Virus record (IMG/VR): IMGVR_UViG_3300042890_002798 | Location: 1-58,038 of that record | DNA from: a virus | Taxonomy: Duplodnaviria > Caudoviricetes | Reading direction: 5' to 3' (one strand) | DNA length: 58,038 nt | In this document: piece by piece, positions 1 to 58,038 of the stretch | Layout: every line of letters begins with the position of its first letter | Position numbering within the stretch: position 1 is the stretch's first letter | Made by a program: the position numbers and the translations under genes | Notes under the pieces: model-generated | What the model was told of the DNA's origin: nothing | The model's input: only the letters and a program-made list of their open reading frames with translations | The model's database searches: none

Positions 1-127
1 CCGTCCGATGTTTACGCCGGCGAAGATTCGGAAGTTGTGAAGTCTGCCAAGAAGCGCAAGAAGGGCGGCAAGGTTTGTGGCCCAATGGCCATGAAGCGCG
101 CTGACCGCAAGCCGCGCAAGTCTGGCG
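1..127. repeat. Terminal direct repeat, left copy (circular overlap)
   Basis: Identical to 57912-58038; an ORF reads in frame across the junction. Confidence 0.95.
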
Positions 128-198
128 GCAAGGTCTCGGCGGGCTGGGATGCGGCCTCCACGACGCACAATCCTCCGGGCCGCAATCTGGTTGACTGA
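1..198 (+). CDS. 3' part of an 87-aa Lys-rich GG-motif protein spanning the circular junction (starts at 57846)
   Basis: Manual translation ...PSDVYAGEDSEVVKSAKKRKKGGKVCGPMAMKRADRKPRKSGGKVSAGW...NLVD*; TGA at 196-198. Confidence 0.85.
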   Translation, partial: PSDVYAGEDSEVVKSAKKRKKGGKVCGPMAMKRADRKPRKSGGKVSAGWDAASTTHNPPGRNLVD

Positions 199-207
199 TT
201 ATGGATT

Positions 208-234
208 GGCCCGCTTCGGCGGGCCTTTCTTTTC
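208..234 (+). terminator. Rho-independent terminator
   Basis: GGCCCGC-TTCG-GCGGGCC hairpin followed by TTTCTTTTC. Confidence 0.85.
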
Positions 235-244
235 GGAGGTTGTC

Positions 245-502
245 ATGGCTGAGAAATGGATCCAGTCAGCAATAAAAAAACCTGGGGCGTTGCGTAAATC
301 GCTGAAGGTTAAAGAGGGTGAAACAATTCCGACCGGCAAGCTTAAAAAGGCTTCGCATTCGGAAAACCCGACGCTTGCCAAGCGGGCAAATCTGGCTTTG
401 ACTTTGAAAAAACTCAATAAGCGCCATGGCGGTCAGGTTGACGGCGCGATTTCAGTTAAAAGACTGGATCGGAAGCCTCGCGCTGGCGGTGGCTGCTACT
501 AA
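245..502 (+). CDS. Small basic phage protein (WIQxAIKKPGALR type) with a C-terminal GG-motif tail
   Basis: GGAGG RBS before ATG 245; tail KRHGGQV...RAGGG. Confidence 0.8.
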   Translation: MAEKWIQSAIKKPGALRKSLKVKEGETIPTGKLKKASHSENPTLAKRANLALTLKKLNKRHGGQVDGAISVKRLDRKPRAGGGCY

Positions 503-513
503 GGAATTTTATC

Positions 514-1164
514 ATGCAAGGCATTCAGGTAGTTGCCGGTCCTTTGGCCACGGCTGATGATAATGGTATTTGCGAATCGCAGACTCCTTCGGCCGGCCCT
601 TTGACATTAAATGGCGCGCTTGTCTCTAGTGGCGTTGCAAGACTTGGAACTGCTCGACGAGTGCTTGTTACTACAGCTGGCAATGAAACCGGTAAGACGA
701 TGATTATTACCGGGACAGATGTTAATGGGAATACAATCTCCGACACGGTTAGTTTGCCAAATGCTTCAACTGTTTACACAGATTTAGATTTTCTTACTGT
801 TACTCGTGTTACGATAAGCTCTAATGCAGCAGCTGGCATTATTGTCGGAACTAATGGAATTGGTGGATCTCGCTGGGTGCGATTTGATGATTTTGCCCCA
901 GGCAGTATCTCAATCCAGCTTACAGTTAGTGGAACTGTAAACTATACGCTTCAAGCTACTCTCGATGATCCAAATGATCCATTTAGCCCTGTAACAGCTG
1001 AAAATGTAACCTGGGTTAACTCTTCAGATTTAAATGTCGTAGCTGTTGCGGCAACTCGTCAGAGTAATTTCCTTTTTGCGCCCAAATATGCCCGTGTGCT
1101 TATCAATAGCGGAACGGGAACGGTTACGGCTACATTCGTCCAGAGCAGCAATGGACCGATCTAA
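514..1164 (+). CDS. Putative virion structural protein
   Basis: Thr/Ser/Gly-rich beta-type ORF in the structural operon, TAATG-coupled to the next gene. Confidence 0.65.
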   Translation: MQGIQVVAGPLATADDNGICESQTPSAGPLTLNGALVSSGVARLGTARRVLVTTAGNETGKTMIITGTDVNGNTISDTVSLPNASTVYTDLDFLTVTRVTISSNAAAGIIVGTNGIGGSRWVRFDDFAPGSISIQLTVSGTVNYTLQATLDDPNDPFSPVTAENVTWVNSSDLNVVAVAATRQSNFLFAPKYARVLINSGTGTVTATFVQSSNGPI

Positions 1165-1352
1165 TGTCTGGTATATCTGCTGGAAACGGCTTAAGCGCAG
1201 GAAATAATCTTTCTACGCTTACGGCATTATCTCCTGATAATGGGCTATCTTTCAATGGCTTCCCTGCTGCTAATCCGACAAACTCTCTATTGCTTGAATC
1301 CGGCTCATACTTGCTTTTGCAGGATGATAGTCATCTCTTATTGCAGGCATAA
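1164..1352 (+). CDS. Small virion protein with an LLLExGxxLLL motif
   Basis: 62 aa ending LLLESGSYLLLQDDSHLLLQA. Confidence 0.6.
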   Translation: MSGISAGNGLSAGNNLSTLTALSPDNGLSFNGFPAANPTNSLLLESGSYLLLQDDSHLLLQA

Positions 1353-1354
1353 TC

Positions 1355-1885
1355 ATGGCTGACCAAAAGCTTCCTTCACTTCCTGCCGCTTCAACTCTTA
1401 CAGGGTCAGAGGTTTTATATGGCGTCCAGTCATCAGCATCTGTGAAGATCAGCGGAAATCAAATTAAGACATTTACTAATGTCCCTGGTGGAACAGACGG
1501 GCAAGTCCAGTGGAATAGTAATGGCGCTTTTGGGGGATTTGATGTTTCTGGAGACGCTACATTAGTTACATCAACTGGCGCTCTTACGGTTTCCAAGATT
1601 GGTGGCATCCCAGTTTCTTCTAATTATGTTTCTAAGACAGGAACATATACTGCAAGTTCAAGTGACTTTGTAATTGATTGCACCGCTAATACATTTACAG
1701 TTAGCCTTCCGACAGCAGTTGGTATTACTGGAAAGCAATATTGTATTAAGAATAGTGGAACTGGTGTTATTACGATTGATGCCAATGGATCTCAAACAAT
1801 TGATGGCGAATTAACTCGCATATTATCAATTCAGTATGGGGCTATTTGGATTATTTCCGATGGCGCAAATTGGAAGGTTATCTAA
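1355..1885 (+). CDS. Short tail fibre protein
   Basis: N-terminus shared with two other fibres; PGGTDGQVQWNSNGAFGG segment; C-terminal TVSLPTA...IKNSG...SDGANW domain. Confidence 0.7.
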   Translation: MADQKLPSLPAASTLTGSEVLYGVQSSASVKISGNQIKTFTNVPGGTDGQVQWNSNGAFGGFDVSGDATLVTSTGALTVSKIGGIPVSSNYVSKTGTYTASSSDFVIDCTANTFTVSLPTAVGITGKQYCIKNSGTGVITIDANGSQTIDGELTRILSIQYGAIWIISDGANWKVI

Positions 1886-2370
1886 TGTCTTACAATACTG
1901 CCCCAAATCCTCATGCAACATTCTCATCATCTGTTGATCAGGCGATTGTTGATTCTGCATTGGCTCAAGTCGTCACATTCAATACAACAATAAATTCAGC
2001 CGGCATTTCTCTTGGAGATAATACAAAAATTATATTGCCGCAAACAGGCAATTATTTATTTTCAATTTCCGCTGTTGCGTTTTGCACGGCGGGATCTGAT
2101 CAAGAAGCTTCAATATGGTTTAGAAAAAATGGGGATGACGTAGCAAATTCTAACACTTATCTAACTGTTCCTAAAAATAACAACATGATTGTTGCAGTTA
2201 CTCTTAGTCTTCCCTGCACAACTGCGGGTGACTATTATGAATTGTGGTTTTCTGGGCAGTCCACAAGCGTTAGACTTGATTCTGTCGCTGCTATTACAGG
2301 CTCATCAACCTTCCCGCCAAATCAACCTGCTTCACCTTCAATTATTATAACTGTTGCTCAAATAGGTTAA
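1885..2370 (+). CDS. C1q/TNF-like jelly-roll virion protein
   Basis: TAATG coupling gives start 1885; FNTT..GISL..GNY..WFRKNG..DYYELW pattern; paralogous to the C-terminus of 8081-9007. Confidence 0.6.
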   Translation: MSYNTAPNPHATFSSSVDQAIVDSALAQVVTFNTTINSAGISLGDNTKIILPQTGNYLFSISAVAFCTAGSDQEASIWFRKNGDDVANSNTYLTVPKNNNMIVAVTLSLPCTTAGDYYELWFSGQSTSVRLDSVAAITGSSTFPPNQPASPSIIITVAQIG

Positions 2371-2376
2371 TAAATA

Positions 2377-4758
2377 ATGGCCAATACACCTATATCTGGG
2401 CTTAACCCAGGCGTTGCTATTAGCGATACGGATTTATTTCCCGACGTTCAGACGGTAGGTATTGGCCCGGTAAGGGTTACTGCTTCTCAGATTAAAACAT
2501 ATACTTCTAATAGCCCAGTGCTTGTTACGCCTAATATCGGCGTTGCAACCGGAACGAGCCTGGCTCTTGGTGGCGCTGCTATTGGCTCTAATGCGCTGGC
2601 TGTTACTGGAACGGTTGATTTCAATGGCGCTGTTACGCTTGGAACGCAGCAGAGCATTCAAGGATCTCTTGTTCTTTCCAACACTGCCGCTGGCGCGTAC
2701 GAGACAACGTTAAGATCCTCAAATTCATCAAGCGTTGCCTGGACATTTACGCTTCCTCCGAATGCCGGAACAAACGGCTTTATTCTGACTACGAATGGAT
2801 CTGGCGTATCTGCCTGGACTAATCCGACTGCTCTTGGCATTGATATAGACGTTAATTCCACGGCTATCACGGGTGGCGTTAGTGGTAGGCTTGTTTACGA
2901 TAACGCGGGCACTTTTGGTGAGATTTCAGCCATTACAACCAATGGCTCCGGAGCGTTAACTATCGGATCTCAGCAGACGACCCAAGGCTCTATTGTGTTG
3001 GGCAACACCGCTTCTGGTGCTTTTTCTACGACAATTCAGTCATCAAATAGTTCTTCGGCAGCCTGGACGCTGACGCTTCCGACCACTGCCGGGACGAGCA
3101 ATTATGTTCTTACCACAAATGGTTCTGGCGTATCATCCTGGTCTCAGGTTAGCCTAACTGCTGGCGTAACAGGGATATTGCCGCTTGCAAATGGTGGAAC
3201 AAACGCAAATTTGACTGCCTCTAATGGCGGTATTTTTTATTCAAATGCCACGGCTGGAGCTATTTTATCTGGCACTGCCACCGCTGGGCAGCATTTGCAA
3301 TCCGGCGCTAATTCGGCTCCTTCGTGGACAACGGCGACATTCCCGTCTACTGCGACCGGAACGGGTTCAATACTTCGGGCTGATGGAACAAATTGGACTG
3401 CCACAACTGCAACATATCCCAATACGACCGCGGCAGGCACAGTTTTAGTCTCTGCTACTGCGAGCGCTATTACCGCTTCGTCTTCTCCGACCTTGGGTGT
3501 TCAGCAAACCACGCAAGGTTCTCTTGTCCTTGCCAATACCGCTGCTGGGGCTTTCGCGACAACAGTTAATTCATCTAACTCTTCTACGGAAGCATGGACA
3601 CTCACACTACCGCCCAACAAGGGAACTAATGGGTATATACTGACCACAAATGGTTCGGGCGTATCCTCATGGACGAATCCAACGGCACTAGGTATTGACC
3701 TGGATGTTAACACGACGCCCATAACAAATGGCACGGCTGGACGACTGCTTTTTGAGGGTGCGGGCAACGTTCTTCAGGAAAGCGCAAATCTTACATTTTC
3801 TTCCAGCACATTAACGCTTGGCGTTGCATCTTCCGCCACTGGCTCTGTAGCATTGACGGGCGCGACGAGCGGGACGGCAACAATAACGGCGCAAGCTGTT
3901 GCAGGAACTCCGACGCTAACACTGCCAACTGCAAGCGGGACTCTTGTATCAACAGCAACTTCTCCGCTTTCTATCAACGCAACAAGCGGAGATATTTCAA
4001 TTACTGGCTTGGCGGGTGGGGTTCTTGCCGGCTCAACTCCTGCGTTTACTGCCACTCCAACACTTGGAGTTGCCGGAACGACGGTAGGAACCATTGCATT
4101 TGCCAATGCTACATCTGGAAGCATTACTCTTTCGCCTGCAACTGGTGCGCTTGGGTCATCAACTATAACTATACCGGCGACGACTGGAACGATGACCGTT
4201 CTGGGAAATTCCACTACTGGATCTGGCAATATTGTACTTGGCACATCTCCTTCTTTGACAACTCCATCTCTCGGAGTTGCAACAGGAACTAGTCTTAATA
4301 TAAATGGCGCGACACTTGGAACAAACAATTTAGCAGTAGTGGGAACGTCATTTTTTAATGGAAGTGTTGGTATTGGGGCAAACGCACTTTCTTTTACTCA
4401 GTTTTATGTAAACTCCTCATCTAATATTAATGCAAGATTTGAAAGACAAAGCGGAGCAGCCGTAGATATTCTTGCTCAATCAACATTAGGTGCCATTGGA
4501 ACGGCTAACTCTAATCCATTTTTGTTTTACACAAATGGCTCCGAGTCGGCCAGGATAGATCAAAATAAGAATTTTGTTATTAATACAGCAGCTATTGCGA
4601 CAAACGCAACTAATGGATTCTTGTATATCCCGTCGTGCGCGGGAACTCCTACTGGCGTCCCAACGACATATACTGGTAGACTGCCTATTGTATATGACTC
4701 TACAAATAATATGTTATACATATACAATGGGGGGTGGAAATCGGCTACGTTTACTTAA
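2377..4758 (+). CDS. Long tail fibre protein with internal repeats
   Basis: 793 aa, Gly/Ser/Thr-rich; three QQxxQGSxVL...AWTxTLP...LTTNGSGVS repeats; C-terminal YDSTNNMLYIYNGGW. Confidence 0.8.
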   Translation: MANTPISGLNPGVAISDTDLFPDVQTVGIGPVRVTASQIKTYTSNSPVLVTPNIGVATGTSLALGGAAIGSNALAVTGTVDFNGAVTLGTQQSIQGSLVLSNTAAGAYETTLRSSNSSSVAWTFTLPPNAGTNGFILTTNGSGVSAWTNPTALGIDIDVNSTAITGGVSGRLVYDNAGTFGEISAITTNGSGALTIGSQQTTQGSIVLGNTASGAFSTTIQSSNSSSAAWTLTLPTTAGTSNYVLTTNGSGVSSWSQVSLTAGVTGILPLANGGTNANLTASNGGIFYSNATAGAILSGTATAGQHLQSGANSAPSWTTATFPSTATGTGSILRADGTNWTATTATYPNTTAAGTVLVSATASAITASSSPTLGVQQTTQGSLVLANTAAGAFATTVNSSNSSTEAWTLTLPPNKGTNGYILTTNGSGVSSWTNPTALGIDLDVNTTPITNGTAGRLLFEGAGNVLQESANLTFSSSTLTLGVASSATGSVALTGATSGTATITAQAVAGTPTLTLPTASGTLVSTATSPLSINATSGDISITGLAGGVLAGSTPAFTATPTLGVAGTTVGTIAFANATSGSITLSPATGALGSSTITIPATTGTMTVLGNSTTGSGNIVLGTSPSLTTPSLGVATGTSLNINGATLGTNNLAVVGTSFFNGSVGIGANALSFTQFYVNSSSNINARFERQSGAAVDILAQSTLGAIGTANSNPFLFYTNGSESARIDQNKNFVINTAAIATNATNGFLYIPSCAGTPTGVPTTYTGRLPIVYDSTNNMLYIYNGGWKSATFT

Positions 4759-4775
4759 TCAGGGAGGGATCAATC

Positions 4776-5096
4776 ATGTCTTTAATTTATGAAACCGTAA
4801 TTAATGAAATGCAGGTTAAAACAAATATTGATAATAAGAAAAATGTTGTGTTCATAATAAATTTTAATATCGTTGGAAGTGATGATGGGTTTTCGTCATA
4901 TGAAAATTTAAATTATGAAATAGGATATGACAAATATTCTGATTTTGTCTCTTATGAAAATCTGACCAAAGAAATTGTCTGTTCATGGATTACTAAATCA
5001 CTTGGCTACGAGCTTGACAATATCAAAAACAAAATTAAACTAAACATTGAAGAAATGAAAAATCCAACCGTTAAATCTATTCCTCTCCCATGGTAG
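4776..5096 (+). CDS. Tail fibre assembly/chaperone-like protein
   Basis: GGGAGGG RBS, ATG 4776; FVSYENLT..V.SW...PLPW pattern typical of genes following fibres. Confidence 0.6.
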   Translation: MSLIYETVINEMQVKTNIDNKKNVVFIINFNIVGSDDGFSSYENLNYEIGYDKYSDFVSYENLTKEIVCSWITKSLGYELDNIKNKIKLNIEEMKNPTVKSIPLPW

Positions 5097-5108
5097 AATG
5101 AGGGCAAA

Positions 5109-5285
5109 ATGGACAATATACCTGTTACCTTGACGGCAAATGAATGGAATGTTGTTCTTAATGCTTTGTGTCAAAGGCCATTTGCCGAGGTAAATTTTCT
5201 TATATATAAAATAAAAAACCAAGCTGATGCTCAGGCTGAAATAAATAATATTGGTAATAATTCTGATATATCTCAAAATACATAG
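5109..5285 (+). CDS. Small hypothetical protein, 58 aa (not in ORF track)
   Basis: GAGG RBS; MDNIPVTLTANEWNVVLNALCQRPFAEVNFLIYKIKNQA. Confidence 0.65.
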   Translation: MDNIPVTLTANEWNVVLNALCQRPFAEVNFLIYKIKNQADAQAEINNIGNNSDISQNT

Positions 5286-5296
5286 AGAGAAAATTA

Positions 5297-5899
5297 ATGG
5301 CATATGCATCCAAAGAGGGTAGAGCGAGAATAAATTCCCGCTCTCCACAGGCTGCTGGCCAATGTGATCGATGTGGCTTTCTCTATAGCCATAGCCACCT
5401 CCGCTGGCAATTAGATTATAGCGGATCTGGATTATACAATAAACGCATTTTAGTATGTGAGAATTGCTACGATACGCCTCAGCAACAGTTGAAGGTTATA
5501 GTTATTCCGCCAGATCCAATGCCTATCTTAAATGCCAGACCTCCAGATTATGAAAATTCTGTAACAAATATTCGCCAAACATATCAAACTCCATTAACTG
5601 ATCCTGTAACTGGATTGCCAATACCGCAAGGTGATACCAGAGTATCAAATGCCAAATTGTATTTGGACAATGAGTTGTTGATGGAAAATTTGTCCGGGTG
5701 CATACAGTTAGAAAATAGAGCATTATGTTTATCAGCAGAAAATTCTGCGCAAGAAGAATATGTTAGGGTTACCCAGCAAACCGGCGAGCCTCCAGGTGGG
5801 CTAAATGAGTTTCCTGGAACCAACTTTCAGGTTCCTGGAAATGATGATCCCGGGCTTCCCTACGGAAACGAAGAAGTACCACAGACAGGACCACTATAA
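5297..5899 (+). CDS. Zn-finger-containing virion-associated protein
   Basis: CDRC...CENC pairs; structural operon. Confidence 0.65.
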   Translation: MAYASKEGRARINSRSPQAAGQCDRCGFLYSHSHLRWQLDYSGSGLYNKRILVCENCYDTPQQQLKVIVIPPDPMPILNARPPDYENSVTNIRQTYQTPLTDPVTGLPIPQGDTRVSNAKLYLDNELLMENLSGCIQLENRALCLSAENSAQEEYVRVTQQTGEPPGGLNEFPGTNFQVPGNDDPGLPYGNEEVPQTGPL

Positions 5900-8070
5900 T
5901 GGCATATGTTCAGATTCCTAATCTTCCTGCATCGGCCGGTGTTAGTGGTGGAGAACTTGTAGAGGCCGTTCAAGCTGGATCGTCCGTTAAGCTGACAACT
6001 GGACAAATTGCGTCATTGTCTAAGCCAAATGGCGGAGCTTATGCGGGAAACATTAGTTTCTCAAATGTTTTGCCAGATGGAGCTAATACTGCCAGATATT
6101 TACAAACAAGATTTTCAGATTGTCTTAATGTCAAGGATTATGGGGCAATTGGCGATGGCGTAGCCGACGATACAAATGCTTTTTTATCTGCAATTGCTGC
6201 TACAAATACAACTGCACCAGAAGGAACATTGCTTGGCAAGGCCATATACATCCCATCTGGAACTTATTTAATTAAAAGAATAAACATAATAAAGTCCGTT
6301 GTGTTATTTGGCGACGGGTCAACTTCAACAAAAATCTTATGTGCGCCCTTGGTTAATAGCGATGTTTTAAATTTTAATGGCGTTGATGGAATTGAAATAA
6401 TTGGAATTACTGTAGACGGAAATAAGGCAGCTCAAATATCTGCTCCAGTTAATTCTGGAAACCCGGTAGCTTTTGTTAGCTGCTCAAATGTTTATATGCA
6501 CGATTGCGTTTTTACAAACGCTCTTGGCAACGGCATGATAACATTTGGTGGTTTTAATTTCCATTACGAAAAGTGTTATTTTACAGATAATAACGCAAAT
6601 GGAACATATCACACTACTACTGCGGTAGCAATAGATAACGGAACAAAAAATATTACCGGAACAAATTGTGTTTGCAGTAATAATGGTTTTGATGGTTTTT
6701 GCTTTGATCCAGGATCGGATAACTGCACGCTTTCGGCGTGTCTTTCTTTTTTAAATCTTGGCTGCGGATATAATGTTTTTGGAAATAACTCTGGAATATT
6801 TGCCAGAAATGTAACCCTTGTTGGATGTATTGCAAAAAGGAATAGCCTTGAAGGGTTTAGTGTTGTTGCAAGTTATAATGTTACAATTTCCGGATGCCAA
6901 TCTATTGAAGATGGCCAAAACGGATTTCCTGGAAGAAATCATGGGTTTATTGTTCTTGGAGATTTTGTTGGGCAGGGAAGGATTTACAATGTAACAATTA
7001 ATAATTGTTTAATTTTTGCTCCTCGCGGTCATGGAATTTTTTGCGATACTACAAATGGAACAACTCACGCAAATATTATTATTTCTGATACTTTAATTTA
7101 TAACGTCGGGCAAAGCAATCCGGGTAATTACGATGGGATACATTTAACAGAAGTCGAAGATGTTCTTATTTCTGATATCTTTATAAAAGATACAGATGTT
7201 CCTAAAAAAATGAGATTTGGTATCTCTACTTCCGCCGACTCTACTGGTGTTAAAATAATTGGCGGAACTGTGGAGTCCGGGACTTTAGGCAAATATAATG
7301 TTTCTAATGGAGATGTATTTATAGCTCAAGAAATTAACGATGGAGAATATTCTGTATTTACAAAAACCGAAGACAAAGGAATTTCAGTATATGGTGCTGC
7401 GCGCCCTAGAATTACTTTAACTCCCACAGCTACATCTACAAGCGCAAGATTTTATGCCAGGGAATCAAGCTGGTATGCAGCTGGTATTTGGAATAACATT
7501 CAATGGAATACTAGCTGGAATTTGGATAATGAATCATATCCCGGCTGGGACGTATCCACTAATTCTGATTTAGATATATTTCAAGTTAGAAGAGCAACAT
7601 CTGGAACAAATCCAAGAAACTTAACAACATTATTTACTATTAGAGTTAATGGAACAACTGAAAATATTGCGGAAATACAAAACTATCCGTTACCTCGTTA
7701 CGTAACTACACCCTCGCCATCTGGTTCAATTGGCAGATTTTACTCAAGAGAATCAAGCTTTTTTGCTTCTGGTTTTACGAATAATATGAATTGGAGTGCA
7801 GATTGGTTACTCGACGATCAGTCAAAATCTGGATGGGATGTATCTACTAATTCTGATCTTGATATATTTCAAATCAGAAGGGCTGCGCCCGGTCCCGATC
7901 CGGTAACTCCTGTTAAAATATTCCAAGTAGAAGCAACTGCTTATGCTAACAATGCAACGAATCTTTTTGTTTTGCATAATGATGGCTCAACGACAACACT
8001 TAAAAGAGTTAATGTTGGGGCTGCTGATAGCGCGGGAACGGGATTTAGAGCGCTTCGAGTTGATAACTAA
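5899..8070 (+). CDS. Tailspike/depolymerase with a right-handed beta-helix
   Basis: NVKDYGAIGDGVADDT pectate-lyase-3-like start, Asn/Gly/Cys coils, AT-rich. Confidence 0.85.
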   Translation: MAYVQIPNLPASAGVSGGELVEAVQAGSSVKLTTGQIASLSKPNGGAYAGNISFSNVLPDGANTARYLQTRFSDCLNVKDYGAIGDGVADDTNAFLSAIAATNTTAPEGTLLGKAIYIPSGTYLIKRINIIKSVVLFGDGSTSTKILCAPLVNSDVLNFNGVDGIEIIGITVDGNKAAQISAPVNSGNPVAFVSCSNVYMHDCVFTNALGNGMITFGGFNFHYEKCYFTDNNANGTYHTTTAVAIDNGTKNITGTNCVCSNNGFDGFCFDPGSDNCTLSACLSFLNLGCGYNVFGNNSGIFARNVTLVGCIAKRNSLEGFSVVASYNVTISGCQSIEDGQNGFPGRNHGFIVLGDFVGQGRIYNVTINNCLIFAPRGHGIFCDTTNGTTHANIIISDTLIYNVGQSNPGNYDGIHLTEVEDVLISDIFIKDTDVPKKMRFGISTSADSTGVKIIGGTVESGTLGKYNVSNGDVFIAQEINDGEYSVFTKTEDKGISVYGAARPRITLTPTATSTSARFYARESSWYAAGIWNNIQWNTSWNLDNESYPGWDVSTNSDLDIFQVRRATSGTNPRNLTTLFTIRVNGTTENIAEIQNYPLPRYVTTPSPSGSIGRFYSRESSFFASGFTNNMNWSADWLLDDQSKSGWDVSTNSDLDIFQIRRAAPGPDPVTPVKIFQVEATAYANNATNLFVLHNDGSTTTLKRVNVGAADSAGTGFRALRVDN

Positions 8071-8080
8071 GTAGGAAGAA

Positions 8081-9007
8081 ATGGCCAATAATGACCAAGT
8101 AACAATTTGGGGAGGAATCCCAAGATTTGGCACAACTCCCACGACCGGACAGGCCATTGCTGGTGGGGGTAATGGATTTGTCATTTATGATAGTGCAATA
8201 GATAATATTAATATACCTGCATCCAAAATAAGAATAGGAAATCAATATAAAATAACTTTTGCGGGCTCAACTGATTTTGTTTTATTGGGTTCTGCAAACA
8301 ACAATGTCGGAACAATATTTACTGCAACTTCAAGCGGAACAATTTCATCGGGAACAGGAATTGTTTCGATAGAGCCTACGCCTGCTACGCCTCTTCCAAA
8401 CAAAAACATGGAACTGGCCAATAAAACAATAACCGGCGTAACAACGCAATATTATGGATTTGCTGGATATTCCGGGTCATATTATTCAACGTCAACACAG
8501 GCAAATTTGGCGGCGCAAAATCTTGTAAATTTTAATCAAACTTCCATACAATATGGCGTTTACCTCACCGGATCTCCGACAAGCAGATTGACTGTTCAAA
8601 ATGCTGGTGTGTATCGGATTAGCGGGACTTTGGACTTTTACTGCACAGATGTAAAGCCTCCGACATCTGTTCCTGTAAGCACCACAAGCATTACAGTCAG
8701 TGGTCCTTTTCCAGAAACGATCACAATATCTGGACAAACTGTTGATGTCGAATGGGACGATGTTGCGCTTGAGACATCTTTGGGTGTTTGGATAAGAAAA
8801 AATGGCGTTGATGTTCCCTGGACCAAAAGGGCTTATAGTTTGATTGGCAATGAAGCCAGAATGGTTGTAAGTATTGATTACATGTTGGTTTTGGAAAATG
8901 ATGAATACGCCGAACTTGTGTGGGAATCTGCCAGCGCCAATACATCTTTGTATAATGCTGCTGCTGATTATCCTTCCGCACTCATAAACATTACTTTGGT
9001 GAGATAA
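8081..9007 (+). CDS. Virion protein with a C-terminal C1q-like domain
   Basis: WIRKNGVDV..EYAELVW, paralogous to 1885-2370. Confidence 0.6.
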   Translation: MANNDQVTIWGGIPRFGTTPTTGQAIAGGGNGFVIYDSAIDNINIPASKIRIGNQYKITFAGSTDFVLLGSANNNVGTIFTATSSGTISSGTGIVSIEPTPATPLPNKNMELANKTITGVTTQYYGFAGYSGSYYSTSTQANLAAQNLVNFNQTSIQYGVYLTGSPTSRLTVQNAGVYRISGTLDFYCTDVKPPTSVPVSTTSITVSGPFPETITISGQTVDVEWDDVALETSLGVWIRKNGVDVPWTKRAYSLIGNEARMVVSIDYMLVLENDEYAELVWESASANTSLYNAAADYPSALINITLVR

Positions 9008-9694
9008 ATGGCCACATCCGGGACGTATGCGTTCAATCCTGCTCTTGGTGAGATTGTCATTGGCGCTTATGCCCGTTGTGGCATTCGCCGAACTGAGCTT
9101 ACCCAGCAGCACATGGAAGACGCACGATTTGAATCCAATATGCTCATGTCTAATTGGGCTGGCAACGGGATCAATCTGTGGCAGGTGGATACGGGAACGA
9201 TAAACCTTATCCAGGGTCAGGCGGCATATACTATTCCCACAAATACAGTTTTCCTTTTGGATGTATACATAACGCAAGGAAACAATCCGGCAATCAACAG
9301 GCTGATCCTGCCGATTAGCCGCACTGACTATGCGTCGATTGCCAACAAGACCCAGCAGGGATTTCCCACATCCTATTGGTTTGACAGGTTAATCAATCCA
9401 AATTTATACATTTGGCCACTTGCAAATCAGGATGGAGCGTATACACTCACTTATTACAGGATGCGACAGGCTCAGGACAGTGAGTTATCCAATGGGACAA
9501 ACGTCGAGGTTCCGTGGTATCAACTTGATGCCTTTCTGGCGGGTTTGGCTTCTCGATTAGCAGTTATCTATGCTCCCGATAAGGTTCAAATCCTTGAGCC
9601 TCTTTATCAGGCGTCGTGGCAAAAGGTTCTTCAGGCAGGAACAGAAAACGTTCCGTTAAAGATTTCTCCGCAGCTTCGCTCTTACTTCCGGTAA
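9008..9694 (+). CDS. Head-tail adaptor/tail tubular protein
   Basis: MATSGT start, W.N.GINLW, ISRTDY..I.NK...G.P..YW, LYIWP motifs. Confidence 0.7.
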   Translation: MATSGTYAFNPALGEIVIGAYARCGIRRTELTQQHMEDARFESNMLMSNWAGNGINLWQVDTGTINLIQGQAAYTIPTNTVFLLDVYITQGNNPAINRLILPISRTDYASIANKTQQGFPTSYWFDRLINPNLYIWPLANQDGAYTLTYYRMRQAQDSELSNGTNVEVPWYQLDAFLAGLASRLAVIYAPDKVQILEPLYQASWQKVLQAGTENVPLKISPQLRSYFR

Positions 9695-9700
9695 GCCAAA

Positions 9701-10366
9701 ATGGCATTGACCTACACAACCTATGTTGCCCAGATAGCCAATATTATGGCTGCGCAATCGTCTACGACGCAGTTCCAGACGATGTTGCCTGGTTGTATAG
9801 ATTACGCAGAACAAAGATTGTACCGTGAGCTAAATCTTATATTTACGCGTGCTACGGTTACTGGCACGCTCTCTCCAAATACAAGATCGTTTACCCTTCC
9901 GAATGCCACTGGCTCCATTCCGTTCATAACGGTGAGCAATGTGAATGCGCTCATTTCCGGAAGCCGCAGGCCGCTTGCGCATATGCCTTCAAATGTGGTT
10001 GATTACCTTGCTCCAAGCGATACCGCTTCGGCGGGTAATTTTCCGACGATGTATTATATGAAGGATCAGTCAAATCTAATTGTTGGCCCTTCGTCCACCA
10101 CATCTACAACTCTTGAAATACTTGGCACATACAGGCCGGCGCCTCTGTCTGTCAGCAATACAACGACACAGCTAACAAATTTCTTCCCGGATTTGTTCAT
10201 TGCCGCTAGCATGATATTTGCCTCCGGTTACATGAGAGACTTTGGCGCTCAATCTGATAATCCGCAGCAGGCTCAGTCATGGGAAGCTCAATATGAGCTA
10301 TTAATTAAATCTGCGCAGACTGAAGAAGCCCGCAAGCGGTTTAATGAAGAGGCGTATAAACAATGA
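9701..10366 (+). CDS. Adaptor/neck ring protein, paralog 1
   Basis: IDYAEQRLYREL...RPAPLS..N.TT.LTN..PDLF..ASM. Confidence 0.7.
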   Translation: MALTYTTYVAQIANIMAAQSSTTQFQTMLPGCIDYAEQRLYRELNLIFTRATVTGTLSPNTRSFTLPNATGSIPFITVSNVNALISGSRRPLAHMPSNVVDYLAPSDTASAGNFPTMYYMKDQSNLIVGPSSTTSTTLEILGTYRPAPLSVSNTTTQLTNFFPDLFIAASMIFASGYMRDFGAQSDNPQQAQSWEAQYELLIKSAQTEEARKRFNEEAYKQ

Positions 10367-11040
10367 ATTATCTGGAATACGCTTTGGTAATTGCAAATCA
10401 AATTCCTGTGGACAAATCGTCTACGGCATTTCAGGCATTTCTTCCATCAATTATAGATTATGCAGAACAACGTATTTACAGAGAGTTAAATCTTTTATCA
10501 ACTCGCATTCGTAATTCTTCGTCAAATTGCACTGCAAATAATCGTTCATTTACTCTTCCTACAAATCTTGGGACATTTATAACGGTTACAGAAATAAGCA
10601 TAATTACTCCAGTTGGAAGCACAGCCGCAAATGGAACGAGAAACGTTCTTATGTCTGCGGCAAAAAAGCTTGTTGATGTTGTTGCTCCCACAAATACAGC
10701 GGTATCTGCATCTCAGGTGCCGTCCATGTATTATATGCTTGATCAGCAAACTGCTATATTCGGACCATCTCCGGGAGCTGCCTTTAATGTTGAAGTTACG
10801 GGAACAATTCGTCCGGCTCCATTGTCGGCTACAAATACGACGACATTTTTGACAACAAATTTACCGGATTTGTTTGTCGCCGCCAGTATGGTATACGCCG
10901 GAAACAACATGAGGGATTTTGGCATTGAGGCCGGCAACGCTGCAATTGCCCAATCCTGGGAGCAGCAATATCAGGCATTGTTCGCCTCCGCCAATGCGGA
11001 AGAGACTCGCAAGCGCTATAATCTGGAAGTTAGCCAATGA
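10363..11040 (+). CDS. Adaptor/neck ring protein, paralog 2
   Basis: IDYAEQRIYREL...RPAPLSATNTTTFLTTNLPDLFVAASM. Confidence 0.7.
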   Translation: MNYLEYALVIANQIPVDKSSTAFQAFLPSIIDYAEQRIYRELNLLSTRIRNSSSNCTANNRSFTLPTNLGTFITVTEISIITPVGSTAANGTRNVLMSAAKKLVDVVAPTNTAVSASQVPSMYYMLDQQTAIFGPSPGAAFNVEVTGTIRPAPLSATNTTTFLTTNLPDLFVAASMVYAGNNMRDFGIEAGNAAIAQSWEQQYQALFASANAEETRKRYNLEVSQ

Positions 11041-11735
11041 GCATGAATTATACCTCATACACGCTTAGGCTTGCTTCGTTTATAACGACCAATCCGGACA
11101 ATGTTGACTATACTGTTTTGATACCGTCAACTATAGATTATGCAGAACAACGCGTTTACCGCGAACTGGATTTATTATCCACAGTTGTAACAAATGACAC
11201 AGCTTCAACGACTGCCGGAAACAGGAATTTCACCCTTCCGACGGGTCTTGGAAAATTTGTTACTGTCCAGACCATTAATATAATTACACCTGCTTCTACT
11301 GCGCCAAATAGCGGAACGCGCCGCCAGCTTACGCCTGTAGATCGACGCTATCTGGATGCTGTGTGGAATAGCTCAACGGGAGCTACTGTTCCGAAGCACT
11401 TTGCCATGAATGATCAGGATACGATTATTTTTGGACCTTGGCCCGATGCTACATATCGTGTTGAGGTTGTAGGAACAATTAGGCCCACGCCTTTGTCTTA
11501 TAGTAATCCTACGACATTCCTTACGAATTATCTTCCTGATCTGTTCTTGTCGGCAAGCATGGCGTTTTTTGCTAAAAATTTACAAGATAAGGGCGTAGGA
11601 ACGGCAAATAATGCCGAGTTTTGGGATAATAATTATAAAGAACTATATGCTTCTGCCAATGCTGAAGAGCTTAGGAAAAAATTTGCCGGACCGTCATGGA
11701 CATCTATGTCTTCTGTTAAGCCTCCGGAGAGATGA
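11037..11735 (+). CDS. Adaptor/neck ring protein, paralog 3
   Basis: IDYAEQRVYREL...RPTPLSYSNPTTFLTNYLPDLFLSASM. Confidence 0.7.
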   Translation: MSMNYTSYTLRLASFITTNPDNVDYTVLIPSTIDYAEQRVYRELDLLSTVVTNDTASTTAGNRNFTLPTGLGKFVTVQTINIITPASTAPNSGTRRQLTPVDRRYLDAVWNSSTGATVPKHFAMNDQDTIIFGPWPDATYRVEVVGTIRPTPLSYSNPTTFLTNYLPDLFLSASMAFFAKNLQDKGVGTANNAEFWDNNYKELYASANAEELRKKFAGPSWTSMSSVKPPER

Positions 11736-11736
11736 A

Positions 11737-12228
11737 ATGTTAAATCCGGAAAATATTAAAGAAATATTTAATTATAATCCAGAAACAGGCGATCTTACTT
11801 GGCGTCAACGTATTGGTGGAAGAACTCTCGGCAAAATCGGAACATTAGACAAAGATGGCTATTTAATATTTTTAATGAATTACCGAAAAAATAGGTATTG
11901 TGTTCATAGGGTTATTTGGGCTTATGTTCATGGAAAATGGCCTAAAGATCAGATTGATCATATTAATGGGATTAAAAACGACAATAGATTATGCAATTTG
12001 AGACAGGCTAATACGGCAGAAAATATGAGAAATGTTGGAAGGCAGTCTCATAATACTAGCGGAATCAAGGGCGTTTCATGGCATAAACTTCGCGGGAAAT
12101 GGCGTGCAGATATCAAGGTGAATCAGAAACAAATCTGGCTTGGTAATTTTGATTGTTCTGCGGCTGCATCATTTGCGTATCAGATAGCTGCTGATAAATA
12201 CCACGGAAAATTTGCGAGGTCTTTCTAA
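11737..12228 (+). mobile_element. HNH-AP2 homing endonuclease
   Basis: YNPETG..HR..W....G.WP..QIDHINGIKNDNRLCNLR..N.SG.KGVSW; likely ATG 11737. Confidence 0.9.
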
Positions 12229-14501
12229 TGCCATTTGAGACACTTCGCATTGTGCCTTCTGTCGATCTGGAAAAAACCCTTGCGGACAATGCTGCCGGCA
12301 TTTCCTTTTCCAATTTCATCCGCTGGCGCGATAAATTGCCTGAAAAGCGTGGCGGCTCTGTATATTTCAATAATAGTTCAGCGACATATGGCGTTGTCCG
12401 GGCGCTTCATGCCTGGCAGGGTTTGAGCAATTTTAAATTTCTTGCAATTGGATCAACAACGTCTTTAACAATCTATTATTTTAACACAACAACAAATACA
12501 TGGATTACAATTCCTATTACGCCCAAGTCATTAACGGTAGATGTATCTCCTACTATTGTAAGTCAAAATGCAACAACGCTTTCAGATACAAGGGTATTTG
12601 TTAATGATGTTGGACGAAACGTCACACTATATTGCACTGTAATATTTCAAACACAGGCTTCTGTTCCACCTTCTGGATCATTTGGTTCAAATGGCGCGAA
12701 TTTTGGATGCTTTTTGCCCTCAAAAGGATATCAGATAAATAATCTGGTTACTGCAAATATATATGAAATAACGGGAACAAACGGACATGTTGGCGCTCCT
12801 TCTACGGGATTGGTTCCTCAATTTGTCACTGCAATTAACGATGGAATAGTAAGAGTTAATTTGCAGGGCCATACCTATGCTGTTGGCGATGCGGTAGATT
12901 TTAATGTTTCCACAACGGTTGGCGGAATACCGATTTTTGGTAGATATATTGTTACAGAATCCGTTATTACTGCTACCTCAGGTTCGTATCCTAGTCCCAA
13001 TGTTGGTTATTTCAAATTTAGGGCTCAACAAAACGCTACTTCTACTCAAACCGCCTCAATGAATGGCGGAAACCTAAAACTTACCTATTGGGACACCAAT
13101 AACAGCATTTCCGGCTCAACTTCAGTTACAACAACGGATTGGTGGCTAGACAATTGGGGAGAGACGTTAATAGCCAATTATGTTGATGGTCCAATTTTTA
13201 CATGGAACGTTGCTTCTCCTAACTTTTTTGCCCAGATGATATCAAATGCGCCTGTTGTAAATTTCGGGTGCTTTGTTGCAATGCCTCAACAAATGATTAT
13301 GGCCTGGGGATCGACATACACATCATTTCAGGATCCTTTGCAAATTCGTTGGTGCGATGCCGGAAACTATGATGATTGGACGCCTACAACAATAAATCAG
13401 GCTGGTGGGTTTAGGATACCGACGGGTTCCAAGCTTGTGCGAGGCATTCAGGGACCAGCGCAGCAATATTGGTGGACGGATATTGATTTGTATGTTTCTC
13501 AATATGTTGGCCCGCCTTTTGTGTTTAATTTTAATAAAATCGGTTCTGGATGCGGGTTGATTTCGCCAAAAGCAGTTGGGCAACTTGGCCCTACGCTTTA
13601 CTGGATGAGCCAAAAACAGTTTTTTGCCGTTTCCTCAACCACTGGCGTTCAGCCGATACCTTGTTCTGTCTGGGATTATGTATTCCAGAACCTTAATGAG
13701 GCTCAGGTAGATAAAATACGATGTGCGCCTAATTCACAATTCAATGAGATCACATGGTTTTTTCCCGCTGTAATAGGAATGGTAACATCTGTTGCAAATA
13801 ATGGAACCGGAAATTTAAGAGTTACACTATCAAGTTCTGCGCGAACAATCGTTAATGGTGAAACTGTTACTTTATCAGGGATGAGCGTGCCTGCATACAA
13901 TGGCTCATTTGCAATAAGCAATGTGGTTGGCAATTCTTTTGACATTACTACTGTTGCATTTACAACTACAGCTACTGGCATATGCTCATCTACTGAAAAC
14001 GATTCATATGTGACCTATAATGTTCTTTACAATGAATGGGATGTTGGCAAGCTTGCTCGTTCCGCATGGGTCAACCAATCAATATTTGGCGCTCCGCTGG
14101 CTGCTGATACATCGGGAATTATTTATCAACATGATAATACTGGCGTTTATAATCTCGGAAATGATAATATTATAATAAACGCGTATTTTGAGACTGGTTA
14201 CTTTTCAATCACAAACGGCAATGATCTTGTCTTTGTTGATTGGATGCTTCCGGATATGAAGTGGGACACCTACGATGGCTCCCAATCGGATGCGACAATT
14301 AAAATCAGTTTTAACGTCACTGATTATGCCGGAGATACGCCAACGCTTTACGGGCCGTTCACCGTGACAAAGGCGACGCCATACATTGAGCCTCGATTTA
14401 GAGGAAGGTTCATGCAGATTATTGTTGAAAGCGAAGATTCGGATAGTTTCTGGCGACTAGGCTCAATCCGATATCGCTTTGCTCCAGCAGGTAGACGATA
14501 A
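12228..14501 (+). CDS. Tail nozzle / packaged-DNA stabilization protein
   Basis: WWLDNWGE, IRWCDA, WTPT..NQAG, YWMS, C-terminal PRFRGR; position after the adaptors. Confidence 0.75.
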   Translation: MPFETLRIVPSVDLEKTLADNAAGISFSNFIRWRDKLPEKRGGSVYFNNSSATYGVVRALHAWQGLSNFKFLAIGSTTSLTIYYFNTTTNTWITIPITPKSLTVDVSPTIVSQNATTLSDTRVFVNDVGRNVTLYCTVIFQTQASVPPSGSFGSNGANFGCFLPSKGYQINNLVTANIYEITGTNGHVGAPSTGLVPQFVTAINDGIVRVNLQGHTYAVGDAVDFNVSTTVGGIPIFGRYIVTESVITATSGSYPSPNVGYFKFRAQQNATSTQTASMNGGNLKLTYWDTNNSISGSTSVTTTDWWLDNWGETLIANYVDGPIFTWNVASPNFFAQMISNAPVVNFGCFVAMPQQMIMAWGSTYTSFQDPLQIRWCDAGNYDDWTPTTINQAGGFRIPTGSKLVRGIQGPAQQYWWTDIDLYVSQYVGPPFVFNFNKIGSGCGLISPKAVGQLGPTLYWMSQKQFFAVSSTTGVQPIPCSVWDYVFQNLNEAQVDKIRCAPNSQFNEITWFFPAVIGMVTSVANNGTGNLRVTLSSSARTIVNGETVTLSGMSVPAYNGSFAISNVVGNSFDITTVAFTTTATGICSSTENDSYVTYNVLYNEWDVGKLARSAWVNQSIFGAPLAADTSGIIYQHDNTGVYNLGNDNIIINAYFETGYFSITNGNDLVFVDWMLPDMKWDTYDGSQSDATIKISFNVTDYAGDTPTLYGPFTVTKATPYIEPRFRGRFMQIIVESEDSDSFWRLGSIRYRFAPAGRR

Positions 14502-14920
14502 TGTCACAAGACGCAATTAACGCATCCGCTCAAAATGCAGTTGTTGCCATAAATGCTCTTAATAAATTTATTGACACAATATCTGTTTCGCTTGTTGCGT
14601 CTACGGCCACCTTGGCTGACATTAATCTAAAACAATTTGGCACGACAAATAGCTCAGCTTTAGTCGGACCATCAACGCTTCCTCTTATACAAACAAATAT
14701 ATACGATGGTACTGGGACTTTGGTTCGGATATCGGTTATCAAAGACGGCACAAGTCAGGGTTATATTTACGACAGAGATGTAATTGTTGCGACAACCCAG
14801 TATCTCTGTGCCATACCCAACACCATAGGCATTTATGAAGTCCACTTACGATTTAGCACTGGACTGGTCATTGAGCCTGGGTTAGATCAAACTGTTCTTG
14901 TCTCTTACTCTCCAGACTGA
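14501..14920 (+). CDS. Putative virion protein
   Basis: Coupled ORF ending GLVIEPG..Q.V.VSYS. Confidence 0.55.
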   Translation: MSQDAINASAQNAVVAINALNKFIDTISVSLVASTATLADINLKQFGTTNSSALVGPSTLPLIQTNIYDGTGTLVRISVIKDGTSQGYIYDRDVIVATTQYLCAIPNTIGIYEVHLRFSTGLVIEPGLDQTVLVSYSPD

Positions 14921-14928
14921 GAATAATC

Positions 14929-15522
14929 ATGCCTCTCCAAAAGGGTAAAAGTCAAAAGGCGATTTCTGCTAACATTTCCGAACTGGTTCATTCGGGACGC
15001 CCGCAGAAGCAAGCAATTGCCATCGCCCTGGACACGGCCCGCAAAGCTATGGATCGTGGCGGCGGAGTGCCAAAACATGTCGCCAAGAGAGTCGTGCATG
15101 AAGGGCCGATTAATGTGGCAATACCTGGCCGCACAGACAGGCTCCCGGTGCATGTCTATTCCGGGTCTTATGTCATTCCGGCGGATATTGTGTCAGGTCT
15201 TGGAGAGGGCAATACGCTGGCCGGGAATGATGTTATTCGTCGCATGTTTTTCCATGATTCCAGCCCGCTCAAGAGAGCCAAGGGCGGTCGGTCCATGATG
15301 ACTGAAAAATATGGACTGCATGGCTATTACCACAATGACACGCGAAAGATCGTACCCTGTATTGTTGCCGGCGGAGAGTTCATCATTCCTCCGGAAGTCG
15401 TAGAGGAATTAGGCGAAGGCGATATGGATAAGGGCCACGCCCTTCTTGACTCGTTTGTTAAGTCTCAAAGACGTAAATTGCGTCAAAAGCTCGCTAAATT
15501 GCCTCCGCCCGCGCAGGACTAG
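14929..15522 (+). CDS. Modular protein: KQAIAIAL basic module, GG linkers and a duplicated GE/SxVIP..VV..LGEG domain
   Basis: Internal duplication at aa ~72-107 and ~142-177; two GG motifs. Confidence 0.7.
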   Translation: MPLQKGKSQKAISANISELVHSGRPQKQAIAIALDTARKAMDRGGGVPKHVAKRVVHEGPINVAIPGRTDRLPVHVYSGSYVIPADIVSGLGEGNTLAGNDVIRRMFFHDSSPLKRAKGGRSMMTEKYGLHGYYHNDTRKIVPCIVAGGEFIIPPEVVEELGEGDMDKGHALLDSFVKSQRRKLRQKLAKLPPPAQD

Positions 15523-15528
15523 TCTACG

Positions 15529-15993
15529 ATGAAATTTGATGATTGCCCGGATGTTCGGATTGCCCAGCAGTCTGATGAGGAAGAGCTTGTCCGGTTAGCC
15601 CAAATGGCTGCCGAAGAGGATAATCAAGGCACATTTGACATAGATAAAGTCAGGTCTGTTCTTAATCTTCATTTCCATAAAGCCGGTGGGATCATTGGCG
15701 TTATAGGAAATCCGGGCCATAAATTAAAAGCTTTTACACTGTTAGCAATTACCCAACCATGGTATAGTTCAGATGGTCAGGTTCAGGAGTTGTCATTGTT
15801 TGTTGACCCTGACCACAGAAAAACGGATTATGCCAAGCAGTTGATGGTATTCAGTAAAAAGACATCGGAAGCTCTTAATCTTCAGCTTTCTATTGGCGTT
15901 ATAGCTAATGAAAAGACTGAAGCAAAGGTTCGTTTGTATCAAAGGCAATTCCCACAGGCGGGAGCCTTTTTTCGTTATAATCCGCAGGCTTAG
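15529..15993 (+). CDS. GNAT-family acetyltransferase-like protein preceding the ejection genes
   Basis: VRIA..D, LFVDPDHRK...A..L, RLYQR motifs. Confidence 0.75.
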   Translation: MKFDDCPDVRIAQQSDEEELVRLAQMAAEEDNQGTFDIDKVRSVLNLHFHKAGGIIGVIGNPGHKLKAFTLLAITQPWYSSDGQVQELSLFVDPDHRKTDYAKQLMVFSKKTSEALNLQLSIGVIANEKTEAKVRLYQRQFPQAGAFFRYNPQA

Positions 15994-16004
15994 GGAATAG
16001 AATT

Positions 16005-19000
16005 ATGCCGCAGACGACGGGCCAGAATTGGGGCATTTACAACCAGACATACACGCCAGCGGCGCAGACAGATATTTTCAATGCCATGCGTCGGGCGCAG
16101 GATGTCTCGCAGCTTCCGTTTCAGCCGTATCTTGGCCAGACCGTCGCGGGTTTTGCGCCGTCCGAAATTGCCGCCATGCGCGGTATTTATGGCTTGCAGG
16201 GATATTATGAGCCTTATGGACAGCAGGCGACGACTTTACTTGGTCAGGCCCAGGCATATGCCAATCCAAATGACCCCAGATTGCAGCAAATCCTTGGCGC
16301 GCAAATACCTACGTTTTCTCAACAAGCTGTTCAGCAATATTATAGTCCATATCAGAAAAATGTCATCGACGCTACGATGGCCAATATTGCCCAGGAGAAT
16401 TTGCGCCAGCAAAATGATCTGACTGCTCGCGCTATCCAACAGGGCGGATTTGGAGGAGACAGAACTGGTATCGCAAGGGCTGAGTTAAATCGTCTTCAGA
16501 ACCTACAGAATGCCCAGACGCTCTCTCAATTGCAAAATCAGGGTTATGCCCAGGCATTAGGAGCATTTCAGCAACAACAGGATTTTGCAAGGCAGAAGCA
16601 GGCTCAGGATTTTGCTCAATATAGTGCGGCAAGAAACGCCGCTATTCAGGCTGCTCAGCAGGGCGCTTACTCATTAGGACAGCTTGGCCTTCAGGGCCAG
16701 CAAGCCGGTATGCAGGGCATTCAGGCGCTTATGGGCGTTGGCCAGATGGAGCGCGCGCTTGGTCAGGCGCAGCTTGAGGATCAGTTCAAGCGTTATATGA
16801 CTGCCATGGGCTATCCCTGGGAGACCGCACAGTGGCTTGCTTCTATCGTTGGCTCTCTTGGACCGCAGGCTGGTGGCACAACGTCCGGCGTCAGCTTCGG
16901 CGGATCCAGCCAGCAGACGCCAGGCCCCAGCCCGATTTCATCAATAGCTGGTCTGGCGACAAGCGGCCTTGGGGCTTTGCTCAAGCTGTTTCCCGGAGCC
17001 GGGTTTAAAGACGGTGGCCGCGTTGGCAAGGCTGATGGCGGTGGATTTGGTGAAATTCAGAGCCTTGGCCTTGAAAGCCCGTGGTCCGGATTTGACCCTC
17101 GCCGGTTGAACGAAGAGAAAATGCGGCAATGGGTTTCTCGCCTTGATGTTGATGAGGCGGTTAAGGACCAGTTGCGTGAACGCAGTTGGCTTAATCCGGA
17201 TGAGACCTATGAGCCTTATCAGGATGAAGAAGAAGACCGTTCATTTTTGATGAGCCATGGCGGTCGCGCGGGTTATAAGGCTGGGGGCCGTCCATATGAG
17301 GGAGGGTCTTCTTATATTGAGTCTGATACTGTTCCCTATATTGACAAGCTAGAGCTTGCGCCTCCCAAGGCTCCGACGATTCCAAATCCCAAAAAGCCCG
17401 AGGCTCCTGAAGTCGGGAAGCTGGAAGGCGATGATAGTTTTGGTGATCTTGGCAAGATGATCGGGTCGCTGGGAACAAATGTTTCGAAGTATTTCTCCAC
17501 GAGAAGCTCTAATCCTGCCGCAGCTATTACAGCTGACGAAGCTAATACAGAGTCTGAAACAGCCTCAGAAGAGCAATATGGCGGTCGCGTCGTAAAGGCC
17601 GATGGTGGTGGATTTGGAAATTGGCTCTCTTCGCTCCGTCAGGCTGGCAGCCCGACTGCTCCATATTTGCAAAATCAGGCCTCACAGCCACGACCGATGA
17701 TCTCCAATATTGGAGATTTGTATAAATTTGCTTTCGGCAGAGAAGCCGATCCTGAAGGAGCAAGGTTCTGGCAGCAACAGCAGCAAGCTGGCATGTCTCT
17801 TGGGGATATTGCAAAGAATATTCTTTCCTCTCAAGAGGCAGTTTCAAGATACGGGCAAGAAAACATCGGCGGATTGCAGGATGTTTTTAGTAAATTTACT
17901 TCTACGCCCGCTGCGCCAGGATCTGTTTCTCCGTTCCAGACGCTTTTGACGACTGGCGGCGCGCCGGTAGTAAATCCTGATGGAACGCCTGTTACGCTGG
18001 AGGATGTTCAGACTCCATCCGCCGTTCAGGGACCGCCCGGACAAGGTCCGTATTCAGAAGGCGACATTGCAGCGGCGGGACAAATTTCTCCACCTGATGC
18101 CGGATTGATGCTGATGGTGGGCAAGAATCCGATGCTTGCCGTTGTTATCAATCAGCAGCAGCAAGAGAAGCAGGCTGCGGCCAATCGCAAGGTCGCAGAA
18201 ATGCGCGCCTATAATGATCAGGTTTATAATGCGCCGAGGTCTCCTATCGGATACTTTATGAACCTGGATTACAGGACAATGAGCCCGAGCGGCTTGTTCG
18301 GCTTCAATCCTATTTCTCCTTATTATTCGCCTATTGTTCCCACGGCTATTAAAAGAAATGCTGGTGGCAAGGTCGAAGAACCGCGTCCGGGACTTGATCT
18401 TGGCGGTATTGCCAGACTTCCAGGGCAAACGTCTTCAATGATGACCGGCCCTGCCTCGCAGACATCATTCTCGACTAACCCTCCGGGTTACAATCCGAAT
18501 GCCTATGGGCCGTATCGTGAGAGCGGTGGCCGTGTTGGCATGAGGGATGGTGGAGATCCTTCAATCATTGACCGGATTGCGAGAGGCATTGCTGCAATAG
18601 AAAGCGGCGGCTCCAAAAACCCATATGCTGTCGTCGGCGCAAGAAGCCGTAAGGGTGATCGTCCGTATGGCAAATATCAAATTATGGGCGCAAATATCCC
18701 GTCATGGGGTCGTGAGGCCGGGTATCCTAATCTGACCGTCCGCGAGTTTCTGTCTAATCCTAAAATCCAGGAAGATGTTGCGAGAACCCAGTTCGCCAAA
18801 ATATTTGCCAAGAGCGGCAGTCCGAATGCCGTTGCTGGCGAATGGCTAGGCGGCCCAGGTTGGAGACGAAACAGAAGCGCCGATGTTTTGGGAACAACTG
18901 TTCCGGAATATATCCGTCGCTTTGCTCGCGCTTATGGATCTCCAACTGATGTTGTGGCTTCTTCGCGCCCTGCCTCCCAAACTCCTGTCAGAATCGCAAA

Positions 19001-21092
19001 AGTCCGACCGCTGACTGGTGAGCGTGTTGGCGCGGCAACATCTTCTGTGGCTCCCGTTTCAGCCGCTGATGCTCAATGGGAAAACCGCACGCGGTATGAT
19101 TACAGCAAACCTTCGGCTGAGAGGGTTCCGTCTGCGGGTTCTACCGTCGCCGCTCCAGCCAAAAAGGGTTTTAGCCTTTCTGATCTGAATCCTATTGGAT
19201 CAGCACAGGCTGCCGAAGCTGGTGTTGAGCCGAAGCCTGAATCCTTCAAGGATGCGGCTGCTCGTATGCGCGGTTTGAGCGGAACCTATGCTCCGGGTGT
19301 CACAGAGCAAAAATCCCTCTACACTGATTTTGGAAATCTTATTCCTGATCGGGATATGCTGGAGGAGACGCCATACGCCCAGACCATGGTTGGCTCTCCG
19401 ATGAGCATGAGCATTTGGGATGGGCTCGGATTTAGTGAGCCTTCCAACGATGTTGTCTCTGAAGAACCCGCCAGGGCCAAGCCGCAAGCTGCTCCGGCAT
19501 CGGAAAAACGAGAGCCTGAAAAAGGTCTCTATTTCGGTGATTTCCGGGATTACGAGCCGTGGAAGTCTGATCCGATCGGCGGCTTCTTTGATGAGCTTAT
19601 GGGCGAAAAGCCACAGAGCAAAACGATGGGCAAGCGCCCGGATGTAAACTCCGGAGACGGACTGGGCTTCCTCAAGGAGCTTTTCAGTGGTCGCGCGAGT
19701 GGCGGGCGAATGGGCTATGCCGATGGTGGATCGCCGGAAGACGAAGATACGTTGACCATTGATCCGGAATTGTTGAGCCCTGAGCCCATGGGTCCGACAA
19801 AAGGATTTGATCTGGCTGAAGAGCCGACGCCCGAGTCGGATGTTGTGTCTGCTGAAGAGGCTCCCGCCACAAGGCGCGCTCCTGCCGCTTCTGCCGCTCA
19901 GAAGCCCGCTGAGCGTGGGTTTGGATCTATGCTGGGTCTTGATCGTGGGAGACTTGATTCGCTTGCTGACGCCATGATTGCCGCCGGTTTTGGCATGATG
20001 GCTGGCAAGTCTCCGAATGCCTTCCAGAATATCGGCATGGGTGGCCTTAAAGGCATCGAGGCTTATCAGGCCGGTGAGGCTATCCGGGCGCGTCGGGAGG
20101 GTGAACTTGCCAAGATCAGACAAAAAGAAGCTGAATCTGATCGTGAGCGGAACTATTTGACGGAATTTTTAGGCGCTCCATCTGCGGAAGCCGCTCCAAT
20201 CCGTCCCGTCTCCAGGCAGGAAGGCGCAGATACTGAACTTGAGCCTCTTTATGATGAGCTGGAAAGATATCAGCGCGGCATCGCAGCGGCTCCCAGCCCT
20301 GAAGCTGCTCGACGGCTGAAGCTTCTTCAGGACAATATCAAGTTCAAAATCCAGCGCCTGAAAGAAGCGCAGACACAAAAAGAACGAGCAATAGAAAAGG
20401 CTCCTTCAAGCGTCTTTGAAAAGAAGCAGGCTGAAGTAAGCGCCTCTGAGTTTGCAAAGGATTATCAGGAAACACAGAAAGCCGCTGAAGCCGCAAGAAA
20501 GAGCGATGTTATTCTTCGCAGCACGTTGGATGCTCTTAATGATCCGACTGTTTATACAGGCGCGGCTGGCGAAACTGTTCTGGAAACCAAAAAGAAAATG
20601 GCCGGTTTGCTGGACCAGTTCCCGTCCCTCAAGAACGTCATTCCTGAGATGTTGACGCCATCGACATCCGGCATTGCCCAGACGGAAATGCTGAAATCCG
20701 GCGCGATCAAGTCTGTTCTTGAGGCTGCTGGAGGAAGGTTTGGCGCTGGCTTCTCCGATGGCGACCGCAGAGCGATGGAAGCCGCATCATTTGGCGTCGG
20801 CACATCCAGAGAGGGCAATATCAAAATCATCAAACAGGCTCAGGCTGCGAACAATCGCATCCAGGAAATCGCCCGTATGCAGCAAGATTATATCTCGCGC
20901 AATGGCGTCCTCGATGATGGGTTCAATCGTGAGCTTCAGCAGTATGCAAAAGCAAATCCCTTGTTCGACGCAAAGGGAAATCCGGTTGAGGAGGGTAAAG
21001 CTCCTCCGGCATCTGCGCAGACCGAATCAAAACCACGATTTACTCGCGAGCAAATTCAGGAAGAACTTCGTCGCCGTCAGGGAGCGCGATAA
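16005..21092 (+). CDS. Giant DNA-ejection protein with DUF4214-like and lytic transglycosylase modules
   Basis: Gln-rich N-terminus (SPYQKNVID, GGFGGDR); LYKFAFGREADPEGARFW; IAAIESGG..GKYQIM; about 11 GG motifs. Confidence 0.75.
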   Translation: MPQTTGQNWGIYNQTYTPAAQTDIFNAMRRAQDVSQLPFQPYLGQTVAGFAPSEIAAMRGIYGLQGYYEPYGQQATTLLGQAQAYANPNDPRLQQILGAQIPTFSQQAVQQYYSPYQKNVIDATMANIAQENLRQQNDLTARAIQQGGFGGDRTGIARAELNRLQNLQNAQTLSQLQNQGYAQALGAFQQQQDFARQKQAQDFAQYSAARNAAIQAAQQGAYSLGQLGLQGQQAGMQGIQALMGVGQMERALGQAQLEDQFKRYMTAMGYPWETAQWLASIVGSLGPQAGGTTSGVSFGGSSQQTPGPSPISSIAGLATSGLGALLKLFPGAGFKDGGRVGKADGGGFGEIQSLGLESPWSGFDPRRLNEEKMRQWVSRLDVDEAVKDQLRERSWLNPDETYEPYQDEEEDRSFLMSHGGRAGYKAGGRPYEGGSSYIESDTVPYIDKLELAPPKAPTIPNPKKPEAPEVGKLEGDDSFGDLGKMIGSLGTNVSKYFSTRSSNPAAAITADEANTESETASEEQYGGRVVKADGGGFGNWLSSLRQAGSPTAPYLQNQASQPRPMISNIGDLYKFAFGREADPEGARFWQQQQQAGMSLGDIAKNILSSQEAVSRYGQENIGGLQDVFSKFTSTPAAPGSVSPFQTLLTTGGAPVVNPDGTPVTLEDVQTPSAVQGPPGQGPYSEGDIAAAGQISPPDAGLMLMVGKNPMLAVVINQQQQEKQAAANRKVAEMRAYNDQVYNAPRSPIGYFMNLDYRTMSPSGLFGFNPISPYYSPIVPTAIKRNAGGKVEEPRPGLDLGGIARLPGQTSSMMTGPASQTSFSTNPPGYNPNAYGPYRESGGRVGMRDGGDPSIIDRIARGIAAIESGGSKNPYAVVGARSRKGDRPYGKYQIMGANIPSWGREAGYPNLTVREFLSNPKIQEDVARTQFAKIFAKSGSPNAVAGEWLGGPGWRRNRSADVLGTTVPEYIRRFARAYGSPTDVVASSRPASQTPVRIAKVRPLTGERVGAATSSVAPVSAADAQWENRTRYDYSKPSAERVPSAGSTVAAPAKKGFSLSDLNPIGSAQAAEAGVEPKPESFKDAAARMRGLSGTYAPGVTEQKSLYTDFGNLIPDRDMLEETPYAQTMVGSPMSMSIWDGLGFSEPSNDVVSEEPARAKPQAAPASEKREPEKGLYFGDFRDYEPWKSDPIGGFFDELMGEKPQSKTMGKRPDVNSGDGLGFLKELFSGRASGGRMGYADGGSPEDEDTLTIDPELLSPEPMGPTKGFDLAEEPTPESDVVSAEEAPATRRAPAASAAQKPAERGFGSMLGLDRGRLDSLADAMIAAGFGMMAGKSPNAFQNIGMGGLKGIEAYQAGEAIRARREGELAKIRQKEAESDRERNYLTEFLGAPSAEAAPIRPVSRQEGADTELEPLYDELERYQRGIAAAPSPEAARRLKLLQDNIKFKIQRLKEAQTQKERAIEKAPSSVFEKKQAEVSASEFAKDYQETQKAAEAARKSDVILRSTLDALNDPTVYTGAAGETVLETKKKMAGLLDQFPSLKNVIPEMLTPSTSGIAQTEMLKSGAIKSVLEAAGGRFGAGFSDGDRRAMEAASFGVGTSREGNIKIIKQAQAANNRIQEIARMQQDYISRNGVLDDGFNRELQQYAKANPLFDAKGNPVEEGKAPPASAQTESKPRFTREQIQEELRRRQGAR

Positions 21093-23119
21093 TGGATGAT
21101 AATGATCTTTCCCAATATTCCACTGAAGAGCTTCAGAGAATGTTGGGCGAGCAAGAAGCTCCTGCGCCCACGGGAATTGAGAGTATTCCTGAAGAAGAAC
21201 TTACCAGAATGGCTCAAGAAACGCAGCCAGCAGAAGGCGACTGGCGTGGCGAAGTAGCTGCCGGCCTTCGTGGCGTTCGTCGTTCCTTGCCGTTTGGACA
21301 GGACATTGGCGCTGCCGCTGAAGCTTTTCGGAAAGGCGTGCCATTTGAGGAAGAAAAAAGAGCCCAGGTCGCCAGAGACATTGAGCTGGAAAAACAATAT
21401 CCAAAATCGACGCTTGCTGGTGAGGTTGGTGGGTTTTTTGTTCCCGGATTCGGTCTTGCTGGTCCGATGGCCAAGTCTGAACAGGCTGTTGCATCCCGAC
21501 TAGCGCCAAAGGTTGGTGAGACTGCGGCCAGAATTGTCGGCGCTGGAGCCGCTGGCGCGGGCGCTGGGGCTATTCAGGGCTTCGGAGAGGGCGTAACTCC
21601 AGAGGAGCGCCTAAAGGGCGCTACATCGGCTGCCGGTATCGGTGCGCTTGGCGGAGCGGCATTGCCTGCTGCTGGGGCCGCAGTAAAGCGATCTCTTAAT
21701 GAGGCTGAACTGGCGGCGCAAAGGCTCGGGATTGGGGCTCCAAGATATGTAACCAGCGAAGCCGCCTTGCCAAAAACCACGGCTGCGGCTCTTGAGGCTG
21801 TGCCTGTTACCGGCGGCGTTATCCAGAGAGCAGCCAGAGAAGGAATTGAACAGCTTGGCGAAGCAACCGAGCGGATTCCGGGCGTTTCTCCGCTGGTTGA
21901 TAGATATGAAGCCGGAGCCGCCGCGAAACAGGCGTTAACGGGTTGGGCGGGAACACGATCTGAAAATGTCGTCTCAAAAGCATATGACGCTGTTGACAAA
22001 TATATTAACCCGAATGTAGCCACGCCTCTTTCAAATACCGCGTCTACTGTCCAGCAAATTGGATCCAAAAATTTGCTGGCCCATCTCCCGGAAGAGACTG
22101 CTGCGACCAAGCTTTTGATGGACGCCGTGACTAACCCGGAGGGACTGACGTATGAGGGAATTAAATTCCTTCGCACGCATGTCGGTCAGAAAATGAAGGA
22201 TGCGCTTCATACAACGGGTGTCGAGCAAACTGAACTCAAGCAGCTTTATGGTTCTCTCACCAAAGATCTCCGGGATGCGGTAGAAAAAGCTGGTGGTCAG
22301 CGCGGATTAAGCGCATTTGAGCGTGCAAATACTCTAAATGCGCAGGTTCAGGCCAAGCGCGATCAGCTTTACAAGATTGTCGGCGCGGCGGGTGATACGC
22401 CTCCGGAGGCTGTTTTTGATAAAATATACAGAATGGGAACGGATAAAGCCGGAGCCAATATCGAACTTCTCCGCAATGCCAGAACATCCATTAAAGGAAG
22501 CGATTGGGAAGACGTAACATCGGGCATTATCAATACGATGGGTCGTGATGCCGAAAAAGCTTTTTCTCCGGATCGTTTTGTGACTGCCTACGGGAAGCTT
22601 TCTGATCGCGGCAAGGATCTGATTTTTGGCGCTGCCGGCAATCCGGTAAGACAAGCGATGGAAGATGTAAATCTTCTATCCAGCAAATATGCACAGGCGG
22701 CCAAGAGCAGGAATGTTTCAAAGACTGCTCCGGTTCTGCTTGGGGCTGGCGCATTGCTTGGATTGGCGACCGGAGCGACGGGAATAGGCGGAACTGCCGC
22801 TGGCATATTGGGAACAATCCCGGTTGCAATGCTTCTGGCCAGCCCAAAAACCGCAAAAACCGTTTCCAATTTCATCAAAAAGCCAAGTAAGTTCAGCTAT
22901 AATGCTTTATTGAATGCTGCGAGACTTGAGGCTAGGAAACCTGAAGAAGATCGCACGCCGAGGGCTGCTGGAGGAAAGGTTTATCCTGCCAAAAAGCTTA
23001 GCCTTATGGAGAAGGCTGCAAGGAAAGCCTTTAATGATATTGCTCTGGAATCGCGCCCTTTGATGGATATGCCGGATGAGGCAATCGTCAAGGCGCTGGA
23101 TTTGGCGAAAGACAAATGA
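21092..23119 (+). CDS. DNA ejection/internal virion protein
   Basis: Ala/Gly-rich hydrophobic helices; last structural gene before lysis; RAAGGKV near the C-terminus. Confidence 0.7.
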   Translation: MDDNDLSQYSTEELQRMLGEQEAPAPTGIESIPEEELTRMAQETQPAEGDWRGEVAAGLRGVRRSLPFGQDIGAAAEAFRKGVPFEEEKRAQVARDIELEKQYPKSTLAGEVGGFFVPGFGLAGPMAKSEQAVASRLAPKVGETAARIVGAGAAGAGAGAIQGFGEGVTPEERLKGATSAAGIGALGGAALPAAGAAVKRSLNEAELAAQRLGIGAPRYVTSEAALPKTTAAALEAVPVTGGVIQRAAREGIEQLGEATERIPGVSPLVDRYEAGAAAKQALTGWAGTRSENVVSKAYDAVDKYINPNVATPLSNTASTVQQIGSKNLLAHLPEETAATKLLMDAVTNPEGLTYEGIKFLRTHVGQKMKDALHTTGVEQTELKQLYGSLTKDLRDAVEKAGGQRGLSAFERANTLNAQVQAKRDQLYKIVGAAGDTPPEAVFDKIYRMGTDKAGANIELLRNARTSIKGSDWEDVTSGIINTMGRDAEKAFSPDRFVTAYGKLSDRGKDLIFGAAGNPVRQAMEDVNLLSSKYAQAAKSRNVSKTAPVLLGAGALLGLATGATGIGGTAAGILGTIPVAMLLASPKTAKTVSNFIKKPSKFSYNALLNAARLEARKPEEDRTPRAAGGKVYPAKKLSLMEKAARKAFNDIALESRPLMDMPDEAIVKALDLAKDK

Positions 23120-23247
23120 TGATTCATCCAGACGATCACGATGCTTTGATCAGGCTATGCAAGGCGGTTGCGGTCGTATGGATATGCGTTCTTTGCTATA
23201 AGATGGGCAAAGATGCTTATTACATAATGAGGTATGAAATCCCATGA
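23116..23247 (+). CDS. Small membrane protein, 43 aa
   Basis: ATGA overlaps at both ends; one hydrophobic stretch. Confidence 0.5.
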   Translation: MMIHPDDHDALIRLCKAVAVVWICVLCYKMGKDAYYIMRYEIP

Positions 23248-23783
23248 ACAAGGCTTACTTCTTTGATAGAATCAGAAGGGCCGTTTTTGGTGGCAGACTC
23301 ACGCAAAAACAGGTCGACGGAATGAGCCGCATCCTTGCGTATCGGGATGAGAAGTGGCCTAAAATGCCGGATGCTGAATTGGCATATCTATTGGCTACGA
23401 CTGTCCATGAGACGGCTTTTACGATGCAGCCAATCCGGGAGATGGGTTCTGCGGCGTATTTCAGAACCAAGAGATACGCGCCGAAGTGGATCGGTCGAGG
23501 GCTCATTCAGATTACCTGGAAATATAATTACGAAAAATTCGGTATCGCCAACGATCCGGATTCGGCTCTCAAGTGGCCGACTGCGCTGGACATAGCATTT
23601 CGAGGCATGATTTTCGGAATGTTTACAGGCAAGAAGCTTTCGGATTATATCAAGCCTAACAAGGTTCCGGATTTTGTGGGCGCTCGCCGCATCATAAACG
23701 GGACAGACAGGGCCAATCTTATCGCCGGTTATGCAAGATCATTTTTGGACGCTCTGACGCAATCAAAGGAGACGCCTAAATGA
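23244..23783 (+). CDS. Endolysin, GH19/lysozyme-like
   Basis: AYLLAT..HET...PIRE; GRGLIQITWKYNY; ARRIING. Confidence 0.9.
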   Translation: MNKAYFFDRIRRAVFGGRLTQKQVDGMSRILAYRDEKWPKMPDAELAYLLATTVHETAFTMQPIREMGSAAYFRTKRYAPKWIGRGLIQITWKYNYEKFGIANDPDSALKWPTALDIAFRGMIFGMFTGKKLSDYIKPNKVPDFVGARRIINGTDRANLIAGYARSFLDALTQSKETPK

Positions 23784-23923
23784 TACAGGAAACCCTGAGA
23801 TTTACTATACTGGCTGCTATGTTTTCGTTGACGCTTGTGGGTGTCAGCTTACTGGCGGCCTGTAGTGAAATGAAATACGCTGAATGTATCGTTCGGGACA
23901 ATACGCGCAATCCCTGCAATTGA
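23780..23923 (+). CDS. Small lipoprotein, 47 aa (not in ORF track)
   Basis: AGGAG RBS; MIQETLRFTILAAMFSLTLVGVSLLAAC lipobox. Confidence 0.7.
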   Translation: MIQETLRFTILAAMFSLTLVGVSLLAACSEMKYAECIVRDNTRNPCN

Positions 23924-23934
23924 TGGAGAATAGA

Positions 23935-24144
23935 ATGTTTAAAAATCTCACTGTTAGCTGGCACACGACTGTTTCCGGCATGATTCCGCTGATTGCCTAT
24001 GCGCTGAATTATTTTGGCATGTGGCCCAGCATTATGCCGCTTCCGCCGATCGACCAGGTATGGCCTTTTGTTGTGGCCGTATTGGGTATCGGTGCGTATG
24101 CCAAAGACGCAAACGTGACTGGCGGAAAGATCAGCCAAGAATGA
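23935..24144 (+). CDS. Holin-like protein
   Basis: GGAG RBS; two hydrophobic segments; SWHTT..G and AKDANVTGG. Confidence 0.6.
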   Translation: MFKNLTVSWHTTVSGMIPLIAYALNYFGMWPSIMPLPPIDQVWPFVVAVLGIGAYAKDANVTGGKISQE

Positions 24145-24386
24145 ACTGGCTATCTCTCGCCATCAAGGTTATCCCTGCGATATTATCCATTATTCAGTGG
24201 CTAATATCCAGGGCTAACGACAAGAAGCTTATTGCAGAAGGCGAGAGACGCGCTATTTTGGCTAATGCAATGATTATTGCCTCCAAGGTTTCTATCGCTA
24301 AAAAGATAGAGGAGGAGGCAAAGGCGGACCACATTGCCAATCCTGATAGCGATGACGGTTTTGACACCGAGTTTATGAGAAAGTAA
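24141..24386 (+). CDS. Rz-like inner-membrane spanin
   Basis: N-terminal TM helix plus helical tail, lysis cassette. Confidence 0.55.
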   Translation: MNWLSLAIKVIPAILSIIQWLISRANDKKLIAEGERRAILANAMIIASKVSIAKKIEEEAKADHIANPDSDDGFDTEFMRK

Positions 24387-24388
24387 AT

Positions 24389-24589
24389 ATGGATAGCTGG
24401 ACTCTGTGTATAGGTTTTGTAGTTATGTTCTGTCAGGTTCAGGAAGCTCCTAAGCCTGCAACGGACAGTTATTGCGAGATTTCAAAGCCTATTTATTGGA
24501 GCGCATCCGATACGAGGGCAACTAAAGAACAGGTTGACACTCACAATCGGGTTTGGAAAAAGCTATGTCGGACTTCAGGATCGAAATAA
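24389..24589 (+). CDS. Rz1-like outer-membrane spanin
   Basis: TDSYC...PIYWS..DT..T..QV..HN..W...C pattern. Confidence 0.6.
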   Translation: MDSWTLCIGFVVMFCQVQEAPKPATDSYCEISKPIYWSASDTRATKEQVDTHNRVWKKLCRTSGSK

Positions 24590-24909
24590 GCGAAGAAGCC
24601 AAAAATTTAATTGAGGCTATAAAGGATTATATTTCTGTATTCGTTATTCCTATTGCTGGCGGAGCCATAGGCTATGTCGCCGGAAGGCGTAAAGAAAACT
24701 CTGAAGCCAACAAATTTGATGCAGAAGCAGATAAATTTTATGCCGAAGCTGAAGCAGCAAAGCTTGACAGCATTACACGGCATTTCGAAGCCTTGATTGA
24801 AGGCTATGAGACAAGAGTGAAAGATCTTGTGAGTGAGGTTGAAAAGCTCAGAGAAGAGGTTTTGTCTCTTCGCAAGGCGTTAGACCAAAGACCTCGATCA
24901 AGATATTAA
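24565..24909 (+). CDS. TM plus coiled-coil protein (holin/antiholin-like)
   Basis: One TM segment then heptad repeats. Confidence 0.5.
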   Translation: MSDFRIEISEEAKNLIEAIKDYISVFVIPIAGGAIGYVAGRRKENSEANKFDAEADKFYAEAEAAKLDSITRHFEALIEGYETRVKDLVSEVEKLREEVLSLRKALDQRPRSRY

Positions 24910-25026
24910 TTGTCGGATTTGCGCGGTTTCACTGGCCCAAATGCAACACCAGCTAACACCAGAACCACGCCTTGTATTGACTCGCACAATATCCCGATGT
25001 CCGACATCCGGCTGACGTTGAAGGTG

Positions 25027-25242
25027 TTAGCTGGTAACTGTCAAATCCTCAGTCTTTTCCGGTTCGATAATTTTAGCATCTATTTCCAAAGGCTCCCATT
25101 CTTCTGAGCCTTCCTTCATAATCTCAAATCTGTGTCCGGCAGATTTGTATTCCAGATGTCCATTCTCATTTAGCTCAAGAGCAAACAGGTTCAATGCTCT
25201 CATGCGAATGATCGGCTTGGGCTTTGGATTTCTTCCTGCCAT
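25027..25242 (-). CDS. Hypothetical protein
   Basis: GAGG RBS, tightly packed leftward operon. Confidence 0.6.
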   Translation of the reverse strand: MAGRNPKPKPIIRMRALNLFALELNENGHLEYKSAGHRFEIMKEGSEEWEPLEIDAKIIEPEKTEDLTVTS

Positions 25243-25243
25243 G

Positions 25244-25714
25244 TTACTTTACCTCACTGGATGGTGAATAGGACATGTAGTTGTAAACTCCGGGCTTTCT
25301 CCCGAATACAACTCTTGGGTGCGTGTTTTTGCATGGCTTCACGCCCAAATCCACAAGATCCGTATATCCCAATGTAGATTCCGGCGTGTATTGGCGCTGG
25401 ACATGGCCCCAGAGACGCGTCCTGATTGGCGTCGGGAGCATGTATAGCATTTGCTCGGTTATATCCGGCCTGCGATTACCGCTTTTCTCTTCATAGGCCA
25501 AATGGGCCATGACTTTGGCATTCGGTCCAACGCATACATTTCTTGCGGCCAGAGCCAGAATGCAGGCTGATCTACACATGCCAAGGATCTTGACCTTCCT
25601 TCCCTGGTAATTGTAAATCTCCACAGCCCTTTGATATTCATCTACATAGCCGCCTCGATCATCATGGATCTCTACAGGCGCTGAGCCATATGGTGGGATC
25701 GTAAACTCGCCCAT
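25244..25714 (-). CDS. ClpP/crotonase-like peptidase
   Basis: DDRGG oxyanion loop, CRSAC nucleophile motif, downstream His (VMAH). Confidence 0.6.
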   Translation of the reverse strand: MGEFTIPPYGSAPVEIHDDRGGYVDEYQRAVEIYNYQGRKVKILGMCRSACILALAARNVCVGPNAKVMAHLAYEEKSGNRRPDITEQMLYMLPTPIRTRLWGHVQRQYTPESTLGYTDLVDLGVKPCKNTHPRVVFGRKPGVYNYMSYSPSSEVK

Positions 25715-25763
25715 AACTGCCCCAATGGGTTAGAGGGAGGACTCGCCTCCCTCATTTGATTGT

Positions 25764-26114
25764 TTACTTTTTGACTGCGGTTTTTGCAGGCGCTGAAATC
25801 TTGACGGGCTTTTCAATAAACTCGTCTTCCAGCTTGTTAAGGATTTCAGACATTGTCGTAATGCGCTTGCCGATTTCTTCCTGATTTTTATCGACAAGTG
25901 GATAATGTTCAACAGATTTGTCGACTGATTTGGCGTCTGTCAGTTCGTGCAGCAGCCTTTCAATCATGTCCTGTATTCTGGAATCCTTATCCAGAAATGG
26001 CATATTCCCGCGTCCTTTTGCAGCGCGCGCTTCCTGCACAGCGTTAGTCGAGATAGACCGCATACGGTCATCAAGGCTGAAGGTATATGAAGGAATGGCA
26101 GTGATCATTGTCAT
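25764..26114 (-). CDS. Hypothetical protein
   Basis: GGAGAAACA RBS. Confidence 0.65.
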   Translation of the reverse strand: MTMITAIPSYTFSLDDRMRSISTNAVQEARAAKGRGNMPFLDKDSRIQDMIERLLHELTDAKSVDKSVEHYPLVDKNQEEIGKRITTMSEILNKLEDEFIEKPVKISAPAKTAVKK

Positions 26115-26272
26115 TTGTTTCTCCTGTTTCCTATGCTGATTGTGGTTTTTACTCTAGGCTGGTCTTTGTTAACGTAGTTTTGACCTTTGAAATATTTACG
26201 CATCGTTGGGTAGACATCTGCGGCAATCGCACAGGCGCATATCGCTACGACCCATAGACCTATATAAATCAT
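26111..26272 (-). CDS. Small membrane protein, 53 aa
   Basis: MIYIGLWVVAICACAIAADV...; ATGA overlap with the next gene. Confidence 0.5.
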   Translation of the reverse strand: MIYIGLWVVAICACAIAADVYPTMRKYFKGQNYVNKDQPRVKTTISIGNRRNK

Positions 26273-26274
26273 GC

Positions 26275-26538
26275 TTATTCATCCTCATCAAACGGGCCTC
26301 CGTAGAGGCGCGGCCCCATCGTTGAAAATTGGTTCTTGGGGCTGTATGGGCTGAATTCATTTCCATACGGGCCAAACTGGTTTTTAAGGCTGTATGGATA
26401 GAATTCATTATTCATCAGGCTAAACTCATTGTTGATGCTTTCGCCATCAAACATGTTGCCTGACAAATTTCCAATGTATTCATCTGCCAGCGCATTCACT
26501 GGTAGAAAAATACAAAATGCTGCTGTTATGATTTTCAC
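26275..26538 (-). CDS. Small exported protein with N(E/Q)F..Y.PYS repeats
   Basis: Signal peptide (ALA-D); GGAGAAACA RBS with GTG start. Confidence 0.65.
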   Translation of the reverse strand: MKIITAAFCIFLPVNALADEYIGNLSGNMFDGESINNEFSLMNNEFYPYSLKNQFGPYGNEFSPYSPKNQFSTMGPRLYGGPFDEDE

Positions 26539-26592
26539 TTGTTTCTCCTGTTTTTTGATTATTTCCTACACTCGCACGCACAAGCCCGCAAG

Positions 26593-27009
26593 TCAAGCAA
26601 ATTTTTTCAAGCTTTTATCCTTGTTTTTATTGGCCATCCATTCCTGATAGCGCTGGAAGACTTCAGGATTTTCTCTTCTCATCACGCGCAGAGCCTTGTC
26701 TCGAATCTGTCCGATCCGCGATGATGATACGCCCAGCTTGTCGGCCAGCTCTCGGACAGTGACGCCATTGATCGTTTGCTTGATAACGAAAATCTCACGT
26801 TCCCGCAGAGCATTCTTGTCATAGGGCGAAGCGTCCTTGAACTTCATCTCATGGCCTTCGTTCCGCATGACATTGATCGTCGCCCTGAGCGCCTTGTGAT
26901 CCTTGTTAAGAAGATCAGCGATTTCGGCGATTGTTTTGGTGCCATCGGCAAGATCCAGAATGGAAAGTCGATATGCACTTGTTTCATTTCCGCAGTGTGG
27001 ACATTTCAT
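26593..27009 (-). CDS. HTH protein with a sigma-70 region 4-like domain
   Basis: CPHC; TVRELADKLGVSSSRIGQIRDKALR. Confidence 0.75.
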   Translation of the reverse strand: MKCPHCGNETSAYRLSILDLADGTKTIAEIADLLNKDHKALRATINVMRNEGHEMKFKDASPYDKNALREREIFVIKQTINGVTVRELADKLGVSSSRIGQIRDKALRVMRRENPEVFQRYQEWMANKNKDKSLKKFA

Positions 27010-27010
27010 T

Positions 27011-27373
27011 TCACGAATCCTCGAACATTGATCTTCGCGGAGGCAAAGATATTTTTTCTGCTCTTTCGCGCTTTGGAAACCCGCGTGATTGTATTTTTAC
27101 TTTTGGGGTGACAGCTCCAAGGTGACGCGCCTCTACCCTTTTCGCTTTGCTGATCATCTTGACATCCTGCTTTGTTTTCTCAGAGTGGCATGGAATGCAA
27201 AGCAGCCGGCTGTTTTCGAATGTTGGCTCGCCAAGCAAGCCATCGGCACGTATGTGATCGATTTCAAACTTTGTGCATGGGCATCCACATCCATCGCAAT
27301 ACACATTACCATTGACCGTCGCCGCCTTTATTCGGGCGACTATGATCGCTTTAGTGAAATTTCGCCTAGCCAT
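27011..27373 (-). CDS. HNH endonuclease
   Basis: CDGC..EIDH....N..LLCIPCH. Confidence 0.85.
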   Translation of the reverse strand: MARRNFTKAIIVARIKAATVNGNVYCDGCGCPCTKFEIDHIRADGLLGEPTFENSRLLCIPCHSEKTKQDVKMISKAKRVEARHLGAVTPKVKIQSRGFPKRERAEKISLPPRRSMFEDS

Positions 27374-27557
27374 ATCTGTCTTTCATGTTCCATAGGTAGC
27401 TGGAGATTGCTTCCTGAACCAAATAAGACTGGCTCTTGCCTGTTTTTTCAGAGAACTTTTTGAGCTTGTGGATGATAGTATCATCCATACGAACGTTGAG
27501 TTGCTTCATTACAACTTTCGTTCGGCTCTCTCTGTGGCCTCGCGGCTTTGTAGACAA
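27366..27557 (-). CDS. Ribbon-helix-helix DNA-binding protein (start uncertain)
   Basis: QLNVRMDD..HKLKKFSEKTGKSQSYLVQEAI. Confidence 0.7.
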   Translation of the reverse strand: MSTKPRGHRESRTKVVMKQLNVRMDDTIIHKLKKFSEKTGKSQSYLVQEAISSYLWNMKDRYG

Positions 27558-27564
27558 GTTACGA

Positions 27565-28053
27565 TCATTTTGATCTTGTTTTTGGTGCATATCTTTTCCC
27601 TGTAATGTGTGACCAATTTTGTCCACTTTTTATTGCGGTAATCGTTGTTATACTTGTTTTATAATCATCAGATATTGTTTCATATTTTCTGTTATCATTA
27701 AATATTTTTAAAACTTCATCGCCTGTAAGTTTTGATCCCGCTCCATATCTTTTTGGTCTTTTTTGTAAAATCCCTTTTTTTGACGCATCTATTGAATTGT
27801 CTTTTGCTGTTCCCTCCCACAAATGATCTGGATTAACGCATAATTTGTTATCGCATGAGTGGCATACAAAATTGTCTGGAATATTATCTTTATATATTAA
27901 ATATGATGCTCTATGCGCAGGCATAGTGCGTTTTGTTGATATTGTAAATGATCCATATCCAGAACTACTTACTGCGCCAGTCCATAACCAGCAACCACAA
28001 TTTGGCTCAGGTATAAATTTTCTTTCAAATCTTTCTACTATTGTTCTGCTCAT
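27565..28053 (-). mobile_element. HNH homing endonuclease
   Basis: GCWLWTG..GYG..AHRASY..VCHSCDN..CVNPDHL; AT-rich relative to neighbours. Confidence 0.9.
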
Positions 28054-28361
28054 AATTTCATCTCCGCTCTTGCGTTTGCCTCTTTTGACTGATTTTCCAT
28101 AAACCTCAGTCTAATCCACTCTACCTTCACCTTTGCCAGATTAGCCGCAGTTCTAGCTTCAACCATTTCCTTGATGTAATCCATCCATTCGCTGGATGCT
28201 TTAACCTTCAACTCAGCTTTTGATACTGGCATGTCTCCAAGGGCAGACATTTTCTGGCTAAGCACGGCTGACTTTGTCTCCTCCATCAGCCGCGCCTTGT
28301 TATCCAGATCAACCCAATCTTTCGCGGCCAGTCTATATTGCTCTGACAGCGGGTGAGACAT
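28050..28361 (-). CDS. Conserved hypothetical protein of the recombination module
   Basis: Coupled helical ORF. Confidence 0.65.
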   Translation of the reverse strand: MSHPLSEQYRLAAKDWVDLDNKARLMEETKSAVLSQKMSALGDMPVSKAELKVKASSEWMDYIKEMVEARTAANLAKVKVEWIRLRFMENQSKEANARAEMKL

Positions 28362-28588
28362 CAGAAATCCTCAGACTGCTTCTTGCTGGATTTACCGCCT
28401 TCATACGGCTCGGAAACAGCGCCTTTGATATATTTTTTCCCTGCCTTGGTTTCGTTAAGCCAGGCGGAAAGGCGGAGTTTCTCGCCCTTCCACATAATGT
28501 CTCCGCTATAGTCGGGCTGGGTTTCCTTCTCCTTCTTCTCATTGCGAAACAGAGAAAAGGTGTTGTCTTTCATTTCGTATTCAGCCAT
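28361..28588 (-). CDS. Small ssDNA-binding protein-like
   Basis: FRN.KK....PDYSG..LSAW..GKKY; acidic C-terminus ending in F. Confidence 0.65.
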   Translation of the reverse strand: MAEYEMKDNTFSLFRNEKKEKETQPDYSGDIMWKGEKLRLSAWLNETKAGKKYIKGAVSEPYEGGKSSKKQSEDF

Positions 28589-29201
28589 TGGTCTGATCCT
28601 TTATTTTGGCCTGGGTTTCTTTGAACAGTTTGGTGATCTTCACCTGATCCAGAACTGTAAGCTTTTGCTTGTCTTTGATGTTGTCGTCACGCCATTTTTC
28701 GCAGTCTTCCAATGTTTTGCAGGATCGAAGGCTTTCCTCCATCTTGTCCAGAAGAAGGATAGACTTTTCATCCTTTACGTTAGGAGATTCAGGCAATTGG
28801 TGTTTCTGGTCAGAGTCAGCATCCGGCTCGCCTGTCGGGATCTGAAACAGATCGCGTATGAAATACTTCTGCGCGTAGGAGGCTGCCGAGCCATAGGCTT
28901 GAGCGCCTGAAGCTGACACCTGAACAGTCCTTTTTACAGGTCCGTATTCAGCTCCGCCCTCATGGTAAATCCAGAAAGCATATTCGCAATGCAGGGATTT
29001 TTCCCTCACCTCGCATGATACTTCGTCAGCCACGATGATAAGCCCATGCTTGGCCATGAGCTTGCCAGCCTTTGCCTTGATCTGATCGTGGGATACGAAT
29101 TTGTAGTTGGCAAATTTGTTATCCTGATCAGCAACAAGACCTTCTACCTCTTCACATACCTGCTTGATTGCTTTGGCTATTTCTGGAGGCATTTTAGGCA
29201 T
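28581..29201 (-). CDS. ERF-family single-strand annealing protein
   Basis: YKF..., QAYGSAASYAQKY..F.I.TGE.DAD. Confidence 0.85.
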   Translation of the reverse strand: MPKMPPEIAKAIKQVCEEVEGLVADQDNKFANYKFVSHDQIKAKAGKLMAKHGLIIVADEVSCEVREKSLHCEYAFWIYHEGGAEYGPVKRTVQVSASGAQAYGSAASYAQKYFIRDLFQIPTGEPDADSDQKHQLPESPNVKDEKSILLLDKMEESLRSCKTLEDCEKWRDDNIKDKQKLTVLDQVKITKLFKETQAKIKDQTNG

Positions 29202-29829
29202 TCTGTTTCTCCGCAAGTTTGTTCATTAGTTTTTCAACCATCTGCTCTACTTCGGACAGGAACTTCCTTACCATTTCCTCAGACGTGGCGATGAAGCAAT
29301 CATCCCTGTCTACACGTTTGATAAACAGTTTCAGACCTTCTGGAGATCGTGGATCATAACTGACGAAATCGCACCATTTGCGACCTGTGCAGGCCATTTG
29401 CCACTGCATCTGGGTGAAGTATTTTTCCGGCACATCGTCGTTTAGTATGTATCCCAGGTGGGTGTGTGTCTCCGGGCACTTAATTTCGATGAGGCCATGA
29501 TCTCCAACGAGGCCGTCAGGGCTAGCCCCAGCGTCATTGATAGAAGGATGAGGAACAAAACCTGTTTCAGACACCTCATCAAAGCATATCGACCTGTATT
29601 CATTTCTTGCCTCTGGCTCCGTCTTTGTTCCCCAGTCCATTGATGAGCTGGTCGGGAATGTGTAGGGCTGTTTGGTGATGCGCTCGATGGCAAGCTGGGA
29701 CATGTAGGCGTCGCGGCTTTTGGACCATCCTGTCTTTGTTCTTGCCATAAGATCTGCGAGTCTTGATGCAGTCACTTTCCCGACGCGCTCAGATTTCCAT
29801 TCATCGGTTCCCTGATTTGGCGTGTTCAT
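29194..29829 (-). CDS. YqaJ/lambda-exonuclease-like recombinase
   Basis: QGT.EW...R.G..TAS; GASPDGL; EIKCP; QMQWQM. Confidence 0.92.
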   Translation of the reverse strand: MNTPNQGTDEWKSERVGKVTASRLADLMARTKTGWSKSRDAYMSQLAIERITKQPYTFPTSSSMDWGTKTEPEARNEYRSICFDEVSETGFVPHPSINDAGASPDGLVGDHGLIEIKCPETHTHLGYILNDDVPEKYFTQMQWQMACTGRKWCDFVSYDPRSPEGLKLFIKRVDRDDCFIATSEEMVRKFLSEVEQMVEKLMNKLAEKQNA

Positions 29830-30038
29830 TCGGATTCCTCCCATGCTTTGTTGAAAGCCTTTACCGCAGCTTCCAGCTTTTTCTGATGCTGGATATTTAC
29901 AAAAACCCTGTTGTTTTCTGGCTTGAAGCCTTCATTCATGTCATAGATGTCCATGGCGATCGTGCCTCTTTGACCGTAATGAACATCAAGTTTTATCTGA
30001 TCTTCTGAAAACCACGTGACGTAAGTTGCTATTCTCAT
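29826..30038 (-). CDS. Hypothetical protein
   Basis: GGAGAAACA RBS; first gene of the leftward operon. Confidence 0.65.
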   Translation of the reverse strand: MRIATYVTWFSEDQIKLDVHYGQRGTIAMDIYDMNEGFKPENNRVFVNIQHQKKLEAAVKAFNKAWEESE

Positions 30039-30069
30039 TTTGTTTCTCCGTTGTTTATTAATTACTTAT

Positions 30070-30170
30070 GGATTACCTATACGAAACCTGCTAGCATGTC
30101 AACTGTAAACAGTGCTAGGAAAAAATATATTTGCATGTCCTTGACAGGCGTTTTGGTCTGTGTCGATGAT
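30070..30170. promoter_or_regulatory. Divergent promoter region
   Basis: TTGACA on - (30097-30102) and on + (30141-30146) between divergent operons. Confidence 0.55.
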
Positions 30171-30189
30171 AGCAAATCAGGAGATGGAA

Positions 30190-30417
30190 ATGGACGATTT
30201 ACACGAACACGCAAGCAGCCACTCAAACGTAAGCATGACCAATGCCGATTGGCGCAAGGTGATGGCGGATAGCCTTGGAGATCGGGCTCCGCCTAATACC
30301 AGAGAACGGTATCAGATTTACCGGGATGCTGGCGTTCCGGAGACGATGATAAACATTCTGGATGATATGGTTTTCTATGCTGCTCTACAGAAGGTGGGCA
30401 ATGAGAGCGCAGATTGA
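30190..30417 (+). CDS. Hypothetical protein
   Basis: AGGAG RBS. Confidence 0.6.
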   Translation: MDDLHEHASSHSNVSMTNADWRKVMADSLGDRAPPNTRERYQIYRDAGVPETMINILDDMVFYAALQKVGNESAD

Positions 30418-30757
30418 AAACAGCATTCAGAGATCAATAGTCGCATATTTGCGCACTGTGGTCCGCGACTGTGTGGTTATGGCGATCCCGAATGCGGCGC
30501 GTCGGACGATCAACGGAAAGCCCATGAATGCGGCTCCGGGTTTGCTTCCGGGCGCTCCCGATCTGGTCATAGCCTTTCCCGGTGGCAAGGTTTTGTGGTT
30601 GGAAGTCAAGGCTCCTAAAGGCGTCGTCAGTGATAATCAGGTTCTTGTCCATGAGCGTCTGGGCGAGATCGGGCATACGGTATACATCGTCCGCTCGATA
30701 GATGACGTTAAGGAAGTTATACAAAAATTAAACATAACAACGAGAGAGAAACAATGA
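30401..30757 (+). CDS. VRR-NUC nuclease
   Basis: E..IQ..I; G..PG.PDL; WLEVKAPKG..S..Q. Confidence 0.88.
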   Translation: MRAQIENSIQRSIVAYLRTVVRDCVVMAIPNAARRTINGKPMNAAPGLLPGAPDLVIAFPGGKVLWLEVKAPKGVVSDNQVLVHERLGEIGHTVYIVRSIDDVKEVIQKLNITTREKQ

Positions 30758-31422
30758 CCAAGAAAGCTGTATGGAACAAAGACAACGAGGAATTCTTGTC
30801 AAAGTTGCTAAACGCAGGTGCGACTGCGGCGCAGGCATCCGATGAGATTAATAACAAATTCGACATGTATTTTTCTCGCAATGCAATAATCAGCAAGGCA
30901 AGAAGATTAAAGCTGGAATTTGTCGTCAGGGTTGGAAGGAGTTATATTCCCGGATCTATAAAATATAATCAAACATATAAGATTAAAAAGGCAGATAATG
31001 TTGAGTTTATGAAAGCGTGGAAAGCAAATATCAAGATTCACGAATTGGAATCAATGTTCGGGATCAAGCGTAAATCTATACTTGAAAAGGCAAAAAAGCT
31101 AAAACTTGATAAAAGAGAAATAGATGAAAAGAGGTCGATTAGAGATATCAATTATTCAAAAGATATAAAATTCAAAAAGCTTCCGTCATTCATACGGGAA
31201 AGACAATCCTTTCCCAATCCAAAGGCTCTTGGTCTGAAGCTTTTGGAGCTTCGCAATAACCAATGCAGATACATCCTCGGCAGCGAGAGGCCATCGGATT
31301 TTCTGTATTGCGCTGCGCCAGTGGAGCCTGACTCTCCGGTCCCGTATTGCCCAACCTGTCGGGCGATTGTGTACGTAAAACCGTCAGGGCCGTCGCATAA
31401 GATTTTCAAGCTATACAGATGA
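30754..31422 (+). CDS. gcrA: GcrA-like cell-cycle regulator
   Basis: W....G.....SRNAIISKARRL HTH; LLEL...QCRY..G...FLYC...PYC..C..IVY C-terminus. Confidence 0.8.
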   Translation: MTKKAVWNKDNEEFLSKLLNAGATAAQASDEINNKFDMYFSRNAIISKARRLKLEFVVRVGRSYIPGSIKYNQTYKIKKADNVEFMKAWKANIKIHELESMFGIKRKSILEKAKKLKLDKREIDEKRSIRDINYSKDIKFKKLPSFIRERQSFPNPKALGLKLLELRNNQCRYILGSERPSDFLYCAAPVEPDSPVPYCPTCRAIVYVKPSGPSHKIFKLYR

Positions 31423-31462
31423 GAAAACGCCCGGTCTGTCTGAGGCGTTGACAGTCCGGGCG

Positions 31463-31491
31463 TTGACAGGCCGAGTCATTCGGCTTAGGAT
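31463..31491 (+). promoter_or_regulatory. Sigma70-type promoter with GANTC in the spacer
   Basis: TTGACA-17nt-TAGGAT; GAGTC at 31473-31477. Confidence 0.65.
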
Positions 31492-31563
31492 ATATTTCGG
31501 CTTCGTAAGAAGACAGCAACTTCTTATGAAACCTGAACATGAACAGTTGACCAGAGAACCGTT

Positions 31564-31869
31564 ATGTCTGTTGAGAAGAATAGGCCGTCTTCGGCGGAAA
31601 ATCAATCCGCTAAATCCTATACACAGGATTATTCGAAGGCCGTTGACTATCATTTTTCCAAAGAAGCCAAGGTAGAACAGGCAGAACTGTCTGTTCTCAA
31701 TAGCTTACGCAATGCTGTGAGCTTTGCCCAGCTTGCTGAAGATCACCGTTCTTTATTTGATCCTGTCGGATTTGAGCATTGCGCTGAGCAATTTCTCGCC
31801 AATGCCCGCAAGGCATCCGAAGCACTTCGGACTCTTAAATCTCTGAAAAAGGAGGCATCCAAGGGCTAG
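31564..31869 (+). CDS. Hypothetical protein
   Basis: 101-aa ORF downstream of the promoter. Confidence 0.55.
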   Translation: MSVEKNRPSSAENQSAKSYTQDYSKAVDYHFSKEAKVEQAELSVLNSLRNAVSFAQLAEDHRSLFDPVGFEHCAEQFLANARKASEALRTLKSLKKEASKG

Positions 31870-32265
31870 GCAGCGCCCTTCCATGCGTCCTTAACCATCC
31901 GCCGGCAAAGGCGAGAGACCCGGCATATGCCGATCGAGTCAGGACAACAGTTGCCTTTGGGAAATAGTAAAATGGGGCCTGTCCCGGGCCAGTGGGAAAT
32001 CTTGCGGAAAGATCCACCATACCTGACGAATGCATACGATACACAAGTCCTCATGGTGAGGCCGGAGCCGGCAAGCAGATGCCGATAGTAGGGAGAACCT
32101 ACATCTGAGTCAGGGAATACCAGAACCGCTGCCAAACCCGTCCGTATAGACCCAATGGCCAAGGTCCAGGTCGCCGGGTCGCCCACTCCAGACTCAATTG
32201 TCCGGATTAGTGGTATCGGAGCATACGGGAGAGGGAGCTATGCCCAAATTCAGGAGAATGTTTAC

Positions 32266-32754
32266 ATGGAAGATGATTACCTGCCTGACAATGTGAGGCC
32301 AGAGAAGCACGCCTATCGAGATGAGGATATCAGTAGACGCCACAGAATGTGGGGGTTTAACTGTCCAGCCGCCGACCTTGATTTTGTGATGGTGGAATAC
32401 AACATCGGCAAGCCTGTCGCGCTTGTTGAGTATAAATATTACCTGCACAAGATCACGGATTTTAACCATCCCACATACAGGGCGATTCGCTGTCTGGCGG
32501 ACGAATACAAAAGTGGACCGTTGCCATTTATCGTATCGCTTTATTCACGTGACGACTGGTCGTTTAGGGTATACTGTGTGAATGAAGCTGCTGAGAAGCA
32601 TTTCTGTTCTGGCGAGCATTTGTCTGAACTGGAATATGTCCAGCGTCTTTACCGAATGCGCCGTCAGGCACTGGCCAAACATCTGGAAAATCAACTCAAC
32701 ACAACGATCAAGGAAAAATCAAATGGCGCAATTGTCAGCCCAATCTATCCGTAA
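32266..32754 (+). CDS. PD-(D/E)xK-like hypothetical protein
   Basis: AGGAG RBS; DLDF..VEY...ALVEYK. Confidence 0.55.
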   Translation: MEDDYLPDNVRPEKHAYRDEDISRRHRMWGFNCPAADLDFVMVEYNIGKPVALVEYKYYLHKITDFNHPTYRAIRCLADEYKSGPLPFIVSLYSRDDWSFRVYCVNEAAEKHFCSGEHLSELEYVQRLYRMRRQALAKHLENQLNTTIKEKSNGAIVSPIYP

Positions 32755-33190
32755 GCTATGCGAGGGCGAGCGTCCTATGGTGTATCCGTTTGTTGCGGAA
32801 AAGAAGGTGGTCAACGGAACGAGCTATGGGTTATCCGCAGCTTCATATGACGTAAGGATCGGGCATGATCTTGTGTTGCATCCAAAGCAATCATCCCTGG
32901 CTCATACGTTTGAAGATTTCTGTATGCCGGATAATGTTGTCGCATATGTAGTAGATAAATCGACTTATGCGAGAAGATTTATATCAGCATTGAATACATT
33001 AATAGATCCTGGGTTTGTTGGTAATCTGACGCTTGAATTGGTTAATCTTGGCAATCACGTGGTCCATATTAATTCTGGCGACCCGATATGCCAGATTGCT
33101 TTTCACTGGCTGGATGAGCCAACTGAAATTCCATACAAGGGTAAATACCAACATCAAACAAAAGAAGCTCATGGGGCGCGTTATGAATGA
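32723..33190 (+). CDS. dcd: dCTP deaminase / dUTPase-family protein
   Basis: SYDVRI; DKSTYAR; IDPGF.G.LTLEL.N; ICQ..F; Y.GKYQ. Confidence 0.88.
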   Translation: MAQLSAQSIRKLCEGERPMVYPFVAEKKVVNGTSYGLSAASYDVRIGHDLVLHPKQSSLAHTFEDFCMPDNVVAYVVDKSTYARRFISALNTLIDPGFVGNLTLELVNLGNHVVHINSGDPICQIAFHWLDEPTEIPYKGKYQHQTKEAHGARYE

Positions 33191-33449
33191 TCCTGTTAAT
33201 AATCCAAAGCATTATAATTCACATCCATCCGGGATCGAATGCATTCAAATAACCGAGCATATGAATTTTTGTTTGGGAAATGCGGTGAAGTATATCTGGA
33301 GAGCGGGATTAAAGGGAGGCGCTATAGAAGATCTGGAAAAATCAGTCTGGTATTTGCAAAGGGAAATACAAAGAAGAAAAACATATAATTGGAGAGAATC
33401 CTGTGAAACAGCTAAGGCCCTATCAAGAGAACGCAATTCAAGAGCTTAG
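33183..33449 (+). CDS. DUF3310 (SaV-like) protein
   Basis: DPVN.P.HY...GIECI...FCLGNAVKYIWR...EDLEK..WYL. Confidence 0.88.
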   Translation: MNDPVNNPKHYNSHPSGIECIQITEHMNFCLGNAVKYIWRAGLKGGAIEDLEKSVWYLQREIQRRKTYNWRESCETAKALSRERNSRA

Positions 33450-34893
33450 ATCGGCTTTAGCTTTAAAGCTAAAACCAGTCCTGTCAGCTCCAACGGGATC
33501 AGGTAAAACGAGAATCGCCTCAGAGATATTCGCTCTTGCTCGCGTAAAAAATAAGCGTGTGTGTTTCTGTGTTCCGTTTTTGTCCCTTATCCGCCAAACC
33601 TATCGGGCATTTGTTGAGGCTGGGATAGATGAGCGGGAGATCGGGATAATTCAGGCTAATAATGAACTCACAGACTGGTCGCGTCCGGTTCAGATCGCCT
33701 CGATTGATACGCTATCCCGCCGGCCAAAATTCCCGGATGTCGATGTTGTGATCTTTGATGAAGTCCATAACAATTCTGTCGTTTACAAACGATGGATGGA
33801 GGCATCTCCCAACACCTATTTTATCGGATTGTCTGCGACTCCATGGGCCAGTGGCATGAGCAAGCTCTGGGACAAAATGATCGTTGTCTCGACAGTCGCT
33901 GAGCTTATTAAAGATGGATACCTGTCTCCATTCAAATATTACGCGCCGTCTGTTCCTGACCTGCGAGACGTCAAGATAGTTGCTGGTGATTATCAAAAGG
34001 ACCAGCTTGCACTGGCCATGAGCAAGGCTGATCTCATAGCTGACATCGTGACTACGTGGATAAAGAAAGGCGAGAACAGGCCGACCTTTTGCTTTGCCGT
34101 GAACCGCCGCCATGCTCAGGAGATCCAGCACCAGTTCCTGAATGCCGGAATCCCGGCTGGTTACGTGGATGCCTATACGCCCGTCGAGGAGCGTGAGGCC
34201 ATGATTAATCAGCTACGGGACGGAGAATTAAAGGTCATCTGTAATATCGGAACGATGACGACTGGCGTTGATGCGCCTTTTGTGTCCTGCATCATTCTAG
34301 CGCGCCCGACAAAGAGTGAGATGCTTTTTGTGCAAATTATCGGTCGCGGCTTGAGGACTAATCCAGATAAACAGGATTGTATTATTCTGGATCATTCCTC
34401 GACTGCCCTTAATCTCGGCAGGCCAGATGAGATATTTTACGATCATTTTCGTGGTGGTCAGTCTCCTGTTGGTGGGACGAAAGCAGACAAGAAGGAAAAA
34501 GAAGATCCAAAGCCGAGAGCCTGCCCGAGTTGCGGATTCCTGCTTTTGCCTAAAGAAAAGGATTGTCCATCTTGTGGATATGTATTCCCTCCGCCCAGCA
34601 GTGATGTATATGTAGCAGATGGCGAGCTTGCGGAATTGGGTTCTGGTGGTAAGCTACGCAAGGTCAAATTTGACGAGAAGCAATCTTTCTGGTCTGGATT
34701 GCTTTATCTTGCTGAAGAGCGTGGTCGGGCGCGTTCATGGGCGTTGGCCAATTATAAGAACAAGTTTGGGGTTTGGCCGAGAAATCTCAAGGATAAACCT
34801 GAGTATCCCACAAAATCGGTAAAAGACTTTGTAAAAAGTCGAAGTATCGCGTGGGCAAAAAGAATGGAAAAAGAAAGAATATTAACGGGATGA
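33403..34893 (+). CDS. Superfamily II DEAD/DEAH helicase with a Zn ribbon
   Basis: LRPYQ, APTGSGKT, DEVH, SATP, QIIGRGLR, CPSC twice. Confidence 0.95.
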   Translation: MKQLRPYQENAIQELRSALALKLKPVLSAPTGSGKTRIASEIFALARVKNKRVCFCVPFLSLIRQTYRAFVEAGIDEREIGIIQANNELTDWSRPVQIASIDTLSRRPKFPDVDVVIFDEVHNNSVVYKRWMEASPNTYFIGLSATPWASGMSKLWDKMIVVSTVAELIKDGYLSPFKYYAPSVPDLRDVKIVAGDYQKDQLALAMSKADLIADIVTTWIKKGENRPTFCFAVNRRHAQEIQHQFLNAGIPAGYVDAYTPVEEREAMINQLRDGELKVICNIGTMTTGVDAPFVSCIILARPTKSEMLFVQIIGRGLRTNPDKQDCIILDHSSTALNLGRPDEIFYDHFRGGQSPVGGTKADKKEKEDPKPRACPSCGFLLLPKEKDCPSCGYVFPPPSSDVYVADGELAELGSGGKLRKVKFDEKQSFWSGLLYLAEERGRARSWALANYKNKFGVWPRNLKDKPEYPTKSVKDFVKSRSIAWAKRMEKERILTG

Positions 34894-35075
34894 GTTACTT
34901 CAAGAAGCCAGTGGTCGTTGAAAAACGCAAGCTTGGACCGAACAGATGGAAGAAGTCTGCGCCAGATCAGCCTGAAAAGCCGGTTTACAGCGATATAGAA
35001 AAACAGCTACACAAGCATAGCAAGCGGAACTCGACCTATTTCCCGCCATCCTGGTGGCTACCCGGAGAAAAGTGA
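34890..35075 (+). CDS. Hypothetical protein
   Basis: ATGA-coupled to the helicase. Confidence 0.5.
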   Translation: MSYFKKPVVVEKRKLGPNRWKKSAPDQPEKPVYSDIEKQLHKHSKRNSTYFPPSWWLPGEK

Positions 35076-35612
35076 ATGGCACGCCCTGGCCGTAAGCGGA
35101 AAATCGAAGCGCCGCGTTTTCCAAACGGCCAGGTAAAGCCGGCGGAACAAGAGCCGTCTCCAACTCTGGTTAAGCGCCTGGCTGCCTATTCTCTGGTCGG
35201 AATGCAGGATGCGCAATGGGGTACTGTTCCGGGTATATTCTATCTCAGCAGGAAGATAGACGAGACTGAATATGAGACGGCCAAGCGGTTCTCAAGTCTC
35301 TACAGCCAGTATATTGCGGTTATAAACGGCCCACGTAGGCCAAAAACATCTACCGGAGAGCAGAGAGGCCAATCGGCTCAGATTGATGTGGATACGTTTC
35401 TGGGCCAGCAAGAGGCATCCAGGCATACCGATGTCATGGACAGGTATAATGACGCCTACACAGCCCTGCAAAATCTTGGGGCTGGTGTGGCTACAGAGGT
35501 CATTAATTTCTGCGCTGATTCGGGTCAGACGCCATGCGGATGGGAAGGGATGATAAAATTAAGAAAGGGTTTATCTGTTCTGGCTGTGCTTTGGAATGTA
35601 AAAAGCAGGTAG
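35076..35612 (+). CDS. Putative late transcription regulator (DUF6456-like)
   Basis: MAR.GRKRK...PNG N-terminus, LRKGL..LA..W C-terminus; last gene of the middle operon. Confidence 0.55.
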   Translation: MARPGRKRKIEAPRFPNGQVKPAEQEPSPTLVKRLAAYSLVGMQDAQWGTVPGIFYLSRKIDETEYETAKRFSSLYSQYIAVINGPRRPKTSTGEQRGQSAQIDVDTFLGQQEASRHTDVMDRYNDAYTALQNLGAGVATEVINFCADSGQTPCGWEGMIKLRKGLSVLAVLWNVKSR

Positions 35613-35615
35613 GAT

Positions 35616-35643
35616 TTGACAAGATTGATGGATTGTATAATAT
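35616..35643 (+). promoter_or_regulatory. Sigma70-type promoter
   Basis: TTGACA-16nt-TAATAT, overlapping TGTATAAT. Confidence 0.6.
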
Positions 35644-35649
35644 GTTTAT

Positions 35650-35751
35650 TGGCATTGTTTCGTCAGATGCTGTTTCTCCAACTTGTCCGTGATTTCTTCC
35701 TCCCTGCATGGACGCCCGCCCAGTCACAATAGTCTGGGCGGGATTTTTTTT
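35650..35751 (+). ncRNA. Candidate ~100-nt sRNA with anti-RBS motifs
   Basis: Lies between promoter and terminator with no ORF; contains UGUUUCUCC and CUUCCUCCC. Confidence 0.5.
35715..35751 (+). terminator. Rho-independent terminator
   Basis: CCCGCCCAG-10nt-CTGGGCGGG followed by a T8 run. Confidence 0.85.
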
Positions 35752-36019
35752 AGGCTTTGATGGCCTTGTATCTAACCGCAGAGAACATGGTCGTCTTGGC
35801 GAGCTGCTGGTAAACAGACGGATCAAGCACCTTTTCGGCTTCCTTGGCGGAAATGCTGGTGCGCTCCTGAAGGCCGACTGTTACACGGAAGCGATCTCCT
35901 TCGATAACGTCAACTCCCGTGGCCAGGATCATGGACTTGACTGCGTCCAGTTCATCCTGAAGGGCATCCATCTCGATTTTAAGAGCGGCATAGCGGTCAG
36001 CGAGTTCATTCTGGCTCAT
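35750..36019 (-). CDS. Hypothetical protein
   Basis: GAGGG RBS; own promoter upstream. Confidence 0.7.
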   Translation of the reverse strand: MSQNELADRYAALKIEMDALQDELDAVKSMILATGVDVIEGDRFRVTVGLQERTSISAKEAEKVLDPSVYQQLAKTTMFSAVRYKAIKA

Positions 36020-36055
36020 TTGGTCCCTCGTTGGTTTGTGTTGTTGACGAAGATG

Positions 36056-36083
36056 AGATTACCACATCCCGCAATCCTGTCAA
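36056..36083 (-). promoter_or_regulatory. Early sigma70 promoter
   Basis: gggcTTGACA-16nt-TAATCT on the minus strand. Confidence 0.6.
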
Positions 36084-36104
36084 GCCCATATCAAAATATT
36101 TTTG

Positions 36105-36407
36105 TTACAGGCTTCTTTCAACCATATCGACGATGCGATATTGATGCGGATCCTTGTGCAGGGCTTTTTCGATCAGGCGATAGATTTCTGAATTGTTGTC
36201 CAGCCTGAGTCCGGCCTTTCCTTTTTCATCGGCATGAAGTATAATGCTTTCAACGTCGTAGCATATCCCGCCGCGATATCCTGTGTCTGGATCTCCGGGA
36301 TCTGTTTCGAATGCGATCTCTGCTTCGCCCCAGACGCATGAGTCATGGTCCGGGACGACCTGAAGTTCTTCGAAGTCGTAGGTCAAATATCCAGTTCGGT
36401 ATTTCAT
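36105..36407 (-). CDS. Hypothetical protein
   Basis: ATGA-coupled. Confidence 0.65.
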   Translation of the reverse strand: MKYRTGYLTYDFEELQVVPDHDSCVWGEAEIAFETDPGDPDTGYRGGICYDVESIILHADEKGKAGLRLDNNSEIYRLIEKALHKDPHQYRIVDMVERSL

Positions 36408-36727
36408 TTTGGGAGCCTTTCGAATCCGATGGCGACGTTTCTTGAGATGACATGGGCCATGGGGATTTCGCCCTTGGGGGTTATCCTTACGCCCAGATCG
36501 AAATTGACTCTGCCGGCGATTTCAATCCGGGAGGTGTAGATTTTGCGGGCCAGATTGTAAGCTCCCAGCACGGCGGCTTCCAATGGCAGTTTCTGGGGTG
36601 GAATGGCGATGGGCTTAGGCGATTTCTCGTCTGCCCACGCCTGTTTAAGGCACTCGCCAAATGGCTGTCCTGTCTCACGTCGTAGCCTATGGGCTACAAG
36701 CATGACTCTTCGTTTATCGTAGCGCAT
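36404..36727 (-). CDS. Hypothetical protein downstream of the ribozyme
   Basis: GAGGA RBS; M..AH......F..CLKQAW. Confidence 0.65.
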   Translation of the reverse strand: MRYDKRRVMLVAHRLRRETGQPFGECLKQAWADEKSPKPIAIPPQKLPLEAAVLGAYNLARKIYTSRIEIAGRVNFDLGVRITPKGEIPMAHVISRNVAIGFERLPK

Positions 36728-36751
36728 GTTGGGTTCCTCATTTCCATGGTT

Positions 36752-36805
36752 GGTCTCATCAGCAGCCGCCTTACGGCTGGACAGGGCCGGAGCCCTGTTT
36801 CGACC
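36752..36805 (-). ncRNA. Type II hammerhead ribozyme
   Basis: Minus strand GGUC-GAAA-CAGGGC(UCCG)GCCCUG-UC-CAGCCG(UAAGG)CGGCUG-CUGAUGA-GACC: complete core and three perfect stems. Confidence 0.92.
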
Positions 36806-36988
36806 TTAGTTCAGGAAATCAGATGGGAATTTAGCTTCGATTTCGTATCCCATATCTTTGATCTGCTTCAGAGCATCTTTTGTCAGTGTCTTGGTCCCAA
36901 GGAGCTTGGCAAATTTATTAGCCATATCGCAGTGGGGATAAGCTTTGTCTTCGCCAAAAACGTTTTTGATCAGGACGGTGATTTTCAT
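36806..36988 (-). CDS. Hypothetical early protein
   Basis: GGAG RBS; stop codon abuts the ribozyme. Confidence 0.7.
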   Translation of the reverse strand: MKITVLIKNVFGEDKAYPHCDMANKFAKLLGTKTLTKDALKQIKDMGYEIEAKFPSDFLN

Positions 36989-37021
36989 TTTGTCTCTCCA
37001 AGGTTTGTGTTTATGTCCCTA

Positions 37022-37088
37022 TAAATACCGTTCTAAATAAAATCTGTCAAGCCCTTTTTGTTGCAAAGTGCGAAAAATCTGGTATAGT
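37022..37088. promoter_or_regulatory. Back-to-back promoters
   Basis: Minus: TTGACA-17-TATTTA; plus: TTGCAA-16-TATAGT (37061-37088). Confidence 0.6.
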
Positions 37089-37179
37089 TTAAAACTCCTT
37101 GAGAGGCCAAGGACTTGCGCAGGTCCGAACGCGGAATGCCGACAGCAAGGGTAGCGTCTTGCCCTGGAGAAGATGGCGG

Positions 37180-37404
37180 ATGGCGATTAACTGGGCCAAA
37201 TATGGTTTGCTGGCGAAACCCGGTCCTGAAGGCGGTCCCTATGTAATAGAACCCGGATCCTGGGAGCTGATCGACGAATTCCTCGCTGAGCTAAAAGCCC
37301 ATGACGAAGCCCGCAAATCCGGTCGTGTCGTCATCGCAGTAGACTTCAAGACAAAGAAGATAAAAGACCATAAGGACAACCCGGACAGTTTCTTCAATTT
37401 CTAG
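37180..37404 (+). CDS. Hypothetical protein
   Basis: GGAG upstream; start uncertain. Confidence 0.5.
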   Translation: MAINWAKYGLLAKPGPEGGPYVIEPGSWELIDEFLAELKAHDEARKSGRVVIAVDFKTKKIKDHKDNPDSFFNF

Positions 37405-37418
37405 AGAAAGATCCACCT

Positions 37419-37595
37419 ATGCCCACACAAACCAACGAAACCCGTATGGTCGAACTATTCGAGCGCTTAGTAATAAAGGTAGAGAGAATTTCAGAACACC
37501 TTGAGCTATATTCAGGCATTCTCAAAGACACCCTCGAAGAAGAGGGAAAATGCAATAAAGAGATAAAGACAAAGATCGAGCAGGGAATTGTTTGA
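37419..37595 (+). CDS. Hypothetical protein, 58 aa
   Basis: Manual translation MPTQTNETRMVELFERL... Confidence 0.45.
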   Translation: MPTQTNETRMVELFERLVIKVERISEHLELYSGILKDTLEEEGKCNKEIKTKIEQGIV

Positions 37596-37651
37596 TAAAT
37601 CAAATATATACAAGATAGAGTTAAAGTGCCCAAAAAAGGAATTTCCCGATC

Positions 37652-39016
37652 ATGAAAAAGATTTGGCCTGCTGATAAGGTAGAAAGAAGAGAAGTCAATA
37701 AGTTAGTGCCTTATGCGAGGAACGCCAGAACGCATTCTCCTGAGCAGATTGACCAGATCGCGGCGAGCATTCGGGAGTGGGGCTGGACAACGCCTGTTCT
37801 GATTGACGAGGAAGGCGGTTTGATCGCTGGCCATGGTCGTGTCATGGCTGCCAAGAAGCTCGGGATCGGCGAGATTCCCGTGATGGTCGCGTCTGGCTGG
37901 TCTGATGCCCAGAAAAAGGCTTACGTTCTGGCTGACAATAAACTGGCGCTAAACGCCGGCTGGGACACGGAAATGCTCAAGATCGAATTGTCCGATCTCT
38001 CTGAGATGGACTTTAACCTGGACTTGACCGGGTTTGGCCCTGATGAACTGGCAATCCTGCTGGCGGAGAAAACGGAAGGTTTAACGGATCCCGATGAAAC
38101 GCCCGAACCGCCTGCTGAACCGGTTAGCGTTCTTGGCGATGTTTGGATTCTTGGGAATCATAGGTTGGTATGTGGAGATGCCACCAATGTTAATGACTGG
38201 AATACTTTAAAAGTAAGCCATGGATTCATTCTTTTTACTTCTCCACCTTACAATCTTGGTAGTGGGGCAAAATTAAGCGGCAATAAGTCCATAAGCAAGA
38301 ATGGCAACGCTTACGGTGATTACACAGATAATGTGTCATCTAACGAATATTTTTGCCTATTAGATTCAATACTTTCTACTTCTATGACATTTGTTGATCT
38401 ATCTGTTATAAATGTCCAGCCGTTGGCTAATTCAAAAAGGCCAATAATTGAGTGGATGGGCAAATGGGCGACAAATCTTATTGACATAGTCACTTGGGAT
38501 AAGGGCCATGCAGCACCACCGATGGCTAAAGGTGTGATGTCGAGTCGTTATGAATGGATATTTTTATTCTCAAATAAGGAAAACGCATCTAGATCAATAC
38601 CATATTCTTCCTGGCAGGGAAAATTCAGCAACGTATATAACGCGCCGCCGCAGCGGAATAATGAATTTGCCAGCGTTCATGGCGCTACATTTCCTGTGCA
38701 TTTGCCAGAATACATAGTTGGGGATCTTGTAAACAGATGCAGAGGCGTGGTCGATTGTTTTATGGGAACGGGAACAACGATGATTGCTGCTGAGAAATTA
38801 GGTCGAGAATGCCGAGGTATTGAAATCAGTCCGGCCTATGTAGACATCTGTGTGGAAAGATGGCAGAATTTCACGGGAAAAGAAGCTCATCTGGAATCTA
38901 ATGGAGAGTCTTTTAATAATTTGAAGGCGAAAAAAAATCATGTCCAACGATCAGAAAGTAAAGAAACCGGGAATGCCTCCCTTCAAGCCGACGGAAGAAA
39001 ACCGGAAGATGGTTGA
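37652..39016 (+). CDS. ParB-like domain fused to an N4-C/N6-A DNA methyltransferase
   Basis: PYARNARTH..IAGHGR..LADN; FTSPPYN; H.ATFP; DCFMGTGTT. Confidence 0.92.
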   Translation: MKKIWPADKVERREVNKLVPYARNARTHSPEQIDQIAASIREWGWTTPVLIDEEGGLIAGHGRVMAAKKLGIGEIPVMVASGWSDAQKKAYVLADNKLALNAGWDTEMLKIELSDLSEMDFNLDLTGFGPDELAILLAEKTEGLTDPDETPEPPAEPVSVLGDVWILGNHRLVCGDATNVNDWNTLKVSHGFILFTSPPYNLGSGAKLSGNKSISKNGNAYGDYTDNVSSNEYFCLLDSILSTSMTFVDLSVINVQPLANSKRPIIEWMGKWATNLIDIVTWDKGHAAPPMAKGVMSSRYEWIFLFSNKENASRSIPYSSWQGKFSNVYNAPPQRNNEFASVHGATFPVHLPEYIVGDLVNRCRGVVDCFMGTGTTMIAAEKLGRECRGIEISPAYVDICVERWQNFTGKEAHLESNGESFNNLKAKKNHVQRSESKETGNASLQADGRKPEDG

Positions 39017-39353
39017 GGCCATGTCCAGCTTCGGAATGCCTCAGGCTCAGATATGCACGGTTCTGGATATAGATCCTAAAACCTTGAGGAAATATTTCCG
39101 CGAGGAATTGGACAAGGCTATGATCAAGGCCAATGCCAAGGTCGCGGCTAATCTATTCCGCCAGGCCACCAAGGATGACTTTAAGGCTACGACGGCTGCT
39201 ATATTCTGGTCAAAGACCCGGATGGGCTGGAAAGAGCCTGTTCACATGGAGCATTCCGGTTCATTAAGCGTGAATTTCAAAGGCATGTCAGACGATGAGC
39301 TTGACGACTTTATCGCGGAGCAAACGGGAAACCTTAGCGGAAGCTTTGATTGA
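38940..39353 (+). CDS. terS: Terminase small subunit
   Basis: HTH (IDPKTLRKYFREEL), AAIFW.KTR.GWKE; directly upstream of terL. Confidence 0.8.
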   Translation: MSNDQKVKKPGMPPFKPTEENRKMVEAMSSFGMPQAQICTVLDIDPKTLRKYFREELDKAMIKANAKVAANLFRQATKDDFKATTAAIFWSKTRMGWKEPVHMEHSGSLSVNFKGMSDDELDDFIAEQTGNLSGSFD

Positions 39354-40992
39354 AAAATCGCGCCGCCAATGCGAAGCCTCGTTTGTTCACTTTGTCAAGA
39401 AAGCATGGCCCAATATTGAGCCCGGAAACAATTTGATATGGGGATGGCATATGAATGCCATTTGCGAACATCTTGAGGCCGTTTATTATGGAGAAATCAA
39501 TCGTTTACTTATAAATGTTCCTCCTGGGTTTTCTAAATCGCTTTTGACATCTGTGTTCTTTCCGAGTTGGTGTTGGGCGAAGGATCCGCATCTGCGGTTT
39601 TTGTGCGCATCCCATACGCAAAGTCTGGCTATTCGCGATTCGACAAAAATGCGTCGGCTTGTCCAAAGCGATTGGTATCAGGCTCGATGGGGCGACAAGA
39701 TCATTCTTACCGGCGACCAGAACGCCAAGACCAAATTCGAGAATAAAGCGACAGGCTTTAGAGAGGCTGTGGCTGCTGGCTCGATCACTGGCTCCAGAGG
39801 CGACATCGTTATCATTGACGATCCGCATTCTGTCGAGGGCGCTGCGTCTGAGGCCATGCGCAATTCTACGATTGAATGGTTTCTTGAGGCCGTTCCGACT
39901 CGCTTGAACAATCCCGAAACGTCGTCGATTGTTGTCATTATGCAGCGCCTCAATGAGGGCGATGTATCTGGCGTAATCATTGATAAGCAGCTTGGGTATG
40001 AGCATCTCTGCCTGCCGATGGAATTCGAAGAAGACCGGCGATGCGAGACCAGCATAGGCTTTGTAGATCCGCGTGAGGAAGAGGGCGAGCTACTATTCCC
40101 GGATCGATTCCCGCGTGAGGTTGTCGAACGGGACAAAAGGGTTATGGGGCCGTTCGCCACTGCCGGCCAGTTCCAGCAGCGCCCATCTCCCAGAGGAGGC
40201 GGCATTATCCAGCGATCCTGGTGGCAGCTTTACGACGACAACGAAGCCGCAGCTCAGGGACTGAACAGCGGCATGACCTATCCGGATATGGATTACATCG
40301 TCGCCTCGCTGGACACTGCCTATACCGAGAAGCAGGAGAACGACGCCAGCTATCTGACGATCTGGGGAATCTGGCAGCGCGGCGGCTCAGCGGCAAAATC
40401 CATTCTCTCCGTCAAGGGCGAGCGCATCGACCTGATTGACGACAGGGATACGATCCCATGCGCCATGCTGATGCACGCAAAGGAGATGCGCTTGCAGGTT
40501 CATGGCTCGAATGTATTGCGGGAGCCCGGAGAGACTGAGGCCGCTTTCAGAATCAGGCAGAGGGCTGCATGGGGTCTGGTCGAGTGGGTCACGCATATGT
40601 GCAACCAGTTCAAGGTTGACCTGCTGCTGATCGAGGCGAAGGCCAACGGCATGACTGTCGCGGATGAGATCAAGAGATTGAACCGGACGACGAACTGGTC
40701 GGTTCAGTTGATCAATCCCGGCAGCGCGGACAAGGTCGCCAGAGCCTATGCCGCTCAGGCTACATTCTCGAATGGCCAGGTCTGGGCTCCGGATCGGGAC
40801 TGGGCTGATAAGGTCATCACCCAGTGCGAGATGTTCCCGAAGGGCAGGCATGACGACGCTGTGGACTCCACCACACAGGCGCTGAATTATCTCAGGAAGC
40901 GCGGCTTTCTGCATCGTCAGGAAGATATCCTTGCTGACATTGGCGAGAGAGCGACCTACAAAAAGCCGGTCAAACCTATTTACGACACCTAG
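39295..40992 (+). CDS. terL: Terminase large subunit
   Basis: LLINVPPG.SKS; IIDDPH; IMQRL; LDTA; IEAKANG; FP.G.HDD.VD. Confidence 0.95.
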   Translation: MSLTTLSRSKRETLAEALIEKSRRQCEASFVHFVKKAWPNIEPGNNLIWGWHMNAICEHLEAVYYGEINRLLINVPPGFSKSLLTSVFFPSWCWAKDPHLRFLCASHTQSLAIRDSTKMRRLVQSDWYQARWGDKIILTGDQNAKTKFENKATGFREAVAAGSITGSRGDIVIIDDPHSVEGAASEAMRNSTIEWFLEAVPTRLNNPETSSIVVIMQRLNEGDVSGVIIDKQLGYEHLCLPMEFEEDRRCETSIGFVDPREEEGELLFPDRFPREVVERDKRVMGPFATAGQFQQRPSPRGGGIIQRSWWQLYDDNEAAAQGLNSGMTYPDMDYIVASLDTAYTEKQENDASYLTIWGIWQRGGSAAKSILSVKGERIDLIDDRDTIPCAMLMHAKEMRLQVHGSNVLREPGETEAAFRIRQRAAWGLVEWVTHMCNQFKVDLLLIEAKANGMTVADEIKRLNRTTNWSVQLINPGSADKVARAYAAQATFSNGQVWAPDRDWADKVITQCEMFPKGRHDDAVDSTTQALNYLRKRGFLHRQEDILADIGERATYKKPVKPIYDT

Positions 40993-41359
40993 CCTTCGTG
41001 GTATAGGAAATATAGTTGCCTGTAAGAACAACCCATCTCCCAAATGTCCACAATATTGTCAGAACAAAAAGGTGACGCCATGCTCAAAGCCATTTTTGCG
41101 ATTATTGCGTTTATCGGCATTTACATAAGCCTTTGGTATTTGTTCCAAAGCACTGGTGGGGGCGTAGGATGATCGTCCATATTTTCACAGCCATCGGCGT
41201 CTACACCGTTGGAATGTGTCTGGTGCGGATCGTGCTGGCGCTTATGGGCGATCGGACGGGAAATAGCGGACGCTACAAAATGTGGGACGAGGAAGATGAC
41301 TGAATACGCAAGTGCGTATATCTCAATTTAATACGCAAACCCGTATAGGGAGAGAAGGT

Positions 41360-41578
41360 ATGATCGACTACAGCAAACTCGCAAAAACCATGTGGGACGC
41401 TTATTGCGCTCATGCCGGTGGGAAGACGTTTGACGGGAAACCGCTGCCGACATGGGACGAGCTTGGCGATGAGCGTCAGGGCTGCTGGATCGCCGCCGCC
41501 GAAGCTGCTTTCGCTGAACTGACGAAACCGACAGATCGGGAAATATTTCGGCTTTATTCCAGCCCCACGCCGCGCTGA
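41360..41578 (+). CDS. Hypothetical protein
   Basis: AY....GGK..DG.PLP.W.EL.....W; RBS present. Confidence 0.65.
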   Translation: MIDYSKLAKTMWDAYCAHAGGKTFDGKPLPTWDELGDERQGCWIAAAEAAFAELTKPTDREIFRLYSSPTPR

Positions 41579-41591
41579 AGGGAAAGAAGGG

Positions 41592-41825
41592 ATGACAAAC
41601 AAACCGGAAGAAGGTCCGCATGTGCCGGACACTGTGGCGCTTCTTGAAGCGCAGGCGAAGGAGATTGCGGAGAAGGATGCCCGCATCGCGGAATTGGAGG
41701 CGGCGCTGAAAGAATCTGACGAATCTTTGGGATGGCTAATATCGAAATATGTATGCGAGCTTGTTAATCATGACGACAGGGCACGCATACTCGCCGCGAT
41801 GAATGGAGAGAATTACAATGGATAA
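41592..41825 (+). CDS. Hypothetical coiled-coil protein
   Basis: KDARIAELEAAL. Confidence 0.6.
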   Translation: MTNKPEEGPHVPDTVALLEAQAKEIAEKDARIAELEAALKESDESLGWLISKYVCELVNHDDRARILAAMNGENYNG

Positions 41826-42063
41826 TAAAACACTTCAAAGCTACATCGACCGTATGGTTAAGCTAAAGATGGAACAGCGCCAGCTCGCCGAGTTCCTGTC
41901 AGATGTTAAATTGGAGGCCAAATCCAATGGCTTCGACGTTGGCGCTCTTGATGAAGTCGTGGCTCGCATTGTGGCCAAGGAAGAACTTCTGAAAAAGCGC
42001 AAGGAGCGAGAAGAGATCGCCAGGGTATATGCCGAGGCTATCGGCCAGATGAGTCTGTTTTGA
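41818..42063 (+). CDS. gapR: GapR (DUF2312)-like nucleoid protein
   Basis: L.SYIDR...L..E......DV..EAKSNGFD.....V....Y..AIG. Confidence 0.8.
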   Translation: MDNKTLQSYIDRMVKLKMEQRQLAEFLSDVKLEAKSNGFDVGALDEVVARIVAKEELLKKRKEREEIARVYAEAIGQMSLF

Positions 42064-42089
42064 TATCATCAAGCGTAAGAGAGTAAGCC

Positions 42090-42608
42090 ATGAACATGTA
42101 CTATTACCGCTCAAATTCTCCGCTTGCCCTGAAGATCAACAAAATCCTTCGGGACAGGAGGATGGAATCCCAGGACAATAACCGGGAAAAAACAAAGATA
42201 TATTATATCACAAGCTCAAACTGGCGTGGCTTGAGAGGAAGAAATGAAGCGCCTCCTGAGTTAATGGACGCCCAGTTCCCATGGGCTCCGTTCAGATATC
42301 TGGACAGCATCATCCGTGAGGTAGAGTCGGAGTATGGCATCTCCTACGATGACATCAAGGGATCAAGGCGTTCTCCCAAAATGTCGTATGCCAGGCATGT
42401 TGTTTTCTATGTAGCCAAAGAAGCGACAAGCCTGAGCTATCCTGACATTGGCCGTCGCATGGGAGGCAAGGATCATACGACGATCTTGCATGGATACCAT
42501 CGGATTAAAAAGATCGTTGAGGCTGGCGGCGATGAAGCTGATAGAATTATAGCCTTAAAGGAAAAGGCAAAGAACCGTCGCGCTCACAGCGGATATTGGG
42601 GCTGCTAG
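42090..42608 (+). CDS. Protein with a DnaA C-terminal HTH domain
   Basis: AR...Y......SYPDIGRRMGGKDHTTILHG. Confidence 0.85.
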   Translation: MNMYYYRSNSPLALKINKILRDRRMESQDNNREKTKIYYITSSNWRGLRGRNEAPPELMDAQFPWAPFRYLDSIIREVESEYGISYDDIKGSRRSPKMSYARHVVFYVAKEATSLSYPDIGRRMGGKDHTTILHGYHRIKKIVEAGGDEADRIIALKEKAKNRRAHSGYWGC

Positions 42609-42614
42609 ACTGCC

Positions 42615-43025
42615 ATGACTCGTAAGATTGTCTTGACCGATGAGCAAATTGAAGCCCGGCTGGAGAAGAAAAGGCAGTATCAGAGAGAGTGGTCCAAAGC
42701 CAACCACGAAAGAAGATACGCCAGGCTAAAACAGCGCATGGCCGCTGATCCTGAATTTGAGTCGCAGGTGAAGAGTAGATGGGAGGCTAACCGAAAGAAG
42801 CGTCGGGCGAGTGGTGCTGACAAATACGAGTCTCCCGAATCCAAAGAGAAGCGCTTGAATCGTGAGCGTAGATATCGGGAGAAGAAAAAGCAGGAACGGA
42901 AGCTGGCTAATCCTGCTCCGCCAAAGCCAAAGGTGGAACAGAAGCCCAAAAAGTGCGTTACAAAGACAGAGGCGAAGAAAAAGCCCGGACGATTGCTGGC
43001 CCTCATGGGATGGGCCGGGTATTAG
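42615..43025 (+). CDS. Basic hypothetical protein
   Basis: Arg/Lys-rich ORF. Confidence 0.6.
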   Translation: MTRKIVLTDEQIEARLEKKRQYQREWSKANHERRYARLKQRMAADPEFESQVKSRWEANRKKRRASGADKYESPESKEKRLNRERRYREKKKQERKLANPAPPKPKVEQKPKKCVTKTEAKKKPGRLLALMGWAGY

Positions 43026-43037
43026 TCTGCTATGGCT

Positions 43038-43271
43038 TCAGCTTGTCTTTCCGCCTGGCAATGATGAAAGATCACCCACTGGTATCGTCTTGAAGCTTAA
43101 TCTGATCGCCCGAAGCATTAACAGGGCTTCCTTCTTGGCTTCATCGTCTCTGACATGATCGACAAGCGCGAGAAGCTTTGTAAAGCTGGCTGCTCTAGCT
43201 GCCACAGGATCTATTGGGGCTTCATCAAACGGAGGCACATCAACATCCGAATAGTCTTCATCGTCTGACAT
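43038..43271 (-). CDS. Hypothetical protein
   Basis: GGAG RBS before MSDDED. Confidence 0.6.
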   Translation of the reverse strand: MSDDEDYSDVDVPPFDEAPIDPVAARAASFTKLLALVDHVRDDEAKKEALLMLRAIRLSFKTIPVGDLSSLPGGKTS

Positions 43272-43464
43272 TTTTCTTCTCCCGACATCTGAATGGCATG
43301 ATGGGCTCTCCGTCCTTGCGCCACTCCATGAGAATAGAATAATTATTGTGGGGAGGCCCAAGGTTTAGCGGATTTTCCCAGCCAAGCTCTAATGCTTTCT
43401 CAAACCACGCATGTGGAACGTAGAGAAATATTCTTTCACTTTTTGATTTTTTTTGATCGTTCAT
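43258..43464 (-). CDS. Hypothetical protein
   Basis: GGAG RBS; YVPH......LGW...H..YS.LM.W. Confidence 0.6.
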   Translation of the reverse strand: MNDQKKSKSERIFLYVPHAWFEKALELGWENPLNLGPPHNNYSILMEWRKDGEPIMPFRCREKKNVRR

Positions 43465-44512
43465 ATTCACTCCGTAGTGCGTCCAGAAAAATAACGCCAC
43501 GTTCAACAGTTGGAGCTGTCCAGATCCGGTTGGGAGATGTTTCAGGTTCACGCGGATCAATGATCACCAATGCGCCAGGAAAGATCGGATGCTTCTTTAG
43601 CCCTAGCTGCTTGGCATAGCTGTCTGCGACCTTGTATCCAGAAACCCGGACGATCTGGGCCACTAGCCCGTCAGGCGTGACCAAGGTTTCCTGTGCGCCA
43701 GTGTGTTTGTGGCCACAAATCACCAGATGATCGCGGAAGCCCATCAGAAGCTCACGACGCGGCCCATGAAGCTGGCTATAGATAGATGTGCCTGGAAAAT
43801 CATGGCGAGCGTGGATACGGGTTTTAGCGCCACACGGATGCTGTAGCTCGATCCTGACGCCATGCGGCTCGTATAGCGAACCCTGTTTGCCGGCGATCCA
43901 TTCCAGCGGATCTCCCTGGCCCTGCCATAAGTCATGATTTCCGGCCACCAGAAACAGCCATTGCAGCGGCTCAACAAGCCATTCGACCAGCTTCCATGCC
44001 TCGCGTGCCGTTACCTGTTGCTCACCATACAGGACGCCCAGCCTGCCGATCCAGCCGTTTTGATAGTCGCCGACAGACGCAGCCAGAACATACGGGTGGC
44101 TGATCGCTATATCCCGGTGCGCGGCGAGCAGTTCAAAATCACATCCAGCATCGTCCACATGCGGATCGCCCAAAACAAGGAGGCCAAAAGGCCCATCAAT
44201 GTGGACTGGAATATGAATGAGATCGCGCGCTTCATCGGCTGTCTTTGCTCTGCGGCTCTCTTCAATTTTGTCTGCAATTAGCTGATCTATGTCGCGGCTT
44301 TTGCTGGGTAGCCTGGGGAGGGTGAATTTCTTGAGCTTGGCAACTCTGTGCTGCATAGCTCTTCGAGATATTCCCAAAGCAGTGGCTGCGGCACGGATAT
44401 TGTTATCATTGACCTCAAGCGCTTTACGCGTTTGCTCGAGCTCCTCACGCGTCAGCCCAAGATTGCGTGCCACCAGAGTCATCCTTTGATGATGGGTTAG
44501 TAATCCACTCAA
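43436..44512 (-). CDS. HTH-fused calcineurin-like metallophosphoesterase
   Basis: GDPH, GD, GNHD, H, GHKH motifs; N-terminal Fis-like HTH. Confidence 0.88.
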   Translation of the reverse strand: MSGLLTHHQRMTLVARNLGLTREELEQTRKALEVNDNNIRAAATALGISRRAMQHRVAKLKKFTLPRLPSKSRDIDQLIADKIEESRRAKTADEARDLIHIPVHIDGPFGLLVLGDPHVDDAGCDFELLAAHRDIAISHPYVLAASVGDYQNGWIGRLGVLYGEQQVTAREAWKLVEWLVEPLQWLFLVAGNHDLWQGQGDPLEWIAGKQGSLYEPHGVRIELQHPCGAKTRIHARHDFPGTSIYSQLHGPRRELLMGFRDHLVICGHKHTGAQETLVTPDGLVAQIVRVSGYKVADSYAKQLGLKKHPIFPGALVIIDPREPETSPNRIWTAPTVERGVIFLDALRSEYERSKKIKK

Positions 44513-44683
44513 TCGATCTGACGGAAGGCCGAAAAATCACAAAAAACTCTGTGGATCGCCCGTTTCCTATATTGACACTCTTTTTTCAGAGGCAATTTGC
44601 ATTCTAACAACAATAAGATAAGATTCAAGAAAAGCTTTCGTGTGGCTGACGCTCTCTTCCGGAGTAGATATTAGGAGGTTAGT

Positions 44684-44832
44684 ATGACTAAAATATTTAT
44701 TCCGGATTACTGGCCCTTCTGGAAGTCTGACATATCGCTCAGGATTCCAGGGATCCCTACGGCAAGCCTTTGATTGAGACTGCGAGAATGGACGCCATGG
44801 TATCTGGCTATGAGGCGGATAAAATTGTGTAA
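44684..44832 (+). pseudogene. Probable internally deleted gene remnant
   Basis: AGGAGG RBS, 29-aa ORF MTKIFIPDYWPF..., then DPYGKPLIETARMDA in another frame. Confidence 0.4.
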
Positions 44833-44945
44833 CTGTTTGATATTGAGGCAAATAATAAAACAGTTTGCAATGATCTGAAAATCATATATAAAAATATAAA
44901 GCCCGCATTTTGCCTTTGATTTATCAATGGGTTGGGGTTGCGCCA

Positions 44946-45167
44946 ATGATGACCCTGTTCCAGATCGAAGAGCGCCAGAGGGAAATTCAGAAACGTGTTG
45001 AAGAAATTGGCGATTTAATCGTAAGTAATGCTGGCGATCCTGAATCATTGTCGATTGAAATTGCAGGGTTAATTTCAGAGCTTTCTGAATTGCGCGGCAA
45101 GATAATTGAGCAGCACGAATTAATTATTGCTCTTGCTATTTGCGATTGCGTAGGCGGCCCGCACTAA
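44946..45167 (+). CDS. Hypothetical coiled-coil protein
   Basis: MMTLFQIEERQREIQ... Confidence 0.55.
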   Translation: MMTLFQIEERQREIQKRVEEIGDLIVSNAGDPESLSIEIAGLISELSELRGKIIEQHELIIALAICDCVGGPH

Positions 45168-45182
45168 TCTACAGGACAACTC

Positions 45183-47435
45183 ATGGCTATACCGTATAAC
45201 CTCCGGCAGGTTCAGCCTCCGCAGGAAGAGCTTCCTGACGAAGAAGTTGTTGATATTCAGGCTCCTGTTGGTGCGCCTGGTATTGGGGCTTTAGCCATTG
45301 ATTTGCCGGATGGTTCGGTATCCATCAATTTCGGCGGCATTCCGTTCAAGCCTCCGGGCGACTCTGAAGAGCATACGGAAAATCTCGCCAAGCACATGGA
45401 TGATACTGAGCTTAGCGGGATTGCCGATACGCTTTTGAAGCATATCCGTGATGACATTTCCCGGCAGGAGCAGCGGCTTCAGGATATTGTGAAGGGCGTT
45501 GATCTTCTTGGAATCAAGCTTGAGGAGCCTCGCTCGGAGCCCGGAGAAGACAGCATTTCCGTTGTCAGGCATCCGCTTTTGCTGGAGGCTATTCTACGAT
45601 TTCAGGCCAACGCCCGTGGCGAAATGCTGCCTGCCGATGGCCCTGTGAAGGTTTCGAATGAAGGCGACCAGTCCAAGATGATGGACGAGGATGCGCGCCA
45701 GCTTGAAAAAGACATGAACCATTATCTGACATCTGGCGCTCCGGAATATTACCCGGATTGCGACCGGATGTTTTTTAGCCTTGCCATGGGCGGAGAGGCT
45801 TACAAGAAAGTCTATTTTCATCCGATCAAGCGCCGTCCGGTCAGCGAAACGATTGACCGTAAGGATTTGATCCTGTCTGAGGGCGCTGTTAGCCTGGAAG
45901 CCAATAGCCGCATCACGCATCGTTGCCGCATGAAGCCGAGCGATGTGAAGCGAATGCAGCTTGCCGGCGTATGGCGTGATGTTCCTCTTGGAGACGCATT
46001 TCTTGCCGGATTGATGGTTAATACTGTTGACACCGCGCTAGAACAGATTTCCGGATTTCAGCCGAAAACTGTTACCGATCCTGAAGACATGGATCGAGAA
46101 ATCTATGAATGTTATTGCGAAATTGATCTCAAGGGATTCGAACATAAGGAGGACGGCGAGCTTACTGGCCTTGCGCTTCCTTATCGCGTCACTATTGATC
46201 GTGATTCTCGCCAAATACTTGAAATTAGACGTTGGTGGGAAGAAAAAGATGAGACATTTACTCGAAAAGAAGTTTTTGTCGAATATATCTTTGTTCCGGC
46301 GTTTCCCGGCGTTAACCTCGGTTTGCTGCATATTCTTGGTAACGCTGATCGCGCTCTTACAGCGGCTTGGCGAATTGCTCTTGACAATGGTATGTTGGCT
46401 AACTTTCCGGGCGGCATTATGGCTCGATCATCCGGAAAGCAGCAAACGACTACGATCAGGGTGGCTCCGGGACAAGTTGCGCCGGTAGATGTTGATGGCG
46501 TTCCTTTGAAGGATGCCTTTATGCCTATGCCTTACCGTGATGTCACGGGAGGCTTTGTCAATATCATCCAGATGATTGAGCAGGCGAGCCAGCGCCTCGG
46601 CGGAACTGCGGAAACGGCAGTTGGCGAGGGCAGGAATGATGCGCCTGTCGGAACTACGATTGCCCTGATTGAGCAGGCGACGCGGGTGATGAATGCCGTC
46701 CATAAGCGTATGCATTCCGCCCAGTGCAAGGAATTTGCTCTTCTGAAAGAGCTATTCAAAAAAGACCCTGAATCTCTTTGGCGTAGTAACAAAAATCCCG
46801 GCTTTGACAGAAATGTTATGCTGCTTCAGCGGGCTTTGGAGAACAAGGATATTGTTCCGAAGTCTGATCCCAACACTTCCAGCCAGACATTGCGCATTCA
46901 GAAGGCGATTGCTCTGAAGCAGGCATCTGCTGCGAATCCGATGCTCTATAATATGCGGGCTGTCGAAGAGCGGTTCCTGTCCATGATTGGCGTTGAGGAT
47001 GCCGCTGATCTTATGAACAATCAGCCTCCGCCTCCGATGCAGGCTGATCCGTCTCCGATGATTGAGGCTCAGGCCAAGATGATTGCGGCGCAGGCCAAGC
47101 TTCAGGATATTCAGGCCAAGACCCAGATTTCTTCCGTGGACCAGCAGACAAAGATTGCTCTTGCCAAAGCCAAGCTTAAAGAGAGCGATACGAAAGCGAT
47201 TCAGGCTCAGACGGATGCGGCCAATCATGCTGCCGACCGGGAGAGCAAGGAAAAGCTTGCCATGATTGACTTTGCTCAATCTGAGCTGGTTCATAAGGAC
47301 AAAATTAGCGAGAATCAACGTCGCGCTGACATTGATACTGCTATGAAGATTGAAAAAGCACAGGAAGAACGTCGTCGTCACGCGATGGATGAAGCTCTTT
47401 CCGCCCAGCAACTATCGCAGAGCGAGACTGAGTGA
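45183..47435 (+). CDS. Portal protein
   Basis: HPLLLEA..RFQA.A..E..P..GPVK; KKVY; PYRVTID; PVGTT.AL.E; Gln/Ala-rich barrel tail. Confidence 0.88.
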   Translation: MAIPYNLRQVQPPQEELPDEEVVDIQAPVGAPGIGALAIDLPDGSVSINFGGIPFKPPGDSEEHTENLAKHMDDTELSGIADTLLKHIRDDISRQEQRLQDIVKGVDLLGIKLEEPRSEPGEDSISVVRHPLLLEAILRFQANARGEMLPADGPVKVSNEGDQSKMMDEDARQLEKDMNHYLTSGAPEYYPDCDRMFFSLAMGGEAYKKVYFHPIKRRPVSETIDRKDLILSEGAVSLEANSRITHRCRMKPSDVKRMQLAGVWRDVPLGDAFLAGLMVNTVDTALEQISGFQPKTVTDPEDMDREIYECYCEIDLKGFEHKEDGELTGLALPYRVTIDRDSRQILEIRRWWEEKDETFTRKEVFVEYIFVPAFPGVNLGLLHILGNADRALTAAWRIALDNGMLANFPGGIMARSSGKQQTTTIRVAPGQVAPVDVDGVPLKDAFMPMPYRDVTGGFVNIIQMIEQASQRLGGTAETAVGEGRNDAPVGTTIALIEQATRVMNAVHKRMHSAQCKEFALLKELFKKDPESLWRSNKNPGFDRNVMLLQRALENKDIVPKSDPNTSSQTLRIQKAIALKQASAANPMLYNMRAVEERFLSMIGVEDAADLMNNQPPPPMQADPSPMIEAQAKMIAAQAKLQDIQAKTQISSVDQQTKIALAKAKLKESDTKAIQAQTDAANHAADRESKEKLAMIDFAQSELVHKDKISENQRRADIDTAMKIEKAQEERRRHAMDEALSAQQLSQSETE

Positions 47436-50400
47436 TGGACATTAAAGATATCCGTGACAAGCAAATCCGCGATGCTTTGATGATGGCGGCTGATCGTGCC
47501 TCCCGTGGCCGCAAGAAAGATTCGCCTAAAGAAAAACCGATGCCCAGGGATTTGGAGACTTTTTACAATCCGGAGGCAGGTTCGCGAATAAAAGACGGAA
47601 TTTTGGAGCCTGGTGACTATGGTCCTAACTATGGCGCAGATGTAAAGAATTGGCGCGAAAAGCGCGGAGCGTATGGTCGGGAAAAAGGCTACAATCCCTG
47701 GGCCGATCCGGAGAATATGTATACTCATCCGTCCGAGGAGCGCCACGACCCGAATGACCCGATTTATAACGTCAGCCCGGAGGAATATCGAAAGGGCGCT
47801 TATGGTCGCGGAGTATATGCTTTAAGGAATGGTGGTCGCGCCGGTATGGCTACAGGCGGCGATCCAACAAGTAATTACATAAGCTCGCTATATCAAAACA
47901 TTATGGGCCGAGAGGCTGATGTGGGCGGCGCTGAATATTGGAAACAGCAGCTTGAAGAGGGAAATATTACTCCTTCAGATATATTGTATAATTTTGCGCA
48001 ATCGCCTGAATTCAAAAATGTTTATCAATCTGATCCGAGCAAGGCTGTAAGCTCTCTTTATCAAGCTGCTCTAGGCAGATCTCCGGATCAGGCAGGTCTT
48101 GATTACTGGAATCAGCAAGTAAAAAGTGGTCTAGGATTAGGAGATTTGGTTTCTGGGTTTACGGGTAGCGAAGAAGGTAGGTCTTACCAAAGCTACAAGT
48201 TCCCTGGACTGTATAACATTAATGATAGTGTTGCCGATCAAGACAGAAAGTATTCGGAACGATTAGTTGCGGATTTGTATCATTCCATTTTAGGTCGTGA
48301 GCCAGATCGGGAAGGTTTTAATTTTTGGACTCGTCAAATGATTGATGGCAAACAATCATATGATGATGTTGCTAATGCTCTTTTCGATTTGCCAGAAGCA
48401 AAAGAAAATTTTGTCAATCAAACTTACAAACAATTTTTGGGTAGAGAGCCGGATGCAGAGGGTAAAAAATATTTTACTCAAGCTCTACAGTCAGGACAAG
48501 CAACGCCTGATCAAATTTATGAAATAATTCAAAATAGCGAAGAAGCTGGCGATTTCGAAATATCTAACTTTATTCAGGATCAATATAAAGGATTGACTGG
48601 GCGCGATCCATCCAGGCAAGAGCTAAACTCAGCATTAGATCAATTAAAAAGTGGAGCTGTTACATTTGATCAGTTTCACTCCAATATGTTTAATTCTCCC
48701 GAATCTCAACAATATCAGGCAAGTAATTTTGAACCGTATCAGGTAGCGAGCGCTGAAGGTTCGGTAACCGTCGCTCCCAAACAGCTTCGAACTGCTTATG
48801 AGTATAGCAAAGCTAATGATGAACTCATTCGAAGCCTTCCTATTGAGCAGCAGGTGGGCGCTCTTCTTCAACAGGAAGGTGGAATTTGGGTTGATAAAAT
48901 TTTAAATCCCAACACACCGAAAGAAATAAAAGATCAAGCTTTAAAGCAATTAGAAGGCATTGTTAATGTTGTAGCTAACCGCGCCGCAGTTGGTTTGACA
49001 GAGAATAGCGGAGGCAAGAAAAGTCCTTGGCGAGGCTGGTTTGATCGTCAGGAAAACGATCCAAAAAGCGTTACCAGTCAAATTTTGGCTCCTTCAGCTT
49101 TTTCCGCAATGAAAATTGGAGTGTCAAAATTAGCTAAAGAAGGCTACAATGCTATTGTAAATCAAGCTATTCCAAACTTTAACAAAGAAGAATATCAACC
49201 AATTATGGATATGATCAAGGGCGTTTTGTCTGGTCAACGTCCTGATATAACCCAAGGTGCAACACATTATAAAGCAAATTATGTCCATCCAGGCTGGGCA
49301 AAAAGGCTCCCTCTTCACACGGATTTAGGAGGAGCGCCTGGAGGAAAGGGACCATATCATCAATTTTATGGAGCCAAGGACAGGGCCGCTGAAGCCCAGC
49401 AGGCCAGATTTGGTGTATCCTATGGTGGCGCAGATGTTGACCCGGCCCTTGCTGGAGCTGGCGCAGGCGTAACTGGCGGTGGCAGTGGGACTGGTTATAT
49501 TCCGGGCGGCGGATCTGGATATGTTCCAGGCGGTGGCGGAATATCTGGACCCGCCGATGTTTCAGGAGCCGGCGGAGATTATACCGGCGGTCATGGCGGT
49601 GGCGGAACCGGGCATGTCGGCGTCGGCACCGGTCATGGCGGCATCCACGGTGGGACACACACAGGAACTCCGCATGTGACTGGCGGCGTTCACACTGCTG
49701 GCCACGGCACGACCTATACCGGCGGTCATGGCGGCCCGCATGTAACGGGTGGCGTTAGTTACCTTGATTCCGGTGGCTATCATCCCGGTGGCTTTCATTC
49801 CGGCGGCGATTTTGGCTCTTATGCGGGCTCGCATGGATTTGGGCATTCGACAGTCGGCCACGGCGGTCATCATGGTAGCCATGTCAGTCCATACCATGGC
49901 TGGTCGTGGGATATGTTCCACTCACAAAACCCTTACGGCATTCATCACAGCTTCAAAAACGGCGGCGCTGTTAAAGACGCTCTCCGCATAGCCAGAGCTT
50001 CAGGTGGCGGCGCATGGACTCGCAAAGAGGGCAAGAACCCTGAAGGCGGGTTGAATGAAAAGGGCCGCGCCTCTCTTCGCGCGCAGGGCCATGACATCAA
50101 GCGCCCACAGCCGGAGGGCGGTTCTCGCAGGGATAGCTTCTGCGCGAGAATGAAGGGCATGAAGGCCAAGCTCACCAGTGCTGAAACGGCCAATGATCCG
50201 GATAGCCGGATTAATAAGTCGCTTCGCAAATGGAATTGTGCGGACGGCGGTGCGATTGATGATGCTCTTATGGTGGCTCGCAAATCTGGCGGAGAAGTCT
50301 GGAACAAACCGCGCCCTAAATCTCTCGGTAAGCCCGAAAAGCTGACATCAAAAGAAAAGGCAAGCGCCAAGCGCATGGCCAAGGCTGCTGGCCGTCCTTA

Positions 50401-50488
50401 TCCTAATCTTGTTGACAATATGCGAGCCGCCAAAGCTGATGGCGGTTCTATTGATGATGCTCTCCGCATTGCGAAGAGGGCTAAATAA
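47432..50488 (+). CDS. Modular protein: DUF4214 repeats, SleB-like cell wall hydrolase, Gly/His region and small basic domains joined by GG linkers
   Basis: Five LY...LGR.PD..G..YW-type repeats; NVVANR..AFS..DIT.GATHY...P.WA..HQFY; SFCARM module; PYPNLVDNM module. Confidence 0.8.
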
Positions 50489-50544
50489 CCGGATATCCGA
50501 AGGCGCTCTTAGGCTATCCTTTTACTTTTTATAGGAATAAAACA

Positions 50545-51900
50545 ATGGCACATCCGTATAAATCAGAAGCGAAAGCTGGTCACAGCAAGAAGCTTGCGAG
50601 CTATGGCGCAAAGAAAGAAGCGAAGAACTGGGCTGGCGAAAAGGCGTTGAACACCGACCGTCAGGCCGGCATGGACATCATTGAAGAAGAGCCGTCCCTG
50701 TCCAAAAAGACCATGGACCGCATCATGCGCAAGGCTGGCGGTTCCGTTAAGGGCAAGGATGCTGTCAAGCGTCTGGATAAGGTTTCCCGCAAGGGCAAGC
50801 GCCTGAAGGCTGCCGATGGTCTCCCGTCCATTGAGGAGCAGCTTAAATCGGCTGAGCGTCTGAAGGAAATCCGCGCCCGCAAGATGCCGGAAGAGGGTCC
50901 GACGCGCGAGGAAGCCGAGAGCATCAATCGCAAACAGCGTTATTCCATTGAGGATCTGGCTGCTCCCGGTCGCAAGAAGGGCGGCAAGGTCTCCCACATG
51001 GAATGGGAACATTCCAAGAAAGATTTGGCCCAGGATCGCAAGCTGGCCAAAAAGCACGGCATGTCGCTTGAGAAATGGGAAAAGTCAAAGCTTGACGAAA
51101 AGCATGACAAGCAGCAGTCGACCGAAGGTCTAAAGAAGGGCGGTCGCGCCATGCGTGGCTCCGGTGGTCCGGTTGCTCCGAAGACGAAGTCCTACACTTC
51201 TGAGAACAAAGTCACCAAATCGGCCAAATCCGGCGATCGCATGGGCGCTCTTACGGAGGCCGCAAGGACGACTGATCGGGTTAAGAAGTTTGGCGGTGGT
51301 GGTCTGACTGAAGAAAAGTCCACGAGCAAGAAAGCCGGCAAGGCCACTAATCTGACGATTAACATTGGTGGTCCCGGTCAGGGTGGCGCGCAGCCGATGC
51401 CGCCGGCTCCTGCTATGCCGCCTGCTCCTCCGCCGCCTCCGCCCATGCCTCCGATGGGACCGCCGATGGGTGGAATGCCGCCTATGGGTCCGATGGGTGG
51501 TGGTATGCCTCCTATGGGCGGAATGCCTCCGATGGGTGGCGCTCCGATGATGCGTCAGTCTGGTGGCCGCGTTGGCAAACAGATTGGTGGCGGCATGATG
51601 GGCGCTTCGGCTCCGGGTTTCGCCAGCAATGTCCCGCCGATGGGCATGGGTTATGGCCAGCAGATGGATAATCAGCAGGTCAATCCGATGGATCTGATTG
51701 CTCTTGGCAATGCGCTTCGTAGCGGTGGCATGGGAATGGGAACGGGCATGGCTCCGCGCGGCTTCAAGAAGGGCGGTCGAGTCAATCCTGACGTTCCGGT
51801 CAAGCAGCCGGGTCGAACGGCTGAGGGCTACGCGAAAATGGATTATGGCTCTGTTAGCGGTAAGGGCCGCCGCCAAAAGATCCTTGCGCAGGAAGACTGA
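50545..51900 (+). CDS. Lys-rich and Pro/Met/Gly-rich protein with about 8 GG motifs
   Basis: AGGA RBS; RKAGGSV, RKKGGKV, KKGGRA, RQSGGRV, FKKGGRV. Confidence 0.8.
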
Positions 51901-51902
51901 TC

Positions 51903-52055
51903 ATGGGCAGAAGGCCGAAGTTTGACAGGAATGAAAAGATCCTCGCAATGCGGCTTTCTGGCGTGACCTATAAAGAAATAGCCTCTGCCTTTGGGATAAC
52001 TAAAGGCAGGGCTTTTCAGATTTGCAAATATATGATGGAAAAAAGAGGAGGCTAA
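51903..52055 (+). CDS. Small HTH protein, 50 aa
   Basis: RN..I..MR..G.TYKEIA..FGITK.R..QI. Confidence 0.7.
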   Translation: MGRRPKFDRNEKILAMRLSGVTYKEIASAFGITKGRAFQICKYMMEKRGG

Positions 52056-52056
52056 A

Positions 52057-52260
52057 ACGAATCTCGATCTGCGATTTTATCGGGAGTTGGAAGACAGAAT
52101 TTCCAGTGAATTAGAAAAGCTCGCTGCTGAATTAATCGCTGGAAAGGCAGTTGATTGGCCTGATTATAAAATGAGGGTTGGTCGGCTGAAGGGTATGCAA
52201 GAAGCTCTTGCATTCGCAAAAGAAGTCCAAAAAGAAGTTTTGGGCGTTGAAAGGAAGTAA
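52057..52260 (+). CDS. Small helical head-module protein, apparent ACG start
   Basis: GAGGAGG RBS 5 nt before ACG; G.A.D...Y...VG...G pattern; in-frame stop at 52033. Confidence 0.6.
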   Translation, partial: TNLDLRFYRELEDRISSELEKLAAELIAGKAVDWPDYKMRVGRLKGMQEALAFAKEVQKEVLGVERK

Positions 52261-52263
52261 GCC

Positions 52264-52680
52264 ATGCCGGCTTTACAGATGTTGCATGATCGCGATCCAA
52301 AAGAAGCTCTTTTGGAGAAGGTAGGCGATCTTTCTGGTATTGAGATATTTGGATCAGACGTTCTGGTTGCCATATATCGCAGGCCAGAAAAAACAAAATC
52401 GGGTATTATTCTTGCGGATTCCACCAGATCAGAGGATCGGTGGCAATCAAAATGCTTTTTGGTCCTTAAATTAGGTCCGACAGCCTATCTGGATGATGAG
52501 GGAAATCGTTTCAGGGACATTAAAGAGGGCGATTGGGTCGTAGCGCGCTGCTCGGACGGCTGGGAAGTCACTCTGAATACCCTGAAAACAGGAATTTCCA
52601 AGGAAGACACGGTTTCTTGCCGGATTTTCTCCGATCACGCAATCCGCGCCCGTGTCGCTGACCCTGATTCCATCTACTGA
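52264..52680 (+). CDS. groES: GroES-like co-chaperonin
   Basis: VLV.....EKTKSGIIL....; VLKLGP.AY; KEGDWV. Confidence 0.88.
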   Translation: MPALQMLHDRDPKEALLEKVGDLSGIEIFGSDVLVAIYRRPEKTKSGIILADSTRSEDRWQSKCFLVLKLGPTAYLDDEGNRFRDIKEGDWVVARCSDGWEVTLNTLKTGISKEDTVSCRIFSDHAIRARVADPDSIY

Positions 52681-52690
52681 GGGCTGAAAA

Positions 52691-53638
52691 ATGGAAGATA
52701 TTGAAGAAAATTTGGGTGAAACCGTCAAATTGGACGAAGATCCCTCTGTTGTTGTTGAGATTGAAGAGCCAAAATCCGAAAAAAAGGCTAAAAACGAGCC
52801 TGATGAGCGTGAAGTTGCTCTTAATGAGATGCGCGCTCAGTATGAAGAGCAGAAAAAGCGCCTTGAGATTGAGCGTAGAGCCCGTGAACAGGCTGAACAA
52901 TATGCCTACCAGCAGGCAAAGCAGGCTCACAGCGCCCGCGCAGAGGCAGAAGACAGCAATCTCCGCACTATTTTGAACGCCATCGCTGCCGACGAGCAGG
53001 TTGCGACAAATGCAGAGCGTGTTTACGCGGATGCTGTGGCTACAGGCGATACCGCACTGGCTGCCAAGGCTCAGCGTGAGATGGCCAGAGTTGAGGCTCG
53101 ATTGCTTCAGCTCGAAAATGGCAAGCGAGCGCTTGAGGAAAGGCTACAGACCGCCGAGGGCAGGGTATCTGAGCCCGAAATGCCCAGGTTTGCGCCTCAA
53201 CAGCCGGCTGATCCTGTTGAGATGTATGCTTCCCGGCTAACGCCCAAAAGCGCAGCCTGGCTAAGATCGCATCCTGAAGCGGCCAATTCAATTAATAAGC
53301 TCACGGCGGCGCATACTGCTGCGGTAGAGCTTGAAGGAATTGAAGCAGAGTCTCCGGAATACTTTGCTTACATTGAGAGCAAGCTTGGTTATTCCGGTGG
53401 CGGGAGAGACAGCAAGAGCGAACCCAGAAGGTCTAAATCCAATATAAGTTCAGCGCCGGTTTCTTCGTCAAGCTCCATGATGGCTCCGCGTTCCAGCGGA
53501 TCATCTGGTTCTATTACGCTGAGCCCTGCTGAAGTTGAAATGGCCATGCTGGCTGAGCCTGATTTGCCGCGTGAGAAAGCTCTGGAAGCTTATGCCCGGA
53601 ACAAACAGGCGCTTCTCCGCGAAGGCAAACTTAATTAA
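52691..53638 (+). CDS. Scaffolding protein
   Basis: Acidic N-terminus, coiled coil, SAPVS, TLS..E..MA......YA.NK C-terminus. Confidence 0.7.
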   Translation: MEDIEENLGETVKLDEDPSVVVEIEEPKSEKKAKNEPDEREVALNEMRAQYEEQKKRLEIERRAREQAEQYAYQQAKQAHSARAEAEDSNLRTILNAIAADEQVATNAERVYADAVATGDTALAAKAQREMARVEARLLQLENGKRALEERLQTAEGRVSEPEMPRFAPQQPADPVEMYASRLTPKSAAWLRSHPEAANSINKLTAAHTAAVELEGIEAESPEYFAYIESKLGYSGGGRDSKSEPRRSKSNISSAPVSSSSSMMAPRSSGSSGSITLSPAEVEMAMLAEPDLPREKALEAYARNKQALLREGKLN

Positions 53639-53649
53639 GGATTTGGACA

Positions 53650-54201
53650 ATGACTGGTTTTGAAAACATCGACATCCCGGATATCCGTTCCTCTGAAGCC
53701 CGTGCTGCATCTCGCGAACCGAAGGCGAGGCCGAAACTGGACTCTACTTCGTCTTCTCTTGCGCGTGCGGAAGCCCGTTTGCGGGAAATCCGTGAAAGCC
53801 TGCCGGAGGGCGGTGCGCTTCGAGACAAATTCTGGGCTCCCCAAGCTCCGGCAGGATGGACTTATGAATGGAAAGTCCGGACGGTTATGAATGAAGAGCA
53901 ATCATCGTATATCGTTGAATTGGCTCGAAATGGCTGGGAAGCTGTCCCGTTGAGCCGCCATCCTGACATGATGCCGGCAGGTTGGAAGGGCGATACGATT
54001 GAGGTTGAGGGTCTGGTTCTTATGGAGCGCCCGTCTGTTCTGACAGAAGAAGACCGCGCTGCTGAGGTACGGGCTGCCCGTGAAGCTGTAGCCACAAAAG
54101 AGGCACAACTTCGGGATGGCAGGGCTAGCGATCTGGGCAAGCGCGAGGTTCAGCGCTTCTCGAAAAGCCGCTCTCCGATTAATATTCCGGGTGACGAATA
54201 A
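53650..54201 (+). CDS. Head-module protein
   Basis: P.GW.YEW....GWE.V....GLVLMERP. Confidence 0.65.
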   Translation: MTGFENIDIPDIRSSEARAASREPKARPKLDSTSSSLARAEARLREIRESLPEGGALRDKFWAPQAPAGWTYEWKVRTVMNEEQSSYIVELARNGWEAVPLSRHPDMMPAGWKGDTIEVEGLVLMERPSVLTEEDRAAEVRAAREAVATKEAQLRDGRASDLGKREVQRFSKSRSPINIPGDE

Positions 54202-54208
54202 GCAATTG

Positions 54209-54237
54209 TTGACTTGAAAGTCAATAAAGGCTAAATA
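54209..54237 (+). promoter_or_regulatory. Capsid operon promoter with a palindrome
   Basis: TTGACT-17-TAAATA; TTGACT-TGAA-AGTCAA inverted repeat. Confidence 0.6.
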
Positions 54238-54406
54238 TTCGCAGACTACGGAATTCTGTCTAGTAATAGACAAAAGAATTAGGTGGGGACCGCAGGGTTG
54301 GTCCCTCCTTTTATAAAGTCGATCCGCGCCGGATTGGCATTCATCTTCTCCGCTAAAATCTCCCACGCGCTGTTGGCGATTAGGCACTCTCTGAATTCAG
54401 GAGGGT

Positions 54407-55045
54407 GTGTTGACAAACACCTTTGCTCCCTTCGGATTCCGTCCAGTTTCGACCAGCAATGGCCCGATCAACTGGCGTGTTTCCACTCGTCGCGTCGCGG
54501 CGGGAAATTCTACGCCCATCTATAAGGGCGACGTTGTCATGCCGGTAGTTGGCACGCCGACGGGTTATATTACGCTTGGCGTTCCTGGCACGATTGCCGC
54601 GACGGTTCCTGCCGCCGGCATCTTCTGGGGCTGCCAGTATCTTTCGACGACGCAGAAGCGGACGGTCTGGTCTCAGTATTGGCCCGGTTCTGACGCGACT
54701 GGCGACGTTATTGCGTTTGTGATTGACGATCCGAATGCTCGCTTTGTCGTTCAGACGAGCGGTTCTTCGTTCCAGATCACTGGCACTAACTCCGCCTTCA
54801 CGTCGTCTCCGGTTGGCCAGTATGCCACGTTCAACGCGGGCGCTGGTTCGGCCACCACGCAGCAGTCTGGCCAGTATCTTGATACGGTCGGAAGCACGGC
54901 TGCCTATCCGTTCATTATCACGGACATGGTCATTGACCCGCCGGGAGCTAATGGCACGGATGCGACGAGCAACTACAACTATGTGGTTGTCGGCTTCAAC
55001 AACGAGTGGCTGCGCAGCAATGCGGGCGTCACTGGCATCAGCTAA
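54407..55045 (+). CDS. Capsid decoration/minor capsid protein
   Basis: N..APFGFRP; G+F.GC.Y; V.DDP..F; immediately upstream of the major capsid gene. Confidence 0.7.
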   Translation: MLTNTFAPFGFRPVSTSNGPINWRVSTRRVAAGNSTPIYKGDVVMPVVGTPTGYITLGVPGTIAATVPAAGIFWGCQYLSTTQKRTVWSQYWPGSDATGDVIAFVIDDPNARFVVQTSGSSFQITGTNSAFTSSPVGQYATFNAGAGSATTQQSGQYLDTVGSTAAYPFIITDMVIDPPGANGTDATSNYNYVVVGFNNEWLRSNAGVTGIS

Positions 55046-55058
55046 GGAGTAGAGACCA

Positions 55059-55970
55059 ATGGCTGTTAATCTTAGCGCCATCCGCGATCTGCTCCTTCCG
55101 GGCCTTCGCGGTGTTGAGGGTAAGTATCCTCAGATCCCGAGTCAGTGGGACAAGGTCTTTGAAAAGGCCAAGTCCAACATGGCTCTCGAGCGTACCGCTG
55201 AAATGCGTTACCTCGGCCTTGCCGCCATCAAGACTGAAGGCGGTGCGGTTAGCTTCGACAACAACGCTTCCGAGCGTTACGTCTATAATCAGGAGCATTA
55301 CGAGATCGGTCTCGGCTACGCGATCACTCGTAAGGCGATTGATGACAACCTGTATAAGACCCAGTTCACGCCCACGAATCTTGGCCTGATCGAGTCCTTC
55401 GGTCAGACGAAGGAAATCTATGGCGCGAACATTCTTAACACGGCGACGACGTATAACTCGGCGGTCGGCGGTGACGGTGTTGCTCTCTGCTCCACCTCGC
55501 ATCCGATTGACGGCGGCGTTGTTGCTAATCGCCCGACTGTCGACGTTGATCTTAACGAAGCCTCGCTGCTTAACGGTATGATCAGCATTCGTCAGAACTT
55601 CAAGGACATCGCCGGCCTGAAGATGTTTGCGCGTGGTCGCAAGCTCATCATTCCGCCGACCCTTGAGCCGACGGCGATTCGCCTTACCAAGACGGAACTC
55701 CGTCCGGGCACGGCAAACAACGACGTCAACGCGATCCATACGACCGCAGGCGGTCTGCCGGAAGGCTACATGGTCAACGACTTCCTGACTTCGACGAAGG
55801 CCTGGTTCCTTCTGACGAATATCAAGGGTCTTGTCTACATGGAGCGTATCCCGTACGAAATGGATATGCAGGTAGACTTCACCACGGATAATTTGCTAGT
55901 GAAGGGATATGAACGTTATAGTTTCGGCTACTACAATTGGCGCTCAATTTTTGGTAGCTTCCCGACCTAA
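55059..55970 (+). CDS. Major capsid protein
   Basis: LLPGL; K.EG; LGYAIT..A..DNLY; GDGVAL....HP; NDVNA; ERYSFG; strong codon bias. Confidence 0.9.
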   Translation: MAVNLSAIRDLLLPGLRGVEGKYPQIPSQWDKVFEKAKSNMALERTAEMRYLGLAAIKTEGGAVSFDNNASERYVYNQEHYEIGLGYAITRKAIDDNLYKTQFTPTNLGLIESFGQTKEIYGANILNTATTYNSAVGGDGVALCSTSHPIDGGVVANRPTVDVDLNEASLLNGMISIRQNFKDIAGLKMFARGRKLIIPPTLEPTAIRLTKTELRPGTANNDVNAIHTTAGGLPEGYMVNDFLTSTKAWFLLTNIKGLVYMERIPYEMDMQVDFTTDNLLVKGYERYSFGYYNWRSIFGSFPT

Positions 55971-55975
55971 TTGAT

Positions 55976-56020
55976 TTAAGTCGCTGTATTTATTCAACAA
56001 TGCAGCGACTTAATATTTTC
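55976..56020 (+). terminator. Hairpin/terminator after the capsid gene
   Basis: TTAAGTCGCTG...CAGCGACTTAA followed by TATTTTC. Confidence 0.6.
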
Positions 56021-56030
56021 GGGTGTTGGC

Positions 56031-56059
56031 TTTACATTATCATTAAGCCAAAGTATAAT
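56031..56059 (+). promoter_or_regulatory. Promoter of the endonuclease cassette
   Basis: TTTACA-17nt-TATAAT. Confidence 0.7.
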
Positions 56060-56092
56060 CTTCAAATCGTAGCTACGATTGGGAGATATGCG

Positions 56093-56737
56093 ATGGTAAA
56101 AAATGTAGAGCTGACATTCGAAGAATTGTCCAATGTTTTGAGTTATGACGCCTATTCAGGTTCTTTTACCTGGAAGGTGACAATTAACTCCAGAGCTAAG
56201 GCAGGAGAAAAAGCAGGCGTTTGGCAGCGTATGCAAAATGGCAAAGATTATTTTTCGATCACTTATAAGGGTCGAAAGTTATCTGGAGCCCAGCTTGCAT
56301 GGTTGCTTCATCATGGCGAATGGCCAGATAGGTCAACCTTCTTCATTGATGGCGACACGACAAATCTTCGGATATCAAACATCAAGCTAGCTGATTACAA
56401 GGCAGAGCGGGTTGTTAGAGAAGATGGTTCTACTCGCTATAAAATGTCTAAGGATCAGCAACGACACTATGGCTTGATGCGCTATTATGGAATGTCTGTT
56501 GGCGAATATGCCGAGATGTTTCGGAAGCAGGATGGCAAATGCGCCATCTGCAATCAGCCGGAAACTGATAAAGATCGTCATGGGAACATTCGTGTTCTAG
56601 CAGTCGATCACTGTCATGCTACTGGCGCTGTTCGGGAACTTCTTTGCTATGCCTGCAATAGTATGCTTGGGCAAGCCAAAGATAACATTGATGTTTTACT
56701 TGCTGGTGCTGAGTATCTCAAAAAGCATTCAGCTTAA
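56093..56737 (+). mobile_element. Homing endonuclease: degenerate HNH plus endonuclease VII domain
   Basis: GGAG RBS, ATG 56093; QDGKCAIC...LAVDHCH.TG.VR.LLC..CN..LG. Confidence 0.85.
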
Positions 56738-56762
56738 CGCACAACCCCAAAGGATGTGAATA

Positions 56763-57821
56763 ATGGCACTTACCAATTTTCCCAACGGCATTACCTCTTT
56801 CGGTGTGCCGGTCGTTGGTGGCGTTGGCGGCATTCCGCTGACTGGCACCTGGTGGTTTGTTAACCCGGCTTCGGGTTCTGACGCCTATGATGGGCAGTCT
56901 CCCGAGACGCCTTTCCAGACGATTTATGCTGCCTATCAGGCTGCGGCTGACGGCAATAACGACGTTATTGTCCTGATCGGCAACGGTGCGACCAGCGGCA
57001 CGGCGCGTCTTTCTCTTGCGAATGCGCAGGCGGCAAACAGCGCTGCGACGAGCGGCTCTCTTATTTGGGCGAAGAATGCTCTTCACCTGATTGGCGAGGG
57101 TTCTCCGACCGGCATCAGCAATCGCGCGCGCATGGCTCCGCCGACAACCTATACGGCCGCGACCTTCCTTAATAGTCAGCCGGTTGCTTCGACGCCGGTT
57201 GTGAAGGTCACTGGCTCTGGATGTATCTTTGCGAACTTCCAGATCTGGGGTGGTTTCTCGACGGGTAATGCCGGTATGATTACCTGGCAGGACGAGGGCA
57301 ATCGTAACTATTACGCCAGCGTCCATTTTGCTGGTCAGTCTGACGCAGCTTCGGCTGGCGGCACGGCTTCGCGTTCGCTGGTTCTTTCCGGCGGCGGCGA
57401 GCATGTGTTTCAGGACTGCACTGTTGGCGTTGATACTGTTCAGCGCACGACGGGCGTTACGCGCACGCTTGAGTTCAAGGACGGCACGGCTCGCAACTCG
57501 TTCCTTGGTTGCGTATTCCCGGTCACGCTGGCGTCTGCTTCGGCTGCTTCTCGGACGATCTACACGGCTGCTGCGGCGGCTGCGGATCGCTGGCAGCGGT
57601 TTGATGGCTGCACGTTCATCAACGCGGTTGGCTCGGGTTCAACGGCCCAGACGGCTCTTGTCGATCTGGCTGCCTCGACGGGTGGCGTTGTCATCCTGAA
57701 GAACTCGACGGCTGTTGGTTCGACGGATCTGTTCGCGAATGCGACGACTGCCGGCCAGATGTATATCGACGGTGGCGCTCCGACTGCGGCTACCACGGCC
57801 CTTGCTGTTAATCCGGCCTAA
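56763..57821 (+). CDS. Virion surface protein (head fibre-like)
   Basis: TNFPNG..SFG N-terminus; FV....GSD..DG.SP.TPF.TI; beta-helix-like. Confidence 0.65.
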   Translation: MALTNFPNGITSFGVPVVGGVGGIPLTGTWWFVNPASGSDAYDGQSPETPFQTIYAAYQAAADGNNDVIVLIGNGATSGTARLSLANAQAANSAATSGSLIWAKNALHLIGEGSPTGISNRARMAPPTTYTAATFLNSQPVASTPVVKVTGSGCIFANFQIWGGFSTGNAGMITWQDEGNRNYYASVHFAGQSDAASAGGTASRSLVLSGGGEHVFQDCTVGVDTVQRTTGVTRTLEFKDGTARNSFLGCVFPVTLASASAASRTIYTAAAAAADRWQRFDGCTFINAVGSGSTAQTALVDLAASTGGVVILKNSTAVGSTDLFANATTAGQMYIDGGAPTAATTALAVNPA

Positions 57822-57845
57822 TCCCAAAGATTAAGGAGATAGAAT

Positions 57846-58038
57846 ATGAAAGCTCATTACAAGAAGGGTGGCTCGGTTGAGCCCCAGGGCAAGATGGTTG
57901 CCAACCCGACTCCGTCCGATGTTTACGCCGGCGAAGATTCGGAAGTTGTGAAGTCTGCCAAGAAGCGCAAGAAGGGCGGCAAGGTTTGTGGCCCAATGGC
58001 CATGAAGCGCGCTGACCGCAAGCCGCGCAAGTCTGGCG
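57846..58038 (+). CDS. 5' part of the junction-spanning GG-motif protein
   Basis: AAGGAG RBS; MKAHYKKGGSVEPQGK...; continues to 198. Confidence 0.85.
   Translation, partial: MKAHYKKGGSVEPQGKMVANPTPSDVYAGEDSEVVKSAKKRKKGGKVCGPMAMKRADRKPRKSG
57912..58038. repeat. Terminal direct repeat, right copy
   Basis: Identical to 1-127. Confidence 0.95.

Follow-up and report, generated by a model that had tools for sequence, protein, structure and literature searches.

Bacteriophage T4 directs the unrelated internal proteins IPI-III into its prohead by means of a short capsid targeting sequence, and later ejects them with the DNA. The sequence is a single N-terminal peptide of about 10 residues, removed by the gp21 protease at a Leu/Ile-x-Glu site. 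In adenovirus and African swine fever virus, a GG-centred consensus is repeated in several internal virion proteins, and these systems depend on a virus-encoded clan CE cysteine protease, adenain or pS273R. Variable enzyme-bearing proteins that are encoded beside the portal and carried in the head are known from MuF-fused toxin domains and crAss-like phage cargo, for which we know of no common linear motif. Excerpts of PMC7925596 give GG-D-L-G-I-R-K and L-T-V-G-S-L-R-R as cores of native encapsulin peptides.

Here we describe a di-glycine peptide, hereafter the tag, that recurs in proteins encoded among the head and ejection genes of a podovirus. Like the encapsulin peptides, it is short, contains glycine, has a hydrophobic anchor with basic residues nearby, and is found on unrelated cargo. 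Encapsulin peptides bind the inner face of an HK97-fold shell; the carriers described here are encoded beside HK97-type head genes. Tagged proteins encoded near the shell gene contain DUF4214, hydrolase, DUF6321 and ejection domains, and in relatives they include M15 or LysM proteins, all within the head gene block. Encapsulin cargo has a single C-terminal peptide, whereas the tags are mostly internal and multi-copy, and their shell is that of a phage head, which is filled with DNA and has a separate scaffold. The tag core, [AK]-x-G-G-x-[VI], does not follow the C-terminal GSL-type consensus set out in excerpts of PMC7925596, and of 391 tags no more than 5 are found in the last 12 aa of a protein (8.3 expected). 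With the T4 sequence the tag shares its nature as a short peptide on unrelated proteins destined, in the role proposed here, for the phage head. Unlike that sequence, tags are internal, multi-copy, built on a GG core and depleted at N-termini (none within 12 aa of the N-end, against 8.4 expected), and a gp21-like protease was looked for in 60 ORFs but not found. To our knowledge, the V at position +2 of the tag is absent from the adenovirus and African swine fever virus consensus sites; unlike in those systems, a clan CE protease was not detected among 60 of about 89 ORFs. The carriers also differ from MuF-type cargo in having no MuF domain.

A di-glycine motif in seven reading frames

The window, a stretch of 58,038 nucleotides, is a complete circular podovirus genome with an assembly overlap of 127 bp. 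Bases 57912-58038 are duplicated as bases 1-127, so the ORF that starts at 57846..58038 (+) continues beyond this terminal overlap at 128..198 (+). It encodes a small basic protein of 87 aa with three tags, at aa 5, 41 and 61, and tagged homologues are located behind the major capsid protein (MCP) gene in two relatives (G002 and G001). In an 85-aa protein (245..502, +), a basic module of about 55 aa (phrog_15706) precedes KRHGGQV, and RAGGG lies at the C-terminus. HTVC027P gp44, with a tag of its own upstream, shares 54% identity with the module. The span given with the sequence-only reading, 14929-58038, leaves out these two carriers, 57846-198 and 245-502. The motif strings that it gave were all found at the ORFs named.

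Three further carriers lie in the ejection-protein block. Protein 14929 (14929..15522, +; 197 aa) has an N-terminal two-helix module, which matches phrog_2423 and, weakly, DUF6496, followed twice by a tag and a copy of a β-hairpin/helix module (the 'GEFV module'). Beyond a GNAT acetyltransferase gene in the same block (15529..15993, +) is 16005 (16005..21092, +), an ejection-type protein of 1695 aa. It contains 11 GG units, of which five occur as tandem pairs. Its N-terminus matches a DNA ejection protein PHROG, and DUF4214 and a phrog_24990/6654 region follow. The 675-aa protein 21092 (21092..23119, +) has a single tag, RAAGGKV, at aa 624, 45 residues before its C-terminus. Directly 3′ of the tag-free portal gene (45183..47435, +) lies 47432 (47432..50488, +), a cargo protein of 1018 aa whose tags flank its modules: four copies of DUF4214, a weak cell-wall hydrolase match, a Gly/His-rich stretch, DUF6321 and phrog_34011. 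The final cargo gene, 50545 (50545..51900, +), encodes a basic protein of 451 aa with 7 tags and a Pro/Met/Gly-rich stretch, and the architecture of its family is maintained in relatives. A GroES-like (Cpn10) gene (52264..52680, +) marks the end of the cargo block. The head module includes a separate scaffold-like gene, encoding a coiled-coil protein assigned this role by position and composition (52691..53638, +), and a Mu gpT-like major capsid protein of 303 aa (55059..55970, +), a candidate receptor for the tag. Judged by gene position and weak homology, the carriers are probably the head-internal or ejected set.

The refined motif reads [Y/F/K/R]-[A/K]-x-G-G-x-[V/I]-(D/E), with about thirty copies in the seven ORFs. 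Enrichment was assessed by 2000 within-protein shuffles of 89 heuristically called ORFs (18,805 aa); these were called by a greedy longest-ORF rule with visible errors (e.g. the minus strand was chosen at 54380-55081), by which N-termini may reach too far upstream and a few ORFs from the wrong strand entered the class of other ORFs. The loose pattern [KRHFYWM]xxGGx[VIAM] was observed 25 times against 7.2 expected (shuffle maximum 18), and 21 of these matches fell inside the seven ORFs (3.4 expected, shuffle maximum 10). The remaining four, in tailspike 5899, GNAT 15529, terminase 39295 and MCP 55059, are about the number expected by chance. For the strict pattern [KR]xxGGx[VI] we counted 14 against 1.6 expected (shuffle maximum 7), and for the tandem form GGR[VAM][GVM] 8 against 0.23 (shuffle maximum 3). 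Flanked GG made up 21 of 100 GG in the seven ORFs and 4 of 74 in the other 82 (Fisher odds ratio 4.65, p = 0.004). The within-protein shuffles and this per-GG comparison rule out a composition artefact. The sequence-only reading had seen a motif that recurs in these seven ORFs, and the observation withstands comparison with composition-matched shuffles, all 2000 of which it exceeds. Codons for G, R and V differ synonymously among the copies; because the GG and Arg codons vary in this way, the motif is conserved at the protein level, and a DNA-level repeat is ruled out.

Among 268 distinct tags, position −3 is Y/K/R/F in 251, within a search pattern that admits only K, R, H, F, Y, W and M, and position −2 is A or K in 210. 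Charged or small residues occupy position +1; Ile is found there in a single tag of the 268, and any of I/L/V/M/Y in 17. At position +2, V/I holds by definition; V is 4.6-fold enriched there around all isolated GG. D/E follows at +3 in 34%. An amphipathic 'D-x-A-L-x-I-A' helix after the tag, seen in 47432 and the 21092 family, accompanies only 10 of the 268 tags and was set outside the core motif. The KGG stress-protein repeat gave a single weak Pfam match (E 0.24, 1 of 30 sequences), and RTX, KH and KOW motifs were set aside because their hydrophobic residue lies in a different register. A literature search, supplementary files apart, returned no paper describing the motif.

Most carriers have several tags, located in the flexible linkers that separate small, shuffled modules and enzyme domains. 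Those of 16005 at aa 334-346 come just after the phrog_4287 match (21-324), and those at 838-850 just before the phrog_24990/6654 matches (859-999). In 47432, copies at 131-143 precede DUF4214 (from 147), those at 841-860 precede DUF6321 (867-934), and those at 936-956 lie between DUF6321 and phrog_34011 (955-1002). Both tags of 14929 fall in low-confidence linkers of its AlphaFold2 model (residues 45-53 and 112-137, pLDDT <50; mean for the model 74.8). The placement at domain boundaries, first noticed in the sequence alone, thus holds wherever it can be checked, in 16005, 47432 and 14929.

Conservation in related phages

With 'cargo' defined by position only, as plus-strand ORFs of at least 80 aa from the portal to the first GroES, scaffold, 53650 or MCP match, 135 cargo ORFs from 77 related viral contigs, 85,410 aa in all, contain 278 tags (3.25 per 1000 aa), whereas the other 691 ORFs of the same loci, with 187,463 aa, contain 23 (0.12 per 1000 aa); this count omits L005 and L006, which are 99% identical to the window, and one locus without a recognised plus-strand portal ORF. 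The motif is therefore 27-fold denser in cargo ORFs than elsewhere, and its use per GG is ten times higher (0.19 against 0.02). Most cargo ORFs are beyond the reach of BLASTP, which gave 4 matches to 47432 and 10 to 50545 against 79 to the portal, and 84 of 99 complete cargo ORFs carry a tag of their own. In five whole relatives, tags occur in cargo ORFs and in homologues of 14929, 16005, 21092 and 57846. Ten genomes are enriched by whole-genome tag count: in 8 the count is above that of each of 200 shuffles, and in one it equals the highest shuffle. In 6 of 6 genomes, the 21092 family keeps a single tag whose distance from the C-terminus is 39-48 residues.

Pelagiphage HTVC027P and phage DSL-LC04, the latter a metagenome-assembled genome, are tagged. 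Here, modules occur as separate small genes, each with a tag (HTVC027P gp44, gp46, gp47 and gp84, and two small DSL-LC04 ORFs). CRP-901 and HTVC035P are untagged, in the 50 of 53 kb and 30 of 36 kb examined. CRP-901 and the Caulobacter RW locus (27 of 62 kb examined) possess the same head genes without tags, so a head can be built without them. For Pag-Yong1, 40 of 65 kb was examined. The DUF6321 module is separable from the tag, being untagged in HTVC035P gp29 and in gp29 of cyanophage S-SCSM1, an annotated virion protein. Since hundreds of related environmental phages retain the peptide, it is probably a recognition tag. The sequence-only interpretation, of an address label that docks cargo in the prohead or a cleavage site that releases modules, stands as far as a specific motif restricted to presumed internal and ejected proteins and kept in relatives (278 against 23 tags); of its two functions, several indirect observations favour a label that stays uncut.

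Docking, processing and other roles

The reading that we tentatively favour, while giving it less than even weight, is that the motif is a multivalent docking peptide, left uncut, that recruits or holds internal and ejected proteins. The tag would mark proteins that are probably kept in the head and ejected: the products of the variable cargo genes, which separate the portal gene from the GroES-like and scaffold genes, the ejection-protein block (14929, 16005 and 21092), and small basic proteins encoded after the MCP. While the procapsid assembles, or within the head, a conserved reader of the tag would thereby recruit or retain proteins that are otherwise unrelated, by a logic comparable to that of encapsulin cargo-loading peptides and the T4 capsid-targeting sequence. 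This reader might be the very conserved capsid protein, by its inner face, or else the scaffold, the portal or the conserved hairpin-helix module of 14929. Identity across the clade is 79-94% for the capsid protein but 40-48% for the portal, a constraint on the capsid protein that we count in favour of docking. We also count in its favour the tags at ORF ends, where a cut after GG would take off no more than 2-6 residues; at least three ORFs with terminal tags end at most 4 residues past the last residue of the tag, one of them exactly there. Against docking, classical targeting peptides favour the extreme termini, where the tags show no enrichment, and the fusion through tags of modules that are separate in HTVC027P looks polyprotein-like too. 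A complex prediction with the capsid protein, 14929 and the 65-aa C-terminal part of the 57846 protein, run without controls, scored 0.01 and 0.00 against a mark of 0.32 and speaks neither for nor against docking. This analysis found no binding partner for the tag. Encapsulin-like cargo loading in a DNA phage, in which the capsid or the 14929 module reads a portable eight-residue di-glycine address label, is possible but remains a tentative proposal; on the same footing, the label may bring proteins of any kind, among them wall hydrolases and nucleic-acid-binding mini-modules, into the head to be injected, in a lineage that is perhaps very abundant in fresh and sea water.

The module boundaries that the tags occupy are also where processing sites would sit. 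A phage or host protease might cut polyprotein-like internal proteins into modules, or remove targeting pieces, during head maturation or after ejection. Small modules are free-standing in HTVC027P and joined through tags in the window clade, and the junction motif is common to standalone DUF6321 proteins and multi-module forms, as such processing would suggest. Adenovirus and African swine fever virus proteases do use di-glycine sites; however, the strongest flanking constraint after −2 is the V at +2, on the primed side, and we know of no GG-specific cysteine protease that prefers V there. In 10 of 268 tags the residue after GG is Pro, cuts at tandem pairs, whose members are 8 residues apart, would yield octapeptides, and at the last residues of an ORF a cut would be pointless. 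An Acinetobacter phage AP22 gene annotated 'head maturation protease' has the N-terminal module of 14929 as its own N-terminus, and, according to excerpts of PMC8954989, P22 gp20 may need cleavage by a host enzyme. A prohead protease had not been recognisable from the sequence, and it did not emerge from our searches: no peptidase family was found in 60 of about 89 window ORFs with Pfam, 20 with PHROGs or 10 with NCBIfam, small ORFs being left out, and the models of 14929 and 53650 (the latter with mean pLDDT 65.1 and no PDB match at E <= 0.001) matched no protease-like fold. We regard cleavage at the tags, at either stage, as rather doubtful. The tags might need no dedicated reader if they were passive hinges, with GG forming a tight turn and the flanks pairing across it to separate modules and keep the proteins flexible for storage and for threading through portal and tail. 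Their position in low-confidence linkers of the 14929 model, the failure of our search to yield a partner and the existence of related phages without tags are consistent with this, as is the way in which variable positions track the charge of the carrier: 63 of 94 tags in the first cargo ORF have a net charge of 0 or below, and 85 of 99 in the last have +2 or above. Ordinary linkers, however, would not retain four to five flanking positions while portal identity falls as low as about 30%, and the cargo-ORF enrichment, both in density and per GG, and the constant position of the one tag in the 21092 family argue against a mere hinge, which we regard as unlikely in either respect.

A tether is a further alternative, with the hairpin-helix module of 14929 as the hub to which tags bind, linking cargo with the ejection apparatus, either within the head or once it has been ejected. 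Each 14929 protein has two copies of the module, and its gene lies just upstream of the ejection-protein gene. By profile, the module occurs in the window clade, MW202545 (E 9.5e-15), Pag-Yong1 (1.1e-10), HTVC027P gp82 (6e-4) and DSL-LC04 (4e-4), all tagged, and it was searched for and not found in the untagged CRP-901, Caulobacter RW locus and HTVC035P. A tag lies 10-50 residues upstream of every module copy inspected. The family is better conserved than the portal: of 1392 homologues found, the best 120 are 56-100% identical, and G45 is invariant across 30 aligned sequences. However, with lineages so few and related, shared ancestry may account for the co-occurrence; in HTVC023P, a diverged module was noted by eye alone and tags are not enriched, and the protein's own tags are undocked on its modules in the AlphaFold2 model. 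The repeated hairpin-helix module may be AbrB/SpoVT-like. Searches with the 14929 model gave no PDB match by Foldseek at E <= 0.001, a best Z of 5.1 in a VIA wide search, to the N-terminal helices only, and uncharacterised phage proteins only in BFVD. PDB sequence searches with 50545 and the 14929 profile returned nothing relevant, and a Protein Atlas search with 50545 only viral clusters without names. We consider a tether of this kind quite improbable. Mimicry of the GroES mobile loop, by which the tags would bind host GroEL, is more improbable still. KTKGGII/V mobile loops do fit the search pattern (L052, L084, HTVC027P, the Caulobacter RW locus and Pag-Yong1), and a GroES-like gene adjoins the cargo block in all phages with such loops. 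However, the loop has a hydrophobic tripeptide directly after GG, where few tags have a hydrophobic residue (the 17 of 268 noted above), GroES is also encoded by tag-less relatives, and the GroES-like loop of the window has SG instead of GG.

Implications for internal and ejected proteins

How podoviruses select the proteins that they pack and inject is largely unknown outside T4. The motif offers a simple sequence rule for predicting which proteins are internal or ejected in a very large group of environmental phages, for which we found more than 7,600 capsid-protein relatives alongside the relatives of 14929. Tag-bearing pelagiphage HTVC027P is cultured and usable as a test system. If the motif is a cleavage site, it points to an unrecognised di-glycine-specific protease in phage maturation. 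If it is a loading tag, it would explain the free swapping of cargo modules in these phages and would provide a handle for packing foreign proteins into phage heads.

A complete genome and its order of virion genes

Bases 1–127 of the window are repeated exactly at bases 57912–58038, a 127-bp direct repeat left by assembly where the ends of a circular or terminally redundant genome overlap. The window is therefore a complete phage genome in circular assembly, and 57,911 of its bases are unique. Its nearest named relative by portal is the uncultured spring phage MW202675, at 47% identity. Portals 25–34% identical occur in pelagiphages HTVC027P and HTVC023P, Roseobacter phages CRP-901 and CRP-902, DSL-LC04, Planktothrix phage Pag-Yong1 and Caulobacter phages. 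A homologue of the cell-cycle regulator GcrA lies at 30754–31422 (Pfam E 2e-11); GcrA is an alphaproteobacterial regulator, and its presence hints at the host group. A protein with a DnaA C-terminal domain is encoded at 42090–42608.

Naming ORFs by their start, the gene order begins with the terminase (39295) and portal (45183). Behind these come 47432 and 50545, both large or odd proteins, a pair of tiny ORFs, the GroES-like gene 52264, and 52691, whose coiled-coil product occupies the scaffold position. Two conserved head-module genes with no assigned function (53650–54201 and 54407–55045) separate the scaffold-like gene from that for a Mu-gpT-like capsid protein (55059–55970). Both also occur in CRP-901, and 54407 in HTVC027P; in the window our ORF caller erroneously picked a minus-strand ORF, 54380–55081, over 54407. 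Small basic proteins (57846, running through the wrap, and 245) come next, then the fibres with a tailspike resembling pectate lyase, paralogous adaptors of the SU10 type, a 757-residue virion protein (12228) and the block of 14929, GNAT 15529, 16005 and 21092. The adaptor genes comprise three tandem paralogues at 9701–11735 (37–48% mutual identity), with 9701 matching the SU10 adaptor family, and a fourth, more distant SU10-adaptor-like gene ahead of them at 9008. The GNAT acetyltransferase (15529–15993), embedded in the ejection-protein block, is kept at the same place in the clade and CRP-901, and a GNAT adjoins the internal virion proteins of the T7-like pelagiphage HTVC035P. The 179-residue ORF 23244, endolysin-like by eye, matched no family in a Pfam search.

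The genome has four HNH-type endonuclease genes, probably homing endonucleases. Two lie inside the structural module, an HNH_3 and AP2 gene (11611–12228) between the adaptor paralogues and 12228 and an Endonuclease_7 and HNH_3 gene (56000–56737) immediately after the capsid gene; the other two are on the minus strand (27011–27373 and 27565–28053).

Enrichment, conservation and anatomy of the di-glycine tag

A sequence-only reading had listed copies of a di-glycine motif in seven ORFs (57846, 245, 14929, 16005, 21092, 47432 and 50545), and all of its strings were found. Across the 89 ORFs called by a longest-ORF greedy rule, the loose pattern [KRHFYWM]xxGGx[VIAM] occurred 25 times, against 7.2 expected and a maximum of 18 in 2000 within-protein shuffles; 21 of these matches fell in the seven named ORFs (3.4 expected, maximum 10), bearing out the claimed concentration. 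By the same shuffles, the strict form [KR]xxGGx[VI] occurred 14 times (1.6 expected) and the tandem form GGR[VAM][GVM] 8 times (0.23 expected). The flanks accompany 21 of 100 GG dipeptides in the seven ORFs versus 4 of 74 in the other 82 (p = 0.004). Gly, Arg and Val codons vary between copies, indicating conservation at the protein level. Wherever domain matches or a structure model exist, copies lie between modules, in line with the proposed domain-boundary placement.

The motif is also conserved well outside this genome. A portal-based scan of viral contigs put forward 200 candidates, 197 of them relatives, and we retained 80 loci. We defined cargo ORFs as plus-strand ORFs of at least 80 residues between the portal and the first GroES, scaffold, 53650 or capsid match. 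In 77 of these loci the cargo ORFs (135; 85,410 residues) held 278 tags, or 3.25 per 1000 residues, versus 23 tags, or 0.12 per 1000, in the remaining 691 ORFs (187,463 residues); per GG dipeptide, the values were 0.19 and 0.02. At least one tag occurs in 84 of 99 complete cargo ORFs. These proteins are mostly unrecognisable by BLASTP, with 4 matches to 47432 and 10 to 50545, versus 79 to the portal.

Five whole relatives (four viral records and MW202675) are tagged in cargo ORFs and in homologues of 14929, 16005, 21092 and 57846. Against 200 shuffles per genome, the window had 23 tags (3.4 expected, shuffle maximum 8), MW202675 16 (4.5, 12), and the viral records G001 to G004 12 (4.5, 12), 14 (4.6, 11), 17 (3.6, 9) and 17 (4.1, 10). 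In the other genomes, counts were 14 in HTVC027P (2.5, 8), 13 in MW202545 (3.7, 12), 9 in DSL-LC04 (3.6, 8), 5 in HTVC023P (3.8, 11), 2 in CRP-901 (2.9, 9) and 1 in HTVC035P (0.9, 5). In Pag-Yong1, proteins encoded after the capsid gene contain three or four clear tags, with no overall excess (6 versus 3.6 expected). A Caulobacter RW locus gave 6 tags with the greedy caller (1.6 expected, maximum 5); we count it as tag-less because a plus-strand six-frame reading returned only the GroES loop and two chance-like matches. The 21092 family keeps a single tag 39–48 residues from the C-terminus in 6 of 6 genomes, and the second glycine of the first site in 14929 is invariant in 30 aligned homologues.

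Among the 268 distinct cargo-ORF tags, Y (71), K (67), R (62) and F (51) account for most residues at −3, which the search pattern restricts to K, R, H, F, Y, W and M. The usual residues at −2 are A (124) and K (86), with small or charged ones at −1. At +1 the main residues are K (75), E (47), A (30), D (21) and R (20), and hydrophobic ones almost never occur (Ile once). The search definition limits +2 to V or I; around all isolated GG, V is 4.6-fold enriched at this position. At +3, 34% of tags have D or E. Charge at the variable positions tracks that of the carrier protein: net charge is at most 0 in 63 of 94 tags of the first cargo ORF and at least +2 in 85 of 99 of the last, at the 50545 position. 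Low-complexity runs also occur in both window proteins of this region, Gly/His/Thr-rich in 47432 (residues 660–830; 49410–49900) and Pro/Met/Gly-rich in 50545 (residues 283–335; 51390–51550), the latter kept in relatives' 50545-like proteins.

Mobile modules and candidate partners

Between the tags lie small, highly conserved modules that change places. HTVC027P encodes the basic module of ORF 245 on its own, as the small gene gp44 with its own upstream tag; by eye, the module is embedded in the 50545-like protein of another relative (locus L026). Between portal and GroES, HTVC027P has eleven small genes (gp44–gp54; 28689–31460 of its locus) versus a few large ones in the window's clade, where several of these mini-modules are found fused. 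DUF6321 (6,441 relatives within the searched length range; 513 phage records) occurs as free-standing proteins of 103–104 residues with a tag directly after the module, in multi-module proteins with tags as joints, and without tags in T4-like cyanophages and HTVC035P; S-SCSM1 gp29, annotated in its record as a 'virion protein', ends in it. The 42-residue N-terminal module of 14929 (phrog_2423; 14929–15060) also begins the protein annotated 'head maturation protease' in Acinetobacter phage AP22 (gp28; 3001–3126 of its locus) and its relatives, with 57% identity to that N-terminus. Phages of Vibrio, Prochlorococcus and Burkholderia have the module as tiny ORFs standing alone.

The capsid protein, a candidate partner, is 79–94% identical across a clade with portals 40–48% and terminases 41–51% identical. 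No other head protein is nearly as conserved: in loci with portals 40–45% identical, its identity is 79–83%. More than 7,600 database relatives were found, the best 120 all at least 82% identical. Such conservation is what a heavily constrained surface would show, but it proves nothing. For a protein of its kind, the evolution of 55059–55970 is unusually slow.

Possible docking or cleavage, and known systems

Tentatively, we favour a multivalent docking or tethering tag that is not cleaved. The carriers have nothing in common except gene position and the tag, and each module encoded as a separate gene has its own. Together with the frequency of tags in complete cargo ORFs and the constraint on both GG flanks, this points to a recognised peptide, not a spacer; a passive hinge seems unlikely. 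Three points count against docking: tags show no enrichment at the very ends of proteins, they occupy exactly the places expected of processing sites, and no binding partner was found. A second candidate partner is a hairpin-helix module present twice in 14929; tethering specifically to it is doubtful. This module is the only element that tracks tag presence across lineages: profiles detected it in the window's clade, MW202545, Pag-Yong1, HTVC027P gp82 and DSL-LC04, and not in CRP-901, the Caulobacter RW locus or HTVC035P. The gene encoding it always lies directly ahead of that for the ejection protein, and a tag precedes the module by 10–50 residues in every copy read. As the lineages are few and related, the co-occurrence is only a lead. 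Mimicry of GroEL is very improbable.

Cleavage at the tag is a possibility to which we give limited weight. The sequence-only reading had recognised no prohead protease, and indeed no peptidase family was detected in 60 window ORFs compared with Pfam, 20 with PHROGs and 10 with NCBIfam. As a weak negative, predicted models of 14929 and 53650 do not appear protease-like, that of 53650 (pLDDT 65) having no PDB match. In the head module, the scaffold-like and capsid genes are separate and the capsid protein is short. Constraint on the primed-side V is strong, 10 of 268 tags have Pro after GG, members of tandem pairs are spaced by 8 residues, and some ORFs end on a tag or just beyond. These points lean towards docking, as indirect evidence.

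For cleavage, the closest analogues are the di-glycine sites of adenovirus and African swine fever virus. The protease that defines those systems was not found among the window ORFs scanned. The T4 capsid-targeting sequence is one of the two closest analogues in logic. Encapsulin targeting peptides (PMC7925596) are the other. The tag lacks the sequence and position features of both, and is therefore not a member of either peptide family. Literature searches found no published description of the motif. Its existence and distribution are well supported. We conclude that this short linear motif is real and conserved, has so far gone undescribed, and is borne by the presumed internal and ejected proteins of an aquatic phage group of very high abundance; its mechanism is directly testable.

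Follow-up and report, generated by a model that had tools for sequence, protein, structure and literature searches.

A small gene at positions 14929 to 15522 of the 58,038-nt window, by which we mean the whole stretch of DNA that was analysed, raises the question of what a protein containing two copies of one unit might be doing in front of the ejection genes of a phage. The window bears terminal repeats and is a complete virus record, and its source is a complete 58-kb phage, considered short-tailed because SU10-type adaptors and a nozzle are present. The gene, on the + strand as are all features described below, is an ATG-started ORF for 197 aa that fills exactly these coordinates, with its start codon 8 nt past the stop of the preceding ORF, and it encodes a basic protein (P0001; pI 9.8). 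A preliminary description took P0001 for a stand-alone duplicated domain that reads or processes glycine-glycine (GG) tags carried by other proteins. Here, we infer from context that P0001 is probably a small internal virion (ejection) protein and that it represents the minimal form, free of any passenger, within a family of passenger carriers that we refer to as the chassis family; our searches found no proteomics placing any member of this family in a virion.

P0001 consists of three constant modules, namely an N-terminal helical hairpin and two units that each combine a GG joint, a beta-hairpin and a helical part. The N-terminal module (residues 1-43; 14929..15057) has an invariant M-P-L start, matches phrog_2423 (E 5.9e-18) and is predicted by AlphaFold to form helices at residues 9-21 and 26-42 with pLDDT values of 85-96. 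The same module exists alone in other phages as proteins of 43-100 aa, and it resembles the small proteins of DUF6496 (PF20106), a family without known function, although the match (residues 26-49; 13.4 bits, E 0.1) does not reach that family's cutoff of 24 bits; one long member of the chassis family matches DUF6496 with an E of 1.6e-10. It is followed by the first joint, a GGG at residues 44-46 (15058..15066), in which G44 and G45 are invariant among 41 family sequences. Unit 1 (residues 55-112; 15091..15264; 102 bits to the unit-1 HMM) comprises, in the AlphaFold model, a beta-hairpin (72-77 and 81-83) and two helices, with G67, R68, D70, P84, N95 and G99 invariant in the same 41 sequences. 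The second joint, R-A-K-G-G at residues 116-120 (15274..15288), leads into unit 2 and a basic C-terminal helix (residues 126-197; 15304..15519; 98.9 bits to the unit-2 HMM), with a hairpin at 141-146 and 151-153, helices at 155-161 and 166-190 and a conserved L-P-x-P tail. The units are thus duplicated, as the preliminary description held, but the domain is not wholly stand-alone, since residues 1-43 form a conserved module of their own.

The duplication itself is real. The two stretches that had been quoted as copies correspond to residues ~72-99 and ~141-168, and BLASTP of one half of P0001 against the other aligned 32 residues, of which 11 are identical and 20 positive (26.6 bits; E 3e-6, a value for a single comparison). 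Profiles of the two units, built from 41 family members, also recognise each other's territory, with the unit-1 HMM matching residues 143-180 (i-E 2e-5) and the unit-2 HMM residues 69-103 (i-E 8.7e-4), a cross-match shared by 125 of the family's 150 best representative clusters. The GG motifs that had been noticed before each unit, at 44-46 and 119-120, are likewise widespread: among 268 family proteins, which are not an independent sample because many are close relatives, the unit-1 hairpin has a GG in the preceding 60 aa in 261 cases (none in 3) and the unit-2 hairpin has one in the preceding 45 aa in 231 (none in 27), with the logo [K/R/F]-[A/S]-x-G-G-[R/A/S]-[V/A]. The GG joint therefore belongs to the conserved unit itself, in cis. 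In the AlphaFold model (mean pLDDT 82.4; C-terminal part 84.4 with a pTM of 0.77), the modules are confidently predicted and the joints are predicted to be disordered and linker-like, with pLDDT below 50 at residues 45-51 and 117-125.

Searches with sequence and structure brought no fold relative to light. Neither unit matched a Pfam family, a PDB sequence search with P0001 gave one chance match to a designed DARPin (E 2.1), and a PDB search with the family profile gave nothing. Foldseek found nothing in the PDB at E<=1e-3 for the full model, nor any match at that threshold for the C-terminal model, whose best Z was 2.9 among 48,161 chains; a wide VIA-align search with the full model gave generic matches to the N-terminal hairpin only (Z<=5.9 over 38 residues). 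In BFVD, only uncharacterised phage proteins were matched, and in the ESM Atlas unnamed viral clusters, the nearest named entry being a crAss cargo protein at 0.77, below the usable level. P0001 also matches no peptidase family (Pfam, E<=1), an absence that, like that of a fold relative, proves nothing in itself.

One can picture the duplicated hairpin domain acting in trans, binding or cutting the GG tags of other internal proteins and thereby collecting tagged cargo for packaging. In favour of this idea is a genuine feature of the window, in which the putative internal proteins of 1695, 1018 and 451 aa contain eight copies of GG[RK][VAM]x4-5GG. Among 67 unique homologues of the giant 1695-aa protein, a looser joint motif is also enriched about 2.6-fold over shuffled sequences (1.69 versus 0.66 per protein), and the GG joint and hairpin always occur together in tape-measure proteins and in unit 2, so that a contact between hairpin and GG is conceivable. 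Against it, all 67 of these giants adjoin a family gene, yet the strong tag is found in only 13 of them, and a 17.7-kb stretch of the relative MW202675 that encodes a P0001 homologue holds no strong tag at all. Every unit moreover owns a GG joint in cis, extra sequence in the relatives is covalently inserted at these joints rather than recruited, and profile scans of the window ORFs with the unit and N-terminal modules found none of them in any other window protein (best E 0.48 for the two unit HMMs), with no match of the N-module HMM to the helix-plus-GG repeats at the C-terminal end of the 1018-aa protein. We consider such trans recognition very unlikely; P0001 probably does not read glycine tags carried by other proteins, and the gene should be left out of any case for a GG-tag reader acting in trans.

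A search with P0001 among proteins of 108-345 aa returned 1392 homologues at E<=1e-3, and the family as a whole comprises 3107 representative clusters at 50% identity (E<=1e-3). Its only PHROG match is phrog_2423, which has no known function, and literature searches for DUF6496, phrog_2423, DUF6321 and GEFV/GEYV in tape-measure proteins found no paper on it; the chassis family is thus very large, unnamed and undescribed in the literature found. Prophage-like copies of the gene occur on large Alphaproteobacteria contigs, and a 294-aa protein of Synechococcus phage MinM2 contains a single unit. We counted architectures in the 150 best of the 3107 clusters. The N-module stands at the N-terminal end in 143 of these, unit 1 is present in all 150 and unit 2 in 149, in 148 of which it lies within 10 aa of the C-terminal end, while protein length ranges from 95 to 1462 aa. 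The variation falls at the joints, one of which holds extra sequence in most of these clusters: 72 have at least 80 aa separating the N-module from unit 1, 13 have at least 100 aa separating unit 1 from unit 2, and one has extra sequence at both joints; the largest inserts reach ~1260 aa, and 45 of the 150 clusters are of P0001-like size (<=230 aa).

Some of these inserts are enzymes. Among 84 long members, Pfam recognised NUDIX (4), ART-PolyVal (4), InPase (3) and one each of ADPrib_exo_Tox, GNAT, a nucleotidyltransferase and DUF6098, and the position of the domain within the insert was checked in P0212, P0259, P0251 and P0182; PHROG matches among relatives include Alt-like ART, nudix and endolysin-like families. 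These 15 assignments in total are a minority, and the term ‘passenger enzyme’ applies only to a minority of inserts, because most have no recognisable domain and many are of low complexity. In the ten long members from loci syntenic with the window, no insert matched a Pfam family in any of the ten; the ART-bearing member P0165 had no relatives among viral contigs in a locus search, and P0001 itself carries no passenger domain that Pfam or PHROG could detect. Domains of these kinds are described by Iyer et al. 2017 (PMC5512222) as part of the repertoire of phage-packaged, injected proteins, and we came across no mention of the chassis there.

The second line of evidence is the position of the gene. 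The preliminary description placed it in front of the ejection genes, and it indeed lies inside an ejection operon, among the late virion genes, in the order four SU10-type adaptor paralogues, nozzle, a 139-aa protein (p139), P0001, a GNAT-like protein, a 1695-aa protein and a 675-aa protein. The nozzle-like protein (757 aa; 12228..14501) matches phrog_3287 (E 8.6e-40), and the related protein of MW202675 carries the annotation ‘phage stabilization protein’. The intervening p139 (14501..14920) matches no Pfam, PHROG or NCBIfam family, and its homologues keep the equivalent place in many loci. Downstream, the GNAT-like protein (154 aa; 15529..15993) matches the phrog_1249 acetyltransferase family (E 2.4e-11) and, under the Pfam cutoff, Acetyltransf_7 (E 1.9e-4), and the giant protein (1695 aa; 16005..21092) matches phrog_4287, ‘DNA ejection protein’, over residues 21-324, its MW202675 homologue being annotated ‘internal virion protein D’. 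This order agrees with the internal-virion-protein operon of podoviruses as outlined in PMC4819975 and PMC8954989.

Synteny was tallied for 115 unique family genes in IMG/VR loci, counting only loci long enough for each comparison. A nozzle homologue lies upstream in 103/103 loci with at least 3 kb of upstream sequence, a GNAT homologue downstream in 98/98 with at least 700 nt, and a homologue of the giant protein downstream in 74/77 with at least 2.5 kb, an order that may reflect inheritance rather than constraint as the 115 loci represent one phage lineage. Within this one lineage, the product of the gene in the slot between nozzle and giant varies from 166 to 605 aa.

The GNAT-like neighbour had been suggested to acetylate lysine-rich tags. 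According to Hardies et al. (PMC4819975), an acetyltransferase-like, non-structural IVP-A gene is a regular part of podovirus ejection operons, and, from its position and that account, the neighbour is best read as an IVP-A-type gene. The suggested acetylation of tags is not supported: in Roseobacter phage CRP-901, a homologous GNAT occupies the equivalent place in the operon, yet the 25 kb examined contain no recognised unit-bearing protein. By sequence the GNAT alignment scores only 1.6% with T7 gp13 in hhalign, and when P0001 (41-row alignment) and the GNAT (33-row) were modelled as a complex, without controls, the score was 0.00 and the mark 0.32, values that carry no weight for or against binding. 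We also considered the GNAT fused within P0212 as a Rosetta-stone link to the window GNAT and rejected it as belonging to a different subfamily: phmmer found nothing between the two at E<=10, and an HMM of 100 unique GNAT homologues reached only E 0.11.

The strict adjacency of the two genes in all 98 of those loci would also suit a quite different role, in which P0001 is not packaged at all and, as a non-structural factor, helps to assemble the ejection proteins together with the acetyltransferase-like IVP-A gene. We regard this as unlikely, as a chaperone left behind in a dying cell would have little use for fused NUDIX, ART and pyrophosphatase domains, the CRP-901 GNAT does without a unit-bearing partner in the stretch examined, and the unit is common to tape-measure proteins, which are virion components.

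The location of the gene directly past the nozzle and p139 raises a further alternative, in which P0001 would act in the tail channel as a structural plug or gatekeeper, docked at the tail tip in the manner of a tape-measure C-terminus, and would not be an ejected carrier. Both extreme termini of the family proteins are strongly conserved, and a tape-measure C-terminal fragment is located at the closed tail tip according to PMC12617516 and PMC10038345. In lambda gpH, however, the segment reported in PMC12617516 as docked to gpI is residues 818-849, whereas the part containing the element shared with unit 2 (about 690-817) is not seen docked, and inserts of up to ~1260 aa would be hard to accommodate in a plug. 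A purely structural plug thus seems to us improbable, more so than an assembly factor, and a plug that exits first would in any case be compatible with an ejected chassis.

The likeness to the C-terminus of tape-measure proteins, which the preliminary description noted, holds for one unit only. We aligned the GG..GE[FY]V stretch of nine proteins, lambda gpH and eight others, of which seven are annotated as tape measure and one record is unannotated. Against this profile, the unit-2 alignment, with its A-x-G-G included, scores 94.6% in hhalign (E 6.5e-8, 39 columns), whereas unit 1 scores 3%; set against lambda gpH alone, unit 2 is weak (hhalign 14%; HMM 2.4 bits). The common elements are the A-x-G-G joint and, after it, a beta-hairpin that contains G-E-[F/Y]-V and a G-x-G turn. 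The tape-measure element is found in the tape-measure genes of 1008 phage records. Besides lambda gpH, proteins of Tls, Sweeny, Arthrobacter phage Bauer, Acinetobacter Acba_15 and Pseudomonas PSA-2T carry it. In lambda gpH it lies at ~725-771, within the region covered by TIGR01541 (tape_meas_lam_C; E 1.1e-134, residues 472-813), a family that has no match in P0001, P0121 or P0136 at E<=1. The GG-hairpin element hence links podophage ejection proteins with tape-measure proteins and draws attention to a part of gpH that is cleaved and, in PMC12617516, not resolved by cryo-EM.

A different possibility is that the GG-hairpin unit is a processing element, common to podophage ejection proteins and siphophage tape-measure proteins, with the chain being cut just ahead of A-x-G-G. 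The unit might perform the cut in cis, or a protease might recognise it. Such a cut would free passengers after delivery, or the C-terminal fragment of a tape-measure protein, and would divide P0001 into two or three pieces; it would explain the cutting of gpH into gpH* and gpHC and make P0001 the smallest natural substrate or enzyme. T5 pb2 is cleaved after R1127 (PMC10038345), where the sequence continues A-E-G-G, with a G-E..V-V stretch 19 residues on, a form shared, by eye, with R-A-K-G-G at residues 116-120 of P0001. As described in PMC12617516, a C-terminal piece of ~14 kDa is removed from gpH somewhere within its glycine-rich region, by a protease that is not known; the element lies at ~725-771. 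Glu150 in the unit-2 hairpin is invariant, and a PHROG scan of 19 window proteins recognised no prohead protease. The equivalent of Glu150 in unit 1 is nevertheless Ser, Ala or Thr, no consistent catalytic set is common to the unit and the tape-measure proteins, and the likeness to T5 pb2 is lost on profile comparison, with the unit-1 and unit-2 HMMs giving no match at E<=100 and the whole-family HMM matching at 859-894 and 972-1001 (i-E 0.19 and 0.24), away from the cut site. A single mapped site in a single phage is slender support, and cleavage as the function of the unit is about as doubtful as the assembly-factor role.

We therefore return to the chassis as the preferred reading of P0001. 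In this scheme, the N-terminal helical hairpin, the two tandem [A/S]-x-G-G/beta-hairpin/helix units and the basic C-terminal helix would together load the protein into the particle and permit its passage through the tail channel, and passengers spliced into the joints would be delivered to the host upon infection, the 58-kb phage presumably carrying the chassis empty. The GG joints would serve as flexible hinges, and possibly as cutting sites like the one mapped in T5; they would be parts of the protein's own chain and not tags to be read on other proteins. The modules, their duplication, the family's size, the constant place of the gene and the use of the joints as insert sites, some of them for enzyme domains, are direct observations. 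If the scheme is right, the family would provide a slot for loading exchangeable enzymes into short-tailed phage particles and, because the unrecognised inserts are candidates, a starting point for the discovery of new injected anti-defence effectors.

Among known ejection proteins, P0001 is most readily compared with IVP-B (T7 gp14 and P22 gp7), to which it is similar in size (197 aa versus the 181-240 aa given for small ejection proteins in PMC8954989), in charge (pI 9.8 versus 9.5 for T7 gp14) and in its operon place, past the nozzle, beside an acetyltransferase-like gene and ahead of a giant protein. It differs in that it precedes the GNAT gene, whereas the T7 small ejection protein comes after IVP-A, in that it is predicted to be part beta, whereas IVP-B is all-helical, and in that its family is hypervariable in length, against a variation of less than 30% that the same source gives for gp14-like proteins. 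Direct comparison adds little: hhalign of a 41-sequence family alignment with T7 gp14 gave 0.4%, at the low sensitivity that comes with a single sequence on one side, and a Kyte-Doolittle 19-residue scan for the several transmembrane helices expected of IVP-B (maximum 1.36 for P0001 and 1.31 for T7 gp14) is crude and does not discriminate. With tape-measure proteins, P0001 would share an expected exit via the tail ahead of the DNA; unlike them, it has two copies of the unit, an extra N-terminal hairpin and no tape-measure body, with no TMP_2 or similar Pfam family matched in its 197 aa and no long body to its sequence.

In its overall design, the chassis resembles the polyvalent proteins and the MuF and portal fusions discussed by Iyer et al. 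2017, and T4 Alt, in which a constant virion-associated part is joined to exchangeable domains; NUDIX, ART, InPase and GNAT domains are common to both groups, as is a place among late virion genes. IVP-D proteins with embedded enzymes, such as the N4 vRNAP (Hardies et al. 2016, PMC4819975), are a further kind of passenger carrier. The chassis is distinct from all of these, being neither MuF, portal (neither family is matched in P0001 or in the 84 long members) nor IVP-D, but a split carrier that brackets its passenger from both sides.

P0001, the 197-aa product of ORF 14929-15522, is in our judgement rather probably a small internal virion or ejection protein. It would represent the empty state of a widespread chassis that in other phages has received additional sequence at its GG joints, including some effector enzymes; its packaging and ejection we infer from context. 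The 58,038 bp record is a complete virus with terminal repeats, and the gene lies on its + strand, opening with an ATG 8 nt past the stop of the preceding gene. The preliminary description had seen two related stretches, each preceded by a GG motif, and this observation is confirmed: the halves align by BLASTP (identities 11/32, 26.6 bits, E 3e-6), HMMs of unit 1 (residues 55-112) and unit 2 (residues 126-197, with a C-terminal helix), made from 41 relatives, cross-match each other's unit (i-E 2e-5 and 8.7e-4), and GG runs lie at residues 44-46 ahead of unit 1 and 119-120 ahead of unit 2. Among all other window ORFs, these HMMs found nothing better than E 0.48. The remaining N-module (residues 1-43) matches phrog_2423, of unknown function (E 5.9e-18), and weakly, under the cutoff, DUF6496 (13.4 bits); phages of Ralstonia, Burkholderia and Vibrio, as well as cyanophages, also encode it as a stand-alone protein of 43-100 aa.

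The AlphaFold model (41-sequence alignment, mean pLDDT 82.4) begins with two helices (9-21 and 26-42) that form a hairpin and places in residues 72-107 and again in 141-190 a strand of six residues and one of three, followed by a short and then a longer helix, with pLDDT below 50 at the GG stretches 45-51 and 117-125. The C-terminal part was also modelled alone (pLDDT 84.4, pTM 0.77). Comparison with solved structures gave no relative of either model: Foldseek, as had been proposed, returned none at E<=1e-3, VIA-align wide gave Z<=5.9 for the full model, limited to the generic N-terminal hairpin, and at most Z 2.9 with the C-terminal model, and PDB sequence searches yielded no usable match.

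Proteins similar in length to P0001 include 1392 homologues (E<=1e-3), none of them named, and the family comprises 3107 clusters (50% identity, E<=1e-3). Its members come mostly from contigs of phage size that were binned with diverse bacteria; a few copies on large Alphaproteobacteria contigs are probably prophages. Across the best 150 of the 3107 clusters, which range from 95 to 1462 aa, the N-module stands at the N-end in 143, unit 1 is present in all 150 and unit 2 in 149, ending within 10 aa of the C-end in 148 of these. In 45 clusters the protein is short, as P0001 is (<=230 aa); 72 carry at least 80 extra residues between N-module and unit 1 only, 13 at least 100 between the units only, and one extra sequence at both places. 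The GG joints, which are predicted to be disordered, are the entry sites of these inserts. Of 268 family proteins, which are not independent of one another, 261 have a GG ahead of unit 1 and 231 ahead of unit 2, with the logo [K/R/F]-[A/S]-x-G-G-[R/A/S]-[V/A].

Pfam domains recognised in 84 long members were NUDIX and ART-PolyVal (four each), InPase (three), and ADPrib_exo_Tox, GNAT, nucleotidyltransferase and DUF6098 (one each), with further PHROG matches in the family to Alt-like ART, nudix and endolysin-like proteins. Positions were checked in four long members: P0212 has a GNAT between N-module and unit 1, P0259 DUF6098 plus NUDIX between the units, P0251 a NUDIX between the units, and P0182 an ART-PolyVal ahead of unit 1. 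Iyer et al. 2017 list such domains for proteins that phages package and inject (PMC5512222). Against reading the chassis as an effector carrier, the majority of inserts hold no recognisable domain, nor was any insert family recognised in the long members from syntenic loci (0/10); many inserts are of low complexity, with abundant additional GG joints.

On a minority reading, the GG joint of P0001 would itself be a processing site. Phage T5 pb2 is reported to be cleaved after R1127 (PMC10038345), where the R is followed by A-E-G-G and, 19 residues further, by a G-E..V-V stretch, and P0001 residues 116-120 read R-A-K-G-G, a likeness judged by eye against one mapped site. Neither unit HMM matches pb2, and the whole-family HMM matches it elsewhere but not at the cut site.

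The preliminary description had gone further, proposing that the duplicated domain may read or process GG tags in trans and so gather tagged cargo. The window does hold eight copies of a strong motif, GG[RK][VAM]x4-5GG, in three putative internal proteins (16005-21092, 47432-50488 and 50545-51900), often at domain borders. The second of these, 1018 aa long and encoded directly past the portal gene, combines DUF6321 with four DUF4214 repeats, a low-complexity stretch rich in Gly and His, three C-terminal helix-plus-GG repeats and a weak match to a cell-wall hydrolase; the third, a Lys-rich protein of 451 aa without a Pfam or PHROG family, bears several motifs of the K-K-G-G type as well as a block of Pro/Met/Gly repeats and could be a scaffold or internal protein. 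Among 67 unique giant proteins adjoining the family gene, the strong motif occurs in only 13 and is therefore lineage-specific, a looser joint motif being about 2.6-fold above shuffles. The examined MW202675 stretch has the family gene without strong tags. The HTVC023P, Octadecabacter DB2 and T7 stretches examined have neither unit nor strong tag; one HTVC023P ORF has two looser motifs. Overall, a reader without tags is common. As the joint moreover lies in cis, and the extra sequence of relatives is fused rather than gathered, a reader or processor function is not supported.

The proposed likeness to tape-measure proteins fared better, holding for unit 2. Lambda gpH matches the family HMM weakly at residues ~725-771 (2.4 bits, E 0.007 for one sequence; hhalign 14%). 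The stretch recurs in conserved form in the tape-measure genes of 1008 phage records, and an alignment of nine proteins from these, spanning Drexlerviridae to an Arthrobacter phage, aligns by hhalign with unit 2 at 94.6% (E 6.5e-8, 39 columns, the A-x-G-G joint inside), with the whole C-terminal alignment at 89.9% and with unit 1 at 3%. By HMMER, TIGR01541 spans gpH 472-813 and matches neither P0001 nor two relatives; Pfam Tape_meas_lam_C covers only 627-701 of gpH. The ~725-771 part is described as lying within the cleaved fragment gpHC, unresolved by cryo-EM and with no role known (PMC12617516). In the tape measure of Arthrobacter phage Bauer, a second Y-A-x-G-G joint follows the GG-hairpin element, and past it comes what by eye resembles a motif of M23 peptidase type, so that here too the joint would mark a domain border.

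The gene order in the window runs from four SU10-type adaptor paralogues through a nozzle-like protein, a 139-aa unknown, P0001 and a GNAT-like protein to a 1695-aa protein with an N-terminal match to phrog_4287 ('DNA ejection protein') and one of 675 aa. The adaptor paralogues (PF24175, E 4.7e-10 to 2.7e-21) lie in tandem at 9008-11735. Two genes within the structural module are likely of homing-endonuclease type: 56000-56737, with endonuclease VII and HNH PHROG matches (E 4e-29), and 11611-12228, HNH-like by eye only and overlapping the last adaptor gene. The head module includes a GroES-like co-chaperonin (52264-52680; phrog_3188, E 9.1e-11).

For 115 unique family genes at IMG/VR loci, counting loci long enough to tell, a nozzle lies upstream in 103/103, a GNAT downstream in 98/98 and a giant protein downstream in 74/77, and insert-bearing genes of up to 605 aa occupy exactly the slot of P0001. 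Since all these syntenic loci come from a single lineage, simple inheritance may account for the order. In the more distant record MW202545, both units end a 639-aa protein between nozzle and transglycosylase-bearing proteins. Synechococcus phage MinM2 encodes, two genes past its nozzle, a 294-aa protein annotated 'calcium-binding protein' (L163:12429-13313) with one GG-hairpin unit close to the C-terminus (E 5e-13); as MinM2 is a cultured cyanophage, this protein is a possible experimental handle.

The podovirus ejection operon of Hardies et al. comprises a nozzle, the internal virion protein IVP-A, which is acetyltransferase-like and non-structural, a small IVP-B, and large IVP-C and IVP-D, its proteins bringing passenger domains into the cell (PMC4819975). 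The window GNAT, which had been suggested as a possible acetylator of the tags, is best read as a regular IVP-A-type gene, and Roseobacter phage CRP-901 has a homologous GNAT, gp34 (L162:15006-15440, E 2e-14), with no unit-bearing protein nearby. Because comparison with T7 gp13 was negative (hhalign 1.6%), the IVP-A reading rests on position and on Hardies et al. In the distant podophages CRP-901 (gp34) and Octadecabacter DB2 (gp16), acetyltransferase genes lie a few genes past the nozzle. Profile comparison of the family with T7 gp14 gave no similarity (hhalign 0.4%), and a crude hydrophobicity test did not tell P0001 and gp14 apart. In that insignificant alignment, the final ~25 residues of gp14 (L159:3729-4316) pair with unit 2 at its A-x-G-G joint and first strand, ending where the hairpin would begin, possibly by chance. 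Small ejection proteins are given as 181-240 aa in one review (PMC8954989), and P0001 matches the small podovirus ejection protein in both size and place.

What the first reader, a model, noticed from the sequence alone, without database searches (positions are those of the whole stretch)
35616..35751. Candidate sRNA complementary to a ribosome-binding sequence shared by several early genes
Seen: promoter, ~100 nt with no ORF, then a strong terminator. The RNA contains UGUUUCUCC (35671-35679), complementary to GGAGAAACA. That 9-mer precedes the starts of four leftward genes (plus-strand sites 26116-26124, 26540-26548, 29204-29212, 30041-30049), and a fifth with one mismatch (36991-36999). It also contains CUUCCUCCC, an anti-SD motif like those of alphaproteobacterial sRNAs. 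Inference: one sRNA shuts down early gene translation.
Basis: partly seen in the sequence, partly recalled or inferred. Interest (0 to 1): 0.7.

Follow-up and report, generated by a model that had tools for sequence, protein, structure and literature searches.

The report
Phage anti-ribosome-site small RNA gene
A complete uncultured phage genome carries a roughly 100-base non-coding RNA gene, also present in diverged form in related phages, whose exposed stretches mirror the ribosome-binding sites of the phage's own leftward early genes, so it probably lowers or switches off their translation, although no transcript has been seen.

Summary
At 35616-35751 there is a sigma-70-like promoter, about 100 nt with no conserved ORF, and a 9-bp GC stem followed by U8. 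UGUUUCUCC (35671-35679) and CUUCCUCCC (35696-35704) are both predicted unpaired. GGAGAAACA occurs 6 times (0.47 expected), always on the minus strand, and four copies are the RBS of leftward genes.

The window is a complete 58-kb phage record. Seven distinct relatives carry a promoter, small RNA and terminator unit downstream of the homologous 178-aa gene. A covariance model built from one subgroup finds the window element as its best hit in the window, but weakly (19 bits).

In that subgroup the RNA is 96-100% identical, while the adjacent gene is 79-88% identical. In 5 of 6 genomes, far more translation-initiation regions complement the element than complement its shuffles. The orthologous targets (Erf annealing protein, 70-, 87- and 116-aa genes) stay complementary through different sequences.

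My best reading is a trans-acting anti-RBS sRNA for the phage's early recombination operon (confidence about 0.55). There is no transcript evidence, the seeds are short, and hybridisation energy alone does not single out the targets.

This scan has noted similar phage RNAs on other DNA; I did not check those notes.

The parts
35616..35621 (+). -35 box TTGACA
   Evidence: A TTGAC[AT]/TTGATT box stands at the same relative place in L009, L010, L011/G007, L012, L013, G005 and G006, while the spacers differ.
35638..35643 (+). -10 box TAATAT (16-nt spacer); alternatively TATAAT at 35636-35641 with a 14-nt spacer
35650..35751 (+). Predicted transcript of about 102 nt. The 5' end is inferred from the -10 box, not observed.
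   Evidence: Fold. It is the best hit of covariance model R1 in the whole window: 35654-35749, 19.0 bits, E 0.014.
35651..35671 (+). SL1, a weak 6-bp hairpin
35670..35681 (+). Seed 1, CUGUUUCUCCAA, single-stranded; contains UGUUUCUCC
   Evidence: Unpaired probability is 0.9 or more for 35672-35683. It complements 4 RBSs exactly over 9-10 nt.
35684..35714 (+). SL2, an 8-bp stem with a 15-nt loop (35692-35706) that carries CUUCCUCCC (35696-35704)
35715..35751 (+). Intrinsic terminator: CCCGCCCAG / CTGGGCGGG stem, then A and T8
   Evidence: There is no T-run on the minus-strand side.
30041..30049 (-). Predicted target: RBS of the 70-aa first gene of the leftward operon (29826-30038)
   Evidence: Orthologues in G005, G006 and G007 keep 9-bp complementarity to their own element.
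29203..29212 (-). Predicted target: RBS of the Erf-like annealing protein gene (28581-29201), 10-bp match
   Evidence: Orthologues: G004 9 bp (1 G.U), G005 and G006 9 bp, G007 12 bp (1 G.U).
26540..26548 (-). Predicted target: RBS of the 87-aa gene, which has a signal-peptide-like N-terminus (26275-26538, GTG start)
   Evidence: Orthologues: 7 bp in G004 and 9 bp (1 G.U) in G005, G006 and G007.
26116..26124 (-). Predicted target: RBS of the 116-aa gene (25764-26114)
   Evidence: Orthologues: 9 bp (G004) and 10 bp (G005, G006).
36991..37001 (-). Predicted target: RBS of the 60-aa first gene of the small leftward cluster (36806-36988), 11 bp with one G.U
29835..29842 (-). Possible target of the SL2 loop: RBS GGGAGGAA of the exonuclease gene (29194-29829), 8 bp
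   Evidence: This is a weaker candidate.
30745..30753 (+). Possible target: RBS AGAGAAACA of the GcrA-like gene (30754-31422), 8 bp
4760..4769 (+). Possible target of the SL2 loop: CAGGGAGGGA before the 106-aa gene 4776-5096, 10 bp with one G.U

Best explanation
The element is a gene for a trans-acting, non-coding RNA of about 100 nt. It has its own host-type promoter and ends at a U8 intrinsic terminator, at the end of the rightward replication operon.

The RNA folds into a weak 5' hairpin, a single-stranded seed (CUGUUUCUCCAA), a second hairpin showing CUUCCUCCC in its loop, and the terminator.

The seeds pair with the Shine-Dalgarno sequence plus the spacer (GGAGAAACA[G]) of several phage mRNAs. 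These are chiefly in the leftward early recombination operon (70-aa first gene, Erf-like annealing protein, 87-aa and 116-aa genes), plus the first gene of a second leftward cluster. Pairing would hide the ribosome-binding site from the 30S subunit, lowering or shutting off translation and perhaps exposing the mRNA to decay.

Shown here: the anatomy, conservation of the unit in relatives, strong sequence constraint in one subgroup, and excess complementarity to translation-initiation regions that orthologous targets retain through different sequences.

Inferred, not shown: that the RNA is transcribed, that the pairing happens in the cell, that the effect is repression, and when it acts.
For: (1) Anatomy.

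(2) Synteny. Downstream of the homologous 178-aa gene, 7 of 7 distinct relatives have a short non-coding stretch ending in a hairpin plus T-run. These 7 come from 13 loci, of which one is cut at its contig end and the others are duplicates. In L011 the stretch follows an inserted gene. Six have promoter-like hexamers at the same distance; from the -35 box to the T-run measures 112-136 nt.

(3) Homology. Model R1, built from 5 sequences of one subgroup, finds L009 at 34.6 bits (E 2.5e-5 in 321 kb), L016 at 21.4 bits and L013 at 18 bits. Its best hit in the whole window with filters off is 35654-35749 at 19.0 bits (E 0.014); the next hit scores 13.4.

(4) Constraint. Between G005, G006, G007 and L010 the RNA is 96-100% identical. 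The adjacent gene is 79-88% identical (third codon positions 51-70%) and the 45 nt upstream are 60-93% identical. Between L010 and L009, 4 of 12 terminator pairs change on both sides and none breaks, while the loop keeps CUCCAUUC.

(5) Targets, by exact 8-mer complement in the 22 nt before gene starts, compared with 500 dinucleotide shuffles of the element: window 8 of 81 (shuffles 2.08+-1.42; 1 of 500 reach it); G004 5 of 46 (5 of 500); G005 13 of 83, G006 12 of 62 and G007 9 of 50 (0 of 500 each). The 9-mer TGTTTCTCC hits 4 TIRs (1 of 500). Against all same-length windows of each genome, 25 of 11,552 reach the window element's count, 47 of 6,968 reach G004's, and none of 12,402, 8,308 and 6,810 reach those of G005, G006 and G007.

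(6) Orthologous targets stay complementary through different pairing sequences. For example, the window pairs GGAGAAACA with UGUUUCUCC, while G004 pairs GGAGAGACA with UGUCUCUUC.

(7) Hits fall mostly in the leftward operon: 5 of 14 of its genes against 3 of 67 others in the window, p 0.003. The minus-strand bias has p 0.0012, 0.0003 and 0.006 in G005, G006 and G007.
Against: No transcript evidence exists for any member. The 5' end is inferred.

The window element's similarity to the family model is weak (19 bits; the tool states its E-values are rough), and the model missed it with default filters.

Seeds of 9-11 bp are short. Genome-wide duplex-energy scans rank many intragenic sites as good as or better than the RBS sites.

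Allowing one G.U pair, the window's excess is modest: 6 of 74 TIRs against 2.62+-1.65, and 15 of 300 shuffles reach it.

Complementarity is not cleanly specific to the cognate genome. The window element matches 8 of 47 G004 TIRs, more than the 6 of 74 in its own genome.

G003 is not significant with Watson-Crick pairs only.

Cofold ranking supports the window (3 of the 4 exact sites are in the top 6 of 81) but does not single out the leftward genes in G005 or G004.

In G003 and G004 the anti-RBS stretch is buried in a stem.

Gene starts were called by my own heuristic, which includes some spurious ORFs. The window's plain strand bias is not significant (p 0.12).
Confidence: 0.55

Rival explanations
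1. The element is only the 3' untranslated end and intrinsic terminator of the rightward operon, and its complementarity to ribosome-binding sites has no function.
For: It lies directly after the last gene of a long + operon. In G003 and G004 the element starts right after the stop codon with no room for a promoter. Promoter-like hexamers are common: 6 in 3 kb against 3.1 expected.
Against: A plain terminator does not need about 65 conserved nt in front of it. The RNA is 96-100% identical while the neighbouring gene is 79-88% identical. In G007 the RNA sits in a different local context, after an inserted gene and behind its own promoter-like boxes. The excess of TIR complementarity over shuffles and over all genome windows also argues against this reading. 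A 3'-UTR-derived sRNA would still be the main reading.
Confidence: 0.15
2. The RNA is a general anti-Shine-Dalgarno decoy aimed mainly at host mRNAs or at all strong ribosome-binding sites (host shut-off or global tuning), not a specific regulator of the phage's leftward genes.
For: All members show CUCC-type motifs in loops. Complementarity is not specific to the cognate genome. The SL2 loop matches generic strong SDs such as GGGAGGAA.
Against: The matches extend 4-6 nt beyond the GGAG core into the gene-specific spacer (AAACAG in the window, GAAU-GGAG-AU in G005). In G005 and G006 the SL2 loop complements an unusual RBS, GGAUAGGGA, over 9-11 bp. Rightward and late genes mostly show only 4-7 bp. 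The host is unknown, so host targets could not be examined.
Confidence: 0.12
3. The RNA acts in cis as an antisense partner of read-through transcripts from the convergent leftward cluster (37001 to 35750), for example as an RNase III processing signal or to insulate convergent transcription.
For: The terminator has a T-run only on the + side. Leftward transcripts ending at the 89-aa gene (35750-36019) would therefore probably run through the element and be fully complementary to it.
Against: In L010, G005, G006, G003 and G004 the neighbouring genes differ in identity or orientation, yet the element is kept. This reading does not explain the RBS matches elsewhere. It is compatible with the main reading as a second activity.
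Confidence: 0.1
4. The 9-mer at 35671-35679 is a leftover or live ribosome-binding site of a minus-strand ORF, or the region encodes a small protein.
For: All 6 copies of GGAGAAACA are on the minus strand. ORFs of 107 aa (-) and 38 or 52 aa (+) overlap the region.
Against: On the minus strand the 9-mer is followed by GCATCTGA, and the first ATG is 15 nt further on with no usable spacing. The 107-aa ORF runs antisense through two real genes and the terminator. The 38-aa ORF starts at the -35 box with no SD. In the L010 group, 1-nt indels separate G006 from G005 inside the element, and an ATG is lost in G007.
Confidence: 0.03

Closest known systems
c4 antisense RNA of phages P1 and P7 (immI region)
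   Same: A phage-encoded small RNA whose loop sequences pair with complementary sites around a ribosome-binding site of phage mRNA and block expression (passages read in PMC12197685 and PMC8198154). In G003 and G004 the element lies just upstream of a gene whose RBS (GAAGAGAC-AUG) it complements, as c4 lies upstream of icd/ant.
   Different: No Rfam family was matched. The window RNA has its own promoter, and its predicted targets are 5 or more genes in other transcription units 5-10 kb away. No lysogeny or immunity module was seen among the proteins I scanned. That c4 is cut out of its operon transcript is recalled, not read here.
Cuckoo / alpha-r14 / CcsR (RSs0680) / NfeR1 sRNAs of Alphaproteobacteria
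   Same: Hairpin loops show a C/U-rich anti-Shine-Dalgarno motif, and the window loop CUUCCUCCC differs from CCUCCUCCC at one position. The host is possibly alphaproteobacterial, given a GcrA-like gene and terminase relatives in Paracoccus, Roseobacter and Rhizobium phages at 38-57% identity.
   Different: The family is defined by 2-4 adjacent hairpins that each carry CCUCCUCCC (PMC4615179, passages read). Here only one loop has a near copy, the other seed is single-stranded and differs, and relatives carry other motifs (CUCCAUUC, UCCCUAUC). There was no Rfam hit. These are chromosomal sRNAs, whereas this one is phage-borne.
UCCC-loop sRNAs of Firmicutes (S. aureus RNAIII and Rsa RNAs)
   Same: Several C-rich loops in one RNA each bind the RBS of different mRNAs (as summarised in PMC4615179, passage read).
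   Different: A different phylum, no sequence relation, not phage-encoded, and the targets there are host virulence genes.
T4 RegB endoribonuclease and RegA translational repressor (proteins)
   Same: Phage-encoded shut-off of early mRNAs through their Shine-Dalgarno region. RegB cuts within GGAG of early mRNAs (PMC1702504, abstract seen in a search listing). The RegA comparison is recalled.
   Different: Those are proteins. Here the proposed agent is an RNA that masks the site rather than cutting it.
Lambda OOP and P22 sar antisense RNAs; lambda PreS/LPR1
   Same: Small phage RNAs that regulate after transcription (PMC12197685 passages; 10.1101/2024.10.31.621285 abstract and outline).
   Different: OOP and sar are cis-antisense to a single target (recalled). 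PreS acts on host genes such as dnaN. None is described as addressing a set of phage genes through a shared RBS.

Membership tests
Cuckoo / ar14 / CcsR sRNA family | 2-4 adjacent hairpins, each with CCUCCUCCC in the loop (PMC4615179) | tested here: not met
   Only SL2 carries a near copy (CUUCCUCCC, 35696-35704). SL1 and the terminator loop lack it.
Cuckoo / ar14 / CcsR sRNA family | Match to the curated covariance models in Rfam | tested here: not met
   There were 0 matches at gathering score in the whole window. None of these families appears among the 7 weak matches at E up to 10 in 35400-36000. That these families are in Rfam is recalled.
c4 antisense RNA (P1/P7) | Match to the Rfam C4 model | tested here: not met
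   No hit. The presence of a C4 model in Rfam is recalled.
c4 antisense RNA (P1/P7) | Loops complementary to RBS-containing sites of phage mRNA | tested here: met
   Seed 1 and the SL2 loop complement RBSs. This concerns how it works, not membership.
c4 antisense RNA (P1/P7) | Encoded upstream of its targets in the same operon and released by processing | tested here: not met
   In the window no co-directional gene follows the element, and its targets lie in other units. The arrangement in G003 and G004 does resemble c4.
Generic trans-encoded base-pairing sRNA | Own promoter and intrinsic terminator, and no coding frame | tested here: met
   By sequence only: promoter boxes are conserved with diverged spacers, the terminator is present, and frame-breaking indels occur in relatives.
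Generic trans-encoded base-pairing sRNA | Detectable transcript of defined size | not testable with these tools
   No RNA run could be listed for this sequence.
The phage RNA family defined here (model R1, built from L010, L011, L012, L027 and L043) | Covariance-model match at the syntenic position downstream of the 178-aa gene | tested here: inconclusive
   Window 35654-35749 scores 19.0 bits (E 0.014) and is the best of 24 hits in 58 kb with filters off, but it was missed with default filters. L009 scores 34.6 bits, L016 21.4, L013 18 and L017 12.

The most novel reading that the evidence does not exclude
These phages mark their early leftward genes with 'private' extended ribosome-binding tags. 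They also carry one small RNA with two or three separate seeds (a single strand, an internal loop and the terminator loop), each matched to a different tag class and co-evolving with it. This would be an RNA-only translational switch for a whole gene set, doing what RegA and RegB do in T4. If the similar notes from other phage groups in this scan hold up, it would be a widespread and so far undescribed layer of phage gene control.
Probability: 0.35. Interest if true: 0.8.

Novelty: new variant of a known kind. Interest (0 to 1): 0.62.

Why it matters
Post-transcriptional control of phage gene timing is known mostly from proteins (T4 RegA and RegB) and from single-target antisense RNAs (c4, sar, OOP). 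A conserved phage sRNA that addresses a whole early operon through shared RBS tags would add a simple RNA-based timing or dosage device. It can be recognised from sequence alone, so it could be sought in the many uncultured phage genomes. It also makes concrete predictions: named seed and RBS pairs, natural covariation between lineages, and a heterologous reporter test that does not need the unknown host. My searches and the passages I read of a 2025 review of phage-derived sRNAs showed no described case of this kind.

Tried and rejected
RNA evidence: no RNA holder was listed for window 35000-36100, so expression could not be examined.

Close DNA relatives: there was none among GenBank phages, and none with the 178-aa protein by tblastn. 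A 20-nt pattern from the element found nothing in viral contigs. The one 98% relative (G001) is a fragment that lacks window 30323-35869, so it says nothing about the RNA. Its four RBS 9-mers are intact, and its 60-aa gene RBS differs at two spacer bases.

Prophage or host search: the 178-aa alignment found nothing in genome contigs.

L003, a 36% relative of the 89-aa gene, is not syntenic.

Energy scans led nowhere. Full-length duplexfold gave implausibly long helices everywhere. Scans with 20-nt seeds ranked intragenic sites first. Cofold cannot model loop-RNA kissing and did not single out the leftward genes in G005 or G004.

A matrix using every in-frame start as a 'TIR' was pure noise.

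The MAFFT alignment of the six type-1 elements misaligned the window sequence. The model-based alignment A5 is contaminated by reverse-strand terminator hits. I therefore did not run a formal pair-count test and read the terminator covariation directly.

Rejected readings: a remnant minus-strand RBS or ORF and a small protein gene; membership of a known Rfam family.

The window's terminator loop (UCACAAUAGU) has no RBS partner.

Earlier findings by place returned nothing.

Full report
WHAT THE WINDOW IS. The window is a complete virus record of 58,038 bp with direct terminal repeats. PHROG and Pfam scans give the layout.
- Late and structural genes lie on the + strand: terminase at 39295, portal, an ejection protein, and endolysin at 23244.
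- A leftward operon runs from 30038 to 25027. It holds a 70-aa gene, a RecE/YqaJ-type exonuclease, an Erf-like annealing protein, an SSB-like protein, two HNH endonucleases, a regulator-like protein and several small genes of unknown function.
- A rightward operon runs from 30160 to 35612. It holds a VRR-NUC nuclease, a GcrA-like protein, a dCTP-deaminase-like protein, a helicase and a 178-aa protein of unknown family.
- A small leftward cluster runs from 36988 to 35750.

The finding sits between the 178-aa gene and the convergent 89-aa gene. No integrase or repressor turned up among the 30 proteins I scanned. No cultured close relative exists. The nearest named terminases are from Paracoccus, Roseobacter and Rhizobium phages at 38-57% identity. 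Together with the GcrA-like gene, this hints at an alphaproteobacterial host. That is an inference.

THE OBSERVATION.
- TTGACA-16-TAATAT at 35616-35643 is the best promoter-like site (10 of 12) in the 3 kb scanned. Such sites are not rare there: 6 were found against 3.1+-1.7 in shuffles.
- From about 35650 the RNA folds into a weak hairpin, a single-stranded stretch with UGUUUCUCC, an 8-bp hairpin with CUUCCUCCC in a 15-nt loop, and a 9-bp GC stem followed by U8. The MFE is -34.8 kcal/mol with z -3.6, and 0 of 200 shuffles fold as well. Both seeds have unpaired probability of 0.9 or more.
- GGAGAAACA occurs 6 times, all on the minus strand, against 0.47 expected; 0 of 100 shuffles reach 6. Four copies lie 1-2 nt before the start codons of the 70-aa, Erf-like, 87-aa and 116-aa genes. 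One copy is the element itself.
- The one-mismatch copy at 36991 is the RBS of the first gene of the small leftward cluster. With a G.U pair it gives 11 bp.
- No known RNA family matches: 0 hits at gathering score, and the best weak hits score 15-17 bits against thresholds of 39-50.

IS IT A GENE? EVIDENCE FROM RELATIVES. The 178-aa protein has 19 homologues at 46-99% identity. An alignment of them brought in 13 loci from metagenome and viral contigs. One locus is cut at its contig end and several are duplicates, leaving 7 distinct relatives at 44-54% protein identity. An alignment of the 89-aa protein brought 17 more loci. Three of the 11 new loci contain the 178-aa homologue and belong to records of 34-62 kb, which I fetched whole.

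In all 7 distinct relatives the homologous gene is followed by a short non-coding stretch that shows C/U-rich motifs in loops and ends in a hairpin plus T-run. In L011/G007 this comes after an inserted gene.

Six relatives (L009, L010, L011, L012, L013 and the G005/G006 records) also have TTGAC[AT]/TTGATT and TA-rich boxes at a fixed distance, while the spacer differs. The length from the -35 box to the T-run is 112-136 nt; in the window it is 136 nt.

Two relatives (G003 and G004) have the element directly after the stop codon and before a co-directional gene. I call these type 2.

A covariance model built from five sequences of the L010 subgroup gave these results.
- It finds L009 at 34.6 bits (E 2.5e-5 in 321 kb), G003/L016 at 21.4, L013 at 18 and G004/L017 at 12. 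All these hits lie at the syntenic place.
- The window was missed with default filters. With filters off, the best of 24 hits in the whole window is 35654-35749 at 19.0 bits (E 0.014, rough); the next hit scores 13.4. All three modules align, and UUUCUCCAACUU lies opposite CUCCUUUCUAACUU.

I therefore treat the window element as a probable but weakly supported diverged member of this family.

Constraint is clear within the subgroup. The RNA is 96-100% identical among G005, G006, G007 and L010. The neighbouring gene is 79-88% identical (third codon positions 51-70%) and the 45 nt upstream are 60-93% identical. The differences are 1-nt loop insertions, which rule out a reading frame, and one G.U to G-C change in a stem. 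Between L010 and L009, 4 of the 12 terminator pairs change on both sides, one changes on one side and none breaks, while the loop keeps CUCCAUUC. A conserved loop over a covarying stem is what one expects if the loop sequence itself is used.

DOES IT MATCH RIBOSOME-BINDING SITES MORE THAN CHANCE? I called genes with a simple heuristic (longest non-overlapping ORFs, with starts chosen by SD and codon). This includes some spurious ORFs. I then counted the 22-nt upstream regions that contain an exact complement of any 8-mer of the element and compared the counts with 500 dinucleotide shuffles of the element:

| Genome | TIRs hit | Shuffles reaching this count |
|---|---|---|
| window | 8 of 81 (shuffle mean 2.08+-1.42) | 1 of 500 |
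| G004 | 5 of 46 | 5 of 500 |
| G003 | 2 of 32 | not significant |
| G005 | 13 of 83 | 0 of 500 |
| G006 | 12 of 62 | 0 of 500 |
| G007 | 9 of 50 | 0 of 500 |

The single 9-mer TGTTTCTCC hits 4 TIRs, which 1 of 500 shuffles reach.

I also compared each element with every same-length window of its own genome on both strands. Of 11,552 windows, 25 reach the window element's count; some of these (such as those starting at 30011 and 30021) lie opposite an RBS that carries the same tag. For G004, 47 of 6,968 windows reach its count. For G005, G006 and G007, none of 12,402, 8,308 and 6,810 windows do.

Hits concentrate in the leftward genes. In the window they are 5 of 14 operon genes against 3 of 67 others, p 0.003. 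The minus-strand bias has p 0.0012, 0.0003 and 0.006 in G005, G006 and G007, 0.055 in G004, and 0.12 in the window with the raw gene list.

In the L010 subgroup three separate unpaired parts address three RBS classes.
- The seed UGGUUCUCCUUUC pairs with AAAGGAGAAC.
- The SL2 loop UCCCUAUCC pairs with the unusual GGAUAGGGA.
- The terminator loop AUCUCCAUUCCG pairs with CGGAAUGGAGAU over 12 bp.

COVARIATION WITH TARGETS. Reciprocal-best orthologues keep their complementarity although both partners differ between lineages:

| Gene | window | G004 | G005 | G006 | G007 |
|---|---|---|---|---|---|
| Erf-like | 10 bp | 9 (1 G.U) | 9 | 9 | 12 (1 G.U) |
| 116-aa | 9 | 9 | 10 | 10 | no orthologue row |
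| 87-aa | 9 | 7 | 9 | 9 | 9 |
| 70-aa first gene | 9 | no orthologue row | 9 | 9 | 9 |

Rightward genes mostly show 4-7 bp; the helicase is an exception at 7-9 bp.

Between the window and G004 the recurrent tag changes from GGAGAAACA to GGAGAGACA and the element from UGUUUCUCC to UGUCUCUUC. G[GA]AGAGACA occurs 6 times in G004's 35 kb. Four copies are leftward RBSs, one is the RBS of the gene just after the element, and one is the element itself. In each phage the sRNA has a U opposite the position where its own targets vary between A and G.

WHAT SPEAKS AGAINST THE READING.
- There is no transcript for any member.
- The window's link to the family is weak.
- The seeds are short, and hybridisation energy alone ranks many intragenic sites as high or higher.
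- With one G.U pair allowed, the window's excess is modest: 6 of 74 TIRs against 2.62+-1.65, and 15 of 300 shuffles reach it.
- The elements are partly interchangeable between genomes. The window element matches 8 of 47 G004 TIRs. What is conserved may therefore be a lineage-wide RBS style and its mirror image rather than strictly private pairs.
- In G003 and G004 the anti-RBS stretch is paired with an upstream RBS look-alike. This fits a cis-acting switch for the next gene at least as well as a trans-acting RNA.
- Cofold ranking puts 3 of the 4 exact sites in the top 6 of 81 in the window, but it does not single out the leftward genes in G005 or G004.

MECHANISM AND RIVALS. My best reading (0.55) is a trans-acting sRNA that masks the SD plus spacer of the early recombination operon and of the first gene of the second leftward cluster. 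This would lower their translation as the RNA accumulates. The SL2 loop may add genes with strong SDs, such as the exonuclease and the 4776 gene.

The rivals are:
- a mere 3' end and terminator (0.15);
- a general anti-SD decoy or host-directed RNA (0.12);
- a cis-antisense partner of read-through from the convergent cluster, which is plausible because the terminator is one-directional (0.10);
- a remnant RBS or small ORF (0.03), contradicted.

COMPARISON WITH KNOWN SYSTEMS. It works most like the c4 RNA of P1 and P7, whose loops pair around an RBS of phage mRNA (PMC12197685 and PMC8198154, passages). It also resembles multi-loop anti-SD sRNAs such as the cuckoo/CcsR family (PMC4615179, passages) or RNAIII. 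It is a member of none of them: there is no model match, and the cuckoo definition of 2-4 hairpins each with CCUCCUCCC is not met. Functionally it would parallel T4 RegB (PMC1702504, abstract in a search listing) and RegA (recalled). My literature searches and the review passages I read showed no phage sRNA described as regulating a set of the phage's own genes through shared RBS tags.

EARLIER NOTES OF THIS SCAN. A word search returned 39 notes of the same kind on other genomes, including actinobacterial, marine giant and archaeal viruses. They are unchecked AI notes. I tested none of them and they did not enter my scores. They do mean that this theme is not new within the scan.

VERDICT. This is a new variant of a known kind, the anti-RBS base-pairing sRNA, here phage-borne and multi-target. 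Interest is 0.62.

Noticed in passing
window 27565-28053 (-): This HNH endonuclease gene is absent from the 98%-identical relative G001, where about 550 nt are missing at exactly this place. It looks like a mobile homing endonuclease insertion.
   Followed up: partly
G001 (L006) 487-702, corresponding to window 29836-29839: The close relative has an extra 214 nt holding a 72-aa ORF between the 70-aa gene and the exonuclease gene. Its RBS is GGGAGGA, the sequence that the SL2 loop of the window RNA would complement.
   Followed up: partly
L010 716-802, L027 8553-8638, L043 8564-8648, L011 3530-3582, L012 1122-1202 (all minus strand): In the L010 subgroup a second element lies between the 178-aa gene and the sRNA promoter, on the opposite strand. 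It is a hairpin carrying CUUUCCUCCCUUGG followed by a terminator. Model R1 scores it at 12-19 bits. In G007 it follows an 87-aa leftward gene. It could be a second sRNA or a 3' UTR.
   Followed up: partly
L010 about 786-799; same in L027 and L043: A perfect 14-bp palindrome, AGTCAAATTTGACT, overlaps the -35 box of the sRNA promoter. It could be an operator for a dimeric regulator or back-to-back -35 boxes. It is absent in G007, where the sRNA gene lies elsewhere.
   Followed up: no
G004 (g4r 30628-30750) and G003 (g3r 3532-3650); L017 and L016: In the type-2 relatives the anti-RBS stretch GUCUCUUC is paired in a hairpin with an upstream look-alike of the RBS (GAAGAG / GAAGGGACA). The gene right after the terminator starts with GAAGAGAC-AUG. 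This layout resembles a cis switch or the c4-icd arrangement.
   Followed up: partly
window 30754-31422 (+) and 37652-39016 (+): A GcrA-like protein (Pfam PF07750, 45 bits) and a ParB-domain DNA methyltransferase. This pair recalls alphaproteobacterial cell-cycle control and hints at the host.
   Followed up: no
window 37022-37088: A divergent promoter-like region. TTGACA-17-TATTTA on the minus strand lies in front of the 60-aa gene, and TTGCAA-16-TATAGT with an upstream TG lies on the plus strand at 37061-37088.
   Followed up: no
window 49300-49389 (-): This is the second-best hit of model R1 (13.4 bits, E 0.26). It is a C/U-rich stretch (UCCCUUUCCUC) followed by a hairpin and U5, lying antisense inside the 1018-aa gene. 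It is probably chance.
   Followed up: no
It is intragenic and antisense to the 1695-aa ejection-protein-like gene, and it is also present in G001.
   Followed up: partly

Follow-up and report, generated by a model that had tools for sequence, protein, structure and literature searches.

How did a long protein made of unlike modules come to be encoded directly behind the portal gene of this phage, and what is the short element that recurs at its joints? A first-pass annotation had proposed that separate genes were concatenated through a standard linker. We analysed the whole 58,038-nucleotide stretch (IMG/VR virus record IMGVR_UViG_3300042890_002798; hereafter the window) and propose that the protein is a polyvalent capsid cargo, with its repeated helix a predicted docking or loading tag kept at the joints of fused tagged genes, a reading for which we see about an even chance.

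A chain of modules coupled to the portal gene

The portal gene and the open reading frame (ORF) that follows it are laid out below, with the features of the protein in order.

45183..47435, + strand: portal protein, 750 aa (phrog_1216 portal, E 6.1e-16, PHROGs)
47432..50488, + strand: modular putative cargo ("polyvalent") protein, 1018 aa from GTG
47432..47866, + strand: N-terminal segment, aa 1-145, ending NGG..TGG
47453..47497, + strand: N-terminal amphipathic helix, aa 8-22, containing IRDALMMA (relaxed pattern)
47867..48763, + strand: five DUF4214 repeats, aa 146-444 (PF13946, E 6.4e-51, 5 stretches)
48764..49381, + strand: SleB-fold cell-wall hydrolase domain, aa 445-650 (fold comparison)
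49382..49951, + strand: low-complexity tract rich in Gly and His, aa 651-840 (190 residues, of which 64 are Gly and 22 are His)
49952..50011, + strand: junction 1, 20 residues (GG hinge, helix, GG hinge; motif HMM 26.0 bits at aa 841-857)
50012..50239, + strand: DUF6321 module, aa 861-936 (PF19846, E 4e-16)
50240..50293, + strand: junction 2, 18 residues (motif HMM 28.8 bits at aa 935-952)
50294..50434, + strand: module 2, aa 955-1001 (phrog_34011)
50435..50485, + strand: C-terminal cap, 17 residues with no module behind (motif HMM 24.7 bits at aa 1000-1016)

The cargo ORF is coupled to the portal gene: its likelier start, an ATG at 47435 that gives 1017 aa, overlaps the portal stop by one base in the sequence TGATG (47433-47437). 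By tblastn, the portal ORF matches proteins that carry a portal or head-to-tail connecting annotation (at best 46.7% identity).

Pfam, PHROGs and fold comparison bear out the anatomy described in the first-pass annotation (five DUF4214 repeats, a SleB-like hydrolase, a Gly/His tract and two small basic modules), and the three junction strings read exactly as quoted there. The N-terminal segment has no Pfam match and an Atlas search gave no lead (best score 0.80). The DUF4214 repeat region is acidic (pI 4.4) and is also matched in Pfam by the overlapping PBS_linker_poly (E 4e-9), while the two small modules are basic (pI 10.3 for the DUF6321 module, 10.6 for module 2). The first of them had been said to resemble DUF6321, and PF19846 indeed matches aa 867-934 at 59.8 bits (cutoff 28.5); the second is matched over aa 955-1002 by phrog_34011, a 55-position profile (PHROGs, E 4.4e-16).

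With respect to the hydrolase domain, the Hydrolase_2 match lies below the Pfam cutoff (19.1 bits versus 27), and the SleB identity is confirmed by the fold of a predicted model (AF2, aa 445-650, pLDDT 87.2, pTM 0.87). VIA-align pairs this model with the SleB catalytic domains 4fet_A and 4f55 (Z 11.1 and 10.6, rmsd 2.7-2.8 Å, 117 residues aligned), the next chain reaching only Z 2.6, and the top three Foldseek matches are all SleB (probability 0.92-0.99). Furthermore, a Glu-Gly pair is invariant across 10 aligned sequences, and 24 of 30 Atlas matches belong to the Hydrolase_2 set. Independent domains, which structure prediction was expected to give, are suggested at low confidence by a model of the C-terminal part, in which the modules do not pack against each other, the DUF6321 module has a pLDDT of 76-82 and the motif helices fall below 50.

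The modules as separate genes in other phages

The two small modules had been said to occur as stand-alone genes in other phages, and for the most part they do. Of 73 complete DUF6321 ORFs on viral contigs, 63 have no more than 130 aa and stand alone; the module is likewise a gene of its own in the Planktothrix phage Pag-Yong1 (81 aa) and in the pelagiphage HTVC027P (92 aa), and the module end within the fusion (..WNC) coincides with the end of the stand-alone homologues (..WKC, then stop). Module 2 has 3278 matches shorter than 559 aa, and among the best 120 of these, 101 are at most 100 aa long. The order of the modules is not fixed, as it is reversed in the protein P0139, where module 2 precedes DUF6321. 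Searched segment by segment, the cargo segments recur at differing positions in 23, 47, 10, 3 and 114 of 120 long homologues (23 for the N-terminal segment, 3 for the Gly/His tract). Homologues also pair DUF6321 and DUF4214 with ART-PolyVal, PF18814, PF18838, lysozyme families and methyltransferases, and ART-PolyVal is present in four of eight syntenic post-portal ORFs. These sequence comparisons support the view that the cargo segments are independent evolutionary modules that exist elsewhere as separate genes. Since the small modules stand alone, their order is shuffled and the segments sit at varied positions, we would place the cargo protein in the published "polyvalent protein" class.

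Head genes lie downstream of the cargo ORF:

50545..51900, + strand: 451-aa basic protein rich in Gly, Pro and Met, in which [KR]-x-GG-x-V seams recur (sequence)
52264..52680, + strand: GroES-like protein of the head module (Cpn10, 27.7 bits, cutoff 21.1; phrog_3188)
52691..53638, + strand: probable scaffolding protein, 315 aa
55059..55970, + strand: major capsid protein, 303 aa (phrog_371 major head protein, E 4.7e-14)

The 451-aa neighbour matches no family in Pfam or PHROGs and is probably further head cargo: the loci of its tblastn matches contain matches to the window's GroES, scaffold and capsid proteins as well, and in MW202675 a protein resembling it comes, by eye, after large post-portal proteins. 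The 315-aa protein likewise has no Pfam or PHROG family match, and its probable scaffolding identity is taken from position only, between GroES and the capsid protein, which is that of HTVC027P gp56.

A GG-helix element at joints and protein ends

Three copies of the element GG-x-[VI]-x-D-A-L-x-x-A-[RK] set the two small modules apart and cap them. A motif HMM made from 51 distinct instances, which came from 34 of 120 other proteins and none from the cargo protein itself, was scanned over 756 six-frame stretches of the window (65,451 aa); below the three copies, the next-best match, at 16484-16621, has 7.1 bits and by our own arithmetic lies in another frame than the 16005 ORF. Gly0, Gly1, Ala6 and Ala10 are invariant in the 51 instances, these four having been required by the collecting pattern, and position 3 is only Val or Ile although that pattern allowed four residues.

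Three further helices had been put forward as related. Those in the ORFs at 14929 and 21092 do not hold up: they rank 6th and 5th of 57,891 11-mers, indistinguishable from chance, and score about 6, the same as the match at 16484-16621, versus 27-30 for true copies. The N-terminal IRDALMMA helix scores poorly on the strict matrix but matches the relaxed N-terminal pattern of relatives' post-portal ORFs and lines up with the conserved helix in alignment A5, where Ala15 is invariant; on sequence grounds, we take the helix at aa 8-22 to be a degenerate version of the cap helix.

With a score of at least 12 bits, the motif is found in 43 of 120 long homologues, in 13 of the 19 proteins that have 101-558 aa and in 3 of the 101 that have at most 100 aa, and in none of the 63 stand-alone DUF6321 ORFs from viral contigs. 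Every one of the 46 inter-motif segments is at least 47 aa long. The helix is enriched about 8-fold at both protein ends, lying at the extreme N-terminus in 26 of 125 related proteins (3.2 expected) and at the extreme C-terminus in 16 (1.9 expected).

The same helix marks the genes that follow the portal. Across 80 portal-related loci, whose counts are phylogenetically non-independent because the loci were picked by homology and de-duplicated on only the first or last 60 residues, we observe the N-terminal helix in 14 of 253 downstream ORFs, each of which is first or second in line behind the portal, and in 0 of 481 upstream ORFs. In its relaxed form it starts 27 of 58 first post-portal ORFs versus 1 of 465 upstream control ORFs (Fisher, P = 6e-28), and 53 of these 58 begin -3 to +5 nt from the last base of the portal stop. 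The C-terminal form is found in 9 of 197 downstream and 4 of 454 upstream ORFs (P = 0.004). Relatives with unfused genes also have the helix at the head of the first or second post-portal gene.

The helix is nevertheless not universal. The strict motif is rare among portal relatives (only L006/L007, L033/L036 and L080/L082), and about 10 of the 58 first post-portal ORFs have, by eye, no helix at all. Stand-alone DUF6321 genes in loci that match the window's head genes lack it (e.g., L094), and in L008, whose portal is the nearest distinct relative at 63% identity, DUF6321 directly opens the first post-portal ORF, an indication that the helix is dispensable for some modules. It is also optional at joints, since the two small modules are joined by a GG seam alone in P0134 and P0144. 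Conversely, the motif is independent of DUF6321, given that a motif-only profile retrieved P0249, P0250 and P0251, all without that module. Our literature search found no paper describing such a helix or such GG seams.

Possible roles of the element

Given the terminal enrichment and the post-portal starts, "linker" seems too narrow a word for the element; the modules do exist elsewhere as separate genes, their concatenation (as opposed to fission) is a proposed direction of change, and the element would be more than a standard linker. We suggest that a string of small, separately folding modules is made in step with the portal protein, and we infer that it most likely travels inside the capsid and is delivered to the host alongside the DNA, with the SleB-fold domain predicted to cut peptidoglycan during entry. 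The repeated element is a 10-residue amphipathic helix held by Gly-Gly hinges, and throughout the portal family the same helix caps post-portal proteins at the N-terminus and, in many cases, at the C-terminus too. It would be a short docking or loading tag that may bind some head component. If tagged single-module genes were then fused, the tag would have stayed at the joints and would thus now double as a linker.

A plain spacer, i.e., a stiff two-and-a-half-turn helix between Gly-Gly hinges that has no partner, keeps the modules apart and mobile and perhaps lets the chain thread the portal and tail channel, is in our judgment an improbable account. It suits the isolated modelled helices with no fixed packing, the GG-only seams of some relatives and the tie of the motif to multi-module proteins rather than solo ones. 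Passive linkers, however, are rarely as conserved as this element is at its two glycines, two alanines and position 3, and a spacer would serve no purpose at protein ends or on unfused post-portal genes; a plain linker thus does not account for the terminal bias.

It is also unlikely that the protein is a polyprotein in which the GG seams, whether accompanied by the helix or not, are places where a phage or host protease cuts and frees the small basic modules in the capsid or host, the released products equalling the stand-alone proteins of other phages. In line with this idea, the module ends inside the fusion coincide with the natural ends of the solo proteins, stand-alone module 2 proteins have a conserved, propeptide-like leader of about 30 aa that ends Y-K-x-G-G before the module, and the proteases of adenovirus and African swine fever virus use Gly-Gly-X sites. 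The T4-like cyanophage P-SSM7 has V-E-E/G before DUF6321 and an N-terminal leader ending I-E-E/G, both of which presumably fit the Leu/Ile-x-Glu rule of the T4 head protease, but the residues ahead of DUF6321 in S-RIM2 (..VQNE/G) break the strict rule. Cleaved capsid-targeting leaders are described in PMC9026906, whose consulted text does not print the rule itself. On the other hand, none of the 43 window ORFs that were scanned in Pfam and/or PHROGs matches a protease family, and cutting would leave unexplained a helix that lies 4-8 residues past the start Met or in the last 12 residues, nor would a cutting site need the conserved hydrophobic face of the helix. Furthermore, the capsid protein is short and the scaffold-like gene is separate, a layout usual for heads whose maturation involves no protease.

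The motif is selected at the protein level. The three copies in the window share 53-61% nucleotide identity, 9 of the 11 identical residues of copies 1 and 2 are encoded by different codons, and conserved Gly, Leu, Arg and Ala codons differ between independent phages (11 distinct DNA instances, 4 loci). A repeat search gave a single 29-nt family, at 66-86% identity, and synonymous sites in the junction DNA tend to be as free as in the flanking modules. Although module order and content are heavily shuffled, whole modules are bracketed by the element and the phage encodes ERF and YqaJ recombination proteins, this codon divergence makes it very improbable that the element works as DNA, as a short shared sequence for module swapping between co-infecting phages.

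Comparison with known systems

The proposed tagged cargo is most readily compared with the polyvalent proteins of Iyer, Burroughs, Anand, de Souza and Aravind (2017; PMC5512222), which are described in the consulted text as built from solo domains and adjoining phage structural genes. Like those of phage type, the cargo protein is large and links unrelated domains that are also solo genes, lies among late or packaging genes beside the portal and has a peptidoglycan-cutting domain (PF07486 is named there); the main text makes no mention of a shared junction or cap helix. Relatives of the cargo protein carry ART-PolyVal and LPD domains, while the protein itself lacks any ART, MPTase or nuclease domain and consists of DUF4214, DUF6321 and the 47-aa basic module.

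Post-portal minor head proteins of the SPP1 gp7/Mu F family are head-internal and often have effector domains. The cargo protein is likewise encoded directly after the portal, but its N-terminal 145 aa belong to no known family, and no MuF-family match is listed in Pfam at E up to 0.1. The gp7/Mu F proteins are mentioned in the consulted text of PMC5512222.

The proposed tag also recalls encapsulins. With respect to form, it shares with their tags a short peptide on a flexible tether, docking to a head component being predicted here, and the helix sequence is unrelated to theirs. Encapsulin cargo-loading peptides are short and terminal, and dock diverse cargo in an HK97-fold shell; to our knowledge, they never serve as internal joints.

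Finally, P-SSM7 gp194, which bears DUF6321, begins with the leader MKTYSQFIEE, which we take to resemble that of T4. The T4 internal proteins IPI-III and Alt, which are loaded into the head and injected, share a short terminal capsid targeting sequence despite being otherwise unrelated, an N-terminal leader of 10 residues, which attaches to the scaffolding core and is removed by gp21, according to the consulted parts of PMC3012670 and PMC9026906. The cargo element is similar in being common to otherwise unrelated proteins, and differs in that no protease was found and in its form, a GG-tethered helix that occurs at N-termini, at C-termini and at internal joints.

Genome setting of a putative cargo gene

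The window is an entire assembly consisting of a single contig (58,038 bases), and it carries a tailed-phage genome in which a portal, a large terminase, head genes, adaptors, a tail spike and a relative of ejection proteins are all present. The features relevant here are as follows.

Structural features of the window
9008-11735: four SU10-type adaptor paralogues in tandem
16005-21092: ejection-protein relative (1695 aa)
39295-40992: large terminase (TerL)
45183-47435: portal
47432-50488, plus strand: cargo ORF (1018 aa)
52264-55970: GroES-like protein, scaffold-like protein and 303-aa capsid protein
55059-55970: capsid gene

The start of the cargo ORF reads GAG TGA TGG, and the ATG at 47435 is the likelier start because it overlaps the portal stop codon by one base. 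Searching 45183-53638 against the phage collection by megablast returned no match.

With respect to the remaining genes, the four consecutive adaptor paralogues (228, 221, 225 and 232 aa) match the SU10 adaptor family PF24175 (E from 4.7e-10 to 2.7e-21), four being an unusual number for an adaptor. There are two homing-type nuclease genes within the structural module, one encoding an HNH and endonuclease VII fusion directly after the capsid gene (56000-56737), and one encoding an HNH_3 and AP2 protein that overlaps the end of the fourth adaptor paralogue (11611-12228). A GcrA cell-cycle regulator homologue (30754-31422; PF07750, E 2e-11) and a protein with the DnaA C-terminal DNA-binding domain (42090-42608; PF08299, E 2.8e-23) are also encoded. 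GcrA is an alphaproteobacterial regulator, and its homologue here hints at the host group.

The ejection-protein relative matches phrog_4287, a "DNA ejection protein" family, at its N-terminus; it also has a GYADGG seam around ORF residues 1237-1243 (1245-1251 when the frame is counted from stop to stop) and a single DUF4214 repeat (aa 571-615), so that this phage has DUF4214 in two large virion-type proteins, the other being the cargo protein. The basic 451-aa protein encoded after the cargo ORF (50545-51900) contains at least five [KR]-x-GG-x-[VA] seams and a long Pro/Met/Gly tract; no family was assigned to it, and loci with tblastn matches to it also match the GroES, scaffold and capsid proteins of the window.

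Domain composition of the putative cargo protein

The five DUF4214-like repeats, SleB-like hydrolase and Gly/His tract proposed in the first-pass annotation are borne out by Pfam, fold comparison and composition, respectively. DUF4214 (PF13946) matches in five stretches, well above its gathering cutoff (E 6.4e-51, 170.8 bits versus 23.2), and aa 651-840 contain 64 Gly and 22 His. The first small basic module, which had been likened to DUF6321, does belong to that family (PF19846; aa 867-934, 59.8 bits versus a gathering cutoff of 28.5, with the full profile, positions 1-72, covered). Eight further PHROG families, with profiles of 99 to 928 positions, align to DUF6321 through the C-terminal end of the profile or a stretch close to it, and the second small basic module (module 2) matches the 55-position family phrog_34011 at aa 955-1002. 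The N-terminal 145 aa received no Pfam assignment, and an Atlas search with them gave no lead (score 0.80). PF00427, the phycobilisome linker family, likewise matches the first DUF4214 repeats (47867-48180; 37 bits versus a cutoff of 28.7), which probably reflects common helical-repeat ancestry and no link to photosynthesis.

In the specific case of the hydrolase, sequence searches and the Foldseek E values alone are insufficient. Hydrolase_2 (PF07486) scores 19.1 bits, under its gathering cutoff of 27, pairwise BLAST of the segment against a true Hydrolase_2 relative reaches only E 0.011, and no PDB sequence matches at E up to 1. The AlphaFold2 model of aa 445-650, built with nine homologues, has a pLDDT of 87.2 and a pTM of 0.87; its top three Foldseek matches are SleB catalytic domains (probability 0.92-0.99), yet with E values of 0.11-0.29, above 0.001. 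VIA-align settles the fold, with Z scores of 11.1 and 10.6 against SleB catalytic domains (rmsd 2.7-2.8 A over 117 residues, targets of 122 and 128) versus 2.6 for the next chain, and the Hydrolase_2 set accounts for 24 of the 30 Atlas neighbours. On the evidence of the predicted model, aa 445-650 are a PF07486-type hydrolase domain of SleB fold, confirmed by fold and not by sequence score. A Glu-Gly pair at segment positions 38-39 (about aa 482-483), invariant in 10 aligned sequences, is a candidate for the SleB catalytic Glu.

A repeated Gly-Gly-tethered helix

An HMM of the repeated element, GG-x-[VI]-x-D-A-L-x-x-A-[RK], was built from 65 instances (51 distinct) in 34 of 120 other long proteins and searched against the window translated in all six frames (756 stretches, 65,451 aa). 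The three top sites (28.8, 26.0 and 24.7 bits) are exactly the junctions quoted in the first-pass annotation, and the next best match scores 7.1 bits and lies in a different frame from the annotated ORF at that place. The three copies have only 53-61% of their nucleotides in common; copies 1 and 2 agree in 11 residues, nine of which are encoded by different codons, and the codons differ again in copies from other phages (11 distinct DNA instances, from four loci only), which indicates selection on the peptide rather than on the DNA. Both Gly, as well as the Ala at three and at seven residues beyond the Asp/Asn, are the same in every one of the 51 instances, which is partly built in by the collecting pattern, and position 3 is only Val or Ile, though the pattern allowed four residues. 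A literature search with the motif strings gave nothing about phages by title among the matches listed.

Further copies had been proposed in ORF 14929 and at the end of ORF 21092; these score no better than the match in a non-coding frame and were excluded. All of the best sub-threshold matches in real ORFs (scores 0.8 to 6.3) fall near a protein terminus.

Sub-threshold helix matches
ORF 14929-15522: about aa 29-39, near the N-terminal end
ORF 16005-21092: about aa 23-33, near the N-terminal end
ORF 21092-23119: residues 665-675 of 675, at the C-terminal end
Portal 45183-47435: about aa 716-726 of 750, near the C-terminal end

Modules occur as independent genes

Both small modules exist as stand-alone genes elsewhere, as had been suggested. 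DUF6321 is a protein of 81 aa in Planktothrix phage Pag-Yong1 and of 92 aa in pelagiphage HTVC027P (gp52), both ending in WKC, the point where junction 2 begins in the cargo protein. A DUF6321-bearing query retrieved 80 viral contigs, of which 79 have a DUF6321 match, 73 of them within a complete ORF; these ORFs are mostly short (63 of at most 130 aa, six of 131-400 aa, four longer). Matches to the GroES, scaffold and capsid proteins of the window are also present in about 20 of the 80 loci, and one of the loci (L094) has an 84-aa DUF6321 gene about 1.1 kb downstream of the capsid gene. For module 2 there are 3278 matches in proteins under 559 aa, and 101 of the best 120 are in proteins of at most 100 aa; the typical stand-alone form has 84 aa and a conserved leader ending Y-K-x-G-G. 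In its abundant version (P0140-P0245) this leader begins M-R-P-S-R-G-M-G, and it looks like a propeptide or the targeting leader of another phage lineage. No paper was found under the name DUF6321, and the phage literature on DUF4214 includes none on virion proteins by title.

The interval from portal to GroES holds two large ORFs in the window versus about eleven small genes in HTVC027P (MN698241; 11454-13765), several of which are strongly basic and many of which begin on the last base of the preceding stop codon. These small genes include a solo DUF6321, a module with a SAYA motif and one with WVD..PCGR..YPKCVP, and in cyanophage S-RIM2 a single 355-aa protein strings together the same small modules.

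Furthermore, the segments are not always fused in one order, the pattern that would have spoken against separate origins: module 2 precedes DUF6321 in one homologue (P0139), a ParB-like insert separates the two in another (P0126), and every segment of the cargo protein is found at other positions in other proteins. Structure prediction, for which independent domains had been anticipated, agrees in part. AlphaFold2 modelled the C-terminal 187 residues with low overall confidence (pLDDT 56, pTM 0.31), but the cores of DUF6321 (pLDDT 76-82) and module 2 (71-76) are better predicted, and the motif helices (pLDDT below 50) pack on nothing.

The helix accompanies fusion and marks post-portal genes

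The element is associated with fusion. With a threshold of 12 bits, 43 of 120 long homologues contain it, in one to five copies, as do 13 of 19 proteins of 101-558 aa but only 3 of 101 proteins of at most 100 aa, and none of the 63 stand-alone DUF6321 ORFs has it. The 46 segments between motifs are 47-752 aa long (median 122), with clusters at about 47, 77-85 and 200 aa that are the sizes of whole modules.

The helix is also enriched at protein ends. A 9-residue helix matrix gave 155 matches in 125 proteins, beginning within the first 20 residues in 26 proteins (3.2 expected if uniform) and ending within the last 12 in 16 (1.9 expected), with several proteins having both; 67 of the 155 matches have no preceding GG, many of them being N-terminal copies.

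Since the strict motif HMM found few matches among relatives of the portal, the 80 loci gathered with the portal protein as query were scored with the helix-only matrix and a relaxed pattern, in counts that ignore shared ancestry. Of 1982 plus-strand ORFs, 25 contain the helix, nearly all (two excepted) downstream of the portal, versus two matches in 306,737 aa of the opposite strand. At 8 bits or more, an N-terminal helix begins 14 of 253 downstream ORFs versus none of 481 upstream ORFs, and each of the 14 directly follows the portal gene or comes second after it; in three loci (L025, L026, L029) a 147-aa gene and the next gene, of 936-1018 aa, both begin the helix at residue 7. Among 58 distinct first post-portal ORFs, 27 have the relaxed pattern in their opening 30 residues, versus 1 of 465 upstream ORFs (Fisher P = 6e-28, kinship ignored), and many of the other 31 are visibly variants of the same helix. 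Of the 58, 53 start between 3 nt ahead of the final base of the portal stop and 5 nt beyond it. IRDALMMA, the helix near the N-terminus of the cargo protein that the first-pass annotation had called related, fits this relaxed pattern and aligns with the conserved helix of the N-terminal-segment alignment, in many rows of which a [YF]-A-D-G-G seam follows. At the C-terminus a form of the helix is seen less often (9 of 197 downstream versus 4 of 454 upstream ORFs, P = 0.004).

A motif-only profile (18 positions, hence of little power) searched against 1.84 billion representatives gave nine matches at E of at most 0.001, including three multicopy proteins without DUF6321, one of which has ART-PolyVal. 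Two of the nine, a TPR_10 repeat protein and a low-complexity repeat, are false.

The helix as a candidate tag

Because the helix is found at the start of unfused post-portal genes, at the end of some of these and at the module joints of fused ones, it is, judging from sequence patterns, best explained as a functional tag that was kept when tagged genes were joined. Fusion of genes already tagged would leave the tags as joints, and the Gly-Gly seams would give the helix freedom to move. A more specific scheme, argued by analogy and in our view doubtful, would make the helix a portable address label in aquatic phages without a protease: a protein tagged at an end by way of the Gly-Gly tether would be taken into the head close to the portal, in the manner of the T4 leader, and fusion would turn the labels into joints, one gene then delivering a multivalently anchored cargo chain. 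The weak terminal helices of the portal, the ejection protein and ORFs 14929 and 21092 would then join a helix-to-helix chain that orders the cargo for exit. Predicting the complex of a monomeric portal with the N-terminal 50 aa, from their respective alignments, gave 0.00 in both runs versus a mark of 0.32, a result that, with no controls, is uninformative either way.

Several observations run contrary to a tag. Solo DUF6321 genes occur without the helix in loci that match the head genes of the window, in the closest distinct relative the ORF next after the portal begins directly with DUF6321, two relatives connect modules through the GG seam alone, and the strict motif is rare among portal relatives, whose counts ignore shared ancestry.

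The strongest alternative is that the seams are cut by a protease, as in viral polyproteins cleaved at Gly-Gly-X. Cleavage would fit the leader of the solo module 2 proteins and a V-E-E|G site ahead of DUF6321 in P-SSM7, but no protease family was matched by Pfam or PHROGs in the 43 window ORFs scanned, the capsid protein is short with its scaffold encoded as a separate gene, and terminal copies of the helix would have no purpose. A protease of the host or of an unrecognised family may still act. It had been proposed that separate genes were concatenated through a standard linker: the modules are indeed independent, but an element that is enriched at protein ends and starts unfused genes is more than a linker, and a plain spacer is accordingly less likely. 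A recombination boundary acting at the DNA level is also less likely, given how far the copies differ in nucleotides and codons. Overall, the observation of a repeated joint between modules is confirmed, and its interpretation is supported only in part.

The finding offers a concrete handle on how polyvalent domains are joined and loaded into heads that lack a scaffold core and protease of the T4 type. In a large group of aquatic phages, among them relatives of pelagiphages and roseophages, post-portal proteins bear a short, conserved GG-tethered helix at their starts, joints and ends. Were it a loading tag, foreign proteins could be packaged into these phages by means of it, and domain accretion would be explained by the fusing of genes already tagged; the hypothesis is directly testable. 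DUF6321 and the 84-aa module 2 family, very abundant small proteins of marine phages, are probably among the contents of the capsid.

Comparison with known systems

Polyvalent proteins are assembled from solo domains, are encoded next to the packaging genes of phages and are presumed to travel with the DNA, with PF07486 listed among their rarer domains (PMC5512222). By its sequence features, the cargo protein belongs to this class of Iyer and colleagues. It combines several unrelated domains (the class has 2-15), namely DUF4214 five times, the SleB-fold domain, DUF6321 and the phrog_34011 module, together with two unassigned segments, and it lies among packaging and late genes, its start overlapping the portal stop, with TerL at 39295-40992 and the capsid gene at 55059-55970. 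Domains of recognised polyvalent proteins (ART-PolyVal, LPDs, PBECR, lysozyme or PF07486) are represented by its own PF07486-type domain and, in homologues, by PF18760, PF18814 and PF18838; 145 longer homologues join DUF6321 and DUF4214 to ART-PolyVal, PF18814, PF18838, three lysozyme families and methyltransferases, and eight post-portal ORFs from portal-related contigs comprise four with ART-PolyVal, one with Hydrolase_2 and three without a Pfam match. As for the class, packing into the virion and delivery with the DNA are putative. The main text of PMC5512222, supplements aside, makes no mention of linkers, boundaries, demarcation or glycine, and of its two uses of "junction" the one displayed refers to Holliday junctions; the available part of PMC10149686 gives no account of post-portal genes. 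Pfam shows no MuF or SPP1 gp7 minor head family in the cargo protein at E up to 0.1.

The nearest functional analogue is the capsid targeting sequence of T4, a short leader common to otherwise unrelated injected proteins (PMC3012670 and PMC9026906, as far as their accessible text goes). The likeness is one of function only, with no family relationship: the N-terminus of the cargo protein is unlike the 10-residue T4 leader, and no head protease of the gp21 type was matched in the 43 scanned ORFs. The cargo protein is a variation on the known polyvalent kind, its new feature being a helix common to starts, joints and ends.
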